DNA of 64,000 bases from contig JAUVXV010000002.1 in NCBI GenBank assembly GCA_030603365.1, forward strand, positions 128,001 through 192,000, written 5' to 3'. The translations under genes were made by a program, and so were the position numbers. Source of the DNA: Candidatus Heimdallarchaeota archaeon (lineage in GTDB: Archaea > Asgardarchaeota > Heimdallarchaeia > Heimdallarchaeales > Heimdallarchaeaceae). Every line of letters begins with the position of its first letter. The stretch's first letter is position 1. The notes below the pieces were generated by a model. That model saw only the letters and a list, made by a program, of their open reading frames with translations, searched no databases and had not been told where the DNA came from. Shown one piece after another: positions 1-64,000 of this stretch.

Positions 1-402
1 AGCTCTGTTATAACCCATTCTTTCTTTTGAATGAATTAGTTGAATATTATCATATTTTGTTTGAATTTTTGAAATAATATTAGGCGTATTGTCAGTTGAA
101 TCATCTATAACAAAAATTTCAATTCTTGATGGATAATCAATATTCAAAATCGACGATAATTTAGTTTCAATTACTTTTTCCTCATTATGTGTTGGGATTA
201 CAATTGTTATTGGTACATACTGAGTACCTGCAAATTCAGTTTCTGAAGATAATGATTTTCTTGTATTTGATGATTTCACATACACAAAGAGATTGCCTAT
301 TATCAAACTAACAAAATAAAAGAAAATGGGCATGAATGGAACAAATGTTACTATTAGAAATATCAAATCAAGATGTAACATTGGAAACATAAATGTGCCC
401 AT
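1..402 (-). CDS. Glycosyltransferase family 2 (cellulose-synthase-like); 5' part only, runs off the window
   Basis: Not in the ORF track; translated by hand from ATG at 402: MGTFMFPMLHLDLIFLIVTFVPFMPIFFYFVSLIIG...PITIVIPTHNEEKVIETKLSSILNIDYPSRIEIFVIDDSTDNT. N-terminal TM followed by GT2 motifs (IPxxNEE, VIDDSTD). Confidence 0.9.
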   Translation of the reverse strand, partial: MGTFMFPMLHLDLIFLIVTFVPFMPIFFYFVSLIIGNLFVYVKSSNTRKSLSSETEFAGTQYVPITIVIPTHNEEKVIETKLSSILNIDYPSRIEIFVIDDSTDNTPNIISKIQTKYDNIQLIHSKERMGYNRA

Positions 403-647
403 GCTTTAAAATTTTTCTCCTATTTCATTTAAGAAGAATTTTCTAATGCCCTTATTGAATCATCTAGAATGAAAAATTCAATCATTTAAATAAACTAAAT
501 ATAATTCATATGAAAGTAAAGATGTGTTTTACATTGCAAAAGATTATTAATTAAGTATTTAGTTGAAATTGTTGAAGAAAAACTGATAAGACACATCTAA
601 ATTGGAAACTCAACTGTAAATTCAACAAAGTTATTTAAAAAATCAAG

Positions 648-2807
648 ATGAGAGAAATGTTTAACAAAGAATCTTCCAAAAAAATCATAGCAAGTCTTGT
701 CCCCTTTGTTCTTGGGTTAATTCTTGTATTGCTTTTTGTCCTCAAATCTCTTAATCCTTTAATCTGGGGGTTAATTGGAAGTTTATTTGTTTTTTCATGT
801 ATAGTTTCTATATGGGTTAATAATCAAAATTTTTTATCTCTAATAGTAATATTTGTTTATCAAATTGTTCTGAAGATTCCATTACACTTCAAAAATCTAT
901 TATATGTTTTTCAACCTGATGAAGCTTATCATTTAGGTTATTCAATGATACTTTCTTTTAATCAACAGTCATTACCAGTTGAAAGGATGATAGGATATAC
1001 TCCTTTTCCAATTCTAGATTTGATAGTTTCTAAATTGATATTAGCGATTGGTTTCTCAAATACTATAATTGCTGTAAAAATTGTAAATTCAATTTTGGTG
1101 GGACTTATCACAGTTTATCTAGCAGATAAAACCTTTCAAATTGTTTTTCGAGAAAAAAAGAGATTAGCTACATTTATTTTCGCATCTTGCTATAAGTTTC
1201 TCTTTTTTTCTTCACTCTATGTTTATGAAGCTCTCACTTTCATGTTGTTTGTTTTTGCAACTTATATCATAGTGTCATTGTATTGTTCAAAAGGTTCTAT
1301 AAAGCATTTTAAACTAAAAAAAACGTTTAAATATCTTGCTTTAATAGCTGTTTTTTCTTTATTAGGATTTTGGCACTATTTTTCCTACTTTCTTGGTTTT
1401 TTCTTAATTATATTGTTTTTCATCACGCAAAAAGAAACATTGAAGCTTGGAGATCAAACTAGAAGGAGAAGCTTAAAAAGTAAAATTCTGAATAATCTTT
1501 CTGTTATATGTATAACATTAATTTTGATAATCGCATTAAATATATGGGTGATGATAAGCAGTAAAGCAAGAGGGCAAGTAGGAAATTATTTCTATTCTTC
1601 GTTATCAAGTTTAAAAATTATTGAAGTATTAGGGGATTTAATATCACCTTATTCAAGAACGTTTTTGATAGTTATCGAAGCAAGTTTATTATTATTCATT
1701 TTTGTCGTAGGTGTTATTATAAAAAAATTAATAACAATTATTGCCAGAAATAAAGATAGTCTAACTTCAGTTTTGAATGTCAAAATATATCTGTTATTTT
1801 CAACAATCGCCATAGGTATAAGTTCAGCAATTTATATAGGATATTCAAAAAACATAGTTGGAGGATTAAACACAACTCAAAATCTCGGAATACTTAGTTA
1901 TCTAGCAATTCTTGGGTTATTGTTTTTCGTTTTCAATGTTTTGATATATCCCCTAATTGCAAGAAAAGGAAATATTCTTCTTAATTCGTTTTATATATTA
2001 TTTACACAATTAACTCTTATTTTTGCGTATTTAATTGTAAAAGATATCTACAATAGAATTTCTCAGATTGAAGGGACAGATACATTTTCTAGCACAATTC
2101 GTATAATCAATGAATTAAGTTATAGATTAATACCTTATATTATCTTTTTTGGTTGTATGTTTTTTATGTTTTATGAGAAATATTTTGTTAGATTATCAGA
2201 ATATATTAGAAAAATCTCTGTACATATTAGTACTTATGTTTTTAGAAAATTAAAAATAAAGAATAATGGAAAACGTAGAGTTTTTAATTTCAAAAAACTT
2301 GCATCAACAAGAAATTTGACTGTCATTTTTATATTTTTATTTTCTATTCAATCTATAGCATTCTCACCTTGGCAAATCTATCATTCAGAACTGAATTTAC
2401 CAGAAGATGACTTATATTTAGTTTCAAAATGGTTACGTTATAATTTAGATCAAACAACTGAATTTATTTTCGTTGAATATATGTATAGATCAATTGCAGC
2501 ATATTCGTTCTTAAATGTTCCAAATCTGGAAGAAAAAGCAGCAGATATTATACTGGGAATGTACTATCAAAGGGATTTAGAGTTAGTAATAAACATTCTG
2601 AGTAATTTCAGTTGCTTCTACTTTATATTTGATTTAGTAGGACTAGATGCTGAATTTATGACAAAAATTGCAAGAGATAAATACTTAATTTCATTTTACA
2701 ATATTGATCCAGAAGTTTTAGAATGTTATAATGATAGTATTCCAGTGAATGAAGAAATACTCACTGTATTTAGTACTGATACTCTACTAGTTTTAAAAAT
2801 CATATAG
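648..2807 (+). CDS. Polytopic membrane protein, probable GT-C fold glycosyltransferase or polymerase
   Basis: Many TM segments, acidic PDEAYH loop after the first TMs, C-terminal soluble domain (DDLYLVSKWLRYN), located in a glycan cluster. Confidence 0.55.
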   Translation: MREMFNKESSKKIIASLVPFVLGLILVLLFVLKSLNPLIWGLIGSLFVFSCIVSIWVNNQNFLSLIVIFVYQIVLKIPLHFKNLLYVFQPDEAYHLGYSMILSFNQQSLPVERMIGYTPFPILDLIVSKLILAIGFSNTIIAVKIVNSILVGLITVYLADKTFQIVFREKKRLATFIFASCYKFLFFSSLYVYEALTFMLFVFATYIIVSLYCSKGSIKHFKLKKTFKYLALIAVFSLLGFWHYFSYFLGFFLIILFFITQKETLKLGDQTRRRSLKSKILNNLSVICITLILIIALNIWVMISSKARGQVGNYFYSSLSSLKIIEVLGDLISPYSRTFLIVIEASLLLFIFVVGVIIKKLITIIARNKDSLTSVLNVKIYLLFSTIAIGISSAIYIGYSKNIVGGLNTTQNLGILSYLAILGLLFFVFNVLIYPLIARKGNILLNSFYILFTQLTLIFAYLIVKDIYNRISQIEGTDTFSSTIRIINELSYRLIPYIIFFGCMFFMFYEKYFVRLSEYIRKISVHISTYVFRKLKIKNNGKRRVFNFKKLASTRNLTVIFIFLFSIQSIAFSPWQIYHSELNLPEDDLYLVSKWLRYNLDQTTEFIFVEYMYRSIAAYSFLNVPNLEEKAADIILGMYYQRDLELVINILSNFSCFYFIFDLVGLDAEFMTKIARDKYLISFYNIDPEVLECYNDSIPVNEEILTVFSTDTLLVLKII

Positions 2808-2826
2808 ATTGTTATTTACTGACACC

Positions 2827-3984
2827 TCATTCTCTAATATTCATATTTACCAATGATTCAAACCATTTTAATAATCTCTCAATACCCTCCTCAAATGAGT
2901 AGATAACATAATCTATCTTTTTTATTTTAGAATCATACATTTCCAAAATAATATCTGCTAGTTCTCTTTCATTACCTGCATTAAAAAATTTTGCATATCC
3001 TGTGAATTGCTCAACAGCAGAACCAACTCTAGATGCAATAATTGGAAGATTATAATGTGCTGCTTCTATCAGAGTGAGTTGACATCCCTCTGAAAAGCTA
3101 GCACTTAGGAGAGCAGAGCTTCTATTGTATAGCATGGTTATCGTTTTATTTTCTACATAGCCTAACCATTTAATTTGTTCCTGTATCTTATATTCTCTAA
3201 TTCTTTTTTTAATCTTATTTGTATAAAATTTTCCAAAGAAAGGCATTTCACTACCTGCTATAAGTAGCTTAATGTTCTTATTGTTTGCAATTTTCAATGC
3301 TTCTATAATTGTATGAATACCTTTAGTGTAATAAAGTGATCCAACAAAAAGTAGAAGAAAGTCTCTATCTTTTAATTGATGTGAATTCTGATATATCTTC
3401 CATTCTTCTTCATTGCTCAAATATTCTTTGTAATTACTGAATAAACCATAAGGCAAGGTAAAAATTTTTTCAGCTGAAACTCCTAAATGTATTAAACTTT
3501 TAGTCATGTTCTCTGATATAGAGAGATAGAAGTATCGTTCTTTAATAACTTTTTTCTTAAAGTATTGAATTGTTTTATACCAGACTCTAAAAAGAAGGGA
3601 AATTGAAAAAGGAGATAGATCGTCTTTAATATAAAATCCTGGTTCGTCATGAAATAATATAATGGTCTTGATGTTCTTGGGTGTTGGTAAAGCATAACCA
3701 GAATAAACTGAAGATAGTATTAAATCAGGTTTAATTTTTCTACAAACTTTTCTAAGTTTTTTTTTTCCAAAGATTCTATAGAAAACATATTCAAAAAATG
3801 GAATTTTAAAACTGTAGGTAGGATTGAAAAAGATTTCACCTATACCATCAAATGTTTTATCATCAGTTATTGAAAAAAGATCTATTTTTGTTTCAAAATG
3901 CAACTTTATTAGTTTTGAAATTCTTTCAGCGCCATATTTCGGAGACCCCAATCCTCTAGAAACATACAATACTCTCATAAACAT
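2827..3984 (-). CDS. Glycosyltransferase family 4
   Basis: FVGSLYYTKG and SFSEGCQLTLIEAAHYNLPIIAS (E-x7-E) GT-B motifs. Confidence 0.92.
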   Translation of the reverse strand: MFMRVLYVSRGLGSPKYGAERISKLIKLHFETKIDLFSITDDKTFDGIGEIFFNPTYSFKIPFFEYVFYRIFGKKKLRKVCRKIKPDLILSSVYSGYALPTPKNIKTIILFHDEPGFYIKDDLSPFSISLLFRVWYKTIQYFKKKVIKERYFYLSISENMTKSLIHLGVSAEKIFTLPYGLFSNYKEYLSNEEEWKIYQNSHQLKDRDFLLLFVGSLYYTKGIHTIIEALKIANNKNIKLLIAGSEMPFFGKFYTNKIKKRIREYKIQEQIKWLGYVENKTITMLYNRSSALLSASFSEGCQLTLIEAAHYNLPIIASRVGSAVEQFTGYAKFFNAGNERELADIILEMYDSKIKKIDYVIYSFEEGIERLLKWFESLVNMNIRE

Positions 3985-4028
3985 CCCTTTAGATTTTCAT
4001 TTAATAAAAATGTTGTTATGGATTTATA

Positions 4029-5153
4029 CTAATCTAGCAATCTCATAAATATGTCATCAGAGAGAAAGTAGTTTACAACATTTTCCATTGTAACTGAAAT
4101 AGGGTATTGAGGTTTGTATCCTAATTCTTTTTTAGCTTTTGAATAATCACAAACTAATATATTTACCTCTGTTGGTCTGTATCGCGATTTGTCGATTTCA
4201 AGACGATAGTCAATATCAAATAATGAAGCTGTAAGTTTAGCAAGATTTTCAATTGATATTCCATATCCATGACCTAGATTGTATACTTCACCCTTTGTGC
4301 CATTTAATATTGCTAATATGTATCCTTGAATCATATCTCGAATGTCTGTAAAATCTCTTATTGGTTTAGGGTTACCAATTCTAATAATTCTAGTTCCTTT
4401 CTTAATTGCTCCTGCCACTTGGCTAGCAATAACAGATGTCACGAATTGTAAACCTCTTTTTGGACCTGTATGGTTAAAACCTCTTGTTATTGTAACTGGT
4501 ACACCATATGCTCTAAAGTAAGTGAGTGAATACATTTCTGTAGCGACTTTACTAACTGCGTACGGTGATTGAGGTCTTAATGGATTGTTTTCATTAATTG
4601 GTATTTCATGTGGATGAACTAGTCCATATTCTTCACTACTACAAGCAACTTGCATGCATTGAAGATCAATGTTTTTTTTTCGTATTACTTCTAGTAAATT
4701 GACAGTTCCCTGAATGTTTGTGTGAATTGATTCAATTGGAGCTTTAAAGGATGTTGGGACAAAAGATTGAGCTGCTAAATGAAAAATATAATTTGGTTCT
4801 ATTTCAGTAATAGCTGATTCAAGAGAAGGGTAATCTATTAAATTTGCTTCTTTTAATATCACCTGATCTGTTATATTTCTTATATTTGGAAAAATTGGGA
4901 CAGATTGCCTTCTTACAGTACCGTAAACCTCTATATTCTCATCTAGTTCAACCAGTTTTTCAGCTAAATGACTTCCAACAAAACCAGTTATCCCAGTTAT
5001 TAAGATTCTTGAATCTGCCAATTTATTCCTATCGAAAAGCTCCTTTTTTTCCTTATCAAATTCTTGTAGATATATATCTATACAATCAGGATTTATTAAC
5101 AAATCTTTATATTTTTCATTAATCTCCTCAAAGAACTTATCTTCATTATTCAT
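4029..5153 (-). CDS. gmd: GDP-mannose 4,6-dehydratase-like SDR (Gmd/Rmd group)
   Basis: ITGITGFVG, HLAAQSFV, SSEEYG, YAVSK; adjacent to fcl. FNHTGP is Rmd-like rather than the canonical Gmd FNHESP. Confidence 0.75.
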   Translation of the reverse strand: MNNEDKFFEEINEKYKDLLINPDCIDIYLQEFDKEKKELFDRNKLADSRILITGITGFVGSHLAEKLVELDENIEVYGTVRRQSVPIFPNIRNITDQVILKEANLIDYPSLESAITEIEPNYIFHLAAQSFVPTSFKAPIESIHTNIQGTVNLLEVIRKKNIDLQCMQVACSSEEYGLVHPHEIPINENNPLRPQSPYAVSKVATEMYSLTYFRAYGVPVTITRGFNHTGPKRGLQFVTSVIASQVAGAIKKGTRIIRIGNPKPIRDFTDIRDMIQGYILAILNGTKGEVYNLGHGYGISIENLAKLTASLFDIDYRLEIDKSRYRPTEVNILVCDYSKAKKELGYKPQYPISVTMENVVNYFLSDDIFMRLLD

Positions 5154-5247
5154 GTTTTTCGAATGTTTATCTTGTTATAAATATCTTTTGAAAAATATTG
5201 AATTATTACTCTAAAATGAGTATAGGAGATACTTCAAGTTTTTCTTA

Positions 5248-6195
5248 TTATTTTGTTTCAGATTTGTTGTTCAAATACCATTCATATGTTTTGACTATAC
5301 CTTCTTTCAAGGTTGTTTTTGCCTGCCACCCTAGGTTATTAATTTTGGTTATATCTAAAAGCTTCCTTGGAGTTCCATCAGGTATTGAAGTGTCATATGT
5401 TATATCACCTTCATAGCCAATAATACTTTTAATCAGAATTGCTAGTTCTTTTATTGATATGTCTTTTCCTACTCCTATATTTATCAATTCGGATGAAGAA
5501 TAATTGTCTATTAAAAATATACAAGCTTCTGCTAAATCATTTATGTAAAGGAATTCTCTTTTTGCTGAACCTGTCCCCCACAATTCAACAGATGGAATCT
5601 GGTTCTCTTTTGCTTCATGTATTTTCCTTATTAATGCAGGTAATACATGAGAAGTTTTTAGATCAAAATTATCTCTAGGACCATAAAGATTAGTTGGCAT
5701 TGCTGAGATGAAATTTGTTTCATATTGTTTATTATAAAACTGGCACATTTTAATACCTGCTATTTTCGCAATTGCATAAGCTTCATTTGTAGGCTCCAAC
5801 GAACCAGTAAGCAGATACTCTTCTTTTATTGGTTGTTCTGCGAATTTTGGATAAATGCAAGAGCTTCCTAAGAAAAGAAGTTTATTTGAAGAAAATTTGT
5901 ACGCAGAATCAATAATGTTTGATTGAATCATTATGTTATCATAAATAAATTCTGCAGGAAACGTTTTATTAGCAAGTATCCCTCCAACTTTCGCTGCGGC
6001 TAAAACAACATAACTAGGTTTTTCACTTCTAAAAAATTCAATTACTTTGTTTTGATTTCTGAGATCTAAATCCTTACTAGTTCTAGTGATTATATTTGTA
6101 AAACCTTTTTCTAATAACTTTTTTTGTATTGATGAACCAACCAGTCCATTATGCCCAGCTATGTAAATTGAGTCTTCTTTTTTCATGTATAACAC
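5248..6195 (-). CDS. fcl: GDP-L-fucose synthase
   Basis: AGHNGLVGS, AAAKVGGI, LGSSCIYP, YAIAK, MPTNLYGP, WGTGSAKREF, PDGTPRK. Confidence 0.96.
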   Translation of the reverse strand: MLYMKKEDSIYIAGHNGLVGSSIQKKLLEKGFTNIITRTSKDLDLRNQNKVIEFFRSEKPSYVVLAAAKVGGILANKTFPAEFIYDNIMIQSNIIDSAYKFSSNKLLFLGSSCIYPKFAEQPIKEEYLLTGSLEPTNEAYAIAKIAGIKMCQFYNKQYETNFISAMPTNLYGPRDNFDLKTSHVLPALIRKIHEAKENQIPSVELWGTGSAKREFLYINDLAEACIFLIDNYSSSELINIGVGKDISIKELAILIKSIIGYEGDITYDTSIPDGTPRKLLDITKINNLGWQAKTTLKEGIVKTYEWYLNNKSETK

Positions 6196-6228
6196 TACGT
6201 TTCTGCTTTATAATATTAGATTTAATCT

Positions 6229-7584
6229 TTATTCAATTTTTCTATCTCTGTATTTCAATCTACCTTTCTTAATGGAAAGAACAATACATATTCCAGAGAG
6301 AATTAAAGTAGATATGAACCAAGAGAAATTCACAGAAATTAAGTTAAATATAGGTTTGAAGATAAAAATACTTGCAAAATACAATCCAGTTTGTAGTGCA
6401 AACAGTATTTGAAGTAATCCTCTTTCGTTTCTTTGTCGTAATGCTGATATGTATATGAGAAATAGAGAGAGAGGATAAATTGATAACAAAATGAGTAGGA
6501 AAGACCAGAAATAGACCATAGAAAATTCTAAACCAAAAAGACCAATAATGAACTTCTGTAAAGCTAACAATGGAATAATTATTATTGTATCGATAATAAA
6601 TGCAAATTTAAATCTTGAGAGTAGCGTTTTAAGAGTTGTATCTCTTCTCTCTGTTATTAGAACAAAAGACAAAGAATTAGGAAACGAAGCTAACATACCC
6701 AGTATCGCCCAAGAGATATATATAAAAGCAGCATCTTCTGTATTGAAGAGTTTTATTACGATAGGGGTAGTTAGAAGCATTGGTAGAGATTGAATTAATG
6801 TTCCTGTATAATTATTAAATGAGAAAGAAACAAACTTCCGTAGTGAAATACTTTCTCCTTTCTGGGTTTGCGTTTCTGACTTTTCTCTCTTTTTGAATAT
6901 AATGAATAATAAAGTAGCTACAACACTGATTAGTTGAGAAGTTCCCCATACTATAAGCATACTTATTTCAGTATTATGAATATTAGAAAATACTATCAGA
7001 AAAATTCCAGAGAATAAAGACACAGTAAAAATGGCTTCCTTAATTAGCAGAAAATATGGGCTTTTTATCCCTACAAGTATATCATCAAATATAAGGAAAA
7101 GTGACACTATTATAGTAGTTAACAATGTCAAGAAAAACCAATTTGTTTTGCTTATATCTAATAGTTCTCTTAAGTAATTAAAAGTACTAACAAAAACTAA
7201 GGCTGCAATGAAATTAAGAGATAAAGGAATTAAGGAAATTGAGAACAATTGCTTTTTTCTAAAAGAATATAATGGAAATTTTAGAAACGCAGTTTGGATT
7301 CCAAACATCGCAAAAATAGCCCCTAATCTTAGAACAGAAACAACTGAGGACAATACTCCAACACCATCAGCCTCAAAAAAATACCCAATAACTATCCAAA
7401 AGATAAAAGCAATCGCACTACGAAATCCTATTGTAATAAAGCGAAGTATTGTTGCTTTATATACATCTTGTTTCCAATATTTATTGATATTATTAATAAC
7501 ATAATTCTGCATGAAACTCTTCAATTTTAAGCATCTTCCATTCGAAGTTACCATAAGAAATTTAAGTTTCGAATTTTCTTCCAA
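6229..7584 (-). CDS. Oligosaccharide flippase (Wzx/RfbX, MOP superfamily); true start may be about 7512-7554
   Basis: About 12 TM segments, polysaccharide-export pattern, glycan cluster context. Confidence 0.8.
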   Translation of the reverse strand: MEENSKLKFLMVTSNGRCLKLKSFMQNYVINNINKYWKQDVYKATILRFITIGFRSAIAFIFWIVIGYFFEADGVGVLSSVVSVLRLGAIFAMFGIQTAFLKFPLYSFRKKQLFSISLIPLSLNFIAALVFVSTFNYLRELLDISKTNWFFLTLLTTIIVSLFLIFDDILVGIKSPYFLLIKEAIFTVSLFSGIFLIVFSNIHNTEISMLIVWGTSQLISVVATLLFIIFKKREKSETQTQKGESISLRKFVSFSFNNYTGTLIQSLPMLLTTPIVIKLFNTEDAAFIYISWAILGMLASFPNSLSFVLITERRDTTLKTLLSRFKFAFIIDTIIIIPLLALQKFIIGLFGLEFSMVYFWSFLLILLSIYPLSLFLIYISALRQRNERGLLQILFALQTGLYFASIFIFKPIFNLISVNFSWFISTLILSGICIVLSIKKGRLKYRDRKIE

Positions 7585-8338
7585 ATTTCTTATAGTTCCA
7601 AGTTCTACCTACATGTTCTGTTTTACTTATAATCTTCTTATCTTCTCTAACATAAATCCACTTTTTCTGCGGGATTTGCCAATTATCACCATAATAATAT
7701 GCTAAATATTCTTCAGAATTTTGAGGAATAAGAAAATCCATATCATAGAATTTAGTATTCTCTAGACTTAGAAAATATTTACTTGGTGTAACTACCAATC
7801 CTCTTCTGTTACCTGTTTTACTAGCTAAAGTGTTTAAAAAAGAAGCTGTTTTTAGTTTCAAGAATTCAGGAATTAAATCTGTCATTTTTGATCCTATAAA
7901 TTTTATAATTTTCATAGATGAATTAAAAGTTTCTTTGTTAAGTTTTCCAGAATGAGAAAATAGCACTATCCAATTTAATGATGCAAGAACAAAGCCAATT
8001 TTATTTTCAATATATCTTAAAGGAGCAATTACTTCATCCTCTTTCAACCTCCAGAAGACAAGTTGAACATCAATTTCTCCTTTTCTAATCATCATCACAT
8101 TATGATAGACTGAAAAATAGGTTTCATACCCATGCTCACAAAATTCTTTATTCAGTTTTTTCATTTTAGGCATATAAGTATCCCAGGTTCCTAAATCTAT
8201 GTCATAATCCCACTTGATGAAAGCTCCTTCTCTAATAGCACCAAGCAGAGTTCCTGATTCTAACCAAAATTCAACTTCATTTGTTTCTAGAATTTTCTTG
8301 ATTAATTTCAGAGCTTCCACTGCGTCAAATTCTTCCAT
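7562..8338 (-). CDS. licD: LicD/fukutin-family nucleotidyl-activated phospho(no)transferase
   Basis: FWLESGTLLGAIREGAFIKWDYDIDLG and YLAYYYGDNWQIP motifs. Confidence 0.9.
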   Translation of the reverse strand: MEEFDAVEALKLIKKILETNEVEFWLESGTLLGAIREGAFIKWDYDIDLGTWDTYMPKMKKLNKEFCEHGYETYFSVYHNVMMIRKGEIDVQLVFWRLKEDEVIAPLRYIENKIGFVLASLNWIVLFSHSGKLNKETFNSSMKIIKFIGSKMTDLIPEFLKLKTASFLNTLASKTGNRRGLVVTPSKYFLSLENTKFYDMDFLIPQNSEEYLAYYYGDNWQIPQKKWIYVREDKKIISKTEHVGRTWNYKKFGRKFET

Positions 8339-8796
8339 TTATTTTCACTTAGTAGCGTATATACAAATTAAACAAATTTCAATTTATTTAATTATTATGG
8401 TATGGCGTGTCTATTTTTTTATATCTCTCGTATTTTAAAAAACAACTGCTTGTTTCTTTATATTTGATAGATTTTCTTCTAATCTTATTTTACAATTTTC
8501 TTTGACACCATTTCAAGTATAGGTGAGGGTTTTTCATGAGAAAGATGAAAAAACAGAAGTCTGAAGAAAAAGTTAAAAATGAATTTCAAGAATAAAAAGG
8601 GATACTTAAATATAAGAAAATGAGTGTTAAAAAAGAGATGTTTGTAATAGGTGTTATTTTAGAGAACTTCTGAACAAGTTTTATACTTAAATTAATATAT
8701 ATATATTTATGAGATATAATTAAGGAGAAATGAATCTATGTATTTTAAATTAATAGACTATCTAAGCTAAAATCATCTAGAATAAATGGTGGAACA

Positions 8797-9906
8797 ATGA
8801 ATATTGCATATTACATCTCATCTTTTGGATTAGGTCATACTTCTAGAGCAATACCCATTATCCAGAGATTGAAAGCTGAAAATAAGGTTTTTGTTAAATG
8901 CACTTCTTTGAGTATGAACTCTATTAGAGGTAATATACAAAATCAAGATAATCTATTTATTTTTAAGAAAATAAACGATTTATGGTTAAAATATAGATAT
9001 AGTGAACCATTAATTGAAGAAAGTATTGATGAAGCTTACACTTTCTATGAGAATTTGTATGAAAAAATAATTGATCAAGAGAAGAAATTCATTCAAAATA
9101 ATAAAATAGATCTGATTATATCAGATATTGCTCCTTTCCTAGATAAGGTTAGTAAAGAGAACAATATTCCTATTATTGGTATTAGTAACTTTGATTGGGG
9201 AGTGCTTTTCAATCATTTATATGAGAAATATCCATATAGAAAACTAGAAAGAATATCTCAAAGGCTCTCAGATTCTTTTGAATCATATGATCTTCAAATT
9301 GCTTTACCTCTTAATAAAAATCTACTAACTAATAAGAACAGAAAGAAGGTAGGATTTTACACAAAATTAGCAACTAGAAATAAACAAGAGATTTTCAAAT
9401 TACTAAACTTAAAAAATGATTTAATGACGGTTTTCCTTTCTTTAGGAATGTCTATAGATTTGCCATTGGAGACATTTAAAGAAATATTTCTGGAAACTGA
9501 TTATCAAATAGTTGCATCAAATAGAAACAAAATAAAAAATCAATCAAATTTTAAGTTTGTTCCTAAAGGTGATTTTAAAGTTCAAGACTATATTTCTGCA
9601 TCTGACATCTTTATAGGAAAACCAGGCTGGGGATCATTAAGCGAATGCTATTGTTTTTCAATTCCAGCGATTTTAATAGAATTTGGCGAGAATTTAGAAT
9701 GGCAGATTATGATTAATGAATATATCAATTTCAAACCAAATACTTCCAAAATATCTTTCTCTGAATTGAACAGAAAAAACTTAAATAGACTGATTGAAAA
9801 AGCACGAAATACAGAAGAAATAAAAATTGAAGAAAAGTATTCAAAGGCATTGAAAATAAGTAACAAGACTCTTAATGAGATATATAACATAATAAGTGAA
9901 TTTTAG
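8797..9906 (+). CDS. GT-B fold glycosyltransferase-like protein (GT1/GT28-related, similar to arabinokinase N-domain)
   Basis: GLGHTSRA, SDIAP, SNFDW, KPGWGSLSE motifs; first gene upstream of the phosphonate operon. Confidence 0.65.
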   Translation: MNIAYYISSFGLGHTSRAIPIIQRLKAENKVFVKCTSLSMNSIRGNIQNQDNLFIFKKINDLWLKYRYSEPLIEESIDEAYTFYENLYEKIIDQEKKFIQNNKIDLIISDIAPFLDKVSKENNIPIIGISNFDWGVLFNHLYEKYPYRKLERISQRLSDSFESYDLQIALPLNKNLLTNKNRKKVGFYTKLATRNKQEIFKLLNLKNDLMTVFLSLGMSIDLPLETFKEIFLETDYQIVASNRNKIKNQSNFKFVPKGDFKVQDYISASDIFIGKPGWGSLSECYCFSIPAILIEFGENLEWQIMINEYINFKPNTSKISFSELNRKNLNRLIEKARNTEEIKIEEKYSKALKISNKTLNEIYNIISEF

Positions 9907-9999
9907 ATTCAGAAAATTCTATAATAAGTTTAGGATTTATATACCAAGGTTCTAAAGATACTCTTTTAATATCTGCATCAAATTTTTATATGATTTAAA

Positions 10000-11301
10000 A
10001 TGTCAACTGTTTATGTAGCTTTGAGTGCAGATTTTATTCATGCTGGACATATTAATATCCTGAAGACAGCAAGAGAACTAGGTGATGTAATTATAGGTTT
10101 GTTAACTGATGAAGCTATTGCAACATACAAACGATTACCAGTTTTAGATTATGATCAAAGGAAAATGTTAGTGGAAAATATAATAGGTGTATCTAAAGTT
10201 ATACCTCAAGAAACGTTAGATTATACAGAAAACCTAAGAGAAATCAAACCAGATTATGTTGTTCATGGTACTGATTGGAGAACTGGAGTACAAAAAATAA
10301 CCAGAGAAAGAGTAATAGAAATCTTGAAAGAGTGGGGAGGGAAGCTTATAGAACCAGAATATACTGAGAATTTATCTTCATCAGATTTAATACGAGATAA
10401 ATTTGGAATTGGGACTACTCCTGATGCTAGAATGAAGAAATTAAGAAGATTAATCAATCTCAAACCTTTAGTGAGAATTATAGAAGTTCACAATGGATTA
10501 ACTGGAAGAATAGTGGAAGAAGTTAAGATTACAGAAGGCGAAACTATTCGAGAATTTGATGGAATGTGGATAAGTAGTTTAACTGATTCCACTGCAAAAG
10601 GAAAACCAGATACCGAGTACGTAGACATTACATCAAGATTACAGACGATAAATGAAATTTTTGATGTAACAACAAAACCCCTTATTCTTGATGGAGATAC
10701 TGGTGGTTTACCTGAGCATTTCCATTTAACTGTAAGAACTCTTGAACGCTATGGAGTTTCAGCAGTTATCATTGAAGACAAAATTGGTCCAAAAAGAAAT
10801 TCATTATTTGGTGCAGATGTTCAACAAACACAAGATACAATTGATAATTTTAGCTTTAAGATAAATATAGGTAAAAAAGCTCAAATTACTGAAAGCTTTA
10901 TGATTATAGCAAGGATAGAGAGCTTCATACTTAAAAAGGGATTAGAAGATGCTTTGAAAAGAGCAAAAGCATATATTGAAGCTGGTGCAGACGGTATAAT
11001 GATTCATAGTAAAGAGAAGACTCCAAAAGAGATATTAGATTTCTGTGATGAATATTCAAAATTTGAAAAAAAAGTTCCTCTTGTCGCTGTTCCTTCAACT
11101 TTCAGTACAATAACTGAGGATGAGTTGATTGATGCTGGAGTAAAGATTGTAATTTATGCAAATCATCTACTACGTAGCGCATACCCTTCTATGATTAAGA
11201 CAGCTAAAAGTATTTTAATGAATCGTAGATGTCATGAAGCTTCTGAGGTAAATTGTATACCAATAAAAGAAATTATTAGATTAATACCAGGAGCAGAATA
11301 A
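10000..11301 (+). CDS. pepM: Phosphoenolpyruvate mutase with N-terminal cytidylyltransferase domain
   Basis: PepM signature EDKxxxxxNS ([10 protein letters not shown]), DGDTGG; N-terminal HxGH (HAGH) CTase domain. Confidence 0.97.
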
Positions 11302-12431
11302 TGAAATGCGAAGAGCTCTGGAAGATTTTCAAAGATGAAAATTTGACTTTTTTTACTGGTGTTCCCGATTCTACATATAAATCGTGGATGAGTTTTTTGG
11401 ATAACAAAACTGGGAAGGGTCTAACAAATATTATAGCAAGTAATGAATGTGAAGCCATTGGGATAGCAGCAGGATATCATTTAGCTACAAATGAGGTAGG
11501 GATTGCTTACATGCAAAACGCGGGATTAGGAAAAACAGTGAATCCCATAACATCTTTAGCAGATAAAGAAGTATATTCAATACCAATGTTGCTTTTGATT
11601 GGATGGAGAGGAGAACCTGGAAAAAAAGATGAACCCCAGCACAAGAAAATGGGGAGAATTACACTTCCTTTACTTAATGTTTTAGAGATACCTTACTCTA
11701 TCCTTCCATCTAACGAAGAAGAAGCTAGAATGACAATAAAAACAGTAAAAAATAAAATAAAAAATAATAATTCTCCTTATGCATTGATAGTCAAAAAAGG
11801 AACATTAGATCCTTTTATCTCAACAGATATTGAAGAAGAAGAAGAATATGAATTAAGGAGAGAAGAAGTCATTAAAATCATTATTGATAATATCAAAGAC
11901 AAATATGTCATTGTAGCAACCACTGGAAAAACGTCAAGAGAACTATTTGAAATCAGAATGATGAGAAAAGAACAGCCTAAAGATTTTTACACAATTGGTT
12001 CAATGGGATGTGCGTCCTCGATTTCTTTAGGAATTGCTTTGAATTCTTCTAAAAAAACGCTAATTCTAGATGGAGATGGAGCTACTCTTATGCAAATGGG
12101 AACATTAGCAACGATTGGATATTATAAGCCAGAAAATCTCCATCATATAATATTTGATAATCATTGTCATGAATCCACAGGAGGGCAGCCTACAGTCTCT
12201 AAAATTGTTCAATATGATAAAATAGCGTTATCTTGTGGATATAATTCAACTAAAACAATATTCAATAGAAAAGAATTAATGAATTACATAAATGTAATTG
12301 ATAAAATTAAATGTCCTAGTTTAGCAATTATTAAAGTAAGAAAAGGTTCAAGATCAGATTTAGGTAGACCTACAATTACACCCTATGAAAACAAAATAAG
12401 TTTTATGAAACTATTCCAAGATGAGACATAA
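11301..12431 (+). CDS. ppd: Phosphonopyruvate decarboxylase
   Basis: FFTGVPDS, MQNAGLG, DEPQH, GSMG, TPP motif DGDG...NHCHESTGGQPT, DLGRP; TAATG overlap with the pepM stop. Confidence 0.96.
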   Translation: MKCEELWKIFKDENLTFFTGVPDSTYKSWMSFLDNKTGKGLTNIIASNECEAIGIAAGYHLATNEVGIAYMQNAGLGKTVNPITSLADKEVYSIPMLLLIGWRGEPGKKDEPQHKKMGRITLPLLNVLEIPYSILPSNEEEARMTIKTVKNKIKNNNSPYALIVKKGTLDPFISTDIEEEEEYELRREEVIKIIIDNIKDKYVIVATTGKTSRELFEIRMMRKEQPKDFYTIGSMGCASSISLGIALNSSKKTLILDGDGATLMQMGTLATIGYYKPENLHHIIFDNHCHESTGGQPTVSKIVQYDKIALSCGYNSTKTIFNRKELMNYINVIDKIKCPSLAIIKVRKGSRSDLGRPTITPYENKISFMKLFQDET

Positions 12432-12452
12432 CCATAATAAGAAGGTGAATGA

Positions 12453-13607
12453 ATGGAGGAGTACTATAATCCAGTAAAAATTGTATTTGGGTCATCATCT
12501 CTAAATCAAATAGGAAAAATAGTAGAAAAATATAAACTCAATAATAAAATCCTCATTATATCTGGTAAAACTATGAGAGAGCTTGGAGTAATACAAAGAA
12601 TTGAAACTATATTAGAGAAAAATGAAAATGTAGTAGAAACTTTCGAAAAAGTATTTGCTAATCCTACTTTTAGATTAATAGATGAAACAACTCTTTTAGC
12701 TAGAAGAGGCGAATATGGGTTGATAATTGGTATAGGAGGAGGATCCTCTCTTGATTGTGCGAAATGCACTGCAATCTTATCAAAAAATGAAGGAAATATA
12801 TCAGATTATTTATTCAATTATAAAAATATCACAAATTCTGGAATCCCTTTCATAGCAATTCCTACAACTGCAGGAACAGGGAGTGAAGTTACTATGTGGG
12901 CAACAGTTTGGAGAAATGATGATGAGTTCAAGAAAAAATACTCGATGTCGGATAAGAAAATGTATGCAAAAGTAGCAATAGTAGATCCTGAGTTAACTTT
13001 GAGTCTTCCTCCTTACCAAACAGCAATAACTGGTTTAGATGCGCTTTCTCAAGCTATTGAGGCATATTGGTCAAGAAATCACAATCCGACATCAGATAAA
13101 CATGCTCTTGAAGCAATATCATTAATCTTTAACAATGTTGAAATAGCTTTCAAAGATTCTACTAATCTAGAAGTCAGAGAAAAAATGCTATTTGGTAGTT
13201 TGGAATCAGGGTTAGCATTTAGTAATACAAAAACAACAGCTGTACATTCTGTTTCATACCCTATAACCGCTTTGTATAATGTACCTCACGGTTTAGCTTG
13301 TGCATTAGTTTTAGGGAGTTTCCTTGTATTTAACTCCAAAGTATGTAATGAAAATCTTCCAGAAGCTTCAGATAGAATAGAAAAAATCGTTGAATGCCTA
13401 GATTCTCAAAATGCATTAGAAGCTAAAGAAAAAATCGAAAATCTAATGAAGAAAATGAATCTTCCTACAAAACTTAGTGAACTAGGTATTGATGAAAATG
13501 GTATAGATTTAATCATTAAGGAAGGTTTTACTAAAGGAAGGATTGAAAATAATCCAAGAAAAGTTACTAAAAATGATTTATATAAAATACTAATAAATTT
13601 ACTTTAG
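12453..13607 (+). CDS. Phosphonoacetaldehyde reductase (group III Fe-ADH, PhpC/FomC-like)
   Basis: GGGSSLD, PTTAGTGSEVT, DALSQAIE, TTAVHSVSYP, PHGLAC; directly after ppd. Confidence 0.88.
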   Translation: MEEYYNPVKIVFGSSSLNQIGKIVEKYKLNNKILIISGKTMRELGVIQRIETILEKNENVVETFEKVFANPTFRLIDETTLLARRGEYGLIIGIGGGSSLDCAKCTAILSKNEGNISDYLFNYKNITNSGIPFIAIPTTAGTGSEVTMWATVWRNDDEFKKKYSMSDKKMYAKVAIVDPELTLSLPPYQTAITGLDALSQAIEAYWSRNHNPTSDKHALEAISLIFNNVEIAFKDSTNLEVREKMLFGSLESGLAFSNTKTTAVHSVSYPITALYNVPHGLACALVLGSFLVFNSKVCNENLPEASDRIEKIVECLDSQNALEAKEKIENLMKKMNLPTKLSELGIDENGIDLIIKEGFTKGRIENNPRKVTKNDLYKILINLL

Positions 13608-13618
13608 GTATCAGTAAT

Positions 13619-14362
13619 ATGAAAGCACTAATATTAAATTCAGGTGTTGGAACAAGATTAAAACCAACAACAAATTTATTGCCAAAATGTTTGATTGAGA
13701 TAAATGATCAGACTATTTTAGAACGCCAACTTAATGCATTAAAACAGATTAACATTCACGATTATATAATAACAACTGGACCTTTCGAAGAGAAATTAAT
13801 TGGTTTTGTAAATGAAAAATTCAAAGATTTAAATGTAACATATGTTAAAAACACTTATTACGATACAACTAACTATATTTACTCTATTTGGCTCGCTAGG
13901 AATAAAATTGACGATGATATTTTACTTCTTCATGGTGATCTAGTGTTTGATCCATCGCTTCTAGAACGTTTAATTAACACAAAAAGTAATAACTATATTT
14001 TAGTTAATAATACAATTCCTCTACCCAAAAAAGATTTCAAAGCTTTGGTATTAGATAACAAAATAAAGAAGATAGGAGTAAATTTCTTCGGGGAAAACGT
14101 ATATTTCTGTGCCCCACTTTATAAAATAAAAAAAGAAACAATGAAGATTTGGATTAAGAAAATGAATGAGTTCATAAAAAATGGAAAAGTAGCAAGTTAT
14201 GCAGAAGATGCACTAAATGAAATCACTGATCAAATAGATCTTCTACCCTTGTACTACACTAAAGAATTCTGTATGGAAATTGATTCACATGAAGACCTTA
14301 AAATAGCAAAAGAATACTTCCATAAGGACAAAAATGTATCTAAAAACAAAAGAAAGCAGTAG
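13619..14362 (+). CDS. LicC/PntC-like phosphonate or phosphocholine cytidylyltransferase
   Basis: LNSGVGTRL..PKCL, TNYIYS, LHGDLVFD, MEIDSHEDL; last gene of the phosphonate operon. Confidence 0.85.
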   Translation: MKALILNSGVGTRLKPTTNLLPKCLIEINDQTILERQLNALKQINIHDYIITTGPFEEKLIGFVNEKFKDLNVTYVKNTYYDTTNYIYSIWLARNKIDDDILLLHGDLVFDPSLLERLINTKSNNYILVNNTIPLPKKDFKALVLDNKIKKIGVNFFGENVYFCAPLYKIKKETMKIWIKKMNEFIKNGKVASYAEDALNEITDQIDLLPLYYTKEFCMEIDSHEDLKIAKEYFHKDKNVSKNKRKQ

Positions 14363-14475
14363 AATTGGAGAATACTCAACAAATCAATTATAGATTTTTA
14401 TTATTTAAAACGAAAAAATCCTACTACATATCTTAATCCTAGAAAAGGAAATCTTGCAGGAATTAAATAAATTTC

Positions 14476-15525
14476 TCATTCTTGCATGAAATATTTCCAA
14501 TATAGGATTTCATCTTCACCTAAATCTTGCAGAATTTTCTTCCCCAGTATTAAGTCATAATAAGTTGGATCAATTCCTTTTCCTGGTCTCTTTGTGGTGA
14601 TGTCATCAGCTGTAATCACTTGTCCTTTTTTCAATGCTTTAGCTGTAACTATTGATCTTCTCGCATTTTTCCTTGCTGGTAACTCTGCATTAATAATTCT
14701 CTTCTCCTCATCTCCTAGAATTTTTGTAACAAGTTCAACATTATCTGAAAGTAGTTTTAGGTCTTGAGGATCCATTGCATGGTAATGATCATTTCCAGGA
14801 AGAGTTTTATCTAGAGTAAAATGCTTTTCTAGAACAGATGCACCCATCAGATGAGCAACTATCAGAGTAATCATAGCTTTATCTGGTTTAGTGTGATCTG
14901 AATACCCTACAAGATTTTCTGGAAAGATTTTCTTTAGATGCTTTATCATTCGAAGATTGGCATCTTCAAACTTTGTTGGGTAGCTCAGAATGCAGTGCAA
15001 CGGGACTATAGGCACATTTTCAACCACTTTGATCGTTGTAATCGCATGCTCTATTTCTCCCAAGGTTGCTGCGCCAGTTGATAGGAAAATAGGTTTCTTT
15101 TTCTCAGCGATATAACGCAAGAAAGGTATATTGGTAATATCAGCTGAAGCAATCTTATAAAGTGGAACTAGTGGGTCTAGAAAATCTACTGCATTATTAT
15201 CGAAAGGAGTTGACAGAAAGAATATTTTGTTTCTTTCCGCTTCTTTAGCTAAATCTCTATAATCATCCTCTTCAAAAGTGTCATATTGTTTGAAAAAATC
15301 CCTTTGGGTTTTGTTTGTATCCCAATATGCTGGAGAATCTTTAGCAGCGATAGTCTCAGCTTTGTATGATTGGAATTTGATTGCATCTGCACCGTTTTTA
15401 GCTGCTTCCCTCACCATTTCTAGAGCTGTTTCCATGCTGTTTTCGTAATTAACACCAGCTTCTGCAATGATGAAAGGTTTTCCACCTTCTTGGATAGTTC
15501 TATCTCCAATCTTCAAGCTTTTCAT
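14476..15525 (-). CDS. neuB: Nonulosonic (sialic-like) acid synthase, NeuB/PseI/LegI family, with C-terminal SAF domain
   Basis: IIAEAGVN, KFQSY, STPFD, KIASAD, LHCILSYPT, GYSDHT, EKHFTLD, ARRS, KRPGKG. Confidence 0.93.
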   Translation of the reverse strand: MKSLKIGDRTIQEGGKPFIIAEAGVNYENSMETALEMVREAAKNGADAIKFQSYKAETIAAKDSPAYWDTNKTQRDFFKQYDTFEEDDYRDLAKEAERNKIFFLSTPFDNNAVDFLDPLVPLYKIASADITNIPFLRYIAEKKKPIFLSTGAATLGEIEHAITTIKVVENVPIVPLHCILSYPTKFEDANLRMIKHLKKIFPENLVGYSDHTKPDKAMITLIVAHLMGASVLEKHFTLDKTLPGNDHYHAMDPQDLKLLSDNVELVTKILGDEEKRIINAELPARKNARRSIVTAKALKKGQVITADDITTKRPGKGIDPTYYDLILGKKILQDLGEDEILYWKYFMQE

Positions 15526-15532
15526 ATGATTT

Positions 15533-17236
15533 CTACTCTGGTGGTATATTTAAGATATTCGAAGGGAATTTTTCATCGTAGTGGTCAAAAATAGTTCTCA
15601 AAACGCGTTTGATTCCACTTCTTAAATCATAGCGAAGATGAGATTTGTTCATCTCTAATCGTTTAGAATAATCTTCTAACAATAATTTCAATTCTTGTTC
15701 TATTTTTGAATCAATTTGTTCATCTGCTAATCCAAGATAGGTTACACCTGGTGCTTCTTCTGCGAAAGTATGGAGGGTTTCTCGTTCATTTTGGGCTATA
15801 GTGATACATGGTACTCCAATCGCAGCAATTTCAAAGACTGTTCTACCATTGGAAGTTATCGCTAAATCAGCCTTGTACATGTGTTGAGACATGAGTTTTA
15901 CATCTTGAAACACATTTATCTTAAAACCAGATTTATTCATCACAGAAGCGAGTTTTTGGATGTTTTCTAGCGATTTGTAACCTAATCCCAATATAAGAGT
16001 TATATCAATGTCTTTCAACTGTAGTTTTTCTATTGTTTTCAGACAAGTTTTAGAGAGATTGTTTTGATCGACTCCCCCAAAGGTAATTAGGATGTTTTTT
16101 ACTTCTTTCTCTATTGTTTTAAATGGGACAAGATGAAATTCATCTCGCAAACATAGGTACTTGTATCCGTTGAAAATATGATCTTGTTTATCTTCAGTAT
16201 CTGTAGCATTGACAGCATTAAACACTAAATCTGCTTCTTTTAAACCAGCTGCTAAATCTTCAAAAGTTACTAAGAAGGGGTTATAGGATTTTATTTGTTG
16301 AAGATAATTTTCTTCTGTGTCAAGAATATCTATTAGAATAATATCAGGGTCATTATTTTCTATAACTTTGAAGAATTCTTCTTCCTTCTCAATCTCTACT
16401 ACTTCGAAGTTCTGAGAATATACTTTTGCTAATCCTAACTTTGATGATTTCTTAATTACAAATTTAACATCGTGTTCTAGTAGATTATTTGCTATTGTGA
16501 TCATTCGATAAATATGCCCCATTCCTATTTCATTATCTCCATCTACTCGTAAGAGAAACTTCTTTCTAGAGAGTATTTTTTCTGCTAATGTCCAGTCAAG
16601 ATAATTATCGATATCTATCCCTTCTAATTCGGATAGTTCGAAAATCTCCAGCGGTTCGACCATCCTTGTACTTTCTGTTACAATTTCTGATTTAGAGATA
16701 ACAAATCCACCTGTTTCAAAAAATACTGGTTCAAGTTGCCGCCTATTCAATCTTTTAGGATAATAAGGAGATAATTGCTTATCCTTCTTCTCCCAGAAAA
16801 GATGTTGTGTTGGAATAACAGAAATCATTGACGAACTATTTTTTTCTACAAACTTCTCTATTGCTTTATCTAATGAACTTGTTTTTAATAATGGACTAGT
16901 TGGTTGTAGAGTGATAATTATATCAAATTCTGTATTCGATTGTTCTTGATAAGCTTTGTAAGCATGATAAATAACGGGATCTAAAGTTGTTTGATCTTGA
17001 GCTAAATCTGAAGGACGTTCTATAATCTTATCTGCACCAAAAATGTAGGAGATGTTTCCGATTTCACTATCATCTGTAGTTACAACTGTTTTATCAATGT
17101 ATTTTGATTTCTTAGCTGTTTTGATGATGTAAGCAATTAGGGGGTTCCTATTTAGAAATCTAATATTTTTTCTAGGAATTATTTTCGAACCTCCTCGAGC
17201 AGGTATTATAGCAAGTATTCTCTTATCTTTATACAC
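15533..17236 (-). CDS. Fusion of acylneuraminate cytidylyltransferase (NeuA/PseF) and PseG/SpsG-like nucleotide-sugar hydrolase
   Basis: N-half IPARGGSK..PRKN, LQPTSP, DID; C-half RVDGDNEIGMGHIYR, ITFGGVD, AQNERE. Confidence 0.88.
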   Translation of the reverse strand: MYKDKRILAIIPARGGSKIIPRKNIRFLNRNPLIAYIIKTAKKSKYIDKTVVTTDDSEIGNISYIFGADKIIERPSDLAQDQTTLDPVIYHAYKAYQEQSNTEFDIIITLQPTSPLLKTSSLDKAIEKFVEKNSSSMISVIPTQHLFWEKKDKQLSPYYPKRLNRRQLEPVFFETGGFVISKSEIVTESTRMVEPLEIFELSELEGIDIDNYLDWTLAEKILSRKKFLLRVDGDNEIGMGHIYRMITIANNLLEHDVKFVIKKSSKLGLAKVYSQNFEVVEIEKEEEFFKVIENNDPDIILIDILDTEENYLQQIKSYNPFLVTFEDLAAGLKEADLVFNAVNATDTEDKQDHIFNGYKYLCLRDEFHLVPFKTIEKEVKNILITFGGVDQNNLSKTCLKTIEKLQLKDIDITLILGLGYKSLENIQKLASVMNKSGFKINVFQDVKLMSQHMYKADLAITSNGRTVFEIAAIGVPCITIAQNERETLHTFAEEAPGVTYLGLADEQIDSKIEQELKLLLEDYSKRLEMNKSHLRYDLRSGIKRVLRTIFDHYDEKFPSNILNIPPE

Positions 17237-17319
17237 AACTTTTCAGAGATTATGTGATTATATGAGTTTTTCGTAAAATGAGGAAGAGAGCTGAATACAT
17301 GAAATTCAATCAATAAGAT

Positions 17320-18477
17320 TTACTCCTCATAATAGCCGTATAACTTAGCTATTTCATATGTTTCTTCTTTAATTGTAGCCAGTTCTTCATCACTAAAAGA
17401 GGGTTTGTAGTATGTTGGTTGATGAAGTTTCTGAATATATTTTTCTCTTAGCTCTGCAGATTTTTCCTTATCTAGCTCGAGATGTTCAATTATTTTATCT
17501 ATGGTTTCTTCTGAGTTATCAGTGAGATCTTCAAACCTTATTACTAATGTTTGTTTTGCCAATTCCTTGTTCTTGCTCAGCAAATCTGTTGTATACTCAT
17601 AAACTAATTTCCAATAGAATGCATAAGCTCTAACAAACGTTTCCTCTTTTTCAAGAAGCGCCCTAATTTTATCAATATTTTCCTTTGAATTTAGATTTAT
17701 GAAAACTTTTTCACTTCCAAATTCGATATGTCCCACCTTTGTGATCCAGTCTCTTATCTTATCATTTTCTTTTTCTAAATCCAAGAAGATTCTTTCTTGT
17801 TTAATGTAAGATGCAATATGATTTATTGGATGACGTATAACTAAAACAAATTTTACATCAGGGAATAATTTGTGTAGATACTCCATTCTAGTAATGTTGT
17901 AATTATTTTTTGTTACATATCGAGTTGATTTTTTACTAATCATCAGTTTCCTAATGCTTTCAGTGTAGAATTTCTCAAATTTAGGGTTAGATGTATTGCT
18001 ATCTTTTATATTTGATAATTGTTCATTATGCAATTCGTCAAAGAATCTCATCCATAACATTTCTTCAACTGCTTCTGGACTATTTCTATTAATCGCTAAT
18101 CCATCCTTATGAACTCGTTCTACTTTTTTTCTAAAAATAAAAGGAAGAAGTTTTGCTATATAATGCAGTATTTGTGGAATAAACGGGTCGATCAAGTGCA
18201 TATGCATATGAAAGGCTACATCTGGATGTTCCCCTATCATTTCTACTGTGATTGTGGTTCCAGCTCTTGCTAACCCTATAACATAGATTGGTTTTTCAAT
18301 ATTGATTTTACGTAATTTTCTCTTCATACATTTTGTTTCAAAATTACCTAGTTTTATTGTTGTTAAACGACTTTTTGTCAGCAGTTTCATTAAGTAGTAC
18401 ATAGGAACAGGAAAAGTAAATTCAGGTAGTTTATTCTTGTCTTTCTTTTGCTTTACCATAAAACCAATCAAAACCAA
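17320..18477 (-). CDS. PAPS-dependent sulfotransferase (Sulfotransfer_3-like)
   Basis: 5'-PSB loop GLARAGTT, 3'-PB RHPINHIAS, RFEDL. Confidence 0.88.
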   Translation of the reverse strand: MVLIGFMVKQKKDKNKLPEFTFPVPMYYLMKLLTKSRLTTIKLGNFETKCMKRKLRKINIEKPIYVIGLARAGTTITVEMIGEHPDVAFHMHMHLIDPFIPQILHYIAKLLPFIFRKKVERVHKDGLAINRNSPEAVEEMLWMRFFDELHNEQLSNIKDSNTSNPKFEKFYTESIRKLMISKKSTRYVTKNNYNITRMEYLHKLFPDVKFVLVIRHPINHIASYIKQERIFLDLEKENDKIRDWITKVGHIEFGSEKVFINLNSKENIDKIRALLEKEETFVRAYAFYWKLVYEYTTDLLSKNKELAKQTLVIRFEDLTDNSEETIDKIIEHLELDKEKSAELREKYIQKLHQPTYYKPSFSDEELATIKEETYEIAKLYGYYEE

Positions 18478-18591
18478 CTAATTGTATGAATAAAAAAAAC
18501 TTACTGTATCGCTTCTCATTTTTTTCTGATTTTCTAGAATTATTTAAACCAAAAAATTGAAAAGTCTAGTAAAGAGAATTGATATGACACC

Positions 18592-20709
18592 ATGAAAAAG
18601 AAAACTAAACGGATACTCACATCCATTGGAATAATACTTCTAGTATTACTTGCAGGGGGAGGCAGTGTTATGCTTTATTTACAATTTAGATATGTAGCTC
18701 GACCATATGACCTTTCTAATGCACCCCAATATATTCTTGACATTAAAGAAGATCTTAGTGGGAAATTAACTAATGACACTTTTACTTGGGATGATATGTC
18801 AGATTTCGTAATTTTCGCACAGTATGTTGCTGATAATAATCCAGATGTTTTTAATGAAATTGAAGGTTGGGAACAAGGAACGTGGTTCAATATTACTGAT
18901 GCGGGTCATTTGTGGCTTTTAGTAGGTAATGACACACTTATTTTTGAAATAGTACCTATCCCCCCACCTAATTTTGGAATCTATCTAGAGTTAAATTTCG
19001 ATACAGTACAAGATATACTTAGAGAGGAGATTACTACTCAACAGGCTTTCCAAACTGGGAGACTGAAGTTTGATGGTAATCTTGATGAGGTATTAAAGGT
19101 CAGTTGGCTTGTAGAGACAGCTGCTGCAACTATAATGGGAACATATACTTCACCATATGAGGTTTTAGATAATTTCCACATTAGAGTAGATAATAGTGAT
19201 TTATACAATAGATTAGGTTTAACAGTATTACCTTATGTTACGATTAAACTCGATCCTACTAGAATAGGGGAAGTACATGGTGGATCACCTGAAACAAGCG
19301 ATGTTATTATTGTTAATAGCAGAGGTGAGATAGTTTATCGTCTAGATGCTAACACCCTAAATACAGTACAAAAATTCGTCAATTCTACAACAATTATCAG
19401 TGGAGGTAAAAATTATGGTCCAATGGAATTATGGAACTATCAGACTGGTGAGAGAGTTATATTAACAATGCCGTCTGGGCATCATTGTTTAGATTATAAT
19501 CCTTTTACTGAAACTGTTATGGTCTTAGAACATGACAAAACAAATTTAACGGAAACTTGGGATGGCAATGTCATTCTTTACGATAGCCTAAGAGAATATG
19601 CTTTGAATGGTACTTTAATTTGGGAATGGGATGGAAGAGTTCATTATCCGTTTAATTCTACAAGACACACCGAATTTGGTCTCAATTTAACCTTTGCCGG
19701 TGGAGCAGATTGGATGCATGCAAACTCCTTTGTTTGGGATAAGCAAGATGAAGCTATTTATCTTAATATGAGAAATCTTGACACCATAATAAAAATCGAT
19801 TACGATTCAAAAGCTATCCTTTGGGAAGTAGGAAGAGACTCTAATTTCACGTTTTATAATAAGAATGATGAGATTGTAGATGCAATTATGCACGCACCTC
19901 ATGGATTGGAGAAGATTGGTGAAAATAGGTTCATAATTTTCGACAATGATCTTTACAATACAAGCAATCCTCTAACAATGAATTTGGAGGGATCTCTAGG
20001 ATATTCAAGAATGCTTGAATTTGAGATTGATGAAGTCAATGAAACCATGAAAGAAATTTGGTCATGGGTTCCATCCAACCAGAGTTATTATTTGCCAGAA
20101 TCAGGAGGAGACACCAATAGATTGCCTGATGGGAACACTATAGCTGTTTTCGGAAATAAAGCTGAAGTACTTAATCTTCGTGATCCTATTTACCTTACAG
20201 AAGTAACACCAGATGGAGAAATTGCTTGGGAATTGATGATAGACGGTGATAATAACACCTATTTCTGGATACAGAATTTTGAAAGATTTTATGAAAAACC
20301 AGTTATCAACATTCAAGAGAGTTTTCTTGATATTCCAAATGGAATATTGAATCTAAACCTAACTACATGGGACTGTTACAAGAAGGATTACAACACTCAA
20401 GGGACAGTGAAGATAATAGCTGATGGAGAAGTCATTTATGAGGACGATTTTATTTTCGAAGCTTACTTCAAATCCAATTTTCTAAATATTTCTTTAACTA
20501 ATGTTCCTTCAAATGTTAAACTTCTTGAAATTATTGTAGAAAATCAAGATGGTATCAAAGGCATTGAGATACTCTTTGACAAAAGTCTTCCAATCGGTAC
20601 AATACTTGTAAGCACTCTTGTTCCAATAGGTACTGTGGGAATATTGGTTGGAGCATATTTCATTCTAAAAAAGAAAAATAAACTCCCAGGATTTTTAAAA
20701 AGAGAGTAA
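18592..20709 (+). CDS. Membrane-anchored aryl-sulfate sulfotransferase (ASST) with an N-terminal SCP2-like lipid-binding domain
   Basis: N-terminal signal/TM; SCP2-like ITTQQAFQTGRLKFDGNLDEVLK; ASST motifs GHHC, DWMHANS, NMRNLD, HAPH, FDND, RLPDGNT; C-terminal TM + basic tail. Confidence 0.8.
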   Translation: MKKKTKRILTSIGIILLVLLAGGGSVMLYLQFRYVARPYDLSNAPQYILDIKEDLSGKLTNDTFTWDDMSDFVIFAQYVADNNPDVFNEIEGWEQGTWFNITDAGHLWLLVGNDTLIFEIVPIPPPNFGIYLELNFDTVQDILREEITTQQAFQTGRLKFDGNLDEVLKVSWLVETAAATIMGTYTSPYEVLDNFHIRVDNSDLYNRLGLTVLPYVTIKLDPTRIGEVHGGSPETSDVIIVNSRGEIVYRLDANTLNTVQKFVNSTTIISGGKNYGPMELWNYQTGERVILTMPSGHHCLDYNPFTETVMVLEHDKTNLTETWDGNVILYDSLREYALNGTLIWEWDGRVHYPFNSTRHTEFGLNLTFAGGADWMHANSFVWDKQDEAIYLNMRNLDTIIKIDYDSKAILWEVGRDSNFTFYNKNDEIVDAIMHAPHGLEKIGENRFIIFDNDLYNTSNPLTMNLEGSLGYSRMLEFEIDEVNETMKEIWSWVPSNQSYYLPESGGDTNRLPDGNTIAVFGNKAEVLNLRDPIYLTEVTPDGEIAWELMIDGDNNTYFWIQNFERFYEKPVINIQESFLDIPNGILNLNLTTWDCYKKDYNTQGTVKIIADGEVIYEDDFIFEAYFKSNFLNISLTNVPSNVKLLEIIVENQDGIKGIEILFDKSLPIGTILVSTLVPIGTVGILVGAYFILKKKNKLPGFLKRE

Positions 20710-20774
20710 AATCTCTTTAGTTTTTTTCCTTTAATTAGGAAAGATTTTTTATTGTTTATAATATAAAGTACAAC

Positions 20775-21644
20775 ATGATGTTTAGAAAAAAACCAATTAT
20801 CTTTGTGCTTATTTTGGTTTCTATGATAAGCTTTCCTTCATTTATTCATTCAAATGTAAATAACTTCTCCCCTTACCAGATCTCAATTCCTCCAAGTGAT
20901 GCTTATGCTGATGAGATAGTGGAAGGAGTATCATACATCTATCTTTTTGGTGAAAATGCTTTAGGTGCACCAGATGGAGAGTATGCACAACTTCTCTTAG
21001 AATACACAAATGGAATTCTCACCCTAGATATGGGTAGATATGAAAAAATTTTGAATGGTACTGGAGATGATTTCACAGTCCATTGTCTATCTGGAGGATA
21101 CATAGTCAAGGCAGGGAATGATGTAAAACAGCCTTTAACCACTTTGGGTGAAGGAGAAAATACAACCAGTTTTGATTTAGCAGATGGAGGTTTAGTAGAA
21201 GCTAGATATGTTCAAGTTCAATACTTAAATGGTACTGTTGTTTACTTAGATGCTATTGAAGCTTTAAATGGTGAGATTCCCCTTCCCGAGGCTATGATCC
21301 CTGATATTACTCCTGTAGATGATTTTTGGGTTTGGGAAAATAGTTCAAAAGTCGAATTTACTTGGGAAATAAGTGAATATCATCCTTGGAATTATACAAT
21401 AATAGTTAACGATATCATTTATGAACAAGGTGAATGGTTAGAAACTAATATTGATTTCAGTTACGATATTGATGGTCCAGAAGTTTTACAAATCATGCTT
21501 GAGGCTAATGACTATTATGGTTATTCTGCTGGAGATACTGTTACTGTAGAGATTAGAGAGATAGACAAAGCATCTTCATTATCAGTAATCTTAAGCCTAC
21601 TATCATTATTCGGGGTTGTATATATCTTAAAGAAAAACAAGTAA
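20775..21644 (+). CDS. Secreted cell-surface protein with C-terminal membrane anchor
   Basis: Signal peptide, ALGAPDG...NGTGDDF beta-rich domain, Ig-like second domain, C-terminal KASSLSVILSLLSLFGVVYILKKNK. Confidence 0.7.
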   Translation: MMFRKKPIIFVLILVSMISFPSFIHSNVNNFSPYQISIPPSDAYADEIVEGVSYIYLFGENALGAPDGEYAQLLLEYTNGILTLDMGRYEKILNGTGDDFTVHCLSGGYIVKAGNDVKQPLTTLGEGENTTSFDLADGGLVEARYVQVQYLNGTVVYLDAIEALNGEIPLPEAMIPDITPVDDFWVWENSSKVEFTWEISEYHPWNYTIIVNDIIYEQGEWLETNIDFSYDIDGPEVLQIMLEANDYYGYSAGDTVTVEIREIDKASSLSVILSLLSLFGVVYILKKNK

Positions 21645-21681
21645 AAGCGAATAAATAAGAATTGTCTCTCTTTTACTTCCT

Positions 21682-21843
21682 TTATTTTTCATCAGCTGAT
21701 TCAGCTTCATCTGAAATTAGTTTATTAAGTAAAAACACTATAAATTCTTCAACTGAATTATAATTGTCATCTAGTTCTACTTTTTCTGTTAATTCAGCAT
21801 AAAGCTCTTCTGGGATTTCTATTTCTTTGGTTTCTTTATTCAT
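21682..21843 (-). CDS. Small CopG/ribbon-helix-helix-like protein (53 aa; alternative start 21852)
   Basis: Below the ORF-track cutoff; hand translation MNKETKEIEIPEELYAELTEKVELDDNYNSVEEFIVFLLNKLISDEAESADEK. Directly downstream of the sulfotransferase on the same strand. Confidence 0.6.
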   Translation of the reverse strand: MNKETKEIEIPEELYAELTEKVELDDNYNSVEEFIVFLLNKLISDEAESADEK

Positions 21844-21860
21844 TTTTATCATCTGTGAAG

Positions 21861-22442
21861 TTACTTCTTCTTTGATCTCTGTCTGTAGAGCTTCTCATCT
21901 ATCACTTTGTTCATTTTATCTTTATTAAGTTCGTTTCCCAGAAATTCACAGATAGAATCAAGATGCTGTTCTGGATGCTTAACCATTTCATTATATGATA
22001 GGTATAAAACACTGAAATTTGATTGTAAACTAATCCATTCCTTGGTTTGTTTGACATGACTCTTATAGTATTCTAGCATCATTTTATCTTCTTTAGGATG
22101 AGTTTTTTGTCCTTTTTCCATTACAGTTTGTTTTTGAGATTTCAGAATCTCATCGAAATTCCTTTCCATGAAAATTATTTTGTATTCAAATTTGTCAGGC
22201 AAATGCTGAAGGAAAAAAGAAATTACTTTTACTGCTTTTTCCTCAGCTTCATCTAACCAACTAATATTTCCCTCTGGAAGTTTCTTTGCAGGTTCATACT
22301 CAAAATACCCTTTTGGATTGTTTTCATCTGGTTTTCTTGTTTTATCTTCAAGAATCTTAATCCCACCAGCTTTTAGCATATTCATCATCATAGCTGTCCC
22401 AGAACGAGGTAATCCAGATACTATTATTATCATCACATTCAC
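21861..22442 (-). CDS. Small PAPS-dependent sulfotransferase-family protein
   Basis: VSGLPRSGTAMMM P-loop-like PSB motif, NPKGYFE, FMERNFDEILKSQ. Confidence 0.82.
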   Translation of the reverse strand: MNVMIIIVSGLPRSGTAMMMNMLKAGGIKILEDKTRKPDENNPKGYFEYEPAKKLPEGNISWLDEAEEKAVKVISFFLQHLPDKFEYKIIFMERNFDEILKSQKQTVMEKGQKTHPKEDKMMLEYYKSHVKQTKEWISLQSNFSVLYLSYNEMVKHPEQHLDSICEFLGNELNKDKMNKVIDEKLYRQRSKKK

Positions 22443-22603
22443 TTCTTAAGTCATGAATTTCTATTAATCAAATTCAATTTACCAACCTATCATTTACTTT
22501 CAGCTCTATTAAACTTTTTTAGTTTAAAAGATACTCAGTAGTTAGATAATTTTTTCTTTTAATTCGCACAAAAACATTATTAAAGCTAGTCTATGCTTTT
22601 TTC

Positions 22604-23635
22604 TTGATGTATATTCTTCTAAGTGGAGCAAAGAAAAATGCAGGAGATTTTCTAATTTTCAATAGAGCTAAAGCTCTACTCGAAGAACATTTGGATGAAG
22701 AATTTACAACTTTCTTTAGATGGGAAGAATTGGATGATAAGTTAGATATAGTTAACGATTCTAAAGGTGTCATCATCTGCGGAGGACCTGGATATAATTA
22801 TAGGTTCTATCCAGCAATTTACCGATTAACAAACCCTCTTGAAAAACTTGAAGTTCCTGTCTATCCTATGGGTTTAGGGTATTCAGGTATTCCAATCAAC
22901 ACAGATGATTTTGTTTTTTCTGAACAATCTCTTGAAGCTATCAATCACATTCATTCACAAATAGAATATTCTAGTGTTAGAGATGTTCTAACTCAAAATC
23001 TCCTTAAGAGATTTAACATCAACAATGTAGTTCTTTCTGGATGTCCAGCATGGCATTCATTAGGAGATATTGATAAGGATTTTACACCACCTGAAGAGAT
23101 TAAAAAGATTGTATTTACTACCCCTGCAAAAATTAAATTCGCTTATCAAACATTCCGAATAATGTCTTTGATTAAACGTAAATTCCCAAAGGCAGAAGTT
23201 CTTTGCAGTTTCCATAGAGGAATTAAGAGAGATCAGTACACAAAAAGAAGGATGAGTTATACTTATCATGGTATAGCTGCTTATGCAAAAATGTTAGGTT
23301 TTAAGGTTCAAGATTTTTCGTATGATTCTGAAAGGATAGATATCTACAAAGAATTTGATCTTCATTTTGGTTATAGAGTCCACAGTCATATTTATTTTCT
23401 GAGCTTAAAAAAACCATCAATTCTACTTCATGAGGATGGAAGAGGAAAAGGGTTGTCACTAACGTTGAATAGTTCCTTAGATGTTTCAGCTTATGAATCA
23501 GGAGCAGTTAGAAAATTGAAGAAAAGCATTAATTCAGTCATTGAGAATGATTTTGAGGATTACTATTCAATGACAGATTTCATGAGAGAGACATATTATA
23601 AAACAATGGTTCCCTTCATAGAGAATCTTCGCTAA
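22604..23635 (+). CDS. Polysaccharide pyruvyl transferase family protein
   Basis: NAGDFLI, GGPG, SVRD, GCPAW, GYRVHSHI motifs. Confidence 0.82.
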   Translation: MMYILLSGAKKNAGDFLIFNRAKALLEEHLDEEFTTFFRWEELDDKLDIVNDSKGVIICGGPGYNYRFYPAIYRLTNPLEKLEVPVYPMGLGYSGIPINTDDFVFSEQSLEAINHIHSQIEYSSVRDVLTQNLLKRFNINNVVLSGCPAWHSLGDIDKDFTPPEEIKKIVFTTPAKIKFAYQTFRIMSLIKRKFPKAEVLCSFHRGIKRDQYTKRRMSYTYHGIAAYAKMLGFKVQDFSYDSERIDIYKEFDLHFGYRVHSHIYFLSLKKPSILLHEDGRGKGLSLTLNSSLDVSAYESGAVRKLKKSINSVIENDFEDYYSMTDFMRETYYKTMVPFIENLR

Positions 23636-23694
23636 TTTGTTTAGATAATTTTTTAAGCAACTTTTCTTCTTCAACATATTACTGGTGCAAAGAG

Positions 23695-25341
23695 ATGTCT
23701 TCTAAAACTGAACGTTCCCTATTAGATCAAGGAAAAAGTTCGAAGTTTCTATTTACATTTTTCATCTCTTTCGCAATTGCTAAAGCTTTTGGATTAGCTT
23801 TTACCAAAATCTTCACTAATGTTTTATCTCAACAAGAAATGGGTCAGTACTACGTTATTCTTTCAGCAACTTCTCTTATTATGAGTTTTGCAGCTCTTGG
23901 CATCCCCATGGCTCTGAGTCGATACGCTATTAGATATAAAACAAAGAACCAAATTCAAAACCTTAGAGATTTCATATTCAGTGGTTTCATCTGTTTTATT
24001 ATTGTAGAATTACTTATCATAATTGGATTTATAATTTACTATTTTGTTACCCAAGCACCACCACCATTTTTTGATTTAGGAAGCGAATCAATTGCTAAAA
24101 CTATGTGGGATACACATATTGGCCTACCCTATGGTTTTGTTTCAGTAAGCGACAATTATATTATCTTCCTATTTTTGGTTGCAGCTATTGTAGTTGCTCA
24201 ATTCTTTAGTACAATATGTTTTACAACTGCCTCTTCACTTCAAAATAGCAGGTATTATGCAATTATAGTAATTATGCGAGTATTGCTTCAAATTCCCTTC
24301 GGAATCTTATTTACAGTTTTTCTAGATTTTGGTGTCTTTGGACTAATTGCTGGGTTAGCAATTTCAGAGTTTTCTGTAGCCATGTATAGTGCTTATAGAA
24401 TAATCAAAGATATAGGTATCGGGAGATTTTCTATTTCTGAATTGAAAAAATTATTTGAATTTGGTCTACCTATTTACGCTTCTGGGATTTTGTGGTATTT
24501 CTTTGATTTGGCTATCTTAGTTTATATTAAAATGGTTGAAGGAAATGCTAGTGGTGATGTTACAATAAGCCTTTACAGATATGGAGCTTTAACTGTGGTT
24601 AATCTTGTATTATTAGCAGGGAATGTGTTTGGTTTAGTTTATAGACCTGTTATTTACAAATTCTTTGAGAATGATCAATTCAAAGACATGGAGATTTTTA
24701 CTGTTAGAATAATGAAATTATTTATGATATTATTCTTCCCTTTCATTTCATTACTTTTTGCTTTTTCACCATGGCTAATCCAGTTCTTTACAAATGCAGA
24801 ATACATCACGAGTATACCAATTATTCCCATTTTACTATTTGCCATACTCTTCCAGTATATCCAAATCATTACAACTTACGGTCATACTCTCTATATGAAA
24901 AATTACTGGAGTTTTATTGGAGGGGTTATTAGTTTTATATTGACATGTACTGTAGCATACTTTTTGATTCCAATTAATGGTTTATTGGGGATAGCTGTAG
25001 CTTATTTCACAAGAAGAGTAACTTACCTAATTATATTCCATTTTGTATCTCAACATTACTTCAAGATTAAGTTCAAGTGGTTACAAACGCTCTTAATTCT
25101 GTTCTATATGGGGGTTGCAGGAGGAATTGGAGCTGTACTCTACTTCTATGCCTTTCCGTTCATTGGATTGTGGAACTATACAGCCTCATTTACAATATCT
25201 GCAATTATATTTGCTCTACTTGTTCTAGTTTCAAAATTTATTACAAAGGGCGACGTAAAGTTTCTAACGGGGTTATTCAAGAGCTATATAGAAGGTATTA
25301 GGGGTACAAAACAAGATCTTATTCCTGAAGAAGCATCTTGA
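23695..25341 (+). CDS. Oligosaccharide flippase / polysaccharide biosynthesis protein (MOP superfamily)
   Basis: About 14 TM segments, LSQQEMGQY, LGIPMALSRY, LFEFGLP. Confidence 0.85.
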   Translation: MSSKTERSLLDQGKSSKFLFTFFISFAIAKAFGLAFTKIFTNVLSQQEMGQYYVILSATSLIMSFAALGIPMALSRYAIRYKTKNQIQNLRDFIFSGFICFIIVELLIIIGFIIYYFVTQAPPPFFDLGSESIAKTMWDTHIGLPYGFVSVSDNYIIFLFLVAAIVVAQFFSTICFTTASSLQNSRYYAIIVIMRVLLQIPFGILFTVFLDFGVFGLIAGLAISEFSVAMYSAYRIIKDIGIGRFSISELKKLFEFGLPIYASGILWYFFDLAILVYIKMVEGNASGDVTISLYRYGALTVVNLVLLAGNVFGLVYRPVIYKFFENDQFKDMEIFTVRIMKLFMILFFPFISLLFAFSPWLIQFFTNAEYITSIPIIPILLFAILFQYIQIITTYGHTLYMKNYWSFIGGVISFILTCTVAYFLIPINGLLGIAVAYFTRRVTYLIIFHFVSQHYFKIKFKWLQTLLILFYMGVAGGIGAVLYFYAFPFIGLWNYTASFTISAIIFALLVLVSKFITKGDVKFLTGLFKSYIEGIRGTKQDLIPEEAS

Positions 25342-25343
25342 AA

Positions 25344-27275
25344 TTAGTCGCTTTCTTCCATGAAAACAACTAGTTTTCCATAGCTTTCTAAATCGTAGAG
25401 TTCATGATGAAATCTAGATAGGTTTAATTCTGATTCGAATTGTTCTTTGAAGATAACTTCAGCGAACTCTTGAGCTCTCAGTGGATCTAATGGAAACTGT
25501 TCCTTATCTATAATGCTACCATATTTTGGTACTAGATCAGTTGCAACACTATACTTCTCTTTACTTTGTTTAAACCAATCAAAGATTGCTAAAAAGACTT
25601 CATCATCAAGAGGATCTTGAGCAAAAATGAATAATTTACTAATCCTAATTTTTCTATCTTCATCTACCATATACTGTAGACTCTCATCATCTGCTTCAGT
25701 ATATTCAGGCGCGTTGATGATTTGTTCAACTCTTGCTTTCTCGTTTTCAGCTTTTTCTCTGAAATCCCAATCTTCAGGAGCGATATCTAAGGCTTTGTTA
25801 TATGCATCCAAAGCTTCCTCAAATTGAACTTGTTTAACAAGCAGTACTGCATAGTTCAACCATAAATCTGGATTTGTGTCTTCTACACTAAGAAGTTTAA
25901 TAATAATTGAAATTGCATCTTCATAAGTTTCCATTTTACTATACGCAGCAGCTAGTTTCAATCCAGTGGTTATATCTTCCTTGTTTATTTCCAGAGTTTG
26001 TTGATAGTACTCAATAGCCTTAGGATAATCTTGTTTTCTATGTAAATAGATATCTCCAAGTTTTGAGAGAGCATTTGTATTGTTTGGTTCAAATTCTAAG
26101 ATATTGTTAAATTGTTGAATTGCTTCATCCATTTTACCTATCTTTGCATAAAGTAAACCCAGATTGTAAATAGCAACAAGATTTTCTTGATCTCTACCAA
26201 CTACTGCAACGTAGAAGACTATAGTTTCTTCAATCATTTCGAATTTTTGAGCCATTGTACCAAAGAAGTTTAGAGACTCAGTCTTGGAAAATTCCACTTT
26301 ACCTTGTCTAAGAACTTCTGCTATCATAGTAATTAATTCCTGCAAGATTTTCTCTTCTTCTGATTCAAACTTATATTCCATGAATTTCTGCCAGTCCATT
26401 TCTTCCTCGATACCTATTTGTTCTACGAGGTGATCTTGTAGAAAATCCATTGATTCATTAAACATAGTTCTTGCATAAAATTGAATTTCTTCATCTTCAT
26501 CAGCCTCATTCTGAAGGCTTTCAACTAAAACCTTGAGATTTGTGAAGGAGGTTTGGATAGGGGATGTTGTGACATCATCTAACTCTATCTCTGCATCCTT
26601 ATCAGGTTCTGGAGGAACATCAACATCATCAGCTCCAGGAAGAGCACCTGTCTGTGGAACTGAAGCTGGAGTCTTACTTGCTGGTACAGGTATATTACTC
26701 GCATCTGATTCGATTAGTCTTGGTGAAATAGCTGGTACAGGAGGCTGTAAATCAGCAGGTTCTTCTCCAAATTCACTCTCATCAAACTGCTCGTCAGTTG
26801 TTGTTTGAAATGAAGCTAATTGAGGTATTGTTGGGGTTGGAGCTGGAGCAGGTATTCCTCCTTCTGAAGATATAGGAGTCTCTATTTTTTCAAATAATTC
26901 ATCAGAGAGCGGTTCAGCTACTTCCTCTTCAACTGCTTCTCTTTCTTCTGGTGTTAGAATGTCTTCTAATACAGTTTTAATTTTAATCAGTAATCTTTGA
27001 GCTTTTCTACTAACACCCACATGTTCAGAAACCGCAGAATCTTGTATAACTTTGAGAGCATCCTCAGATTGACCTGCTAAAAGAGCTAAAACATCCAAAC
27101 TGTTGAAACGTACCATATCATCCTCATCTTTTTGCACTAGTAATACTAAGATATCAAGGGCAAACATAGCAGCCAAATCATGCTTCTTCAAATCATGGAG
27201 AGCGTCTAGTCTGGTAATAACATGTTTAGATTTGAGATCCTTTAGAAATTTTTTCTGTTCAGATTTAGATATCAT
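25344..27275 (-). CDS. HEAT-repeat + acidic/Pro-rich linker + TPR-repeat protein
   Basis: N-terminal HEAT-like helices (DEDDMVRFNSLDVL), low-complexity PAPAPTP linker, about 5 TPRs (AIYNLGLLY, ALSKLGDIY, LWLNYAVLL). Confidence 0.8.
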   Translation of the reverse strand: MISKSEQKKFLKDLKSKHVITRLDALHDLKKHDLAAMFALDILVLLVQKDEDDMVRFNSLDVLALLAGQSEDALKVIQDSAVSEHVGVSRKAQRLLIKIKTVLEDILTPEEREAVEEEVAEPLSDELFEKIETPISSEGGIPAPAPTPTIPQLASFQTTTDEQFDESEFGEEPADLQPPVPAISPRLIESDASNIPVPASKTPASVPQTGALPGADDVDVPPEPDKDAEIELDDVTTSPIQTSFTNLKVLVESLQNEADEDEEIQFYARTMFNESMDFLQDHLVEQIGIEEEMDWQKFMEYKFESEEEKILQELITMIAEVLRQGKVEFSKTESLNFFGTMAQKFEMIEETIVFYVAVVGRDQENLVAIYNLGLLYAKIGKMDEAIQQFNNILEFEPNNTNALSKLGDIYLHRKQDYPKAIEYYQQTLEINKEDITTGLKLAAAYSKMETYEDAISIIIKLLSVEDTNPDLWLNYAVLLVKQVQFEEALDAYNKALDIAPEDWDFREKAENEKARVEQIINAPEYTEADDESLQYMVDEDRKIRISKLFIFAQDPLDDEVFLAIFDWFKQSKEKYSVATDLVPKYGSIIDKEQFPLDPLRAQEFAEVIFKEQFESELNLSRFHHELYDLESYGKLVVFMEESD

Positions 27276-27381
27276 AATGCTTCATTGAGGATGTTTGATA
27301 ATAAATCATTGAGAAATAAGGTATTAAAATTTGTGATAGTAAAAATAGAAAAGGAAAAGAAGGTAAATGGAAAAGAAAAAA

Positions 27382-28317
27382 TTATAGGCGCATCTTGAGA
27401 TGTGTTTGAACGTATCTACAATGCTCCCTCAATGTTGTGCTAGGTGTGCTCAGATATCGAGAGATTTCCTCTTTAGTGATTAGCTGCTCTCCTAGATATC
27501 GTTGACCTACCATATTTGTTGCTAGGAATATACAACTGACTGCAAAAACTGAGGGTTTACGCCCATTAACCTTGATTTCACATAACTTAGTAGCAAGTCT
27601 TTGAATGGTAGTGCTCATTTTTTCAAAACCAAGTTCGTCTTCAGGATGGATATTCGCAAGTCTTTCCTTAAAATCATCAATAGCTTTTAGTTGTGCAAGA
27701 TATTTGGGAACAAATTCTTTAGCTGAGCTTGTCCTGTAATTCATGTTTGTATCCATGATGTAGTCCCTCACTGCCTTTGCACTTAGCTTGCAGTGATGTT
27801 CTTTGAAAATATTTACGATGTCATTAATAGAGCATGGCAAACCCTTGTTTTTCATGTGCTTAATTGTTAAAGCGGCACAAATAAGGAAAATATTTGTTAC
27901 TTTGTTCCCCTTGCGTTTTTCAGATAAGTAGATCTTGTTGAGTTCAAACATTAAATCATTTCTAGCATTTTCTGATAGTCCTAATCTGGTTAAGATTGCT
28001 AAGATTCTCCCCTTTGACTCCTGGACTGCATCATAAGCTGAGTTTTCAGCATTGTACATTCGTCTATACTTATCTCTTTGTTCAATGTGAGCTTCAAATA
28101 CACGGAAGCTGGTGCTATGCCCTCTTCTACTTTCAGGACTGCCAAATCTGCTATCTGGACCATCTGAACGATCAAGAAAATGTGAGCATTCTAGAATCCG
28201 GTCTGCAACTATTCCACAATATCGACAAACTACATCTCCGCGAGTGACTTCTGAGATGAATTTAGTACCGCCACAATCAGCGCAAGTGAGTTCGTCTTTC
28301 AATATAGTTTCTGACAT
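27382..28317 (-). CDS. tfb: Divergent transcription initiation factor IIB (TFB) paralog
   Basis: Zn ribbon CADC-x15-CRYCG, two cyclin-like repeats, GRKPSVFAVSCIFLA, C-terminal HTH ITKEEISRYLSTPSTTLR. Confidence 0.85.
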   Translation of the reverse strand: MSETILKDELTCADCGGTKFISEVTRGDVVCRYCGIVADRILECSHFLDRSDGPDSRFGSPESRRGHSTSFRVFEAHIEQRDKYRRMYNAENSAYDAVQESKGRILAILTRLGLSENARNDLMFELNKIYLSEKRKGNKVTNIFLICAALTIKHMKNKGLPCSINDIVNIFKEHHCKLSAKAVRDYIMDTNMNYRTSSAKEFVPKYLAQLKAIDDFKERLANIHPEDELGFEKMSTTIQRLATKLCEIKVNGRKPSVFAVSCIFLATNMVGQRYLGEQLITKEEISRYLSTPSTTLREHCRYVQTHLKMRL

Positions 28318-28546
28318 TTGTCTCTAACTATTTTTGTTTTAGACCCTTATAAGTCAAAAGAGACCCTCCATTGAAAGTGAAAGAAGAGCTCCTTGTACAA
28401 TGATGTTTCAAGGCTTTTTGTCGTTACTTCCAGTTCCGTTTGAAAGTGAAAGTAACAATATATCTCGAGAAAATATCTGGGGCTATATGCAGTTTTTTTA
28501 TCTTTCTTACATAAAATTGATATAGTTAATTTGTTTCGTCAATAAG

Positions 28547-29404
28547 ATGAAAGAGAAATATGTATTCCTCAAATCTAAATTAGGGATTAGTAGTTTCATT
28601 CTGTTTATAGTTGGGTTTATCCTGTTCATGGCTGGAGAAATATATTATGGTGTTAGCGAAGGTGGTTTTGAGATAATAGGTACTATAATTATAGCATTTA
28701 TTGGAAGTATTATCTTCATAATTATACTTTCGCTCTTTCTTACTTCTGTTAGATCAATTATACCTTATATCTTACTCGCTATACCATACTTAGTTGCTTG
28801 TGCTATTAGATTAGATGAGATGTCTCCTTATTTTGATGAAGTATTTGCTATGATAGGACTGATTTCTGGATGCATTCTGTTAACTGCTTTTGTTGTAACA
28901 TTCATTATATTTTCTAGAAAACAAAAAATAAGTGTAGAAGATGCAACATCAATTACAGAAGATTCAGAAAAGATTGTCATTTCACCAATTGAATCAAAGA
29001 AGTTCCCTATAGATACCATCATTCATATTAGTACCTTAATCATAATGCTGAGTACATATCTGATATTTTGGATTGGTTATGCACCTTATTATCTACTATA
29101 TCTAATTCCAGTAATTTTATTTTTAGGTGGGCATATATTTTCACTACTATACGTTAAAGAAAACTATAATTGGAACTTTAGTCTTATCTCATCAATCCTT
29201 TCAGTGATAATCTTTGCATTTACTGCTCACCAACTCATTATTAATTACACCATTGTTTTGAGACCACTTGTTTATGGAATTGGTTTAGGAAGCTTGATTA
29301 TTGGAAATTCTGTTATCTTGGTTATTGGTTTTAAGAGAACTGTGAAGGCAAAAACAACAGACATTGTTGAGGAAAAAGATACGGAGAAAATCCTAGCGGA
29401 GTAG
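28547..29404 (+). CDS. Hypothetical polytopic membrane protein
   Basis: About 8 TM segments, no recognised motif. Confidence 0.6.
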   Translation: MKEKYVFLKSKLGISSFILFIVGFILFMAGEIYYGVSEGGFEIIGTIIIAFIGSIIFIIILSLFLTSVRSIIPYILLAIPYLVACAIRLDEMSPYFDEVFAMIGLISGCILLTAFVVTFIIFSRKQKISVEDATSITEDSEKIVISPIESKKFPIDTIIHISTLIIMLSTYLIFWIGYAPYYLLYLIPVILFLGGHIFSLLYVKENYNWNFSLISSILSVIIFAFTAHQLIINYTIVLRPLVYGIGLGSLIIGNSVILVIGFKRTVKAKTTDIVEEKDTEKILAE

Positions 29405-29451
29405 TTGGGAGTTTCTAAAAGTATTTATGTCTTTTTTACATCTTTAGTAAG

Positions 29452-29901
29452 ATGAAAACCAAACATTGGATCTTCCAATCACGAACTGCTTTACTTGCAT
29501 TAATTTTCTATTTGATTGCCGTTGTTTCATATATTGTAGCTGATTTACTTTATGGACTTAAAGGATTTCAAGAAAATGAAGCAGTGGTTCTTTATGTCTC
29601 TATAGCTTTTATTGTCACTGTATTGATTGCATCAGTATTCTTCATTTTTATGCTACTAAAATCTGAGCGTAAAATATTTCTTTACACACTATTTTCACTA
29701 CCTTTCTTGGCTTTCAATGTATTCCGATTGTTAGATATTTTTGATTCACCAATGGATTATATTATCGAATTAATTTGCTTCATTGCTGGAGGAGTATTTC
29801 TTATCATCTCAATTATCACAATATCTAGGTTTTTCCATACAAAGCCTAAGTTCCCAATCGAAGTTGAACCTGCTGAAGATTTAACTGAATCAGGAGAATA
29901 A
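29452..29901 (+). CDS. Hypothetical 4-TM membrane protein, paralog of the N-half of the upstream gene
   Basis: MKTKHWIFQSR...ADLLYG...LPFLAFNVFRL aligns with MKEKYVFLKSK...GEIYYG...IPYLVACAIRL. Confidence 0.6.
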   Translation: MKTKHWIFQSRTALLALIFYLIAVVSYIVADLLYGLKGFQENEAVVLYVSIAFIVTVLIASVFFIFMLLKSERKIFLYTLFSLPFLAFNVFRLLDIFDSPMDYIIELICFIAGGVFLIISIITISRFFHTKPKFPIEVEPAEDLTESGE

Positions 29902-30085
29902 CTGCCATAGGTTAGGATTTTTTCATTTATTTTGACTGCAACAGGAGCACTAATCGGAGATTTTCTGTCTTACCACACAAATAATTTTTTACGTGGTAAG
30001 ATTTTCTTCGCTTGATTTTTTTCCGGATGATTTCCTTCAGCCTAAATGAGGAAGACTTTTATTTTCTTCTTACTTTATTCTCACA

Positions 30086-31936
30086 TTGAGAAACAGAGAT
30101 CCTTTCCTAAAGCCTTTCAGAAAACTAACTATAACAGATGATTTTTGGACATCCATCCTATCAAATCTAATTCAAAGTTCATATCACTCCAAACAGCTGT
30201 TTGACTATGTGATGGACACACCTCTTGATAAGAAAATAAGTTTTGAAGAACCTACTAGAGATTCCATTCCTTCCGATTTATTTTCCTTGAATGAAACACA
30301 TTCTTTTGAATCACTTACTCCTTTTCATCTTTCTTTTTTCAGTAAGTCTCAAGTTTTCAGTAAGAAGATGGGACAATTTTTCACTCCTTCTTATATTTCT
30401 GATTTTATAGCAGAAAATACTCTCTCATACTTCATTGAAATAAACAACATTACATATTTAGAACAAGAATTACCTAACATTACAATTGCTGATATTGCAG
30501 CTGGAACTGGAAATTTGCTTATATCTACTCTATATGCTATTTTAAAGAGATTACAACCATTCGTAAATACTGGGAGAAAAGTCTTTCATAATTTCCTTTC
30601 TGAAAATATTTATGCTTTCGATCTTGATCCATTTACATTATTTATCCAGAAGCTGAGAGTGCTATTTTTTTCTTCTCTCTTTCTACCTGAATTTGATTTA
30701 CCCAATCTTGAAAATAATTTTTGTATAGGAAATTCATTACTAGATGATGATTCGTTAGTTGATAAATCAACATCTACTGCATTTAAACCTTTGAGAATCT
30801 TAAGTAAAGAAAAATCGATTAAATTTGATCTTATTGTTTCTAATCCTCCCTATATGTCCTATGGTCTTCGGGATGCTCAGAAATATCATCCTGAATTCAA
30901 ACATTTTCTTAGAACTAGATTCTTATCTTCTGAATACAAATTAAGTCTTTATCCCATATTTATTGAAAGGTCCTTGGAACTTCTAAATGAAAAAGGTGTC
31001 TTGGGGATAATCACTCCTGATTCTCATCTATTAGGAAGATATTATTCTAAAATTCGTTCATATATATTGAATAACTCAAACCTTCTAGATATCTCGTTAC
31101 TAGGATTTGAACCATTCAAAGGGGTAACACTAGGAAGACCAACTATTACCTTCTATAGTAAAAACTCTGGAACCAGACGAGAAAAGATCCCAGATTCTTT
31201 TCCAGCTAGATGGTTTCCATCGCTCACATCTTTTTTGGAACAAGAATGGGAAGATTTCCCAAATTCTCAGACAGATTTTCTCAAAAGTGAATACAATCGA
31301 TTTTATTTGTATTTTAATTTACAAGATAAAGAGTATGTAGAGAAATGGAAAGAAAAAGCGAAGAGAAAATTGAATGATATGGTCACTATACACACTGGGG
31401 TTAGATCTAAGGTAGGGCAGAAGAATATCGTGGGTAAAATAAAGAAGGGAGACAGCTGGAAAGAAGGAATTATTTCTGGACGTCAGATTCGTCCCTTCCA
31501 AATAGAATATCAGAATGATTGGATTAACGTAACTCCTTCAATCCTTTGGTCTGGAGGTTTTAACAAGGAAATAGTTGAAAAACCTAAAATCGTTCTTAGA
31601 CAGACTGGATATAATATTATTGCAGCTGTTGATGAGAAAGGATATTATCATCTGAATAATTGTCATTCTGTTTCTCCAAAAGATTCTTCATTGAATCTAT
31701 ATGCACTTGCAACTCAATTAAATTCTCAGGAATTTAACAAAGTTTATGGCATCTTGAGTATTGAAAGAGGAAGATCCCTTGCTCAGATAGATATAGATTT
31801 CCTTCTTAATCTTCCAATCATTACAACTACTAAAGGGCAGGAAATAATTTTAGAAGAATTTTATCGAGAGCAGAATAGAAGACAATTACAAAATCAAATT
31901 GTTGAAGAGTATGTATTACTTGATTTTCTTGAATAA
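30086..31936 (+). CDS. N6-adenine DNA methyltransferase (gamma class, TaqI/Eco57I-like) with C-terminal specificity domain
   Basis: GQFFTP, motif I DIAAGTG, motif IV NPPY, FIERSLELLNEKGVLGIITP, TaqI_C-like KPKIVLRQT. Confidence 0.88.
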   Translation: MRNRDPFLKPFRKLTITDDFWTSILSNLIQSSYHSKQLFDYVMDTPLDKKISFEEPTRDSIPSDLFSLNETHSFESLTPFHLSFFSKSQVFSKKMGQFFTPSYISDFIAENTLSYFIEINNITYLEQELPNITIADIAAGTGNLLISTLYAILKRLQPFVNTGRKVFHNFLSENIYAFDLDPFTLFIQKLRVLFFSSLFLPEFDLPNLENNFCIGNSLLDDDSLVDKSTSTAFKPLRILSKEKSIKFDLIVSNPPYMSYGLRDAQKYHPEFKHFLRTRFLSSEYKLSLYPIFIERSLELLNEKGVLGIITPDSHLLGRYYSKIRSYILNNSNLLDISLLGFEPFKGVTLGRPTITFYSKNSGTRREKIPDSFPARWFPSLTSFLEQEWEDFPNSQTDFLKSEYNRFYLYFNLQDKEYVEKWKEKAKRKLNDMVTIHTGVRSKVGQKNIVGKIKKGDSWKEGIISGRQIRPFQIEYQNDWINVTPSILWSGGFNKEIVEKPKIVLRQTGYNIIAAVDEKGYYHLNNCHSVSPKDSSLNLYALATQLNSQEFNKVYGILSIERGRSLAQIDIDFLLNLPIITTTKGQEIILEEFYREQNRRQLQNQIVEEYVLLDFLE

Positions 31937-31992
31937 CCCCCAACGTTACATGGAACATTTTAAATAATTTATATATTGGGATGATGTAAGCA

Positions 31993-32799
31993 GTGGTGAC
32001 TTTGAAAGTACAATTACAAAAGGAATACGATGTCCTCTGTCAAGCAGTAAAAAAAGCACGTGATGCGTTGCTTGATATTGTACAAAATGGTTTTGAAAAA
32101 TCTTTTAAAAAAAATGATGATCCTGTCACCACAGGCGATCTTACGGTCAATTCTATTCTCCAAGAAGAACTATCACAAGCTTTTCCTGAGATAGGTTGGC
32201 TTTCTGAAGAAACTAAGGATAATCCAGAAAGATTGGAAAAAAATAAGGTATGGATCGTAGATCCAATCGATGGAACAAAAGAATTCATTGAAAGTATACC
32301 CGAGTATGCAATATCTGTTGCTCTTGTTGAAAATGGTAAGCCAGTAGTTGGTGTTGTATTAAACCCATTGAAGGATGAACTTTATACTGCTGTCAAAGGG
32401 GGAGGAGCATTCCTTAACGGTAAACCCATTCATGTCAATTCAACATTGAATAATAGACCACTAATCGTAGCCAGTAGATCAGAAAACAAACGTGGTGAAT
32501 GGGAGGAATTCAAAGAAGAAGCTGAAGTTATTCCTACTGGATCCATCGCTTTCAAATTAGCTCTAGTAGCTTCTGGTCAAGCTGATGCAACATTTAGTTT
32601 AAGTCCAAAACATGAATGGGATTTTGCAGCAGGGCATCTGATTGTTGAAGAAGCTGGAGGGGTTGTTTCAGACAAATATGGTGAGAGTTTTATATTCAAT
32701 CAAGCAAACACCCTTGTCAATTCAATTGTAGGTACATCCAAAGTAGCTTCAAGTAAGATATTTGAAATGATTGAGAAATCGAGGAATAAAAATGGTTGA
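31993..32799 (+). CDS. cysQ: 3'(2'),5'-bisphosphate nucleotidase (CysQ / inositol monophosphatase family)
   Basis: DPVTTGD, LSEE, WIVDPIDGTKEF, EWDFAAG; coupled to sat-cysC. Confidence 0.9.
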   Translation: MVTLKVQLQKEYDVLCQAVKKARDALLDIVQNGFEKSFKKNDDPVTTGDLTVNSILQEELSQAFPEIGWLSEETKDNPERLEKNKVWIVDPIDGTKEFIESIPEYAISVALVENGKPVVGVVLNPLKDELYTAVKGGGAFLNGKPIHVNSTLNNRPLIVASRSENKRGEWEEFKEEAEVIPTGSIAFKLALVASGQADATFSLSPKHEWDFAAGHLIVEEAGGVVSDKYGESFIFNQANTLVNSIVGTSKVASSKIFEMIEKSRNKNG

Positions 32800-34522
32800 A
32801 CAAAATGGATTAATCTCTCCTCATGGTGGAGAATTAGTTGACCTATTAATTATAGATGAAAAAGAACGATATGATCTTGTTGAAAGGGCTAAAACTCTAG
32901 TTAAATTGGAATTAACAGAAAGAGTCTTAGCAGATCTTGAATGTATTGCGACTGGAGTCTATTCACCTCTCAAAGGGTTCACAGGAGAGGAAGACTATAA
33001 CAGTATTATCAAAGACATGAAATTGGCAGATGGAACAGTCTGGCCAGTTCCAATCACTTTACAAGTTGAAGAAAACTTTGCAAGTAAAGTGAAAGTCGGA
33101 GATGAAATTGCTTTAACATGGGAAGATACACACTTAGCAATACTAAAAATTTCAAGCATTTACACACCTGATAAAAAGAAGGAAGCAGTAAGTGTTTATG
33201 GTACTGATGAAAGTGAACATCCAGGAGTTGCAGCAGTTTATCAAGGAGGAAGTGTCTATTTAGGAGGAGAGATAATTGTTTTCGAAGATCTTCCACATAA
33301 ATTCTTTAATGAATATAGGTTCACACCTAGAATAACTAGACAGATATTCTCTGAAAAAGGGTGGAAAACAGTTGTTGCATTCCAAACCAGAAATCCAATT
33401 CATAGAGCACATGAACATCTTCAGAAAATAGCTTTAGAATTAGTTGATGGATTATTTGTTAACCCACTTGTTGGTGCAACCAAAAAGGATGATATTCCTC
33501 ATCAAGTTAGAATGGAAACCTATAACGTAATTTTGAACAATTATTATCCTCATGACAGAACTTTTCTTGGAGTTTATCCTGCTAATATGCGGTATGCTGG
33601 TCCTAAGGAAGCTATCCTACATGCAATCAGCAGACAAAATTACGGTTGCTCACACATGATTATCGGAAGAGACCATGCAGGTGTAGGTAAATATTATGGT
33701 ACGTACGATGCTCAGACAATTTTTGATCAATTTTCTAAAGAAGAACTAGCTATCACTCCATTAAAATTCGAACATGCGTTTTACTGTAAATTATGCGAGC
33801 AGATGGTTACTAAACGAACTTGTCCTCACTCAAACGAAGCTCATGTTTTCTTATCTGGAACCAAAGTTAGAGAGATGCTTACAAACAATGAGATGCTTCC
33901 CCGGGAATTCACTCGTCCAGAGGTAGCTATGATACTCATTGATTCTGTTAATAATAAACGAAGAGCAAATGAACAAAAAGGAGTTACTATGCTCTTCACT
34001 GGGTTATCTGGTTCAGGAAAGACAACAATCTCTAAAACAGTTGCTGAAGAGCTAAAGAAACGAGGGTATAAGACCGAAAGACTGGATGCAGATATCGTTA
34101 GACAAAATCTAAGTAAAGGTCTGGGATTCAGTAAAGAAGATCGTGATGAAAATATCAGAAGAGTAGGTTTTGTTTGCCATTTAATGAGCAGAAATGGAAT
34201 TTTTGCATTAATGGCTAACATTGCGCCATATATTTCCGTCCGTGAAGAAATCAGGCAAAGAATTGGAGAATTTATTGAAGTCTATGTTAAATGTCCTCTT
34301 GAAGACTGTGAGAGACGTGATCTCAAAGGTTTATACGCAAAGGCCCGTGCAGGTGAAATTAAAGGATTTACTGGTGTAGACGATCCTTATGAGGAACCTC
34401 AAGCTCCTGAAGTTATCTGTGAAACTGATAAAGAAAGTATTGAAGAAAGTGTACAGAAAGTCTTAGACACGATGGAACAATTAGGATATATTCAACCAAT
34501 AAAGGTTTATGATCCTAACTGA
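32792..34522 (+). CDS. sat: Bifunctional sulfate adenylyltransferase / adenylylsulfate kinase (Sat-CysC, PAPS synthase)
   Basis: PHGG, QTRNPIHRAHE, GRDHAG; C-terminal kinase TGLSGSGKTT, KGLYAKARAGEIKGFTG. Start placed at ATG 32792 (MVEQ) rather than TTG 32771. Confidence 0.95.
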   Translation: MVEQNGLISPHGGELVDLLIIDEKERYDLVERAKTLVKLELTERVLADLECIATGVYSPLKGFTGEEDYNSIIKDMKLADGTVWPVPITLQVEENFASKVKVGDEIALTWEDTHLAILKISSIYTPDKKKEAVSVYGTDESEHPGVAAVYQGGSVYLGGEIIVFEDLPHKFFNEYRFTPRITRQIFSEKGWKTVVAFQTRNPIHRAHEHLQKIALELVDGLFVNPLVGATKKDDIPHQVRMETYNVILNNYYPHDRTFLGVYPANMRYAGPKEAILHAISRQNYGCSHMIIGRDHAGVGKYYGTYDAQTIFDQFSKEELAITPLKFEHAFYCKLCEQMVTKRTCPHSNEAHVFLSGTKVREMLTNNEMLPREFTRPEVAMILIDSVNNKRRANEQKGVTMLFTGLSGSGKTTISKTVAEELKKRGYKTERLDADIVRQNLSKGLGFSKEDRDENIRRVGFVCHLMSRNGIFALMANIAPYISVREEIRQRIGEFIEVYVKCPLEDCERRDLKGLYAKARAGEIKGFTGVDDPYEEPQAPEVICETDKESIEESVQKVLDTMEQLGYIQPIKVYDPN

Positions 34523-34878
34523 TTTTCCTTTTTTTCCTCTTCTAGAAATATTTTTATCAAATCTCTAGCGATAAATATTGCAGATTCCTTGAATTTGTTC
34601 GGATCTCTATAAAATCCCCATTTTATTAGCAATATATTATCTATCCATGTAAAAATTGTTGGATGAAATAATTCATATAAATGAGTAATTTTTTCAACAT
34701 TAATACCATAATCTTGATTTAAAGCTAAAGCTATTTCTTCAGTTAAGGTTTTAGCTATTTTGTTGATTTTGGCTTCAGATCGATAAAGATCCCACCCTTC
34801 TCTAATAACTGACTCAATCCAGTTTATTAGAATTTCATGAATACTTTCCCAGATGTGTATAGTTTCATATTGCAACAT
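34507..34878 (-). CDS. Hypothetical protein made of two 58-aa internal repeats
   Basis: Ungapped self-alignment at offset 58: H8/H66, E11/E69, H14/H72, W20/W78, W29/W87, Y32/Y90, R33/R91, K37/K95, A42/A100. Confidence 0.7.
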   Translation of the reverse strand: MLQYETIHIWESIHEILINWIESVIREGWDLYRSEAKINKIAKTLTEEIALALNQDYGINVEKITHLYELFHPTIFTWIDNILLIKWGFYRDPNKFKESAIFIARDLIKIFLEEEKKENQLGS

Positions 34879-34998
34879 TTTTGAATGCCTTCTTTCAATA
34901 TTCTAGTTCTAGTTATTACATATGATATATTGCTAATTTGAGTTTGCCAAATTATTGGAATTAAGTTTTTTGAAATGATTTCTATTCGCTTCAGGCTT

Positions 34999-35193
34999 CT
35001 ACTTCTTTTTCTTTACTTTCATTAGTAATATTTTTCCATCTTCAAACAGTATCCACCTTAATTTGTCACCATTTTTCAATCCAAGTTCATCAACTATTTC
35101 TTTTGGAACCGTTGTTCTTCTTCTACTTTCTCTAATGGTTAGTGAGGTTTCGGATATGAAAATTACTTCATCTATGTTTATCTCTGTCATCAA
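34999..35193 (-). CDS. AbrB/MazE/SpoVT-family DNA-binding protein
   Basis: RRTTVPKEIVDELGLKNGDKLRW swapped-hairpin signature. Confidence 0.85.
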   Translation of the reverse strand: MMTEINIDEVIFISETSLTIRESRRRTTVPKEIVDELGLKNGDKLRWILFEDGKILLMKVKKKK

Positions 35194-35223
35194 GTTTTGC
35201 TATTTATAGGACTATTTAAGACT

Positions 35224-35238
35224 TTGGTATCATACCAA
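35224..35238. promoter_or_regulatory. Palindromic operator candidate TTGGT-N5-ACCAA, site 1
   Basis: TTGGTATCATACCAA, a perfect inverted repeat just upstream of the abrB-like TATA-like element. Confidence 0.55.
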
Positions 35239-35332
35239 TATTTATGGTTATTTAACAAGGATGTAATGTATCTATAGACCTTGTTTAAACATATATACGT
35301 GCCAAATGAAATCTTATTGTATTCCAAGGGTA

Positions 35333-35347
35333 TTGGTTTAACACCAA
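35333..35347. promoter_or_regulatory. Palindromic operator candidate TTGGT-N5-ACCAA, site 2
   Basis: TTGGTTTAACACCAA, immediately 5' of TTTTTATA (35349-35356) ahead of tauE. Confidence 0.55.
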
Positions 35348-35394
35348 ATTTTTATAGAAGACAAAAATTCTATTCTTCGAAGGATCTGAGAAAT

Positions 35395-36336
35395 GTGACA
35401 GATGTACAAACTTTTACTATTGGTATATACATTCTCTTTGCTTTCTTAGCACTAATCTGTGAGTATATTGATAGTGCTTTAGGTGGAGGTTATGGCACTC
35501 TCTTGGTTCCTCTGATGATGATTCTTTTCAACGTTCCTAAAGCATTACTTATTCCTGCTGTGCTATTTTCAGAAATCATCACAGGATTTAGTTCAGCTTA
35601 TCTCCATCACCGCATGGGAAATGCGAATTTTGAAATAAAGAGAAATAGTAGTAAAGCAAGTACAAAAACGAAAGCTTTCAAGTTTTCTAACCTTGAAAAA
35701 CCAAATGATCAAATTATTAAAACACAAAATTATCAAAACGGTATTTCCAAAAAAACAAAAGTTTTTTTTCATAATTTCACACTATCAGAAGATTTTCAAA
35801 TCGCTTTTATTCTTGGATTTTTAGGAATAATTGGAGGTATTATCGCCGCGTTTGTTGGTTTGAATATTTCTGATACTGCCGTAAGAACCTATATTGGAAT
35901 TTTAGTTATAATCGTTGGAATAATAGTTTTAATAAGATTAAAATGGAAGTTTTCTTGGTGGAAAATTTCTGGAATAGGACTACTAGCAGCTTTTAATAAA
36001 GGTCTTTCAGGAGGTGGTTATGGGCCACTAATTTCTTCAGGGCAAATTATTGTTGACAGAGATCCTCGTCAAGCTGTAGCTTCTACATCACTTTCTGAAG
36101 CAATTGTCTGTATTGCTTCTTTAGTGATTTATCTTACTGTAGGAAGTGTTGTATTGAATAGTGATTATTGGTTTTTGTTAATCGCACTGTTAATAGGTTC
36201 GCTTCTCTCTGTACCTTTTGCTGTTTTAACAGTAAAATATCTTCCAATTAAGAAATTACAGCCTACAATCGGAGGAATGACAGTATTACTAGGAATTTTC
36301 ATGTTATTGAAAGCATATCTTCCTGCGTTTTCTTAA
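35395..36336 (+). CDS. TauE/SafE (TSUP) family sulfur-oxyanion transporter
   Basis: EYIDSALGGGYGTLLVP and NKGLSGGGYGP repeats. Start moved to GTG 35395, downstream of the TATA box; the track gives 35281. Confidence 0.88.
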   Translation: MTDVQTFTIGIYILFAFLALICEYIDSALGGGYGTLLVPLMMILFNVPKALLIPAVLFSEIITGFSSAYLHHRMGNANFEIKRNSSKASTKTKAFKFSNLEKPNDQIIKTQNYQNGISKKTKVFFHNFTLSEDFQIAFILGFLGIIGGIIAAFVGLNISDTAVRTYIGILVIIVGIIVLIRLKWKFSWWKISGIGLLAAFNKGLSGGGYGPLISSGQIIVDRDPRQAVASTSLSEAIVCIASLVIYLTVGSVVLNSDYWFLLIALLIGSLLSVPFAVLTVKYLPIKKLQPTIGGMTVLLGIFMLLKAYLPAFS

Positions 36337-36391
36337 TGAAATCTTACTCTGTCTAGAAAATGGATTTTACTTTCTATTTACTAGTTATCTT

Positions 36392-37273
36392 CTACGCTCC
36401 CCATTTTAGAATTGTTGAAACTAGAGTAAAGATTGCTATTAGCAATAATGCTATCCCAATAATAAGAAAAATATATCTTGTTTTCACTTTACCTTTCAGA
36501 AAATTCCCAATTGAAGCTCCTACTACCATTGAAATTGTTAAGGTTAGTACTAACCACCAATCAATAGGTAAGTTTCCTCTTGCTATGTAAGTTATCCCAG
36601 TTGCTAGAACCTTTATTACAATTACAAAGAGAGATGTTCCTGATGCTACCAATGGAGAAAATCCAAAGAGTAATATGAAAATAGGTACTTGAAGCCACCC
36701 ACCACTTACTCCAAAGAATCCTGTAATTAGACCAATTGATAAACCAATTAGAAAAGCTAAAGAAAGACTAACTTGGTATTCAAATTCTCCGTTTTTAATT
36801 TTCAATACTGGAGGTAAAGAGTTTAGCTTTGACCATATCTTCTTTTCTGTACTTTCTAAAACACTAGTATTTTCAGTCTCTTTTTTCTTTTTATTTTCTT
36901 GAAAAACCATCAAAAGCATCCTTAACCCAAATATGAATGCAATCACACTTATGAATGAAACAATCACAATTTCATATATTGATTCTAGTCCTATAGCGCC
37001 TAGAATTGCCCCAATGGTTGAGGGAACAACAAAAATAAGACCTAATTTCCAATCAACTTCTTTCCTTCTCCAAGCTCCTATTGTTCCTACTAAAACTGGA
37101 AGAATAAGTGATAAAATAACAGAAACAATTACAATTTCTTCAGCACCAGGATAGAAAAAGAGTATTAAAAATGGAACTAAAAACACTCCTCCACTAAATC
37201 CTGATATATTCCCAACAATACTAATTACAAATGCAATTATTCCAATAATCGCATAAAATTCAGTGGGAAGCAT
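36392..37273 (-). CDS. TauE/SafE (TSUP) family transporter
   Basis: ISGFSGGVFLVP, VDWKLG, FFGVSGGWLQVP, ASGTSLF. Confidence 0.88.
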   Translation of the reverse strand: MLPTEFYAIIGIIAFVISIVGNISGFSGGVFLVPFLILFFYPGAEEIVIVSVILSLILPVLVGTIGAWRRKEVDWKLGLIFVVPSTIGAILGAIGLESIYEIVIVSFISVIAFIFGLRMLLMVFQENKKKKETENTSVLESTEKKIWSKLNSLPPVLKIKNGEFEYQVSLSLAFLIGLSIGLITGFFGVSGGWLQVPIFILLFGFSPLVASGTSLFVIVIKVLATGITYIARGNLPIDWWLVLTLTISMVVGASIGNFLKGKVKTRYIFLIIGIALLLIAIFTLVSTILKWGA

Positions 37274-37317
37274 ATCATTGAAAGATAGAAAATATCTTTT
37301 AAGTTTATGTTTGAGAC

Positions 37318-38778
37318 CTAGTTTTCATCAGAACGCAGTTCTATAATCTCACAAATCGCTTTCTTAATGTTTTGAACTGCTCCGCTTCTAAAGAACTTCT
37401 CAGAATCTGCTGGCTTTACATCCTTATTATGCAATAGTGAAATTAATTCTTTTGCTTTTTCAACCTTTATTGCAGTATTATTATCGATTAAATCTTCCAT
37501 ATAGTCAATTCCTGGTAAATCAACTAAGAGAGTTTTTACACCAAAACTCAAGCCTTCAAACAATGCTGTAGAATATACACCTATCTGTATTTCTGATTCA
37601 GCAAACAATTTGTAAAGAGGTTTTCCCAGATGGTCTACGATTTGTATATTACTCTCAGCCAACCAAGGATAATCTTCATACCAAAAATCAGCTTCAAACG
37701 GATGCAATTTATATAGAATCTTATAATCAAATTTCCTTATTTTGCTTAGTTCAACCGCAAATCTAGAAAGTTGTTCCCCTATAGTCTTTTGGGATATGAA
37801 AAGTATTTGTTTCTTCTTTTTGATATTCTTATATCTCTTTTTCTTGTGTTCAAATTCTGGGTAACCTACACTGAAGATGTGATCCTTTTCTATTGGGTAA
37901 GACACTGAATCTTTCCAATAATTTCCAAAAGTAAGAAGGTAATCTGGAAAAGTATATTTAACTGCATTCTTTTTCTCATAAGAGTATCCAACATGATATT
38001 TAGTAATCACTCCATGCTGTATCTCTGCAACTGGTATTTTCTTGATTTTACATGCTTCAATGAAATCCTCTTTACCATAACTACATACAACTATAACCAC
38101 TTTTGGTTTTATCCTATCTAGTATTTTAAAGAAATATGGTAGACTCCTCTTTCTTTTAGTAAGAATATGAGTTGTTAAGAAAACAAGATCAATTGATAGC
38201 TTAAATCTTGTTTTTATTGTTTGAGAGAGTTTTCGAAGATAAATTATTTCCTCATCTGTCAGTTTAACTCTAGAAAGTTTCAGATATCTTTTCATATCTA
38301 CTAGAAAGTCAATATAAGTTGTGTATAGTAGATTCTTAGTTTTAACTGGCTTTCTATACTTGAAAAATAAATCTCCTTCCAAAGATATAGCGGAATAATC
38401 TAGTTTTTCTATGAAATAGTCTGTATAGATATCCCACCATAGATTGTCTTCTTGAAGCTTTCTTCGAGTACTACTCAAGATGAGGACATCATGTTGTTTG
38501 GCCAACAGTGGATTTCTCTTAAATCTGAAGAAAGTAAGGAAATAATTCCTAAACTTGAGCAAATAAGTACTTATACTCCTCTCTTTTGGAGGTTTCTTTA
38601 TTCTAGGATCTTTGTCTTGATCAATGAGTGTCTTTTGGAATGTTCTTTGAAAAACTGTAAACCTTATACGTTCCCAGAAAAAAACATCATCTATTTTTCT
38701 TTCAAATAAACCTAAATCTTGTTCGAATCTAAGGAATTTGTTGTAAAGAGATTTGAGTGATTGTTTAGATTTGCTCAT
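37318..38778 (-). CDS. GT-B fold capsule-biosynthesis protein; candidate nonulosonate (sialyl-like) or polyol-phosphate transferase
   Basis: EIQHG, FGNYW, GYP, FISQ, KLHPFE (HP motif), YSTALFEG. Confidence 0.6.
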   Translation of the reverse strand: MSKSKQSLKSLYNKFLRFEQDLGLFERKIDDVFFWERIRFTVFQRTFQKTLIDQDKDPRIKKPPKERSISTYLLKFRNYFLTFFRFKRNPLLAKQHDVLILSSTRRKLQEDNLWWDIYTDYFIEKLDYSAISLEGDLFFKYRKPVKTKNLLYTTYIDFLVDMKRYLKLSRVKLTDEEIIYLRKLSQTIKTRFKLSIDLVFLTTHILTKRKRSLPYFFKILDRIKPKVVIVVCSYGKEDFIEACKIKKIPVAEIQHGVITKYHVGYSYEKKNAVKYTFPDYLLTFGNYWKDSVSYPIEKDHIFSVGYPEFEHKKKRYKNIKKKKQILFISQKTIGEQLSRFAVELSKIRKFDYKILYKLHPFEADFWYEDYPWLAESNIQIVDHLGKPLYKLFAESEIQIGVYSTALFEGLSFGVKTLLVDLPGIDYMEDLIDNNTAIKVEKAKELISLLHNKDVKPADSEKFFRSGAVQNIKKAICEIIELRSDEN

Positions 38779-38940
38779 TGGTCAAAATAGACATTCGATG
38801 ACACAATATTAATTTATCGATTAAATTTCGCAGATATATGACTGATCTTGAAAATTTCTCCTACCCATAGCAACAGAATTTTCTTCTTTAATCATTTGAT
38901 TAAATAGATTTAAAAACATCTTCCAAGATTTGATTCAGAA

Positions 38941-40308
38941 ATGAAATACTTTGAAATGAGTGCAGTATTAGCAGAACAATCAATAAAAAATCGTTCTTTA
39001 ACTATTGCTGTTTTTGGTCAAGGAAAAATGGGTCTCCCTATTAGTGTAGTTTTCTTAGAAGCTGGTTACAAAGTCGTAGGTGTTGATATTAATCCAGAAC
39101 TTGTGGAAAATCTCAACAAAGGTTTAGTTCCTGAAATTAGAGAACCTGGAGTTATAGAAGGGATTAGAAAAGGAATCGAATCGACTAGATACTATGCAAC
39201 CATGTCTATAGAACAAGCACTCGAAGATGCAGACATTATCGTGATTATTATTCCTATAATTGTTGATGATGATAAAATTCCCAACCTTAATCCACTTACT
39301 GAGTTAATGGAAAAGATTGGTAGCAATCTGAAGAAGGGTCATATACTCATTCAAGAAACCACCTTACCCATTGGAACAACTGAAGATGTTATTCTTCCTA
39401 TTTTGGAAATTCATTCTGGCCTAACTGCTGGAGTTGATTTTGGTTTAGGTTTCTCTCCTGAACGAACATATAGTGGTAGAGTTCTAAAAGATATTACTGA
39501 AAATTATCCCAAGATTATTGGAGGTATTAATCTAAAAAGCACTGATAGGATGGCTCTTTTCTACAGTTCTTTCGTACAGAAAGGAGTGATTGAAACGAGT
39601 TCAGCAAAGACTGCTGAAACCGTCAAAGTATTCAAGGGTGTATATAGAGACATAAATATCGCTATTGCTAATGAACTTGCAAAGATTGCTGAAAAACTAG
39701 ATGTTGATTTTTATGAAGTAAGAAAAGCTGTTAATTCAGAGCCTTCTGGTAACCTATTACTTCCTGGAGCTGGAGTAGGAGGACACTGTATTCCTGTTTA
39801 TCCTCATTTCCTTATTCAAACCGCTAAGAATCTTGGTGTCAAACCCACGATAATTCAAGCTGGAAGAGAAGTAAATATGTCAATGCCCCAACATGTTATA
39901 AATAAAATTATTCAGGGTTTGACCTACTTAGATAAGGACATTAAAACATCTAAAATTGCTTTACTTGGATTATCGTATCGTGGCAATGTAAAAGAACATC
40001 GTTATTCCCCTAGCATTGACATAATTCGTATCCTAAATGATGATCAACTCAATGTCTATCTACATGACCCTCTTTACAAACCAGAGGAAATAAAAGAAAT
40101 TGTTTCTGTGAATTTCAGTGAAAATTTAGAAGAAGTACTTACTGAAGCTGATTGTATTATCCTTTTGGCAGATCACAAAGATTATGAAAAATCATTAGTT
40201 AGCAAAATGGAATCTTTGGCAAACAAACCTTATATTTTCATAGATACAAGGAACATTTACGAAATAGAAGAAACTGAAGAAAGGAAGGTCTATAGAATCG
40301 GTGTTTGA
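38941..40308 (+). CDS. UDP-N-acetylhexosamine 6-dehydrogenase (WecC/WbpA/WbpO family)
   Basis: GQGKMG, ETTLPIGTT, FSPER, PGAGVGGHCIPVYP, LGLSYRGNVKEHRYSP. Confidence 0.9.
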   Translation: MKYFEMSAVLAEQSIKNRSLTIAVFGQGKMGLPISVVFLEAGYKVVGVDINPELVENLNKGLVPEIREPGVIEGIRKGIESTRYYATMSIEQALEDADIIVIIIPIIVDDDKIPNLNPLTELMEKIGSNLKKGHILIQETTLPIGTTEDVILPILEIHSGLTAGVDFGLGFSPERTYSGRVLKDITENYPKIIGGINLKSTDRMALFYSSFVQKGVIETSSAKTAETVKVFKGVYRDINIAIANELAKIAEKLDVDFYEVRKAVNSEPSGNLLLPGAGVGGHCIPVYPHFLIQTAKNLGVKPTIIQAGREVNMSMPQHVINKIIQGLTYLDKDIKTSKIALLGLSYRGNVKEHRYSPSIDIIRILNDDQLNVYLHDPLYKPEEIKEIVSVNFSENLEEVLTEADCIILLADHKDYEKSLVSKMESLANKPYIFIDTRNIYEIEETEERKVYRIGV

Positions 40309-40309
40309 G

Positions 40310-41011
40310 TTACATTTGCCATCTTACAACTTCGAATGCTTCTGCATATCTAGCTCTTATTTGAGTACCTCTAACTGCAGCTAATCCTCTAGCATATTCT
40401 TCACTGAAATATTGTCTATACATTTCCATTTGAGATTTGTAAAATTGTAAAATTTCTATTTTTGAACGCACGTGATCTTCAGTTAATTCAACAAACAACT
40501 GTGTGTTAAATTCAATATGATTCCACGGAAGTTCATAGCAGATTATAGAAGAATGAGTCTTGAATGCTCTAATCATCTCATTTGCCACAACTTGGTGATC
40601 TTGATGGAAATCATGAATTGAAGGTCCAATTACTAAATCAGGTTGGTAATTCTGCCTTACTTTAACAAGGTGATCCAATATTTCTTGCCGATAATCTGGA
40701 AGCTTTCTAACTTCATAGGAAAATATTTCTTTTTTGATTGTCAATATGAATTTGTTTTCTAAATATCCTATCACATCAAGGAACTCATTTCTCAGAGTAT
40801 TCTTATCCACTCCTTCTGGTAATGACTTCTCAGCTGTTGAAAAAACCATCCAGTATGTATCCCAGCCATTTTCCATGAGTTTGCTAAGTGTGCCACCTGC
40901 GCCTAGTTCAACATCATCAGTATGCGGACTTAAAACTAAAACTTTCATTAAGATAATATTTACTAAATGTTTTAAAAACTTTAAGACTAAAAACGAGTCA
41001 AAACCTATCAT
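40310..41011 (-). CDS. PIG-L/LmbE family N-acetylhexosamine deacetylase; likely start at MKVLVLSPH
   Basis: SPHTDDVELGAGG, HQDH, YKSQ, YAEAFE. Confidence 0.9.
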   Translation of the reverse strand: MIGFDSFLVLKFLKHLVNIILMKVLVLSPHTDDVELGAGGTLSKLMENGWDTYWMVFSTAEKSLPEGVDKNTLRNEFLDVIGYLENKFILTIKKEIFSYEVRKLPDYRQEILDHLVKVRQNYQPDLVIGPSIHDFHQDHQVVANEMIRAFKTHSSIICYELPWNHIEFNTQLFVELTEDHVRSKIEILQFYKSQMEMYRQYFSEEYARGLAAVRGTQIRARYAEAFEVVRWQM

Positions 41012-42249
41012 TTTAGCTCTTTTTTCACTATATTTGCATATTTTATAGCTAAGTTGAATCTGCCATATTCTGTTAATTTTGTTTTATTACAACCATATTC
41101 AAGTTCGGTGTTTTTCCATTTTTTAAAGAGATTATCTAAAACTTTAGTTATTGAGTCTGCTTTACCTTCAACAAGACTATACTTTTGTTCAATGACATCA
41201 CACCAATCAGAAATTTCTCCTTTACCGCCTATAATCAATATATGGGAGTTTCCTACTGCATAATCATAGATTTTTGTAGCTAATGCGTATTCTACTGATG
41301 ATGGAACAAATACAAAATTTAAGTGTGATTTTTGTATTTCTTCAATTAAGGTTTTTCCTTCCAAATGTCCTAAATCCTCGAAATAAGGAAGTAAATCTCC
41401 TCTAGCAAGATCTCTATGTATAGCTGTTCGTGATGTGAGTCCTGCGTACCTTATTGCAAGCTGTTCAGGATTGAGATTGTTTTTATCAATCATCTCTTTT
41501 AAACCCATAACAAACTCACTAAAGTAAGGTTTGTGTACTTTGTAGTAATTCCCAAAGTATGATATAGTAAATTTATCTTCTATTTTTGGAACTTCTTTAT
41601 CTGGTACATTTGATTCAAAATATCCATTTGGAATAATATGAAAAGTTTCCTTCTCAACACCTGAGCTATCTCCTAACAGCTGTGCGCACTCATTTCCTAC
41701 AGCTACGTTTATGCGTGCATGTCTTGTGATTTTGCTTTCAAGTTTTCTATGTCTTTTCCTAACAATAAATCTGGGAAGAGTAAATGTGGGATTTGATGTC
41801 CAAGGATCTCTATGGTCAACGATTAGAGGGATGTCGTATTTTTTTGACAGTTTATATCCAACAACTGCAGCTGAATAGGGTGGTAAAGTTACCATTATTG
41901 CATCAATTTCAAGTTCTTTCAGAGCTTTTTCTCCTACTTTCAATGCTCTTCGTATCCAAGGAAAGTAAAGATCAGGGAAAAATAGTAGTCTGTCTAGGTT
42001 AAATAATTCCAGACCAACTAGAATTTTGGTTTTATATCCGATTTTTCTAATCTGAGATTCTTTAGCTTGATAAATATCTGATAAGTTGTGATAATTTTTC
42101 AATTCTTCTAATTCTGAAATTTCTTGATTTGCAGTTAAAAGAGCAATATTGATTCCCTCCTCTACAAATACCTTGGTTATACTTGAAGCTCGATGACCTC
42201 CTACTGCTTTATCGGGAGGAAAAAAATAGGATATAAATAAAATTCTCAT
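41008..42249 (-). CDS. Glycosyltransferase family 4-like
   Basis: MRILFISYFFPP..GGHR, DHRDPW, IPNGY, KIYDY. Confidence 0.85.
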   Translation of the reverse strand: MRILFISYFFPPDKAVGGHRASSITKVFVEEGINIALLTANQEISELEELKNYHNLSDIYQAKESQIRKIGYKTKILVGLELFNLDRLLFFPDLYFPWIRRALKVGEKALKELEIDAIMVTLPPYSAAVVGYKLSKKYDIPLIVDHRDPWTSNPTFTLPRFIVRKRHRKLESKITRHARINVAVGNECAQLLGDSSGVEKETFHIIPNGYFESNVPDKEVPKIEDKFTISYFGNYYKVHKPYFSEFVMGLKEMIDKNNLNPEQLAIRYAGLTSRTAIHRDLARGDLLPYFEDLGHLEGKTLIEEIQKSHLNFVFVPSSVEYALATKIYDYAVGNSHILIIGGKGEISDWCDVIEQKYSLVEGKADSITKVLDNLFKKWKNTELEYGCNKTKLTEYGRFNLAIKYANIVKKELK

Positions 42250-42282
42250 TCCTTATCACTTCATCCTTTGGTAAGTTGTGAT

Positions 42283-43068
42283 TTATGGTCTTTTAAGGGG
42301 TTTTCCTGGATTACCGATTATAACAGAGTTATCAGGAACATCTCTAATAACAACAGTTCCTAAACCAATAAGAGCATCACTTCCAATAGTTATATTCTCT
42401 CTTATTGATGCATTAGGAGCAACCCAAACATTATCTCCTAAAGTTACGCTACCACTTACTTCAGCACATGCAATTATCAGACAATTCCTTCCTATTTTAA
42501 CTCCATGTGCTATATGAACTAAATTATCTATTTTTGTACCTTCACCTATTATAGTATCATTTAGAGCTCCTCTATCAACTACTACACATGAACCAATATC
42601 CACATTATCTTCAATTACTACTCCGCTTATCTGAGGGAATGTTACCCATTTGTTCTCTTTTTCATCCTTGACATATCCAAAACCTGGTTTGCCAATTACT
42701 GTGTTAGCATGAATAGTGACATTGTTTCCGATCTTCGTATCTCCATAGATTACAACATTTTGGTGCAAGGTGACGTTTTTTCCCAAAACAACATTTTCTC
42801 CAATACTAACGGTTGAATGAATAGAAGATTCTTTTTCGGGTAGATTTTTGTTAACAATTTTAGCAAAAGCTAATCTAGGATCATCAGAAATAATAAATTC
42901 CTCAGCTATATTTAGCAATTTCTTTATCTTTTCTGTCGTTACAATTGTAATGTTCTTTACTGCTCGTTCTTTATATGTTTGAAGGAATTTCTCTACGTAT
43001 TTTGGGGATTTTAAGAAAGTAATACACCCATCTTCCAACTGATCCATAGGTTTTGGATTAATCTTCAT
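42283..43068 (-). CDS. LpxD-like hexapeptide-repeat N-acyltransferase
   Basis: [47 protein letters not shown]. Confidence 0.85.
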
Positions 43069-43133
43069 CTTAATTCCTTCTACAATGTCTATTATATTGT
43101 GATACTTAAAGTTTTTATTGATAAGATGAATAT

Positions 43134-43943
43134 TTGATAAGGTTAATAATGGTTTTGGAGATAGAAAGAGAAATAGATGCCAAATACTTCACAATTCCAT
43201 TTGATGAATTAGTTGAAGAAAACCCGGAATTAGCTATTTTTCTTACTTCCATTAAACCTGCAAAATTTGATTTAGGAAATACTGATGTTCTATCTAAGGT
43301 CAATAAATGTCTTTTCAAAAGTGTATTAGGACTAAATATTTCTGTGCCTGAAAAATATCTCATTCCTACTTTAGGTATAAGGTATGCTTATTGCGATACG
43401 ATCGTATCTTATGTTAATTCTAATCTCCCCTTCATAGAAATTGGTACAGGAGCAAGTGCAGCTATTGCACTTATTCTATCTAAGAAATATCAGAAAGAGG
43501 TTATAGCTACTGAATTGAATGAGTTATCTTTTTCTGCTGCTAAAAAAAATGTTGTCGCTAATCAATTAGAATCTTTTGTGAGCTTGTTAAAATCAGAAGG
43601 AGAAATTATTGAGAATCTTATTCCTGAAGGTAAATACGCCTCTTTACTTTGCTATCCACCACATTATGAACAGGATTTAACAAGACTTGAGAAAAAAAGA
43701 GGTTGGAAGGGAACATATGACGAGTTGATTGGTGGAGGAGAGGATGGTATGAATTTTACTAAGAATTTAATAGGTGAGGTATTTAACTCAAAAAAAGTTC
43801 AATTTGAAACTATATCTGTTATGCTAAATAATAGAAATCAAATTGAGAAAGTTCTATCACTTTTACCTGAAAAAGTAGAAAATAAAATCCTTCAATTAAA
43901 TGCTGGGACTAGGAAGCGTTTCATTCTTCTTCTTTATCCTTAA
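43134..43943 (+). CDS. RlmF/METTL16-like SAM-dependent methyltransferase
   Basis: [29 protein letters not shown] in place of [13 protein letters not shown]. Confidence 0.75.
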
Positions 43944-45186
43944 AATCAGATGATGCCTTGCTTTCTAAGTATTTCAAGATTAGAAGTGATATCATTGATA
44001 CATATAGAATTACAGTTATTATCCAAGCTGAAATGTAAGTAAAGAGATTTGTTTGGTCATAAGTTAGAATATAATCTGCTGCGATCCCACCTGAAACAGT
44101 ACTTAGCAGAAATATTCCACTCACTAAACCTATATTTCCTTTCTTGAAAAGAGTGATGAAAATAAAGGGAAAAATTATCACAAAATAGGAAAATTGTATT
44201 TTTGGAAAGAATAAGAGAAAAGGCATCAATAATATCATTGTATCTTCGAAAGTCCATTTTTTCTTATCTAGAAGTAGAATTAAACTAAACAAACTTACGA
44301 AGAAAATTGTCACACCCAGAAAAACATAATTGCTTATAGATACATCTGCACTCTTGGTAAACAGATCAAAAAATGCTGATATACCCTGATTTCTAGCATT
44401 ATCAAGAGGGTAATTGAATTGTGCCTTGAAAGCTTCAGAATCAACAAAATAGAATGGGAGGTAAGTTGCTGTTATTCCTAAAAGTGCAAAAAACACCTGA
44501 AATAAACCTTTCCGAATATTCTTATTATAAATCAAGAACAAAGGTAGCAGAAGAATGGGAAAATACTTCAGACCTGCTCCTACGACTAAGGATAATGTAG
44601 CTAGATAATATTTCTCTTTTTCTAGAAGATATATTGGTAAAATTATCAGAAGCGGAACAATACATTCATCTGATCCCCAGAAAGTTACTAGATAAAGAAA
44701 ATAAGGATTTATTGAATAACAGAGTGCAATCCAGAATGACCGTTTATTTTTCTTTGCATCTAATATTTTGAATAATAACACTGCAGATAAAATCAGACAG
44801 ATTGAAAAAAATACTCTGAAAATATATGAAGAAAAGATCATGCTAGAAGAATCTAGATAGGTTGAATACAATAGATATTCAGCTGGAAATTGCCCAGTGA
44901 AAATCATGGATATCAAAACTATTGGAGCCCAAAGATATGGACTTAAAGGAGCAGCTTGTGTATAGAAGTCTCGATATGGAATATCACCTTTCAGAATACC
45001 AGTTCCTCTATTATAGAACACTAATTGATCGGAAATAAAGAGGTTATAGTCTGAATCAACAAAATATATGATTAGACCGTGAAGAACAATAATACATGAG
45101 TAGACAATTATAGAAACAGCTATTAGCTTTGATAGCTCACTCATTTTTAGCTTTCTTAATTGGGTATCTTGTTGTTGTTCTTCCAA
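43921..45186 (-). CDS. GT-C membrane glycosyltransferase (GT87/DUF2029, mannosyltransferase-like)
   Basis: SDQLVFY, GDIPYRDF...PLSPYLW, NPY, GSDE, KYFPILLLP. Confidence 0.75.
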   Translation of the reverse strand: MEEQQQDTQLRKLKMSELSKLIAVSIIVYSCIIVLHGLIIYFVDSDYNLFISDQLVFYNRGTGILKGDIPYRDFYTQAAPLSPYLWAPIVLISMIFTGQFPAEYLLYSTYLDSSSMIFSSYIFRVFFSICLILSAVLLFKILDAKKNKRSFWIALCYSINPYFLYLVTFWGSDECIVPLLIILPIYLLEKEKYYLATLSLVVGAGLKYFPILLLPLFLIYNKNIRKGLFQVFFALLGITATYLPFYFVDSEAFKAQFNYPLDNARNQGISAFFDLFTKSADVSISNYVFLGVTIFFVSLFSLILLLDKKKWTFEDTMILLMPFLLFFPKIQFSYFVIIFPFIFITLFKKGNIGLVSGIFLLSTVSGGIAADYILTYDQTNLFTYISAWIITVILYVSMISLLILKYLESKASSDFKDKEEE

Positions 45187-45255
45187 TAGCTTAACTCCTC
45201 TTATTGTATAGGGAAAAATTCAAAAGCTTCTAAATAAATATACTTCTGTAGCATT

Positions 45256-47211
45256 ATGAGGTCTAGTTCAGAATCCTTTAACATCCGTTCTAGTTTTCCA
45301 AAATGGGCACCTCTTATAAGTACTTTACTGTTAGCTGGTGTCACTTATGGAGTTCAACGTACATCTCTTGCTTTATATGCTGAGGAATTATCAGGATCAG
45401 ATATTACTGACATTTTTGTTTTCCTACAAATTGCTTCAACTATAATCGCTTATGGATTGTTTAAAGGTCTCGCTGGTTTTTTCAGTTCTAGACTAAGTTC
45501 TAAGTTTAAGCGAAAAAATACTATGAGAATTGGATTATCTTTGCTAGTTCTTGGTTCTATTTCTATAGTATTAGCACAATATATCAAACTTACTGGGTTG
45601 ATTATAGGTAATATTTTCATTGGTGCAGGTCTCGGTTTGTTTTTCACTGCGTCAATGTCAGCTTTAACTGAGATTGCAGGTTCTGAAGGTAGTGCTTTCT
45701 CTGTTGGATCTATGGAATTTTCTGTTTATCTTGGGTCAAGTATAGGGTCATTTTTCGCTGGGTTAATTGAAGACCTCCAATCAAATGCTTTTACAGCGAG
45801 TTTCATATTTGCATTAGTGGTTGCAGGAGTTGCAGTTACACTAGGTATAGTTTTGCTTAGAAAAGTTGAAACTGAAGAATTAGTCAAAGGTACTAAAGAA
45901 GCGATTTTATTGGATTCTACAAAAGTTGAAACTAAATGGAGAATCAGAAATATTTTCAGAACCCCAACTTTACTCCTATCTTATGTAGCAGGTCATTTTT
46001 CAAGAATAATGGATAGTATGATTGTTCTTTTACTTCCTATTTTAGTTAGTATGCCAGGTTATGATTTCACTCCCACACAAATAGGTCTTGTCATATCAGG
46101 ATTTACTTTGGCATGGGCATTATCAATGCCTATAACGGGAAGAATTAGTGATAGGTTCGGGAGAAAAGAAGCCATTATAATTGGGTTATTTATTGAAGGT
46201 GCTGCAATAATTCTCTTAACTTTCTCTAAAGAACCTATCTATGTAATTCTCCTAGCAATTTTAGCAGGTATTGGAACAGCTATTTATTATCCCAGCCTTC
46301 CTTCAATCACTAGAGATGTAGTTCCAATTGTAAAAAGAGAACAAAGTTTAGGTCTCTATCGTGCCTCTTTAGATTCAGGTTATTTTACTGGTCCATTAAT
46401 TGCTATGGGGTTGACTTTTGCTGCAACAAATCTCACCATTTGGAATAATACATCAGAAATAAGGCTAGAAAATCAACTGAAGTTTCCATTTCTGGTCATA
46501 GGAATAACTCTAGGAGTGATTGCTTTATCTTTTCTCTTCCTAGCAATGGAAACAAGACCAGGGTGGGTTCAAGCAAGTATTTCATTAAAACATAGTAATA
46601 AAGTCAAGGAGTTTTATGCTGAAATAAAGAAAGCATTCAATACTTACATCGAAGGTGAGAACGTTAAAAACTGCTCGAAAGCAATAGAGAAAGCAAAGAA
46701 TATAGAAAAAGAAGCTGATGATTTAGTAATGAAGGTAACGCAAGCATTGTATGGGAGTGTTCGTCCAGCACCTGATGATTATCATTTCTATAAAATAACC
46801 GATACCCTTGATTCTTCCATTGGTTTCACTTTACGATCAATTAGAAAATTAATACTAATTCCAAGAGAAAAACTTCCAAAATCCTTTATTAAATATCTGA
46901 GGAAAGAAAAAGTTCTGTTACTCAAGATGATATCGAAAGCTGTTGAGGTTCTAGAAGTAGTTTGTATTCAACCTCTTGCATCTCATCCTATTTTCGAGGA
47001 AGTTCACAAACTTGAAAATAGACTTGATATCAACAGCCAGGAAGGTCTAGCTATTGCAACTAAAGAATTAGGAAAACTTAATTCTGTAGAATCTATGTAT
47101 ATCATCCAAATTATTGAATCTCTGGAAATATCTGCTAATCTAATTGAAGATGCCGTTGATGTGATGAAGATTGTTGGTCTGAAATATCAAGTCAGACCAC
47201 TAAAATTGTAA
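45256..47211 (+). CDS. MFS transporter fused to a C-terminal DUF47/PhoU-like helical domain
   Basis: 12 TM with GRISDRFGRK motif A; about 210-aa C-terminal domain with IEKEADDL, HKLENRLD, SANLIEDAVD. Confidence 0.8.
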   Translation: MRSSSESFNIRSSFPKWAPLISTLLLAGVTYGVQRTSLALYAEELSGSDITDIFVFLQIASTIIAYGLFKGLAGFFSSRLSSKFKRKNTMRIGLSLLVLGSISIVLAQYIKLTGLIIGNIFIGAGLGLFFTASMSALTEIAGSEGSAFSVGSMEFSVYLGSSIGSFFAGLIEDLQSNAFTASFIFALVVAGVAVTLGIVLLRKVETEELVKGTKEAILLDSTKVETKWRIRNIFRTPTLLLSYVAGHFSRIMDSMIVLLLPILVSMPGYDFTPTQIGLVISGFTLAWALSMPITGRISDRFGRKEAIIIGLFIEGAAIILLTFSKEPIYVILLAILAGIGTAIYYPSLPSITRDVVPIVKREQSLGLYRASLDSGYFTGPLIAMGLTFAATNLTIWNNTSEIRLENQLKFPFLVIGITLGVIALSFLFLAMETRPGWVQASISLKHSNKVKEFYAEIKKAFNTYIEGENVKNCSKAIEKAKNIEKEADDLVMKVTQALYGSVRPAPDDYHFYKITDTLDSSIGFTLRSIRKLILIPREKLPKSFIKYLRKEKVLLLKMISKAVEVLEVVCIQPLASHPIFEEVHKLENRLDINSQEGLAIATKELGKLNSVESMYIIQIIESLEISANLIEDAVDVMKIVGLKYQVRPLKL

Positions 47212-47260
47212 TACCTTCATTTCGTTAAATTAAAAAGGAAGGAAGCATATTATTTATAAG

Positions 47261-49150
47261 ATGAAGAGAAAAATTCTGTTATTTGTCACTATTTTAATTT
47301 CTGCTAATTTATTACTAGTCACATCAATTAATCCAGGGACATATGCTAGTCATGTCAAGCAATTGGGTGGATTAGCTGATTATAGTCTGGATACTCCATT
47401 AACATTACAGATCGAATTTCTGGGATTTGATGACGGTTTAATAAACGAAACAGAGATTGAAAGTATGTTATCGTTACAGTTTTGGAAGGGTCAAACTGAC
47501 ATAGGAGAATCCTTGATGAGTTTTGATTTGCTTTTCAATTATGCATCTGAAGATGATTATGCTAATCTTAAATCATATATTGAAACTTACGGAACAAATG
47601 GGACAGGAGTAGGTTATGAACTAAATACAACACAATTGGATCAAGATTTAGCTTCAGGAGAAAGGAACAATATCCTCATACCGCAGGATGGTCTCCTCAT
47701 GGATGCCGAGTTGACTGAAGACTACATCTACAACAACCTATACACAGAGAATACAGAAAATCCAGGGTATACATTATTCTTTCTAAACTTCTCAAGTTTC
47801 GATTCAGAGGATCATAGCTTAGAACATTGGTATAAAACAACATCAACTGATTTTGATACAAACCTGACGATAGACACATGGTTTTCAGGCTATAGTGACA
47901 TTCCTTATGTTCCAACTCTAGGTTGGGGTGGTGACAATCGTTTTTGTTTCTTAGACCTTTCAGCTAGAACCTGGTATTATGATTGGATAGAAACAGCATG
48001 GGGAGATTTGGGAATGGGTAATTTCATTTATTATGATTATAGAGATTTAGACGAACTTGCTCAACTTGTTGACTTGTATTCTGATACAGGGAATTCAATT
48101 TTATCAGAATATATCGGTGACTATATTCAATCATATCTATTCAATGTTTTTTCAGGTTACTATTATCGTAACTCTATTGTAGAATCTTATTCACTGCAAG
48201 TGAAGGTTTTCAACAATTTAACAAATATAGGATACACCTATGAAGATATCAATTGGGTAATTTCAGAAACAAGAATAAAAGAACAACTTGTAAATGATTT
48301 TCCATGGATAGATTGGGTAATTGACATTGAATACGTAAATATCGCTGATTATCCTATTCTTGACGATTGGATTTCTGATAATATCCAATATGGACCTTCT
48401 GGACCATATGTTGAAATTATGAATGAATTCTTTTATCTGCTTGAAGATCAGTTGAATGATCATTTTGATTATACAGCTGCAGATACAGTTCTACCCTGTT
48501 ACTTCTTCCTGAATGATGAAGTTGGATTTGAATATTGGGGTATTCGATTTGCAGGATTGGGCGGAATGGGGTGGGAGATTCTTGTAGCTGATCAGCATGT
48601 TATTTTTGAATCAGGAAATCCTGATTTTCCAAGGCACGGGATGTCTGCTACAATGATTCACGAACTTGGGCACAGCCTAGGCTTTCCACATCCTCACAGT
48701 TCATATTATGGTTGGGGATCTTCATTCTTTGAAGAAGTAATGAATTATTTTTCAGCGGGTGAGGCGGGTTTTAGTGTATTTTACAGAGATGGACTAGGAC
48801 GCGCTCATAGTAATTATTTCTACAGTTACGCAGGATTACAATTGGATTTTGCTTTCGAAGATTTTGTAGATGCAGGTTCCCCAAATGAACTCGTTTCTTA
48901 CATTAATGATGCAGGAGTTCTGCACCAACAAGCTGCTACTAACTATTCTGATATGGAATATAATGCCTGTGTTCAGAAGTCCAAAGCAACTCTTGATGCT
49001 ATAGATTTGTTCTACTATTATCTGGATAACCCAGCAGAAACACCCACTCCAACACCAACAGTAACTGAAACAACAAATGCGATGAATATAATAATGATAG
49101 CAATTACAATATCTCTTTCATTACTTATCATGAGGAAAATGAGAAAGTAA
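47261..49150 (+). CDS. Secreted, membrane-anchored zinc metalloprotease (metzincin-like)
   Basis: Signal peptide, HELGHSLGFPHPH, Met-turn VMNY, TPTPTPT linker, C-terminal TM + RKMRK. Confidence 0.82.
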   Translation: MKRKILLFVTILISANLLLVTSINPGTYASHVKQLGGLADYSLDTPLTLQIEFLGFDDGLINETEIESMLSLQFWKGQTDIGESLMSFDLLFNYASEDDYANLKSYIETYGTNGTGVGYELNTTQLDQDLASGERNNILIPQDGLLMDAELTEDYIYNNLYTENTENPGYTLFFLNFSSFDSEDHSLEHWYKTTSTDFDTNLTIDTWFSGYSDIPYVPTLGWGGDNRFCFLDLSARTWYYDWIETAWGDLGMGNFIYYDYRDLDELAQLVDLYSDTGNSILSEYIGDYIQSYLFNVFSGYYYRNSIVESYSLQVKVFNNLTNIGYTYEDINWVISETRIKEQLVNDFPWIDWVIDIEYVNIADYPILDDWISDNIQYGPSGPYVEIMNEFFYLLEDQLNDHFDYTAADTVLPCYFFLNDEVGFEYWGIRFAGLGGMGWEILVADQHVIFESGNPDFPRHGMSATMIHELGHSLGFPHPHSSYYGWGSSFFEEVMNYFSAGEAGFSVFYRDGLGRAHSNYFYSYAGLQLDFAFEDFVDAGSPNELVSYINDAGVLHQQAATNYSDMEYNACVQKSKATLDAIDLFYYYLDNPAETPTPTPTVTETTNAMNIIMIAITISLSLLIMRKMRK

Positions 49151-49174
49151 TTTACTTTCTTTAATTTTCATTTT

Positions 49175-51199
49175 TTATTCTATTGTAAAAGGTGCTTCTT
49201 CAAAAATAGCCTCAACTAGATGTGTGAATTCTTCCTGTTTTATTGGATGAGTAGCGATTTTCTGTTTGATAGTGCTCATTGCTTCCTTCAAGAATTTTCG
49301 AACTTGTAGTCTACTTTCAAATGTTTCATTATCAGAGACAAGAACAGCCATAACTTCATCTTGTTTTTCAACAATCACAGACCTACCTTCATGAGTGATA
49401 CTTCTAAGAGTTTCAACTCCTTTCCCTAATACTTCCTGAGAGAAGCTGATTATCGCTGAAATGAGTCCTGATATCAGAAGATCATCTATATTTTCTTTTT
49501 TCGAAAAATTGTAGGAATAGAGTGGTAATCCACCTTCATCAATGACAAGTAAGAGATATAATATAATAGGAATTTTCTTATGAGTACCAAAAGAGAATTT
49601 TCTGATTCGGTAGAATAATTTTCTAGAACCTCTCAATTCTTGAGCTAATGATTTCTTTTCTTCTATTACTGCTTTTAATTCATCAACCCTTTCTTCAAAT
49701 TTGTGCTCTTCTGCGTATTGAATACCTTGCTTCAATGTAGTTACTGCTTCATTTTCCATATTTCGGAATCTATAGTAACCAGCTTTTGTGATTATTGCAT
49801 CCACGTATACCGAATGTTGAATTTCTTCTGTAACAGTAAGAAGACTATCAATATAATATAGAAATTTTAGAGCAAAATCATTGTTCTCTGTTATTCTGTA
49901 CATTTCAAAATAACTATCTGCTAAAGCAGCATAAGTATAAAGTATTCCTTCAAAAATGACTTGATTCTCAAAGAACTCTAAAGCTCTTTCAAAGAACTTA
50001 ACAGCTGTTGCTAAATCGACTTCTTTCTGATGGAACATACCTTTGTAGAAGAAATAGTAAGACATCGCATTGAAATCAAACTGATCTTGAGCCAGTTGCA
50101 TCCCTTTTTCCAGGCTTTCACCTTCATCCTTGCCTTCAAGAAGCTGGATGTATCCGTATACAATTTCTATCATCGGATTCAAAAAACTATACTTCTCATT
50201 TATTACATGAGCTTGATTATAGAATTCTATTGTTTTCTCCATTTCTTCATTTAGTAGATATATTTGACCCATTTTTTCTAAAATCTCTAATTGAACAGGT
50301 GTGAAAACTCTCGAATTTTTGAGTATGTTTTTGTATATCTCAAGAGCAGATGATAAATCTCCTTTCATTTTTTCGATTACTGCAGAATTCAGTAATAATA
50401 TAGATGTAAGTCGTTCAGAAGAGATCTGTTTAGCATGATTCAAACCTTGTTCGAGGTTCTTATTTGCATTTTCTATATCATATTCTTTTAGTGATAGAGA
50501 AGTAAGGAGATCATACAAGATACTTAGCATACCTTGGTTTTCATAGGTTTTCGCTCTTTGAATAGCGCTATCTAACCAAAGATCTTTCAGAGTATCATCT
50601 GCTATGGTATAAGCGAAATTAACCAAATCAGTCATCAAAGCATCTAAGATGAAAGGATATTTTATTGCAACGTCCTCAGGACTAGAAAGATATCTTAAGA
50701 GTTCATTTAGAGCTTTGAATCCAAAATCAGGTCGTTTATGAGTAGTTGATGAGAATTCTTTTAGTGCAAGAGTAAGATAGTCCTTAGAATTTTCCATTTG
50801 CAGTTTTTCGATTATTTCCTGAATTATCTTGTAGGCTTTCTCATAGTCTTCAAATAGAAACATATCTCTTAAAGAAAGCAAATAACAGATGTGAACAGAA
50901 ATATTTTCACCACTAAAATTATCATGGAATTTATTGAATAATTCTATAATTGTTTCATATTCTTTACTCCAATAACAGAGTAGGAAACTTGAGAGAAGTA
51001 GAATTTTCTCATTTTCATCAAGATGTTTTGATTTCAGTTTTAACAGATAGTTAGATAGTAGTTCTCGAATTTTGGAATGTGAAACTTCTTGTCCAAGTAC
51101 TTTGGTTAATAAAGACTTAACTGGCTCTTTATTATCGGTGATATAGAGCTCTAATTCCTTCTGTACAAAAATGGGTAAATTCTCTATCATTCTTCTCAT
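49175..51199 (-). CDS. TPR-repeat protein with C-terminal longin-like domain (paralog 3)
   Basis: TPR helices; C-terminal LYLLLVIDEGGLPLYSY...DDLLISGLISAIISFSQEV...SITHEG. Confidence 0.75.
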   Translation of the reverse strand: MRRMIENLPIFVQKELELYITDNKEPVKSLLTKVLGQEVSHSKIRELLSNYLLKLKSKHLDENEKILLLSSFLLCYWSKEYETIIELFNKFHDNFSGENISVHICYLLSLRDMFLFEDYEKAYKIIQEIIEKLQMENSKDYLTLALKEFSSTTHKRPDFGFKALNELLRYLSSPEDVAIKYPFILDALMTDLVNFAYTIADDTLKDLWLDSAIQRAKTYENQGMLSILYDLLTSLSLKEYDIENANKNLEQGLNHAKQISSERLTSILLLNSAVIEKMKGDLSSALEIYKNILKNSRVFTPVQLEILEKMGQIYLLNEEMEKTIEFYNQAHVINEKYSFLNPMIEIVYGYIQLLEGKDEGESLEKGMQLAQDQFDFNAMSYYFFYKGMFHQKEVDLATAVKFFERALEFFENQVIFEGILYTYAALADSYFEMYRITENNDFALKFLYYIDSLLTVTEEIQHSVYVDAIITKAGYYRFRNMENEAVTTLKQGIQYAEEHKFEERVDELKAVIEEKKSLAQELRGSRKLFYRIRKFSFGTHKKIPIILYLLLVIDEGGLPLYSYNFSKKENIDDLLISGLISAIISFSQEVLGKGVETLRSITHEGRSVIVEKQDEVMAVLVSDNETFESRLQVRKFLKEAMSTIKQKIATHPIKQEEFTHLVEAIFEEAPFTIE

Positions 51200-51231
51200 C
51201 TAACGAATATAAAAGACAATAGAGGTACTAT

Positions 51232-53313
51232 TTAAAAATCTACTTTAATGGCATCGCTATAGATAAGATTAGTTCCAAATAGTGATTTTACTTCCTCATC
51301 AATAGAATTACTGATATCAGTTGTTAACTCACCATAGAATTGCCGAGGTATATCGAGTGAAGCTAGTTTGTCAGTTAACTGATGAATCTTTCTTCTTAAT
51401 GAGAACGAATCTAAGGCACTAACTGCAACAGAGCTGAATCCTTTTGGATGTGCCTCTATAATGATTTTGTGGTTTCCATAGGTTATAACAAGCATTTGGC
51501 TTTTTTGTTCTTCAAAAAGCTCTGAAAGCATATCTCTAACTGCTACTATGAACCCACCAAATAATAGCTGATCTTTCACTGCTCGCTTCAAGATAACATA
51601 AGATCTTAATGGAATGCCTGATCTATGCAAGATTATTAGTGCCAGAGGTAAAACTTCCAGTTCAACATATGATTTTTGCATATATCTTATACCAATTTCT
51701 TCCATACTTGAGATTTCTTTTCTGAATGGTTCAACAATCCATTCAATTCCCTCAGCATGTTTTGTGGGAAAAACCTGATTCAACTGCTTAATCCTGTTTT
51801 CAATTAAAGATTGCAATTGTTTGTTTTTATGAATAATTGGAATTTCTCTTGCTTGTTGTAAACTGTTAAATGCTTTGGAATACTCCTCCTTAACTGCAAA
51901 TATTTTGCCTTGAAGTAAATACATTGCAACTTGCTCTTTGTATAATTTATTTTCATCAAAGAAGGGAAGAATATAATCTAAGGTGTTGAGTGTTAAATCT
52001 AGAACTTTTGAATCTTTTTCAAGGTCATATTTTCCTAAGTATAAGAGAATGAGGTTCATGAGAATCTTAGCTGAGAGCTCTCCTCTTCCCTGTTCATCAG
52101 CAATTTTTAATGCTTCCGAGAATGATTCTTCTGCTTTACCATAATTAAGTTTTTTTACATTGAACATTCCTTGTAGTGATAACAAATATGAGTGGATTAT
52201 GGGAGAAGGATTACTTCTTATTTCTTCTTCGATTAATTTAATTATCACTTCAAATTCGTTGAGTTTTCCTGTTTGAAGGTATAGCTCTGCTAGAGTACAA
52301 TACTGATAAGTTTCTTTGAGATTAAGTTTTTCAAGAATCTTTGTTGCTTCTTCATACAAGTTTATAGCAGTTTCATATTCTCCTTTGCATAAAGCAATTT
52401 CTCCAAGAGATCTAATAGTTAACGAAAATAATCTATTACTATCTAACTTTCTAAAAACTTCAAGAATTTCCTTGAAAATTACTTCCGCTTTATCAAACTG
52501 CCCTAGTATCACATTAATTGTACCAATATTACCTTTTACTGCTGCCAAAAGCGTTTTATTTCCTGTTTCAATTAGGAGCTCCTGAGCTTTGAATGAAAGG
52601 TTAAGAGAGTCCTCTATTTTTCCACTATCTCTCTGAATTAAAGCGAGAAGGTAGTAAAATCTAGCAATCTGGTACCTGTTTTCTAATTCTGTAGCAATAT
52701 GAAGAGCAACATTTATCTTATTTTCAAGTTTTATTCTTTCCTCAACATAACGATCTACAAAGTAATGGTCTCTGTGTCCATCTAATAGAATTTCATTTAC
52801 TATAGGTTTTTTCTCTCTGGGTAATTGATGAGTTGTTAGAGCTTCTTCAAAGAGGAAGTTTAGATAAATTCGACACTGCTCATAGTTGCCTAAATTTAGA
52901 TATCCATAAGCAATTGACCTGAGTAGATGCAATCGATAAATAATTGGCAGCTCTTTGTTTTCTTTAATTTGAGAAGCAGTTTTTATAACATCTTCATTGG
53001 AACCTTTTTCAAGATTTACACGAATATCCCAGAGTTCCAAACCAACGGAAGGATATTTCTTACTAAAAATTTTGATACGGTCATAATCAGAAATCATGAA
53101 AAGGATTCGACCTAGAACAAACAATAAATTATCTGAAGGTTGAGGGATTGCAGAAATGTAATCTTGAAGCATTATAACTATTTTATCCAAAGAATCATCA
53201 TCATGGAAATTCCCATTTTCTTTCTCCAAATCTTCCTGTTCTGTTTGAGACAAAATAGGTAGATAGATAGAAAATTCCTTTGGGAACCCCACATTATCCC
53301 CTTTATCCTTCAT
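51232..53313 (-). CDS. TPR-repeat protein with C-terminal longin-like domain (paralog 2)
   Basis: TPRs; LALIILHRSGIPLRSY...DQLLFGGFIVAVRDMLSELF. Start moved to ATG 53313 (MKDKG) by alignment with paralog 1. Confidence 0.75.
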   Translation of the reverse strand: MKDKGDNVGFPKEFSIYLPILSQTEQEDLEKENGNFHDDDSLDKIVIMLQDYISAIPQPSDNLLFVLGRILFMISDYDRIKIFSKKYPSVGLELWDIRVNLEKGSNEDVIKTASQIKENKELPIIYRLHLLRSIAYGYLNLGNYEQCRIYLNFLFEEALTTHQLPREKKPIVNEILLDGHRDHYFVDRYVEERIKLENKINVALHIATELENRYQIARFYYLLALIQRDSGKIEDSLNLSFKAQELLIETGNKTLLAAVKGNIGTINVILGQFDKAEVIFKEILEVFRKLDSNRLFSLTIRSLGEIALCKGEYETAINLYEEATKILEKLNLKETYQYCTLAELYLQTGKLNEFEVIIKLIEEEIRSNPSPIIHSYLLSLQGMFNVKKLNYGKAEESFSEALKIADEQGRGELSAKILMNLILLYLGKYDLEKDSKVLDLTLNTLDYILPFFDENKLYKEQVAMYLLQGKIFAVKEEYSKAFNSLQQAREIPIIHKNKQLQSLIENRIKQLNQVFPTKHAEGIEWIVEPFRKEISSMEEIGIRYMQKSYVELEVLPLALIILHRSGIPLRSYVILKRAVKDQLLFGGFIVAVRDMLSELFEEQKSQMLVITYGNHKIIIEAHPKGFSSVAVSALDSFSLRRKIHQLTDKLASLDIPRQFYGELTTDISNSIDEEVKSLFGTNLIYSDAIKVDF

Positions 53314-53377
53314 TATCTTCAATAAGATAATATATCTAATGAATAAAAATATTCTCTTTTGCAAATTTAAAACAGAA

Positions 53378-55423
53378 TTATGGACTAATACCTTTGATTC
53401 CAAAAAGATTCTTCACAACTGAATCTAATTCATATGTTTCTATTTCGCTGATATCTCCACGGTATTTATCTCCTGAAAGACCTTTAAAGGAGAGATTTTC
53501 TACAAGTCTATGCATTTTTCTTCTTAGCATAAAGCTATCGCGAAGAGCAATCACAACAACCGAGAAAATGTTGCTATAGAATTCGATAAGCAATTTGTAT
53601 TGTCCATGATCTATTGAAAGTACACCCTGTTTTTGATCAACAAACAATTCATTCATCAGATGACGAATAGCTGAAACAAATCCACCAAACAACAAATCAT
53701 CGCTTACGGTTACATCTTCACTTAAATAGGTTCTAATGGGGATTCCAGAACTGTGTAATATTAGTACGGCAATTGGTTTTTCTTCTTTTGGTGCAGCAAG
53801 TTTCTTTGATTCTTTTCTTAATACTGTAGAAATAGGTTTGATATCATCGATGAATTCAATCACGCTGTCATCATGTATTTTATCAACATGGCTTTCTATC
53901 GCTGCTTTAACTTGCTCAATTCTTTCATTATAATCATTTATTAATTTTGGAGTGTAGTTTCGAGCAAATTCCTCTCCTTTCTTCAAGAGGAATAAAGCTG
54001 TTTCAAAATCCAGTAAAACTATTTTGATTTTCGATCTAATATAGTAGATTATAGATAATGATTCATATTTTGCTTTTTCTTCCAAATATGTTATAATATC
54101 GTCCAAGCATTTGTCTGCTTCAATTAATTCTTCTAAACTCATTGTTATTGTGTATTTTTTCAGAAAAACTATTGTAAGAAGTACAAGTGTTTTGGAGCTG
54201 AGAATTTCATTTCCAAGCTCGTCTGCCATCAACATTGCTTTTTGTAGAAAATCTTGAGCATTACCATAATTATTTTGCTTGTATTCTATGAAACCCAAAA
54301 GAAATAGATAATAAGATTTTTGAGAAGGAGACTGTTGTGATTTGCTTTCCACATCAATTTTCCTCAGTAATTCTTCACTTTGAGAAATCTCATCTAGATA
54401 AAGAAGTATTTCAACATATTTCATCATCATTAACACATTTTTGAAATGTCTTTCTTTCAAAATCGTTAATACTTTCTCCATTTCTTGTTTTGCTTTTTCA
54501 AATTCTTCTTTAGCAAAATAAACATCTGCAAAGCTTGAATGGATCATGAAAAGAGAGCGATAATCATTTACCCAGCTTTTTATCTCTTTGTAGCTTTTAT
54601 TATACCAAAACATAGCTTCCTCATGATGTCCCATCTGTAGATAAACATCACCAATACTCGCCGTGACATGCCCTATTAGTCTATCAATTTTAACTTCTTT
54701 TGCTATTGCATCTCCTTTAAGAAAGAGCTGGTGAGCTAATTGGAAATTTCCTCTTTCTAATTCAATCATTCCTATTGTATTGTAGGTTTGTGCAAGATTG
54801 ATTCTGTCATTAAGAGCTTTGTTGATATTTAATGATTCTTTTGTCTTATCCCTTGCTAATGAAAGAATGTTTGTGTTCTGAAGATAGATAGAATCTAATT
54901 CTAGCATGTATATTTGGATTAATTTGAATGTATCCCTTGTTGAATCTGAATGAACACTCTCACTCAAAACATAGAAATTATAACAGTTTTCTCTGTTAGT
55001 AATATATGCTTCATAATCTTGAATTAAATAAGCTTCTACGGCAAGAACATAGTAAATAAAAGCATAAAAGATAGAATTCTCAAGTTCTTGTTTCAATTTC
55101 TGAATCTTGTCAAGGTAGATTTCTTTTTCTCCTGCATATAGATGACTCAAGGCGCACCAAAGTCCTAAACCTGGATCACCCTTTTTAGTATGTAGTTCAC
55201 AAATCTTATTCAATTTTCCTCGATGATAGAGTATCCTTCCTAAGAGAAAAGTAAAAGCATTAGATGGTTTATCAAGCTTTGAATAAAGTGTCAGTAACAG
55301 AGTTTCCAATTCATCAAGCTTTGATTCTGGTTGAAGACTTCCTTTCTCAAGTAGTAAGGTCTTTTCTTCCTCTGATAATAGAAGATAAACCGACATAAAC
55401 TCAGGAGGAAGTTTGGTCTTCAT
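53378..55423 (-). CDS. TPR-repeat protein with C-terminal longin-like domain (paralog 1)
   Basis: TPRs (LAQTYNTIGMI, ASIGDVY); IAVLILHSSGIPIRTY...DDLLFGGFVSAIRHLMNELF...SIDHG. Confidence 0.75.
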   Translation of the reverse strand: MKTKLPPEFMSVYLLLSEEEKTLLLEKGSLQPESKLDELETLLLTLYSKLDKPSNAFTFLLGRILYHRGKLNKICELHTKKGDPGLGLWCALSHLYAGEKEIYLDKIQKLKQELENSIFYAFIYYVLAVEAYLIQDYEAYITNRENCYNFYVLSESVHSDSTRDTFKLIQIYMLELDSIYLQNTNILSLARDKTKESLNINKALNDRINLAQTYNTIGMIELERGNFQLAHQLFLKGDAIAKEVKIDRLIGHVTASIGDVYLQMGHHEEAMFWYNKSYKEIKSWVNDYRSLFMIHSSFADVYFAKEEFEKAKQEMEKVLTILKERHFKNVLMMMKYVEILLYLDEISQSEELLRKIDVESKSQQSPSQKSYYLFLLGFIEYKQNNYGNAQDFLQKAMLMADELGNEILSSKTLVLLTIVFLKKYTITMSLEELIEADKCLDDIITYLEEKAKYESLSIIYYIRSKIKIVLLDFETALFLLKKGEEFARNYTPKLINDYNERIEQVKAAIESHVDKIHDDSVIEFIDDIKPISTVLRKESKKLAAPKEEKPIAVLILHSSGIPIRTYLSEDVTVSDDLLFGGFVSAIRHLMNELFVDQKQGVLSIDHGQYKLLIEFYSNIFSVVVIALRDSFMLRRKMHRLVENLSFKGLSGDKYRGDISEIETYELDSVVKNLFGIKGISP

Positions 55424-55522
55424 TAAGTAATAATTTTTGTTATTCTTAAAAAAGATGACGAAAGTTCGCAGAGAAGGTTTTTAAGAAAAAAAATGAAATG
55501 GTAATGGAAACTTGGAAAATTT

Positions 55523-57538
55523 ATGACTGAAAGAACTTCACAAAATAATCTAGAATCGAGTGTTGAATTACTTTTATCCTTAAATCTGAAAGAAGAACAG
55601 GCTCACTCTATTCTTATTAAACTCTGGTTCCTAATTCGTAAAAGAAAGGAACTTCTGAGGTTTAGCAATAACCAAAAGCTCTCTATCGAAGATATGCTCA
55701 TTTCATGTTCTGAATCTTGGGGAGGTGTTTTACACAATTTTGAATATTACAAAGTTTCGAAAATAAAAATTAGCTTTAAACTATTCAAGAAACTGGAAGA
55801 ATTTCTAAAAGGAATAGACATCACTACTTTGATATATCGAATTAAAGATGACCAAACTCAAAAACTGCATGGTCGTTTCTTCTCACCTCATTTTGTTATT
55901 AATCCAATCCTCGATCAAATCAAGAACGAATTGCATCATTCTATCAGATTTTCAATTATTGATTTTTCAGCTGGATTAGGTTATTTTCTTACATCATTTC
56001 TTGGAATCCCACAAAGCACAGTATATGCTATAGAACTTGATCCACTTACTTTCGAAGTGATGCTACTTAGCTTTCTCTTCAATCCTGCACCAAGTAATCA
56101 CCAAAAAATGAGACTACTTCTCACTGTCAAGCAAGGAGATTCTTTACTCGGTTATCATGAAGACCTTTTCAATAGAATACTAAATAATTCCAAACAAAAG
56201 GAATTACTAATCGAATACATGAATACTAGACTTTCGATTCTTGATAAAGAAACAAATGATATTTCTCACCGTCTTAAAGAATGTTTTAGACTTCGAAACG
56301 AGATTTCAAAAAGTGATAATAATTTTAGTGACTTCAATTGGTTTATTGACTTTCCTGAGCTCTTTATTGATGCATATGGAAAGAAACTGGTCAAACCTGG
56401 AGTTGATTATGTGATAGGCAATCCACCTTGGATTTCTTATCCACAGATTAATCTTGAAAAGTATAGTAGGATTTTCAAACAATCTGAGTTTGCAGATTTG
56501 TTACATGGTAAGTTCAATTTCTATTTACCTTTTGTAATCCTAGCATATAAAATCGCTAAGATAAAAGGTGGAATGATACTGCCACAAGCACTGTTTACTG
56601 AAGCTTATTCTCACAAATTTAGAGAATTTATTTTCAAGAATCAATCTCTTTATAATATTAGGCTTTGGGGTGCTAAAGGGTTTAAAAAAGTAGTCAATGA
56701 GTTTTGTACAGTAATGTGGGATCAGGAGAAAAAATCGGATACAATAAATTTAGTTTCCTCCAAAAGAGAAATTGATTCTAAAATAAGCTATTCACATATT
56801 CAATCACCATTTTACAGACTTCCCCTTATGCCAGCATACATCCTCGAAGATATAAAAGACATAATAAATCAGTCAAACAGATTAGATAAATTCATTGTTA
56901 CTAGAAGAGGTTTTACCCTAACCAAAAAGTATCAGATGGAATATAACAATAATAAATCAAAGAGTGATGAAAGCCAATTTAAGAAGATAGTTCGAAATAG
57001 TATTTTCACTGCAAACGAGAAGAAAGGAATATTCAACTTCCAAGTTTTTTATTCAGCTGATCAATTCGTTTACGATAGAAATCTTCTTGGAGCACCAGGT
57101 TCTGAAGAGATATTTGAACGACCAAAAATAATAAGGAGAAATAGAGGAAGACAATGGTTCATTGGACTGGATTTAGATCAGAATTTGTATGTTAATGATA
57201 TCTTTGACATCATATATGTACAAGATGATAAGATTTCTCTAAAAGCTCTATTTGGTTATCTGTGTTCTTCATTCATACAACTTCTTGCAGAAGGGTACTT
57301 ACAAAGAGATATTACATCAAATATTGTTAGGTCTCTTCCAATTCCTAATCTGGGAATAAAGGAACTTAGTCTCTTAGAACAAGAAGTGGATGGATGGATT
57401 AAATCAAGAAAAACTTTGAAAGATTTCGAGACATTGAGGAAAGGTATTGACTTAATACTATCGGAAAACTGTGGTTTCTTTTATAGTTTGGTTAACTATC
57501 TTAAGACTGAAGTTAAAATCAACTGGAAAGAAGTTTGA
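55523..57538 (+). CDS. N6-adenine DNA methyltransferase (Eco57I/TaqI-like), divergent
   Basis: GRFFSP, DFSAGLG, QGDSL, FNWFIDFPE, DYVIGNPPW, RPKIIRR. Confidence 0.8.
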   Translation: MTERTSQNNLESSVELLLSLNLKEEQAHSILIKLWFLIRKRKELLRFSNNQKLSIEDMLISCSESWGGVLHNFEYYKVSKIKISFKLFKKLEEFLKGIDITTLIYRIKDDQTQKLHGRFFSPHFVINPILDQIKNELHHSIRFSIIDFSAGLGYFLTSFLGIPQSTVYAIELDPLTFEVMLLSFLFNPAPSNHQKMRLLLTVKQGDSLLGYHEDLFNRILNNSKQKELLIEYMNTRLSILDKETNDISHRLKECFRLRNEISKSDNNFSDFNWFIDFPELFIDAYGKKLVKPGVDYVIGNPPWISYPQINLEKYSRIFKQSEFADLLHGKFNFYLPFVILAYKIAKIKGGMILPQALFTEAYSHKFREFIFKNQSLYNIRLWGAKGFKKVVNEFCTVMWDQEKKSDTINLVSSKREIDSKISYSHIQSPFYRLPLMPAYILEDIKDIINQSNRLDKFIVTRRGFTLTKKYQMEYNNNKSKSDESQFKKIVRNSIFTANEKKGIFNFQVFYSADQFVYDRNLLGAPGSEEIFERPKIIRRNRGRQWFIGLDLDQNLYVNDIFDIIYVQDDKISLKALFGYLCSSFIQLLAEGYLQRDITSNIVRSLPIPNLGIKELSLLEQEVDGWIKSRKTLKDFETLRKGIDLILSENCGFFYSLVNYLKTEVKINWKEV

Positions 57539-57563
57539 ATTTTTTCTGCCCTTAAATACTAAT

Positions 57564-57600
57564 TTGTTGATGATGTGGTTTTGTCATCTTGTCATATTAG
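57564..57600 (+). repeat. Inverted repeat, copy at the tnpB 3' end
   Basis: TTGTTGATGATGTGGTTTTGTCATCTTGTCATATTAG; 30/37 identical to the reverse complement of 58974-59010. Confidence 0.8.
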
Positions 57601-57730
57601 CAAGAAAAGTTAAATATCTTTCTTAGAGTTCATCATGTAGAGCAGTGTAAATGTTCTATACTCACTCTGAGGGGATACATCACATATCCTCCTACCCCGT
57701 TCACCTTACACTTGGGTAAAGCTTTCGGAT
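57564..57730 (-). ncRNA. Putative omega-RNA (reRNA) scaffold overlapping the tnpB 3' end; boundaries approximate
   Basis: Expected position for TnpB systems. Stems visible: GGATA..TATCC (57673-57689), AGTGTAA/TTACACT (57644-57650 and 57706-57712), AAGAAA..TTTCTT (57602-57624). Confidence 0.5.
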
Positions 57731-58892
57731 CGCTTTTAACTAAAATATTGTAAGCTGCATTAACATCAGCATTGATAAAATGTCCTTGAGAAGATTTAAA
57801 CAACCCCCGTTTAACTCTTTTCCCCATATATCTGGTTTGAGTTTGGGGAAACTCGTTATCGAGAAAACTGCACTTAGAAGTGTACTCTTCTGGGATGAGC
57901 TCAACCTTTATCCCCCGTTCTGCAGCTTTATACGTGAGCATATTAATGATCCGCATGAAGGGGATGGTGACAAACATTTGGGTGACTTTTTTCCAGAAAT
58001 GCACCCCTTGTTTCCACTTCTTGTTGTAACCAATAACCACCTCGTGAAGATCTCGTTCAACCCACAATTCAACTAGATAATGGGTGAGTTTGTGGATAGC
58101 ATCTTTGAGTTTCATCCTCCACTTTTCACGCAATTGGTAGAAGGTTTTTCCATACTTCAATTTATTCTTGATTTTCAGCTGCTGACGTTGTTGCAGGACA
58201 TATTGTTCTCGTAATTGTGTCTGGTTTTTCAAATAATATTGAGTTATTGATTTTATTCCTCTCCCGTGATCCTTGATAACAATCGGTTGATTCCCGAGGT
58301 TATCCACAAAGGTCACAAGATTGGTCATCCCTAAATCGATTGCTCCCTTACGTCTGGGACGTTTCTTTAACTGAGGTAAGGTCTTGAGATAAATCAGTTC
58401 TATCGTATAGCCCACTTGTCTTGGTACGATTCGTACTTCTCGTAATTTCGTACTTGCTGTTAGTCTTGTCTTATAGTAATATCCTACCTTCTTGGGTAAC
58501 ACTAGCCACCCGTTCCTTATCATAGCTTGTTGGTTGCTGAAGATAGCCATCACCTCCCCATCTTTAGGTTTGTACCCAGGGGGACGGGGCATAGCGAAGA
58601 ACAACTTGGGATTCTTCTTCCACTCCTTGATTGCTCGAAAGAACGCTTTCCAATTTCTGGATAGGAGTTTGAGGGTATGCTGGGCTGTATGAACTGGTAA
58701 AATCTTATAGCATTCTTCGTTTTTGAGCAAAGAGTTGAGGTCATAATAGTACAGGAGCTTGTTCTGCTTATTAAGAGAGGTTTTGAAAAGGAAATTAGCT
58801 CGATTATAGAGATTCTTCACTTGATGACAAAGCTTGCTCAACGCTGGATGATAAGACACTTCTATACATTCAACTCGTAAGACCTGCGTCAT
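57633..58892 (-). CDS. tnpB: RNA-guided endonuclease TnpB
   Basis: KNLYNRAN, RuvC-I AIDLGMTN, VVIGYNKKWKQ, PEEYTSKCSFLD, RuvC-III INADVNAAYNI. Confidence 0.95.
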   Translation of the reverse strand: MTQVLRVECIEVSYHPALSKLCHQVKNLYNRANFLFKTSLNKQNKLLYYYDLNSLLKNEECYKILPVHTAQHTLKLLSRNWKAFFRAIKEWKKNPKLFFAMPRPPGYKPKDGEVMAIFSNQQAMIRNGWLVLPKKVGYYYKTRLTASTKLREVRIVPRQVGYTIELIYLKTLPQLKKRPRRKGAIDLGMTNLVTFVDNLGNQPIVIKDHGRGIKSITQYYLKNQTQLREQYVLQQRQQLKIKNKLKYGKTFYQLREKWRMKLKDAIHKLTHYLVELWVERDLHEVVIGYNKKWKQGVHFWKKVTQMFVTIPFMRIINMLTYKAAERGIKVELIPEEYTSKCSFLDNEFPQTQTRYMGKRVKRGLFKSSQGHFINADVNAAYNILVKSDPKALPKCKVNGVGGYVMYPLRVSIEHLHCST

Positions 58893-58973
58893 CAGTAGTT
58901 CAGTTGTATTTCCCTATAAAAGCTCCAGTAATATCTGGTCTAACGCATACATTCAAGGTATTTCGTTGTTCAT

Positions 58974-59010
58974 TTAACATGACTACATGACAAAAACACA
59001 TCATAAACTA
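58974..59010 (-). repeat. Inverted repeat, copy at the tnpB 5' end
   Basis: TTAACATGACTACATGACAAAAACACATCATAAACTA; its reverse complement matches 57564-57600. Confidence 0.8.
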
Positions 59011-59153
59011 GCACAAAACGACGATAACATCATTTTTGTCGGTTATTTTTAGATTTTCAACAAAAAATTTGGTCTGTATGTAATACTCTAATCTAAGATG
59101 TATTACTTGAAGTTGAAAATTTTTTTTGATTAAATGAATAGTTAAGTCTTTCA

Positions 59154-59354
59154 TCACATCTTATGAAGTTGCTCAGACTCCCTTATATTGAGTTTATCTG
59201 GGATATTACGCTCATAATCCTCCTTTTCTAAGAATTCTGTAAGCGCATCTCGTACAAGCTCTGACCTCGAATCATAATTCCCCATTGACATCATGTCACT
59301 CATCCATTTAATCATGCTATCAGTGACTTTGAAAGTTATTAATCTCTTCTTCAT
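59154..59354 (-). CDS. Ribbon-helix-helix (CopG/Arc/MetJ; CdrS/ParD-like) transcription regulator
   Basis: LITFKVT beta strand then GNYDSRSELVRDAL. Confidence 0.85.
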   Translation of the reverse strand: MKKRLITFKVTDSMIKWMSDMMSMGNYDSRSELVRDALTEFLEKEDYERNIPDKLNIRESEQLHKM

Positions 59355-59622
59355 TGGTTGACCAAGCTATAAATTACGCACATCACATATATATTTTTTG
59401 TCGGTAACCTAAGAAAAAACGAAAATGTAATACCCAGATGTTACGACGGTATTATTAATTACATAAAGTTGACTCAAAAAACAGCTGATTCACTGTTTTT
59501 ATATTAGAAAATTTACTAGTATTTTAAAAATTATCAGGAACAATTTACAATTTATAATAGGCTTTTAAAAATAAACTAGACCCTAAAGAAAAAAACTTAT
59601 TTGTAAATTGAAAAAAATGATG

Positions 59623-60783
59623 TTATTCAGAGTCTTTATCAAATTCATCCAAGTCGTCCATGTCACTAGCTTCTTTCTTCCAGGTAGAGTATTTCTTCAT
59701 TATTGATTCAAGATCACCTGAAATTGTACGGGCTTCAGCTACTTGTGATGGTGGTAGTGGTAGTGGTTGCGGTTGCGGTTTTGGTTTTGATCTCTTCAAA
59801 TCATCGAACGATTTGATTTCCTTAATATCTATAATAGGCTTTCCTTCAATTTTCTCCTTTGATTCCTTCTCTTCTTCTACTTTTTCTAACCAGATTCTGT
59901 ATCGATCAATGTCTTCTACTTCTTTCTTATGATCTTTTATCATATTGAAAATTTCTGATCTGATTGGTTTAGAAGTGTCCCAACACATTTGCCACACTAA
60001 ATCTGTCTGATATTTTGAAAACTTTCGCGACATTTTTTTTTCCATGAATTGAGCGAATCTCCAGAATTTTTCTCCTAGTATTTCTGCAATTTTCTTCTCT
60101 GCAGTAACTTCATCTGATTCAATGCTTAAAACGGTTTGAATTCCCTCCAGCTGTTCATAAACATACTTCCTGATATAAGGCCATAAATTTGGAAATTCCA
60201 ATAATTCTTCTCTTTCAGAAAGTTGAACAATTGCTGGTGTTTCATCAACATGTTTTGTTTTCTTCGCCTGAACCGATCTGAGAAGAGCCTCTACATCTTC
60301 GTAGCCATTAGTTCTTGCAATCATTTTTAGTGCTGCATCAATTGAATATAACAAAGAGGCTTGATGTTCCAATTTGGATTCTGCCATTAAATCTTCTACG
60401 GCCAATTCAGAACCTATAGCACCTAGTGATAAAGCAACTCTACTTTTTATACTAACATTTGGGTCTTTTGTCAATGACACCAATAAAGCAGATATTGCTT
60501 GAGGTGAAGCAAATTTACCTAAAGCTCGTGATGCAGCTAATCGTATCTCAACTTCATTATCCATCAGACAGTAGATTAAGGTCTCAATAGATCTATGGTC
60601 AGAAATTTCAGCTAGAGCAATAATTGCATATGTTCTGTTCTCCAACGTATCCTGATTCACTACTTTAATTAGAGGTTCAACAGCTCTTTCATCTCTTAAA
60701 TCGCCTAGAGCAAGTATTGCTTCCTCTCTCTTTTCCTTTTCATCATGACTGAGCTGCTTGATTAACTTGTTAATATTAACCAT
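59623..60783 (-). CDS. HEAT (PBS-lyase-like) repeat protein with charged, Pro-rich C-terminus
   Basis: Four repeats such as REEAILALGDLRDERAVEPL; PKPQPQPLPLPP. Confidence 0.85.
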   Translation of the reverse strand: MVNINKLIKQLSHDEKEKREEAILALGDLRDERAVEPLIKVVNQDTLENRTYAIIALAEISDHRSIETLIYCLMDNEVEIRLAASRALGKFASPQAISALLVSLTKDPNVSIKSRVALSLGAIGSELAVEDLMAESKLEHQASLLYSIDAALKMIARTNGYEDVEALLRSVQAKKTKHVDETPAIVQLSEREELLEFPNLWPYIRKYVYEQLEGIQTVLSIESDEVTAEKKIAEILGEKFWRFAQFMEKKMSRKFSKYQTDLVWQMCWDTSKPIRSEIFNMIKDHKKEVEDIDRYRIWLEKVEEEKESKEKIEGKPIIDIKEIKSFDDLKRSKPKPQPQPLPLPPSQVAEARTISGDLESIMKKYSTWKKEASDMDDLDEFDKDSE

Positions 60784-60868
60784 TACAGTTAAACAAACTA
60801 CGCCAAATATTTAATTTTATTGCTAGAGAAAAGATATTTCACTCTCAATGATTGTAAAATAAACAAAT

Positions 60869-61834
60869 TTAGAGAAATTTTCTATTGCTATAATCTTCTT
60901 TAGCAATTAAAGTAACAGCTGAATCCTCTTTGTAATCGATAATCCTTAGTTCAGAGTCTTCAATTATCTGATCAGAGAAACTCTTTATCTTTTCAAACCT
61001 TGGCATAATCTCATATGAAAGCCTTTGTCGAGCATCCCCTACTGACATGAACCCTTTAGGTTCTAAATAATGAGCTTCTGATTTAAGAAAGAGATCTTTA
61101 TACAGAAGAGGTTCATCCATGTTATATCCTGGAACCAATGTTAAACGCATAACCTTCCTTGTATTGAGTGATGGTAAAAGGTCTACTGTATCCATTATTT
61201 TGTTCCAAGCATTTTTATCACTTGGTCTTGCTGTTTTGTCAAATAACTCTTGAGTAGGAGCTATCATTGTCACATACAATTGAGTAGGAAGAGGATCTAG
61301 TTTCTCCAAAACTTCAGGAGTTGTTCCATTGGTTACTAGAAAAGTAGTCATGCCTCTAGAATGGAATTCTTCAATAAGTTCACCAATTCTGGGGTAGAAT
61401 GTTGGTTCACCGCTCAGTGATATTGCAGCATGTTTAGGATTGAAAGCTTCTTCATACATAGATTCAGGTACTTTCGAATGTTTGTTGTAGCCAGCAATCA
61501 GCTTTCTCTGGTAGTAAATCATCTCGTCAACAATGTGTTCTGGATCATCAACTTTGCAATCCATCATCTTTTTATTATACCACGAAGCACTTCTCCAACA
61601 AAAAATACACTTTAAATTGCACCATATGGTTGCTGGAGTACATTGTAAGCATCTATGGGAATCAATACCATAAAATTTGCTTTTGTAGCAGACACCTTCT
61701 CCCTTTAATGAATGCTTTAACCATGTGCACGTTTTGACAGCAGAATGAGAACCAGCAATTCTATACTGTTGTTTCTCAAGCTTTTGTTTTACTTTTTCCG
61801 GAATAGTGCAATGTTCCTCTATCATGGTAACCAC
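60869..61834 (-). CDS. taw1: 4-demethylwyosine synthase (radical SAM, archaeal TYW1)
   Basis: HSAVKTCTW, CYKSKFYGIDSHRC, CNLKCIFCWR, HAAISLSGEPT, FLVTNGT. Confidence 0.95.
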   Translation of the reverse strand: MVTMIEEHCTIPEKVKQKLEKQQYRIAGSHSAVKTCTWLKHSLKGEGVCYKSKFYGIDSHRCLQCTPATIWCNLKCIFCWRSASWYNKKMMDCKVDDPEHIVDEMIYYQRKLIAGYNKHSKVPESMYEEAFNPKHAAISLSGEPTFYPRIGELIEEFHSRGMTTFLVTNGTTPEVLEKLDPLPTQLYVTMIAPTQELFDKTARPSDKNAWNKIMDTVDLLPSLNTRKVMRLTLVPGYNMDEPLLYKDLFLKSEAHYLEPKGFMSVGDARQRLSYEIMPRFEKIKSFSDQIIEDSELRIIDYKEDSAVTLIAKEDYSNRKFL

Positions 61835-61871
61835 AAAAAGGATATGATAGATAATATTACATTAAAGATTC

Positions 61872-62270
61872 TTATCTATCTACAAGACTGTCCAATGTAA
61901 TTTCATCCAAAAAACCAAATCTACTTTGATCGCTTAACCAAGATTGTGCTTCGAAATCGTTGGTAAAAGATCTAACTTTGTCCTTTAGTTCCTTGTTTTT
62001 TATTTTCTTCTTCTTCTTAGCGTAATAAAAGGCCATATTTTGAACTACATTACCTTTAGACCCCAATTTATCCGCTACAATATTAGCTAGATTTTCAGAT
62101 TCATCCCCCTCATAATTAGATAAATCTAACAAATAAAATAAAGGTTTTTTAGCATTCTCAACTTGTTCTTTAATGCACCTGGCTAACTCTTTTTCCATCT
62201 TGTCGTTGTACTTTCCCTCGAAATTCATACGAACAATTACTTTTGATAAGTATCTTACATGAATTGTCAT
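61872..62270 (-). CDS. STAS/SpoIIAA-like small alpha/beta protein
   Basis: YLLDLSNY and VRSFTNDFEAQSWL resemble SpoIIAA-like termini. Confidence 0.5.
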   Translation of the reverse strand: MTIHVRYLSKVIVRMNFEGKYNDKMEKELARCIKEQVENAKKPLFYLLDLSNYEGDESENLANIVADKLGSKGNVVQNMAFYYAKKKKKIKNKELKDKVRSFTNDFEAQSWLSDQSRFGFLDEITLDSLVDR

Positions 62271-62412
62271 TGTTCACTTTACACCTATTATAACTCAGCT
62301 TCGTTGGAATATTTAAAAAAGATTTGTTCTAACCATATTTGCCTTACATGTGACTAATAATGTTAGAGAAAATCCTTAATAAATGGAATGTATCAGCTTT
62401 AAATGAACTATC

Positions 62413-63018
62413 ATGGTCCAGAAGGAAAATGAAGAAAAAAAAGACAAAGCAGATGAAGAAGAATCCTTTTTCAACAAATCAAGACGTTTAAGGGTTCTGA
62501 AATTTGGAATTGTAAGCTCTGTTGGATTAAGTATTAATTATTTGATAGTTTTCTTGATGCTATTGATTCTAAATATCGCTATTTTTTCACCATATTTCTG
62601 GTCATCAAAAATTATAAGTTCACCAGATTTTCTTGCAAGATTTTTCACTGACACTGATATTCTCTTCAGCATTTGGTTCTTAGATATTTCAAGAGTACTC
62701 GTTTCTCAAGCTGTAGCAATTCTGATAGTTATGATTTATAACTATTTCATTAATAAGATTTGGACTTTCAAGGAACAGGAAGAAGAAGCAGAATTCAACA
62801 CTTTATATCAATTCATTAAATTCGCTGCTGTCGGAGCACTTGGAACAGTTATCAATCTAGGTCTAGTGTATCTCTTTTATGATGTCATTGGATGGAATGA
62901 ATACCTTGCAATTACTATCGGGTTTGTGGTTTCAGTTTTCTCCAATTTTATTCTAAATGATATCTGGACATTTAATCCTAAATTTGGTAAGAAGAAAACA
63001 GAACAAGAATCAAACTAA
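62413..63018 (+). CDS. GtrA-family membrane protein (duplicated GtrA motif)
   Basis: KFGIVSSVG...YNYFINKIWTF and KFAAVGALG...SNFILNDIWTF. Confidence 0.88.
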   Translation: MVQKENEEKKDKADEEESFFNKSRRLRVLKFGIVSSVGLSINYLIVFLMLLILNIAIFSPYFWSSKIISSPDFLARFFTDTDILFSIWFLDISRVLVSQAVAILIVMIYNYFINKIWTFKEQEEEAEFNTLYQFIKFAAVGALGTVINLGLVYLFYDVIGWNEYLAITIGFVVSVFSNFILNDIWTFNPKFGKKKTEQESN

Positions 63019-63377
63019 ACTTCTTTACCACAGCTTGAACAGAAGGTTGAATCAGTTTCCATTCTAAAACCACAGTTTTCACAAAAACTTACTGTTGGGT
63101 CATTATTTTTTAAATGGACTAATTGTTGATCGCTCTTATATCTCTTCTGAACATTACCATAGTAACTGTTCAAGTTATCATACATCACTTTGGTTCTTGA
63201 AGAAACGCCTCTTCTTGCTAAAAACCATAACAAACCTGCTATGAAAATGCAGATACCAGATACAACGAAGAATACCGTAATGTCATCATAAAAAAGGAAG
63301 TAAACTCCCACTAGTGCAGCTGCTAAAAGGAACCAAGAAAAACTACCAAAACGGTATCGTTTACGTTCCCCAGCCAT
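63015..63377 (-). CDS. Two-TM protein with C-terminal zinc ribbon
   Basis: FCENCG-x7-FCSSCG. Confidence 0.8.
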   Translation of the reverse strand: MAGERKRYRFGSFSWFLLAAALVGVYFLFYDDITVFFVVSGICIFIAGLLWFLARRGVSSRTKVMYDNLNSYYGNVQKRYKSDQQLVHLKNNDPTVSFCENCGFRMETDSTFCSSCGKEV

Positions 63378-63403
63378 AGTGAATCAATCTTAAACATAGA
63401 CGA

Positions 63404-64000
63404 TTATAAGTCATTCCTTTTGGAATTTGGCGAAAGAAATTCAAATTCTAGGATTTTCAATTGTTCTAGATGAAACGGAAATGGTTCAGGTAATAAAGAT
63501 AGTTTTTTTCTCCAATCTTTCTTATCTGTTATCCATGAGTTAGAATCAAGTGGATTTATTGGTGCATCGAATCTTATAGGTTTGTCAACCTTTCCTTCAT
63601 CCATTATTTCATCGATTTGCTCTCTGAATTTTTCATAATAATAGATTTCAGATTCATTAAGAATATTGAGCAATTTTGCGTCTGTGAATTCATCATCTGC
63701 GCGCATTAGATACATTTCTGCTCTCGTTTTGTTTTTGTTGAATACTTGATATATTGCCATCATTGTATAACTATAGATAGGTACAAAACGATTATTAAAA
63801 AGCATAAGATATACTTCTGCTGCTCTATCGAAGTAATTTTTCGAGTTAGCTAAATATTCAGGATCTTCTCCTTCAGCCCATCTGAACAACCAGAACCTGG
63901 CTAACAATAAAGACAGTTCTGGATCACCCTTATCAATTCCTTGAGTTTTGATAATTTTTTCCATTTTGGTGGTATCAGTCACTAAATCATATACAAATGC
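63404..64000 (-). CDS. Hypothetical helical protein; frame is open to the window edge, so probably 5'-truncated
   Basis: Codons upstream of GTG 63982 (GCA TTT GTA TAT GAT TTA) contain no stop. Confidence 0.6.
   Translation of the reverse strand, partial: AFVYDLVTDTTKMEKIIKTQGIDKGDPELSLLLARFWLFRWAEGEDPEYLANSKNYFDRAAEVYLMLFNNRFVPIYSYTMMAIYQVFNKNKTRAEMYLMRADDEFTDAKLLNILNESEIYYYEKFREQIDEIMDEGKVDKPIRFDAPINPLDSNSWITDKKDWRKKLSLLPEPFPFHLEQLKILEFEFLSPNSKRNDL

What the first reader, a model, noticed from the sequence alone, without database searches (positions are those of the whole stretch)
1..45186. Polyanionic glycocalyx locus: phosphonate, sulfate, nonulosonate, pyruvate and uronate modules together in a probable Asgard archaeon
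Seen: five separate anion-adding modules within about 45 kb. They are HEP synthesis + LicD, PAPS synthesis + three sulfotransferases, NeuB/NeuA-PseG, a pyruvyltransferase and a UDP-HexNAc dehydrogenase. Two flippases, fucose enzymes and at least six GTs accompany them. Inference: one or two lipid-linked glycans with a sulfated, sialic-like, fucosylated, phosphonylated character, loosely analogous to eukaryotic glycocalyx chemistry. I know of no characterised Asgard surface glycan of this type.
Basis: partly seen in the sequence, partly recalled or inferred. Interest (0 to 1): 0.8.

Follow-up and report, generated by a model that had tools for sequence, protein, structure and literature searches.

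The report
Acidic surface-glycan gene island, Heimdall archaeon
A Heimdall-group (Asgard) archaeon carries a large gene island that should build cell-surface sugars decorated with several acidic groups; every part belongs to a known enzyme family, but the combination and its conservation in relatives give a concrete, testable prediction about the still unknown surface chemistry of Asgard archaea.

Summary
Within window 1-45186, Pfam/NCBIfam find a Fom1-type cytidylyltransferase-PEP mutase, Ppd, Fe-ADH and LicD (2-hydroxyethylphosphonate). They also find NeuB with a NeuA-PseG-like fusion, PAPS synthase with CysQ and two PAPS-type sulfotransferases, a pyruvyltransferase, a nucleotide-sugar dehydrogenase, two Wzx-like flippases and about six glycosyltransferases.

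Corrections:
- The third "sulfotransferase" is an ASST-type, membrane-anchored, probably extracellular enzyme of a family known to work without PAPS.
- The "GMD" is nearest to an Rmd reductase.
- About 6.7 kb of non-glycan genes interrupt the stretch.
- The island starts about 3.1 kb left of the window.

The genome is Asgard, class Heimdallarchaeia: named Taw1 relatives, archaeal SSU rRNA, ESCRT-II and ribophorin I.

Relatives keep a linked frame of NeuB/NeuA-PseG, CysQ-PAPS synthase, pyruvyltransferase-Wzx and a GT-B protein of unknown specificity. The phosphonate plus 6-deoxyhexose cassette is accessory: PEP mutase is in 6 of 83 class genomes, and only one congener has the full arrangement. 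Another congener carries a canonical PseB/DegT nonulosonate cassette at the same place.

This looks like an O-antigen-like variable glycan island: a new member of a known kind. Whether all the anions decorate one glycan is untested. The scan had noted other sugar pathways in Heimdall genomes, but not this combination on other DNA.

The parts
1..402 (-). GT2 glycosyltransferase, cut by the window edge. The full gene is 403 aa and continues left of the window, followed there by a second GT2 and a sugar-1-P nucleotidyltransferase.
   Evidence: Pfam Glycos_transf_2; ORFs in L030
648..2807 (+). 719-aa polytopic membrane protein (about 16 TM). Possible Wzy-like polymerase or ligase; function not established.
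   Evidence: Hydropathy; only a weak Wzy_C_2 hit, E 0.2; no homologue in the G030 locus
2827..3984 (-). GT4-type (GT-B) glycosyltransferase
   Evidence: Glycos_transf_1 90.4 bits; 63% homologue at the same place in G030
4029..5153 (-). GDP-sugar extended SDR, Rmd/GMD-like. It is the only candidate 4,6-dehydratase for the 6-deoxyhexose branch.
   Evidence: GDP_Man_Dehyd 252.7 bits; gmd model 154 against a cut-off of 415; nearest solved structure is Rmd 2pk3, 222 bits; no gmd over the cut-off in the genome
5248..6195 (-). GDP-L-fucose synthase (Fcl)-like
   Evidence: NCBIfam GDPFucSynFcl 486.8 bits against a cut-off of 500
6229..7584 (-). 12-13-TM membrane protein, candidate second Wzx/MOP flippase. 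Its gene overlaps the LicD gene.
   Evidence: Hydropathy; Atlas neighbours are Polysacc_synt clusters, 0.99; no Pfam hit
7562..8338 (-). LicD-family phosphotransferase, candidate transferase of 2-hydroxyethylphosphonate from CMP-HEP to a glycan or glycolipid
   Evidence: LicD 55.9 bits; best NCBIfam hit is the glycolipid cholinephosphotransferase Mf1, 61 bits, below its cut-off; DxD motifs
8797..9906 (+). Weak GT-B (MurG-like) glycosyltransferase candidate
   Evidence: Glyco_trans_1_3 E 6e-5 and Glyco_tran_28_C E 0.0035, both below the Pfam cut-offs
10000..11301 (+). Fom1-type fusion: N-terminal cytidylyltransferase plus PEP mutase
   Evidence: Pfam and NCBIfam; EDKxxxxxNS and HxGH motifs; fusion type described in PMC6697681
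11301..12431 (+). Phosphonopyruvate decarboxylase
   Evidence: TIGR03297 440.6 bits against a cut-off of 312.5
12453..13607 (+). Fe-dependent alcohol dehydrogenase, candidate phosphonoacetaldehyde reductase (makes 2-HEP)
   Evidence: Fe-ADH Pfam; best NCBIfam hit is Phn_Fe-ADH, 265.7, below the cut-off of 423.7
13619..14362 (+). LicC/PntC-like or sugar-1-P nucleotidyltransferase
   Evidence: NTP_transf_3 44.4 bits; no equivalog passed
14476..15525 (-). Nonulosonic acid synthase (NeuB family); sugar type unresolved
   Evidence: NeuB 255 bits plus SAF; NeuB_NnaB 322.5 and PseI 264.9, both below their cut-offs; SpsE 184, NeuB 172 and PseI 163 bits
15533..17236 (-). Fusion of a CMP-nonulosonate synthetase (NeuA/PseF-like) with a PseG-like GT-B domain
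   Evidence: full-length fusion in 8 family relatives and in 3 more distant class genomes
17320..18477 (-). PAPS-type sulfotransferase (Sulfotransfer_3), cytoplasmic
   Evidence: 84.1 bits; no TM segment
18592..20709 (+). ASST-type arylsulfotransferase with N- and C-terminal hydrophobic anchors, probably extracellular. Followed at 20775-21644 by a partner protein with the same anchoring.
   Evidence: Arylsulfotrans 80.4 bits; TM segments; repeated ASST + partner pairs in G030 and G021
21861..22442 (-). Short (193 aa) sulfotransferase with a PRSGT 5'-PSB-like motif
   Evidence: Sulfotransfer_1 47.5 and Sulfotransfer_3 49.7 bits; motif; homologue of the same length in G005
22604..23635 (+). Polysaccharide pyruvyltransferase
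   Evidence: PS_pyruv_trans 70.9 bits; PyrT-Wzx pair conserved in G002, G021, G022 and G009
23695..25341 (+). Wzx-type flippase
   Evidence: Polysacc_synt 30.7 bits against a cut-off of 28.2; about 13 TM
25344..31936 (.). Non-glycan interval: TPR protein, TFB-like protein, two membrane proteins and an Eco57I/TaqI_C-type methylase. TPR, TFB-like and methylase keep this place in relatives.
   Evidence: Pfam; synteny
31993..32799 (+). CysQ-like 3'-phosphoadenosine-5'-phosphate phosphatase
   Evidence: Inositol_P 208.8 bits; bisphos_cysQ 169.7, below the cut-off of 228.8
32771..34522 (+). Bifunctional ATP sulfurylase / APS kinase (PAPS synthase). The true start is probably the ATG at about 32792.
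   Evidence: start position from the alignment with relatives
35281..37273 (.). Two TauE/SafE-family anion permeases, on opposite strands
   Evidence: TauE 100.6 and 133.8 bits
37318..38778 (-). GT-B-fold protein of an Asgard-wide family. Specificity unknown: candidate nonulosonate transferase or phospho-alcohol transferase.
   Evidence: AF2 pLDDT 91; Z 18 to UDP-GlcNAc 2-epimerases and Z 16.6 to TarL; over 1270 homologues; Atlas leads; present in every relative's locus
38941..40308 (+). Nucleotide-sugar 6-dehydrogenase, nearest to the UDP-ManNAc dehydrogenase type
   Evidence: TIGR03026 374.5 bits against a cut-off of 189.8; archaeal UDP-ManNAc DH 263.8, below its cut-off
40310..43068 (-). 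PIG-L de-N-acetylase, GT4 glycosyltransferase and LpxD-like hexapeptide N-acyltransferase
   Evidence: Pfam; LpxD subfamily 212.8 bits against a cut-off of 207
43921..45186 (-). GT87-like GT-C membrane glycosyltransferase
   Evidence: GT87 33.4 bits against a cut-off of 25; 9 TM

Best explanation
This is a variable, Wzx-dependent surface-glycan biosynthesis island in the chromosome of a Heimdallarchaeia (Asgard) archaeon.

Frame shared by the family
- It makes a CMP-activated nonulosonic acid (NeuB plus the NeuA-PseG-like fusion).
- It makes PAPS (ATP sulfurylase/APS kinase, with CysQ removing PAP) for cytoplasmic sulfotransferases.
- It adds pyruvate ketals (pyruvyltransferase) and flips the lipid-linked unit (Wzx).
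- A nucleotide-sugar dehydrogenase supplies a HexNAc uronate.
- GT4, GT87 and a GT-B protein of unknown specificity assemble the glycan.

Accessory cassette, in this species and one congener
- PEP goes to phosphonopyruvate (PepM), then to phosphonoacetaldehyde (Ppd), then to 2-HEP (Fe-ADH), then to CMP-HEP (the Fom1-type CyTase domain).
- LicD transfers HEP onto a sugar of a second lipid-linked unit. That unit carries a GDP-derived 6-deoxyhexose (Fcl plus the Rmd/GMD-like SDR) and is exported by its own flippase.

What is shown: family membership of the enzymes, their catalytic motifs, single-copy clustering, and conservation and variation of the locus in relatives.
What is inferred: the order of reactions, the acceptor, and that the products are surface glycans carrying several anions at once.
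For: - Enzyme families and cut-offs. Motifs EDKxxxxxNS, HxGH and PRSGT.
- Fom1-type CyTase-Ppm fusions make CMP-HEP, and LicD-like transferases accompany surface phosphonate clusters: PMC6697681.
- PepM, NeuB, NeuA-PseG and PAPS synthase are single-copy in the genome.
- Synteny. G030 repeats almost the whole order, from GT4 through LicD, PepM, NeuB, NeuA-PseG, ST3 and ASST to CysQ, PAPS synthase, the GT-B protein and the dehydrogenase. G021, G002, G022, G016, G009 and G005 keep NeuA-PseG/NeuB, pyruvyltransferase-Wzx, CysQ-PAPS synthase, the GT-B protein and GT4, without the phosphonate/6-deoxyhexose cassette.
- G026 has a canonical PseB/DegT/NeuB/NeuA cassette at the same place. This is the cassette swapping typical of O-antigen-like loci.
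- No NIR_SIR sulfite reductase in the genome, which fits PAPS being used for sulfation.
- Taxonomy: archaeal SSU rRNA; Taw1 is 75-84% identical to five named or unnamed archaeal MAG records, two titled Heimdallarchaeota and one Promethearchaeati; EAP30 and Ribophorin_I are present while absent over the cut-off in 14 control genomes.
Against: - No glycan has been analysed; everything about the product is inference.
- No initiating phosphoglycosyltransferase, Wzy with a credible hit, or AglB lies in the window. AglB is on contig 14 and the only Glycos_transf_4 gene is on contig 1.
- The nonulosonate route lacks a PseB-type dehydratase and a NeuC. It has only one unlinked DegT and a non-hydrolysing WecB in an 89%-complete genome. 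NeuB, PseF and PseG all score below their equivalog cut-offs.
- Four other sulfotransferase genes lie elsewhere, so PAPS supply is not private to this island.
- About 6.7 kb of non-glycan genes split the stretch.
- The Fe-ADH and Fcl score below their equivalog cut-offs, and the dehydratase is Rmd-like.
Confidence: 0.65

Rival explanations
1. The stretch is a neighbourhood of independent modules, not one 'polyanionic glycan' system. The PAPS synthase/CysQ/TauE block is a general sulfation supply for sulfotransferases all over the genome. The ASST acts outside the cell on phenolic or other small substrates. The nonulosonate, pyruvate, uronate and phosphonate groups go to different glycoconjugates (N-glycans, an exopolysaccharide, glycolipids).
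For: - Four more Sulfotransfer_3 genes lie on other contigs.
- The ASST has terminal anchors and belongs to a PAPS-independent family.
- Non-glycan genes occupy 25344-31936.
- Two separate flippases are present.
- Module order is reshuffled between relatives, and the phosphonate cassette is present in only a few.
Against: - NeuA-PseG/NeuB, pyruvyltransferase-Wzx, CysQ-PAPS synthase and the GT-B protein stay within about 10-30 kb of each other in at least seven relatives from three genera.
- Sulfotransferase genes sit directly beside NeuA-PseG here, in G030 and in G005, and beside the other nonulosonate cassette in G026.
Confidence: 0.25
2. The phosphonate cassette does not decorate a glycan. 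It makes a phosphonolipid head group or a soluble CMP-HEP-derived metabolite, with LicD acting on a lipid or glycolipid acceptor.
For: - The best NCBIfam hit of LicD is the Mycoplasma glycolipid cholinephosphotransferase Mf1 (61 bits).
- Fom1-type fusions also occur in small-molecule pathways such as fosfomycin (PMC6697681).
- In G052 and G004 the PepM operon was found without a LicD homologue in the stretch fetched.
Against: - The LicD hit is far below its cut-off of 225.
- No Fom3/Fom4-, MpnS- or HepD-type tailoring genes appear in the window.
- LicD overlaps a flippase gene and lies among GT4, GT2 and GDP-sugar genes, in the same order in G030.
Confidence: 0.08
3. The contig is not Asgard: it is a mis-binned bacterial or other archaeal contig.
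For: Glycan islands are often horizontally acquired. G+C in the first 12 kb (0.27-0.30) is a little below the genome's 0.33.
Against: - The contig is 467 kb and has the G+C of the other 16 contigs.
- It carries Taw1, a TFB-like gene and TPR/longin genes whose order is shared with contigs titled Heimdallarchaeota (L002, L004).
- G021:C32 has the same length (53404) as the Heimdallarchaeota contig JAGLTB010000032.1 and holds both Taw1 and the glycan frame.
Confidence: 0.02

Closest known systems
Bacterial Wzx/Wzy-dependent O-antigen and capsule loci with swappable sugar cassettes
   Same: - Nucleotide-sugar synthesis genes, glycosyltransferases, modifying enzymes and a Wzx flippase are clustered.
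- Conserved flanks carry different cassettes in congeners: the minimal NeuB/NeuA-PseG type here, a PseB/DegT type in G026, and a phosphonate cassette in only a few.
   Different: - The host is archaeal.
- No credible Wzy, chain-length regulator or initiating transferase lies in the locus.
- A TFB-like gene and a DNA methylase are conserved inside it.
- The lipid carrier and the final acceptor are unknown.
Phosphonyl-tailoring (Pnt) clusters and Fom1-type CyTase-Ppm fusions (Rice et al. 2019, PMC6697681)
   Same: PF01467-Ppm fusion with the EDKxxxxxNS motif, Ppd, a second NTP_transf_3 nucleotidyltransferase and a LicD-like transferase, set among glycan genes.
   Different: Most described surface clusters make 2-AEP through an aminotransferase. 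Here an Fe-ADH stands in its place, which predicts 2-HEP. No product has been measured.
Nonulosonate pathways: C. jejuni Pse, and the B. subtilis sps legionaminic acid route (PMC7439481)
   Same: A NeuB-family synthase (nearest solved structure SpsE), a CMP-transferase and a PseG-like GT-B domain.
   Different: - CMP-transferase and PseG-like domain are fused.
- No PseB/SpsM dehydratase or PseH/SpsD acetyltransferase is linked. No PseB-type gene was found in the genome; the only DegT is unlinked.
- All equivalog scores are below their cut-offs, so the sugar made is unknown.
Acidic archaeal N-glycans: sulfated uronate glycans of Halobacterium salinarum, legionaminic acid glycan of Halorubrum sp. 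PV6 (review PMC11407970)
   Same: Archaeal surface glycans that carry sulfate, uronic acids or a sialic-like acid; negative charge is proposed to keep filaments apart.
   Different: Those were shown chemically in Euryarchaeota, each with one or two kinds of anion. Here there are up to five predicted kinds in an Asgard genome, with no chemistry and no link to AglB shown.
Sulfated bacterial exopolysaccharide clusters (e.g. synechan of Synechocystis, PMC8205485)
   Same: Sulfotransferase genes are embedded in a polysaccharide assembly locus (title and abstract only).
   Different: That paper was not read in detail here. It concerns a different domain of life, and no nonulosonate or phosphonate module is named in its title or abstract.

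Membership tests
PEP mutase (Ppm) | EDKxxxxxNS catalytic motif and a score over the equivalog cut-off | tested here: met
   [10 protein letters not shown] at residue 259; TIGR02320 399.8 against 319.55
Fom1-type HEP cytidylyltransferase domain (PF01467 fused to Ppm) | N-terminal PF01467 domain with the HxGH nucleotide-binding motif, fused to Ppm | tested here: met
   CTP_transf_like 59.4 bits at residues 11-132; HAGH at residue 14. Substrate (HEP) not testable here.
Phosphonopyruvate decarboxylase | Score over the equivalog cut-off | tested here: met
   TIGR03297 440.6 against 312.5
Phosphonoacetaldehyde reductase (PhpC/FomC-type Fe-ADH) | Score over the phosphonate-type Fe-ADH cut-off | tested here: inconclusive
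   TIGR03405 is the best hit but scores 265.7 against 423.7. Its position in the PepM-Ppd operon supports the role.
LicD phosphotransferase | Pfam LicD over the gathering score | tested here: met
   55.9 against 22.6. Donor and acceptor not testable here.
Nonulosonate synthase (NeuB family) | NeuB plus SAF domains | tested here: met
   255.2 and 50.4 bits
Neu5Ac/Leg synthase or Pse synthase equivalogs | Score over the cut-off of TIGR03569 or TIGR03586 | tested here: not met
   322.5 against 399.65 and 264.9 against 340.25. The sugar type is therefore left open.
Canonical pseudaminic/legionaminic pathway | PseB/LegB-type 4,6-dehydratase, PseC/LegC aminotransferase and an N-acetyltransferase, together with PseG/LegG, the synthase and the CMP-transferase | tested here: not met
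   Best Polysacc_synt_2 hit in the genome is 59 bits. One unlinked DegT, below the PseC cut-off. PseG 153.3 against 153.55 and PseF 135.5 against 205.7. The genome is 89% complete, so absence is not proven.
PAPS synthesis (ATP sulfurylase + APS kinase) | Both catalytic domains over their cut-offs | tested here: met
   PRK04149 553.7 against 387; PRK00889 265.1 against 244. The bifunctional equivalog scores 589.9 against 669.
PAPS-dependent sulfotransferases | Sulfotransfer_1/3 domain over the gathering score, with a 5'-PSB loop | tested here: met
   84.1 bits (17320-18477); 47.5 and 49.7 bits (21861-22442). PRSGT loop in the short protein; the regex for the loop did not match the longer one, where a related ARAGTT stretch is seen.
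Polysaccharide pyruvyltransferase | PF04230 over the gathering score | tested here: met
   70.9 against 25.3
UDP-HexNAc 6-dehydrogenase (WecC/WbpA type) | Score over the equivalog cut-off for a UDP-ManNAc or UDP-GlcNAc dehydrogenase | tested here: inconclusive
   The nucleotide-sugar dehydrogenase subfamily is met (374.5 against 189.8). The UDP-ManNAc DH equivalogs score 263.8 against 750 and 235.8 against 459.
GDP-L-fucose pathway (Gmd + Fcl) | A GDP-mannose 4,6-dehydratase and a GDP-fucose synthase | tested here: inconclusive
   Fcl 486.8 against 500. The gmd model scores 154 against 415, the nearest structure is an Rmd reductase, and no gmd over the cut-off is in the genome.
Asgard archaea, class Heimdallarchaeia | Archaeal rRNA, closest named relatives, eukaryotic signature proteins | tested here: met
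   SSU_rRNA_archaea 1298 bits. Taw1 is 84% and 78% identical to records titled Heimdallarchaeota. EAP30 76 bits and Ribophorin_I 62.9 bits, with no control genome over the cut-off. No marker-gene tree was built.

The most novel reading that the evidence does not exclude
Heimdallarchaeaceae share a minimal, undescribed route to a sialic-acid-like sugar. It consists of NeuB, the NeuA-PseG-like fusion and the Asgard-wide GT-B protein at 37318-38778, and it starts from a common UDP-HexNAc without the dehydratase, aminotransferase and acetyltransferase steps. Its product, together with sulfate and pyruvate (and 2-HEP in some species), forms a conserved polyanionic coat on the closest archaeal relatives of eukaryotes.
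Probability: 0.15. Interest if true: 0.7.

Novelty: new member of a known kind. Interest (0 to 1): 0.4.

Why it matters
- No Asgard surface glycan has been characterised in the literature I could search. The terms Asgard/Heimdall combined with sulfotransferase, nonulosonic, sialic acid or phosphonate returned nothing relevant.
- The island gives a specific, checkable prediction of what such a surface may carry.
- Comparison with relatives shows which parts are a family-wide frame and which are strain-level variables. That pattern is expected if viruses or partners select on the surface.
- The same CyTase-PepM fusion is present at 71% identity in the cultured Ca. Lokiarchaeum ossiferum, so the phosphonate part can be tested in culture.
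- Each enzyme family is well known and such islands are common in bacteria and other archaea. The finding is useful annotation rather than a new kind of system.

Tried and rejected
1. In-frame TGA in the PAPS synthase of six relatives suggested selenocysteine. The alignment shows the TGA lies at residue 5 of the TTG-started ORF, upstream of the likely ATG start, so it is not Sec.
The organism name had to come from named relatives instead.
3. PF27908, precomputed on some homologues of the GT-B protein, is not in the local Pfam copy.
4. A profile of the GT-B protein against PDB sequences found nothing (best E 1.1). The fold searches give GT-B matches tied within 1-2 Z units (2-epimerases, MurG, TarL, assorted GTs), so they do not settle its function.
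5. Typing NeuB as Neu, Leg or Pse from scores was inconclusive.
6. The neighbourhoods of the genome's only DegT and only Epimerase_2 genes are unrelated: NAD kinase, aromatic lyases, a peptidase, and a TauE gene next to the epimerase. They are not a hidden second half of the pathway.
7. No Pfam hit, even at E up to 1, for 6229-7584, 20775-21644 and most other hypotheticals.
8. I did not build a marker-gene or NeuB phylogeny, because no reference sequences were available by reference.

Full report
**What is in the window**

From left to right the glycan genes are:
- a GT2 (cut by the window edge), a 16-TM membrane protein and a GT4;
- an extended SDR of the GDP-sugar type and an Fcl-like GDP-fucose synthase;
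- a 12-13-TM protein overlapping LicD, and a weak GT-B;
- the operon CyTase-PepM / Ppd / Fe-ADH / NTP_transf_3;
- NeuB and a NeuA-PseG-like fusion on the other strand;
- a Sulfotransfer_3 protein, an ASST with a partner protein, and a short sulfotransferase;
- a pyruvyltransferase and a Wzx.

About 6.7 kb (25344-31936) follows with a TPR protein, a TFB-like protein, two small membrane proteins and an Eco57I/TaqI_C methylase.

The glycan genes then resume:
- CysQ-like phosphatase, PAPS synthase and two TauE permeases;
- a 486-aa protein without Pfam hits and a nucleotide-sugar dehydrogenase;
- PIG-L deacetylase, GT4, an LpxD-like hexapeptide acyltransferase, a methyltransferase and a GT87-like GT-C.

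The island begins left of the window. The cut GT2 is 403 aa. Beyond it lie another GT2 and a 336-aa sugar-1-phosphate nucleotidyltransferase, then unrelated solute-binding proteins.

**How firm the assignments are**

NCBIfam equivalog models give three tiers.

| Tier | Enzyme | Score against cut-off |
|---|---|---|
| Over the cut-off | PEP mutase | 399.8 / 319.55 |
| Over the cut-off | Ppd | 440.6 / 312.5 |
| Over the cut-off | ATP sulfurylase subfamily | 553.7 / 387 |
| Over the cut-off | APS kinase subfamily | 265.1 / 244 |
| Over the cut-off | nucleotide-sugar dehydrogenase subfamily | 374.5 / 189.8 |
| Over the cut-off | LpxD-like subfamily | 212.8 / 207 |
| Near the cut-off | Fcl | 486.8 / 500 |
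| Near the cut-off | PseG | 153.3 / 153.55 |
| Best hit, clearly below | phosphonate-type Fe-ADH | 265.7 / 423.7 |
| Best hit, clearly below | NeuB_NnaB | 322.5 / 399.65 |
| Best hit, clearly below | PseI | 264.9 / 340.25 |
| Best hit, clearly below | PseF | 135.5 / 205.7 |
| Best hit, clearly below | CysQ | 169.7 / 228.8 |

PepM has the diagnostic EDKxxxxxNS motif, and its N-terminal domain has HxGH.

According to Rice et al. 2019, 23.6% of Ppm enzymes carry this PF01467 domain. Its prototype, Fom1, makes CMP-HEP, and LicD-like transferases accompany surface phosphonate clusters (PMC6697681). With an Fe-ADH in the place of the usual AEP aminotransferase, the predicted product is CMP-2-hydroxyethylphosphonate. 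LicD would then hand HEP to a sugar.

**Corrections to the observation**

- The ASST (18592-20709) has hydrophobic segments at both ends. It belongs to a family that transfers sulfate between phenolic compounds without PAPS (general knowledge). It is probably an extracellular enzyme, not a third consumer of PAPS. It and its partner protein recur as two or three tandem pairs in relatives.
- The presumed GMD (4029-5153) scores 154 against the gmd cut-off of 415. It is closest to the GDP-6-deoxy-D-lyxo-4-hexulose reductase Rmd (2pk3, 222 bits), while GMDs reach at most 134 bits. No gene in the genome passes the gmd cut-off. So a GDP-6-deoxyhexose branch (fucose and/or rhamnose) is likely, but the dehydratase step rests on a non-canonical enzyme.
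- The second flippase (6229-7584) has no Pfam hit. It is supported only by topology and by Atlas neighbours that are Polysacc_synt clusters.

**Taxonomy**

- The assembly has 17 contigs, 3.65 Mb and even G+C of about 0.33, with an archaeal SSU rRNA.
- Taw1 from the window is 75-84% identical to five relatives. The 84% and 78% records are titled Candidatus Heimdallarchaeota archaeon, the 76% record Promethearchaeati archaeon, and the other two 'uncultured archaeon'.
- The genes around Taw1 (HEAT protein, methylase, TPR proteins) are in the same order there.
- The genome encodes ESCRT-II EAP30 (76 bits) and ribophorin I (62.9 bits). None of 14 control prokaryotes has either over the cut-off.
- Homologues of the 486-aa protein are named Heimdallarchaeaceae, Heimdallarchaeum endolithica, Thorarchaeota and Promethearchaeota.
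- Contig C32 of relative G021 has the length (53404) of the Heimdallarchaeota contig JAGLTB010000032.1.

**Relatives**

Across 83 genomes of the class:

| Query | Genomes with a match (of 83, own included) |
|---|---|
| CyTase-PepM fusion | 6 |
| NeuB-family gene | 35 |
| ATP sulfurylase / PAPS synthase | 45 |
| Full-length NeuA-PseG fusion | 12 (own, 8 in the same family, 3 more distant) |

I fetched 20 stretches and mapped all window proteins onto them.

- G030, same genus, repeats almost the whole arrangement: GT4, SDR, Fcl, flippase, LicD, PepM, Ppd, ADH and NTase. NeuB follows, split over two contig ends. Then come NeuA-PseG, ST3, ASST pairs, TPR, TFB-like, methylase, CysQ, PAPS synthase, the 486-aa protein and the dehydrogenase.
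- G021, G022, G016 and G009 (same genus), G002 and G005 (other genera of the family) keep NeuA-PseG/NeuB, pyruvyltransferase-Wzx, CysQ-PAPS synthase, the 486-aa protein and GT4 within about 10-30 kb. The order is shuffled, and the phosphonate and 6-deoxyhexose genes are absent.
- G026 (same genus) has, next to Wzx/CysQ/PAPS synthase/486-aa protein/dehydrogenase, a different cassette. It consists of a sulfotransferase, a hexapeptide acetyltransferase, a NeuB at 39% identity, a stand-alone NeuA, a PseB-type dehydratase (297 bits) and a DegT aminotransferase.

The picture is a conserved frame with exchangeable cassettes, as in O-antigen or capsule loci. The phosphonate/6-deoxyhexose part, however, is accessory and rare.

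**The nonulosonate module**

The genome has one DegT gene and one Epimerase_2 gene, both in unrelated neighbourhoods. The epimerase is a non-hydrolysing WecB (330 against 210), not a NeuC. The best Polysacc_synt_2 match is 59 bits.

NeuB is about equally close to SpsE (184 bits), N. meningitidis NeuB (172) and a PseI (163). In B. subtilis, SpsE, SpsF and the PseG-like SpsG work in a legionaminic acid route that also needs SpsM, SpsC and SpsD (PMC7439481). No linked counterparts of those three exist here, or in the seven relatives with the same two-gene module.

So either the missing genes lie in the unassembled 11%, or the module uses a simpler precursor. I cannot tell which sugar is made.

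**The 486-aa protein (37318-38778)**

- It is in every relative's locus and has over 1270 homologues.
- An AlphaFold model from a 44-sequence alignment is confident: pLDDT 91.2, pTM 0.90.
- It is a GT-B fold. UDP-GlcNAc 2-epimerases score Z 18.0-16.0, MurG 17.2 and TarL 16.6. TarL is the only match that also covers the N-terminal helices.
- These values are tied, so the fold does not give the function.
- Some homologues carry Glyphos_transf. Atlas neighbours include clusters auto-named 'sialyltransferase family' and CDP-glycerol glycerophosphotransferase.
- Invariant H359-P360 and E252-x-Q-H-G recall, from memory only, the HP motif of CMP-sugar-dependent GT-B transferases.

My reading is a candidate nonulosonate or phospho-alcohol transferase. 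A NeuC-like hydrolysing epimerase is the alternative. Neither was tested.

**Sulfate**

- No NIR_SIR sulfite reductase was found. The only strong PAPS_reduct domain sits in a 672-aa ORF. This fits PAPS being made for sulfation, within the limits of an 89%-complete genome.
- The genome has four more Sulfotransfer_3 genes on other contigs, so the PAPS block is a shared supply.

**What is missing from the island**

AglB (contig 14) and the only Glycos_transf_4-type initiating enzyme (contig 1) lie elsewhere. No credible Wzy was found. The 719-aa membrane protein has only an E 0.2 hit to Wzy_C_2.

**Literature and earlier notes**

- Searches of the held library found no paper on sulfated, nonulosonate- or phosphonate-bearing glycans in Asgard archaea.
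- The 2024 review of archaeal N-glycosylation mentions Asgard only for AglB motifs.
- A 2022 inventory of Ppm neighbourhoods covered 12 archaeal neighbourhoods and does not mention Asgard.
- The CyTase-PepM fusion itself is common. About 70%-identical copies are annotated in Woesearchaeota, Nanoarchaeota, Promethearchaeota and both Ca. Lokiarchaeum ossiferum genomes.
- Earlier notes of this scan on the same genome describe the same sub-modules. On other Heimdall genomes the scan noted a colitose-type GDP-sugar pathway, not this combination.

**Verdict**

This is a real, non-random and taxonomically confirmed glycan island. Its gene content predicts surface glycoconjugates with up to five kinds of acidic group.

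It is built wholly from known families and behaves like a variable O-antigen-type locus. I class it as a new member of a known kind, with moderate interest (0.4). The more novel possibilities are a minimal family-wide nonulosonate route and a conserved polyanionic coat in Heimdallarchaeaceae. They are not excluded, but they rest on missing genes in an incomplete genome and on no chemistry.

Noticed in passing
window 25344-31936: A TPR protein, a TFB-like protein (weak TFIIB zinc-ribbon hit) and an Eco57I/TaqI_C-type methylase sit between the glycan cassette and CysQ-PAPS synthase. They keep that position in G030, G021, G022, G016, G009 and G031. The TFB paralogue could be a regulator of the locus, or these could simply be conserved neighbours.
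   Followed up: partly
window 18592-21644; L009 11685-17995; L014 796-15012: The ASST and a 289-aa partner, both with N- and C-terminal hydrophobic segments, recur as two or three tandem pairs in congeners. The partner has no Pfam hit.
   Followed up: partly
window 40310-43068: A hexapeptide acyltransferase passes the NCBIfam LpxD subfamily cut-off (212.8 against 207) in an archaeon. It lies one gene (a GT4) away from a PIG-L de-N-acetylase. This suggests exchange of the N-acetyl group of a hexosamine for another acyl group.
   Followed up: no
window 37318-38778: A GT-B protein family with over 1270 homologues. The named ones are all Asgard (Heimdall, Thor, Promethearchaeota). It has a confident model but unknown specificity.
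   Followed up: partly
L024 13963-19900 (G026, same genus): A canonical nonulosonate cassette (sulfotransferase, hexapeptide acetyltransferase, NeuB, NeuA, PseB-type dehydratase, DegT) occupies the place of the minimal NeuB/NeuA-PseG module. This is cassette swapping within a genus.
   Followed up: partly
window 34507-34878: A 123-aa protein without Pfam hits is conserved directly downstream of PAPS synthase in G030, G016, G009, G031 and G017 (53-63% identity).
   Followed up: partly
window 45256-47211: An MFS transporter fused to a PhoU_div (DUF47) domain, conserved at 68% identity in G021 next to the GT87 gene.
   Followed up: no
window 49175-55423: Three large TPR proteins in a row. One has a weak Fuz/MON1-type longin domain hit (E 5e-5, below the cut-off) and two TM segments. 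They are conserved next to Taw1 in five relatives.
   Followed up: no
window 57633-58892: A TnpB/OrfB_IS605-type gene. A 79%-identical copy lies in the glycan region of G002 (L013 9194-10438).
   Followed up: no
G000 C14:25012-25545: A PAPS_reduct domain (157 bits) lies inside a 672-aa ORF. That is much longer than a CysH, so it is unlikely to be a plain assimilatory PAPS reductase.
   Followed up: no

Follow-up and report, generated by a model that had tools for sequence, protein, structure and literature searches.

Known systems closest to the cluster

One of the closest counterparts of the cluster examined here is the Pnt pathway, described by Rice et al. (2019, PMC6697681) in Treponema denticola, Atopobium rimae and Olsenella uli. 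Both have a fusion of PEP mutase (PepM) with a nucleotidyltransferase and, one or two genes from it, a further cytidylyltransferase of the PntC type. Glycan genes and LicD-like transferases lie nearby in both, and the same flow is proposed, from a CMP-phosphonate through LicD to a cell-surface glycan (PMC6697681). The two differ in the phosphonate itself. The Pnt bacteria make 2-aminoethylphosphonate (AEP) with a class-V aminotransferase and carry Glu104 in PntC, whereas the Asgard cluster has a PhpC-type reductase and a histidine at that position.

The fused enzyme also resembles Fom1 of Streptomyces wedmorensis, in which a PF01467 cytidylyltransferase likewise lies N-terminal to PepM, and for which 2-hydroxyethylphosphonate (HEP) is a demonstrated substrate (Cho et al. 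2017, as cited in PMC6697681). In the fosfomycin pathway, CMP-HEP is a transient intermediate that is methylated by Fom3 and hydrolysed by FomD. No such genes were found for the Asgard cluster, where CMP-HEP is instead the proposed transfer donor.

Two further systems share the PepM-Ppd-PhpC core. Stackebrandtia nassauensis and Glycomyces, both actinobacteria, represent one of the only two HEP-type families from which, according to PMC8942020, a product has been isolated. In this published description, their HEP is esterified to an exopolysaccharide. The archaeon Nitrosopumilus maritimus (Metcalf et al. 2012, as cited in PMC8942020 and PMC9381506) has a nucleotidyltransferase, a glycosyltransferase and a sulfatase-like gene beside the core, and its product is carried as an ester on a surface polymer. 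There, according to the same citing sources, MpnS converts HEP to methylphosphonate, while no MpnS/HepD was found for the Asgard cluster. Lastly, the lic system of Streptococcus pneumoniae (LicA/LicB/LicC/LicD) also pairs a LicC-type enzyme with a LicD that acts on a lipid-linked cytoplasmic glycan before flipping. In contrast, the Asgard cluster is without a choline kinase or choline transporter and draws its headgroup from a C–P bond-forming pathway.

Organisation of the locus

The window, the whole 64,000-nucleotide stretch analysed, contains two divergent gene sets:

4029..5153, minus strand: NDP-sugar 4,6-dehydratase, called gmd in the first-pass annotation (PF16363, E 8e-75)
5248..6195, minus strand: GDP-L-fucose synthase (Fcl)-like epimerase/reductase (NF047922, 486.8 bits against a cut-off of 500)
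6229..7584, minus strand: Wzx/MOP-type flippase, highly divergent (hhalign, TM prediction)
7562..8338, minus strand: LicD-family phospho(no)transferase, cytoplasmic, candidate HEP transferase (PF04991, 55.9 bits against 22.6)
8339..8796, no strand: divergent intergenic region, 458 bp, 23% GC
8797..9906, plus strand: GT-B fold glycosyltransferase (MJ1255/VC2487-like), 369 aa (weak PF13528 and TIGR00661)
10000..11301, plus strand: bifunctional Fom1-type cytidylyltransferase (residues ~3–130) and PEP mutase (~145–432) (TIGR02320, PF01467, PF13714)
11301..12431, plus strand: phosphonopyruvate decarboxylase, Ppd/AepY (TIGR03297, 440.6 bits against a cut-off of 312.5)
12453..13607, plus strand: PhpC-type Fe/Zn alcohol dehydrogenase (Fe-ADH), predicted phosphonoacetaldehyde reductase making HEP (PF00465, PF25137)
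13619..14362, plus strand: LicC/PntC-type small-headgroup cytidylyltransferase (PF12804, PF00483)

The four genes at 10000–14362 form a tightly packed operon on the plus strand. The PepM stop and Ppd start overlap as TAATG, and the next gaps are 21 and 11 nt. LicD, the flippase, Fcl and the 4,6-dehydratase all run the other way, and promoters for both sets are presumed to lie in the intergenic region. The gene content of the surroundings marks about 50 kb as a glycan island. The first-pass annotation had described a single operon divergent from licD-flippase-fcl-gmd. The genes lie at the coordinates it gave and score strongly, but its 'gmd' is not canonical and the GT-B gene had been missed.

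The latter separates LicD from PepM, from which it lies 93 nt upstream. It scores 22.7 bits with PF13528 (under the cut-off) and 26 bits with TIGR00661. It has an N-terminal GLGHTSR motif, and an Atlas lead points to GT families. It is absent from a syntenic genome of the same genus (G039) and from every other PepM locus examined, and is an insertion specific to the host genome.

We consider that this Asgard archaeal locus is probably a phosphonyl-tailoring cluster of the Pnt type, HEP branch, embedded in a large island of surface-glycan genes. Its parts are present and intact, their order is conserved, and LicD is linked to PepM both statistically and physically. The proposed chemistry is modelled on characterised relatives: cytidylylation of HEP on Fom1, reduction on PhpC, and transfer out of CDP-type donors on LicD and FKRP.

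Proposed route from PEP to HEP

PEP mutase would convert PEP to phosphonopyruvate, and decarboxylation by Ppd to phosphonoacetaldehyde would pull this unfavourable reaction forward. A PhpC-type dehydrogenase would then reduce phosphonoacetaldehyde to HEP. The complete pathway to HEP claimed in the first pass is borne out in that the enzyme set is intact in sequence and the four-gene core is kept in relatives.

PepM is single-copy in the host genome, and the fusion scores 399.8 bits with TIGR02320 (cut-off 319.55). Its domains match PF01467 (E 5.7e-16, 59 bits) and PF13714 (E 9e-56), with HAGH at residue 14 and a ten-residue motif at residue 259. The N-terminal domain aligns with the HEP cytidylyltransferase domain of Fom1 (PDB 5x3d) at E 2e-53, with 85 of 128 positions identical (66%, counted from the alignment). 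Identity to this domain is 58–77% among other HEP-branch fusions and 44–59% among AEP-branch fusions. Since 66% falls inside the first range and above the second, it counts for the HEP branch.

The reductase assignment has evidence on both sides. The best NCBIfam match of the Fe-ADH, TIGR03405, reaches 265.7 bits, under its cut-off of 423.7, and other Fe-ADH models score nearly as high, which counts against the assignment. The closest solved relative is 6jko/6jkp (E 5e-56), of which 6jkp is a sulfoacetaldehyde reductase (PMC13576164), and its Asp/Gln/His/His metal ligands are kept. Sulfoacetaldehyde is isosteric with phosphonoacetaldehyde, so this nearest relative suggests the predicted reductase role.

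Proposed transfer by LicD and the nature of the acceptor

In the proposed cytoplasmic transfer step, LicD would use a hydroxyl group on the sugar of a lipid-linked glycan precursor to attack CMP-HEP at the phosphonate phosphorus, releasing CMP and leaving an HEP phosphonate ester on the sugar. The adjoining Wzx-type flippase would then export the decorated unit.

LicD retains the invariant D44-x-D46-x-D48, the G-T-L-L-G-A-x-R block and the C-terminal block, and no TM segment is predicted in it. It matches FKRP in sequence (E 7e-8) and has the FKRP fold in an AF2 model (pLDDT 71), whose top Foldseek matches are all FKRP (probability 1.0, TMq 0.51). We know of no LicD so far shown to accept a CMP-phosphonate donor.

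Within the phylum, LicD occurs in only 6 of 400 genomes, four of which carry a copy no more than about 5 kb from PepM. It is present in 4/42 PepM-positive and 2/358 PepM-negative genomes (Fisher odds ratio 18.7, p = 0.0014, with relatives not being independent). Across several phyla, 13 of 56 loci have LicD within 10 kb of a CTase-PepM fusion. The remaining 38 of the 42 Asgard PepM loci have no LicD and bear other candidate transferases; LicD is thus not a universal partner.

The flippase ORF has no match in Pfam or NCBIfam searches. Its translation probably begins at the ATG at 7554, with 7 nt between it and LicD. Eleven TM segments are predicted, an Atlas lead points to PF01943, and hhalign against the Pfam-verified Wzx of related PepM loci gives a probability of 96.6% (E 5.7e-10, 384 columns). 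As for the sugar genes, a canonical Gmd was rejected for 4029–5153, which scores 154 with TIGR01472 (cut-off 415) and best, at 194 bits, with the LegB-type TIGR04180. It is the sole match to the gmd model, and the genome as a whole yielded no canonical Gmd. The HEP-decorated glycan of the first-pass annotation is supported as far as computation can test it, and LicD tracks PepM. Fucosylation rests on Fcl and a non-canonical dehydratase, and the acceptor could be a glycolipid.

The same chemistry acting on a glycolipid or membrane lipid, in the manner of the LicD-family enzyme Mf1 from Mycoplasma, would give a phosphono-glycolipid, but this is an unlikely outcome. The glycolipid cholinephosphotransferase Mf1 is the top NCBIfam match of LicD (61 bits over the full length), though far under its cut-off, and CDP-alcohol phosphatidyltransferases in related Asgard loci suggest phosphonolipids there. 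However, a transferase of that kind was not found in this genome, the Wzx-type flippase, Fcl and glycosyltransferases follow LicD directly in conserved synteny, and the surrounding 50 kb is glycan island throughout.

Two cytidylyltransferases

Either the PepM-fused Fom1-type domain or the standalone PntC-like enzyme, or both of them, would join HEP and CTP into CMP-HEP. The cluster thus holds two cytidylyltransferases for one predicted reaction, and the simple model leaves the second without explanation.

The orthogroup profile of the standalone enzyme matches LicC (1jyk, E 1e-22) and PntC (6pd1, E 2.5e-16), both over the full length. His105 occupies the position of Glu104 in AEP-specific PntC, where the glutamate contacts the AEP amine (PMC6697681). 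Of 32 HEP-branch enzymes from Asgard archaea, 31 have His at this position, and AEP-branch enzymes have Glu (3/3 from Asgard archaea, 14/15 from bacteria). The swap follows the division between HEP and AEP clusters, and is presented here as new.

These data bear on a classical lic-type pair, in which the LicC-like enzyme would make CDP-choline or another CDP-alcohol for transfer by LicD, and HEP would go to a different, unrecognised transferase or stay a small molecule or lipid headgroup. LicC, the best solved match, is a CTP:phosphocholine cytidylyltransferase, and LicC with LicD is the textbook pair. We nevertheless regard this reading as rather unlikely. The orthogroup belongs to the four-gene phosphonate core of at least 30 Asgard loci, nearly all without LicD, which ties its role to the phosphonate rather than to LicD, and the residue at its headgroup position changes from one phosphonate branch to the other. 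Tyr-Trp-Asp of LicC aligns with Tyr-Ala-Glu, so that the Trp by the headgroup-contacting acid is lost, which is weak evidence. Neither licA nor licB was found in the window. Weak choline-kinase-family matches elsewhere in the genome are partial, on other contigs, and paralleled in 9 of 14 control genomes. Finally, the LicD of the phylum mostly adjoins PepM.

Fate of HEP

The first pass had noted that the window contains no AEP transaminase or MpnS, and had called for a genome search for aepZ and mpnS. The same now holds for the whole genome, which is 89% complete, so that absences there fall short of proof. With a family member from a Woesearchaeota locus as query, MpnS/HepD gave no match at E <= 1 in the host genome, while positive controls worked, and none in 400 genomes of the phylum. 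The AEP transaminase model drew only generic class-V enzymes under its cut-off. Searches of the genome turned up no TauD-type dioxygenase, no close radical-SAM enzyme of the Fom3 type, no TagF-like, CDP-alcohol or sulfatase-like transferases of the kinds in related loci, no phosphonatase above cut-off and no C-P lyase. That no HEP-diverting enzymes were found counts for the HEP-branch reading.

Conversion of HEP or CMP-HEP by an unrecognised enzyme to methyl-, hydroxymethyl-, dihydroxyethyl- or hydroxypropyl-phosphonate before transfer is accordingly very unlikely. Related non-Asgard loci do carry MpnS-like genes, full-size (L041) or half-size (L097, L099, L108, L055), a TauD-type gene (L042) or B12 radical-SAM genes (8 viral loci); the incomplete genome and orphan ORFs in the window, such as a soluble 486-aa ORF at 37318–38778, leave room for such an enzyme. 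Yet these three families went undetected in the genome, and the 486-aa ORF lies 23 kb from the operon and draws no match from PDB sequences, even at E 10. A fosfomycin-type small-molecule natural product is scarcely credible, despite the hallmark Fom1-type fusion, given that Fom3, Fom4, FomD-type, NRPS and ligase genes were not found, that the cluster is embedded in glycan genes, and that ~24% of all PEP mutases bear a cytidylyltransferase fusion, mostly in surface-tailoring clusters (PMC6697681).

Distribution in Asgard archaea

PepM was detected in 42 of 400 Asgard genomes. The loci are HEP-type in 35 of these, and none has MpnS/HepD. An Fe-ADH adjoins PepM in 35 of the 42 loci, never alongside an AEP transaminase, and orthologs or homologs of the standalone nucleotidyltransferase occur in 37. 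For bacteria, the logic of such a pathway is already in the literature (PMC6697681, PMC8942020, PMC9381506), with Rice 2019 for phosphonyl tailoring and Li & Horsman 2022 for the HEP branch. What is new is the frequency of PepM and of HEP-type loci without MpnS/HepD in Asgard genomes. The predicted HEP/CMP/glycan pathway is common in these archaea, and apparently has not been reported for the group before.

The arrangement is shared with G039, where GT4-dehydratase-Fcl-Wzx-LicD diverge from PepM-Ppd-FeADH-NTP-NeuB. LicD likewise adjoins PepM there and is 73% identical, compared with 66% for the flippase, 80% for Fcl and 77% for the syntenic 4,6-dehydratase.

Genomic setting of the cluster

A surface-glycan island fills the whole window. 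Its glycosyltransferases are GT2, GT4 and GT87 enzymes, and it also carries a NeuB and a PseF-PseG fusion, a pyruvyl transferase, a second Wzx, a UDP-glucose dehydrogenase, a PIG-L deacetylase and a hexapeptide acyltransferase, together with a group of sulfur genes (two cytoplasmic sulfotransferases, one ASST-type sulfotransferase, CysQ, Sat-CysC and two TauE proteins). No radical-SAM, 2OG-dioxygenase or cupin genes were found in the window. The genome to which the island belongs (G000; window G000:C15:128001-192000) comprises 3.65 Mb in 17 contigs, is 89% complete and has a GC content of ~32%. It encodes an ESCRT-II (Vps25-type) protein above the Pfam cut-off, a protein for which none of 14 control genomes gave a match. 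The features considered here are as follows.

Features of the phosphonate cluster and its divergent neighbours
4029-5153, minus strand, NDP-sugar 4,6-dehydratase (LegB-type model, 194 bits)
5248-6195, minus strand, Fcl-like gene (NF047922, 486.8 against a cut-off of 500)
6229-7584, minus strand, start probably at 7554, 11-TM Wzx-like protein (profile-profile comparison)
7562-8338, minus strand, LicD (PF04991)
8797-9906, plus strand, GT-B-like open reading frame (GLGHTSR motif, weak MJ1255/VC2487-family match)
10000-11301, plus strand, CTase-PepM fusion, 433 aa (PF01467 and TIGR02320)
11301-12431, plus strand, phosphonopyruvate decarboxylase, Ppd (TIGR03297)
12453-13607, plus strand, Fe-ADH (PF00465 fold; TIGR03405 the top model, below cut-off)
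13619-14362, plus strand, standalone NTP transferase (NTase), 247 aa

The first-pass annotation described a four-gene operon for 2-hydroxyethylphosphonate (HEP), and CTase-PepM, Ppd, Fe-ADH and NTase were all found on the plus strand between 10000 and 14362. The operon is compact, with the stop of PepM overlapping the start of Ppd (TAATG) and later gaps of 21 and 11 nt. The same annotation read the divergent genes as licD, flippase, fcl and gmd. This order holds, but the identification of gmd does not, as the dehydratase scores 154 with the Gmd model against a cut-off of 415. The named genes were thus present, but the list had left out the GT-B-like open reading frame 93 nt upstream of PepM. 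Among the PepM loci compared, this open reading frame is found in G000 only; the syntenic locus of a same-genus relative (G039) lacks it and has a LicD-PepM gap of ~100 nt. A jackhmmer search returned no homologues among 56 PepM loci, and the GT-B-like gene is therefore not evidenced as a regular part of phosphonate clusters. GC content dips to ~27% around this insertion.

Predicted route from phosphoenolpyruvate to CMP-HEP

The PepM assignment is firm. The protein scores 399.8 bits with TIGR02320 (401.2 in a genome-wide scan) against an equivalog cut-off of 319.55. At residue 259 it carries the motif EDKxxxxxNS, which distinguishes PepM from its isocitrate-lyase relatives (PMC6697681) and occurs in 51 of 51 fusion proteins compared. 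The fused CTase domain (PF01467, 59.4 bits against 21) has HAGH, its HxGH nucleotide-binding motif, at residue 14, and among solved structures it comes closest to the Fom1 domain 5x3d (E 2e-53; 85 of 128 residues identical by hand count). Identity to the corresponding domain of other PepM fusions is 58-77% for HEP-branch loci versus 44-59% for loci of the 2-aminoethylphosphonate (AEP) branch. Fom1 is the enzyme shown to form CMP-HEP (Cho et al. 2017, as cited in PMC6697681), and the fused domain is predicted to be a Fom1-type HEP cytidylyltransferase with the same product.

Ppd is also well matched by its own model (TIGR03297, 440.6 against an equivalog cut-off of 312.5) and has both TPP domains, PF02776 and PF02775. 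The Fe-ADH is assigned less directly. Its top model, TIGR03405, gives 265.7 bits, below the cut-off of 423.7, and ErcA (258) and other Fe-ADH models score close to it. This model is a narrow test of PhpC, since PhpC enzymes share a mean identity of only 39% (PMC13576164). The solved structure nearest to the Fe-ADH is 6jko/6jkp (E 5e-56), and the Asp, Gln, His and His metal ligands listed for these structures in PMC13576164 are all kept within the PF00465 fold. The structure 6jkp, a sulfoacetaldehyde reductase from B. kashiwanohense, served as the PhpC structural reference in that 2026 study.

Gene neighbourhoods point the same way. Among 42 Asgard PepM loci, 35 have an adjoining Fe-ADH and three, all from a single genus, have an AEP transaminase; the two never occur together, and they are likewise mutually exclusive in 56 PepM loci from other phyla. 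Both are missing from the remaining four Asgard loci, of which three are on short or truncated contigs; the fourth, in the Asgard genome G234, also lacks a Ppd match. Neither a phosphonatase above cut-off nor PhnJ was found in G000, and the Fe-ADH is hence not catabolic.

HEP as the predicted final phosphonate

The first-pass annotation named HEP as the product because the window holds no AEP transaminase or methylphosphonate synthase (MpnS), and the genome-wide searches agree. No protein of G000 reaches the TIGR03301 or TIGR02326 cut-off: the search for an AEP transaminase found only two generic class-V enzymes, both on other contigs, at 208 and 158 bits against 360.8. These two score equally well with unrelated class-V models and are 27-29% identical to a cluster-borne AEP transaminase; genuine Asgard AEP loci reach 50-53%.

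MpnS and HepD were sought with a Woesearchaeota protein, L041:12136-13353, whose solved relatives include MPnS 6b9s (E 1e-48) and HEPD 6b9r (E 7e-34). As controls, the query recovered itself in its own genome at E 1.8e-283 and relatives at 33-38% identity in four other loci, half-size forms included. It gave no match at E <= 1 in G000 (tblastn best E 2.7) and none in 400 genomes of the phylum. The Cupin_2 model, a weak test for this family, found only three small cupins in G000. TauD-type dioxygenases and Fom3-type B12 radical-SAM enzymes were also not detectable in this genome, though they are present in related loci. To the extent that an 89%-complete genome allows, the predicted final phosphonate is thus HEP. 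A soluble 486-aa protein with no Pfam family (37318-38778, minus strand), encoded between a TauE transporter and the UDP-glucose dehydrogenase, was weighed as a hidden HEP oxygenase; even at E 10, no PDB sequence resembled it.

A second cytidylyltransferase and its headgroup marker

The standalone NTase belongs to an orthogroup found in Asgard four-gene cores at 42-52% identity. The orthogroup profile matches LicC 1jyk (E 1e-22, positions 2-237) and PntC 6pd1 (E 2.5e-16, positions 2-230), in each case along the entire protein. Sugar-1-phosphate enzymes score below both, and most of them align only to the N-terminal 65-120 positions.

In Tde-PntC, Glu104 and Glu196 contact the amine of AEP (Rice et al., PMC6697681). 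The window enzyme has only one of the two residues that mark an AEP-specific PntC: Glu196 corresponds to an invariant E196, and L-E104-S-D106 aligns with L-H105-G-D107, such that His105 replaces Glu104. Glu occupies this position in 14 of 15 bacterial AEP-branch enzymes and in those of all three Asgard AEP loci, and in none of the HEP-branch enzymes compared. The residue is His in 30 of 31 members of the Asgard orthogroup and in the Asgard genome G009, and Leu in another, G225. The PepM-fused PF12804 domain does not track the branch in this way, reading Y-[IL]-N-S-D-I in AEP-branch and most HEP-branch loci. Because the His/Glu residue follows the HEP and AEP branches, the standalone NTase appears to read the phosphonate headgroup. 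It is better classed as a HEP-type than as an AEP-type PntC, acting in a PntC-like manner on a different headgroup. Such a marker would separate HEP-type from AEP-type tailoring by sequence alone, and offers a one-residue mutagenesis handle on headgroup specificity.

The cluster has two cytidylyltransferases, the Fom1-type domain and the HEP-type NTase. Clusters with two such enzymes have been noted by Rice et al. (PMC6697681) and by Li & Horsman (PMC8942020), in both cases without explanation. On a less likely reading, the second activating enzyme could signal a product larger than one HEP ester. It might be a teichoic-acid-like oligomer of HEP units, conceivable since a donor phosphorus and an acceptor hydroxyl are both present in CMP-HEP, or it might include a second activated headgroup.

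LicD and the proposed acceptor glycan

LicD (PF04991, 55.9 bits against 22.6) is the only candidate transferase class found in G000; TagF-like, CDP-alcohol and sulfatase-like transferases, which are present in related loci, were not detectable. Its D44-x-D46-x-D48 motif, invariant in 17 PepM-linked LicDs, aligns with the WDYDVD stretch of FKRP, and it carries an invariant G-T-L-L-G-A-x-R block. FKRP is also matched by sequence (E 7e-8) and by structure: the AF2 model (pLDDT 71 overall, 87-97 across most of residues 1-100) returned FKRP for all ten best Foldseek hits in the PDB, at probability 1.0 and TMq 0.47-0.51. LicD has no TM segment and should therefore act in the cytoplasm, ahead of the Wzx step.

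The association of LicD with PepM is statistically marked. Of 400 genomes of the phylum, 42 have a PepM above its cut-off and six have a LicD-family member, four of the six being PepM-positive. LicD thus occurs in 4/42 PepM-positive versus 2/358 PepM-negative genomes (odds ratio 18.7, Fisher p = 0.0014), a count that exceeds the number of independent events, as three of the four genomes belong to one family. In all four (G000, G039, G013 and G009), LicD lies within ~5 kb of PepM. Outside the phylum, LicD is found less than 10 kb from the same PepM fusion in Bacteroidales, Fibrobacter, Clostridium and Alkaliflexus, and a 'lipopolysaccharide choline phosphotransferase' is one of the usual neighbours of pepM-aepY-phpC according to Lockwood et al. 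(PMC9381506). If LicD instead transferred phosphocholine, a choline kinase might be expected; a PF01633 search gave partial kinase-fold matches, on other contigs only, and control genomes match too. LicD is best regarded as a candidate HEP transferase, which would move the phosphonate from CMP-HEP to a sugar hydroxyl.

The Wzx-like protein has no direct Pfam match. Comparison by hhalign with Pfam-verified Wzx proteins from related loci gave a probability of 96.6% (E 5.7e-10), and hydropathy predicts 11 TM segments, close to the ~12 helices of Wzx/MOP proteins. The dehydratase is non-canonical, with its best score from the LegB-type model, and the Gmd model has no second match anywhere in G000, so that a fucosylated glycan is a plausible inference. 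NeuB and the PseF-PseG fusion (14476-17236, minus strand) lie in the same island as this LegB-like enzyme, which may on both grounds serve a nonulosonic-acid route in addition to, or in place of, GDP-fucose. At the edge of the island, 648-2807 (plus strand) encodes a 719-aa protein that matches neither a Pfam nor an NCBIfam family and for which ~15 TM segments are predicted; it may act as a polymerase or in the manner of an oligosaccharyltransferase.

Significance for Asgard archaea

The cluster is of the HEP-branch phosphonyl-tailoring type, a kind already known, and the overall reading of the first-pass annotation is supported, with all of the chemistry predicted from homologues. What is modestly new is the presence and prevalence of such clusters in Asgard archaea, the lack of MpnS/HepD across the phylum sample, and the His/Glu headgroup marker. 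HEP-type clusters make up 8.5% of neighbourhoods in complete bacterial genomes, and Ppm occurs in 1.6% of archaeal genomes (PMC8942020). An isolated product is available for just two HEP-type gene-cluster families (PMC8942020).

A broader proposal seems to us unlikely: that Asgard archaea are commonly HEP-coated, that they always employ at least two cytidylyltransferases, one from an uncharacterised HEP-specific PntC subfamily defined by the Glu-to-His change, and that their product possibly extends beyond a single HEP ester. Its first element draws on the occurrence of PepM in about one in ten Asgard genomes, in clusters that are overwhelmingly HEP-type and without MpnS/HepD.

Asgard archaea are the closest prokaryotic relatives of eukaryotes, and the contacts they make with partner cells lend interest to their surface. 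If the HEP-decoration prediction for the cluster holds, this surface bears a hydrolysis-resistant C-P decoration. Phosphonates are a large, poorly sourced pool of organic phosphorus, to which sediment-dwelling Asgard archaea would then contribute HEP esters from a source not counted so far. By abundance, HEP ranks among the top two phosphonates of marine high-molecular-weight dissolved organic phosphorus (PMC8931226). The literature searched, whose coverage is incomplete, yielded no paper that connects Asgard archaea or Lokiarchaeota with phosphonate biosynthesis, and the phosphonate surveys consulted name no Asgard producers.

Diversity of related PepM loci

In a quick IQ-TREE analysis with SH-aLRT support only, the window PepM falls in a clade of seven Asgard sequences (99% SH-aLRT) beside Woesearchaeota, and Asgard sequences form at least three separate groups. 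A standalone NTase homologue is present in 37 of the 42 Asgard PepM loci. Their candidate downstream transferases are varied: sulfatase-like in 14, TagF-like in 12, CDP-alcohol in seven and LicD in four.

One large Asgard family (L091-L094, L143-L167; e.g. L092:9572-11281) has a PepM of ~565-585 aa with a C-terminal PF12804 domain. It keeps the standalone HEP-type NTase and often adds a third NTase, with the motif FTYSDI. Many of these loci encode an MFS transporter and a sulfatase-like protein, and some a CDP-alcohol phosphatidyltransferase, which suggests a phosphonolipid or another acceptor.

Potential modifying enzymes occur in several lineages. The MpnS/HepD-family protein of Woesearchaeota (L041:12136-13353, JAGVXT010000021.1; 405 aa) is encoded directly downstream of CTase-PepM and NTase, in a locus with no Ppd or Fe-ADH match in the stretch examined. 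Half-size MpnS-like open reading frames adjoin CTase-PepM at L097:8212-8838, L099:983-1609, L108:2942-3595 (viral) and L055:7851-8456 (SAR86); their similarity to the MpnS-like protein (33-38% identity) is confined to its N-terminal half, residues ~15-240. In another Woesearchaeota locus, two TauD-family dioxygenases (L042:11304-12176 and L042:13341-14348) are interleaved with PepM, NTase, Ppd and Fe-ADH, and are candidate hydroxylases of HEP or a related phosphonate.

PepM is also found on 42 contigs classed as viral (L095-L136, IMG/VR), mostly as CTase-PepM followed by a split Ppd (~129 + 156 aa). The best ~450-aa candidate on these contigs, L102:8343-9569, is not MpnS. Eight of the 42 encode a B12-binding radical-SAM protein as well (e.g. 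L097:6050-7591), which could act on CMP-HEP in the manner of Fom3.

Homologues of the TagF-like CDP-glycerol glycerophosphotransferase are found in the 12 Asgard loci noted above and in others; L045, L046, L048 and L094 are among the loci that carry them. The gene lies directly 3' of a HEP-branch Fe-ADH in Arenibacter (L045, e.g. L045:13573-14763) and in L048. It is tempting to speculate that these proteins polymerise HEP, given the free hydroxyl that CMP-HEP offers alongside its donor phosphorus.
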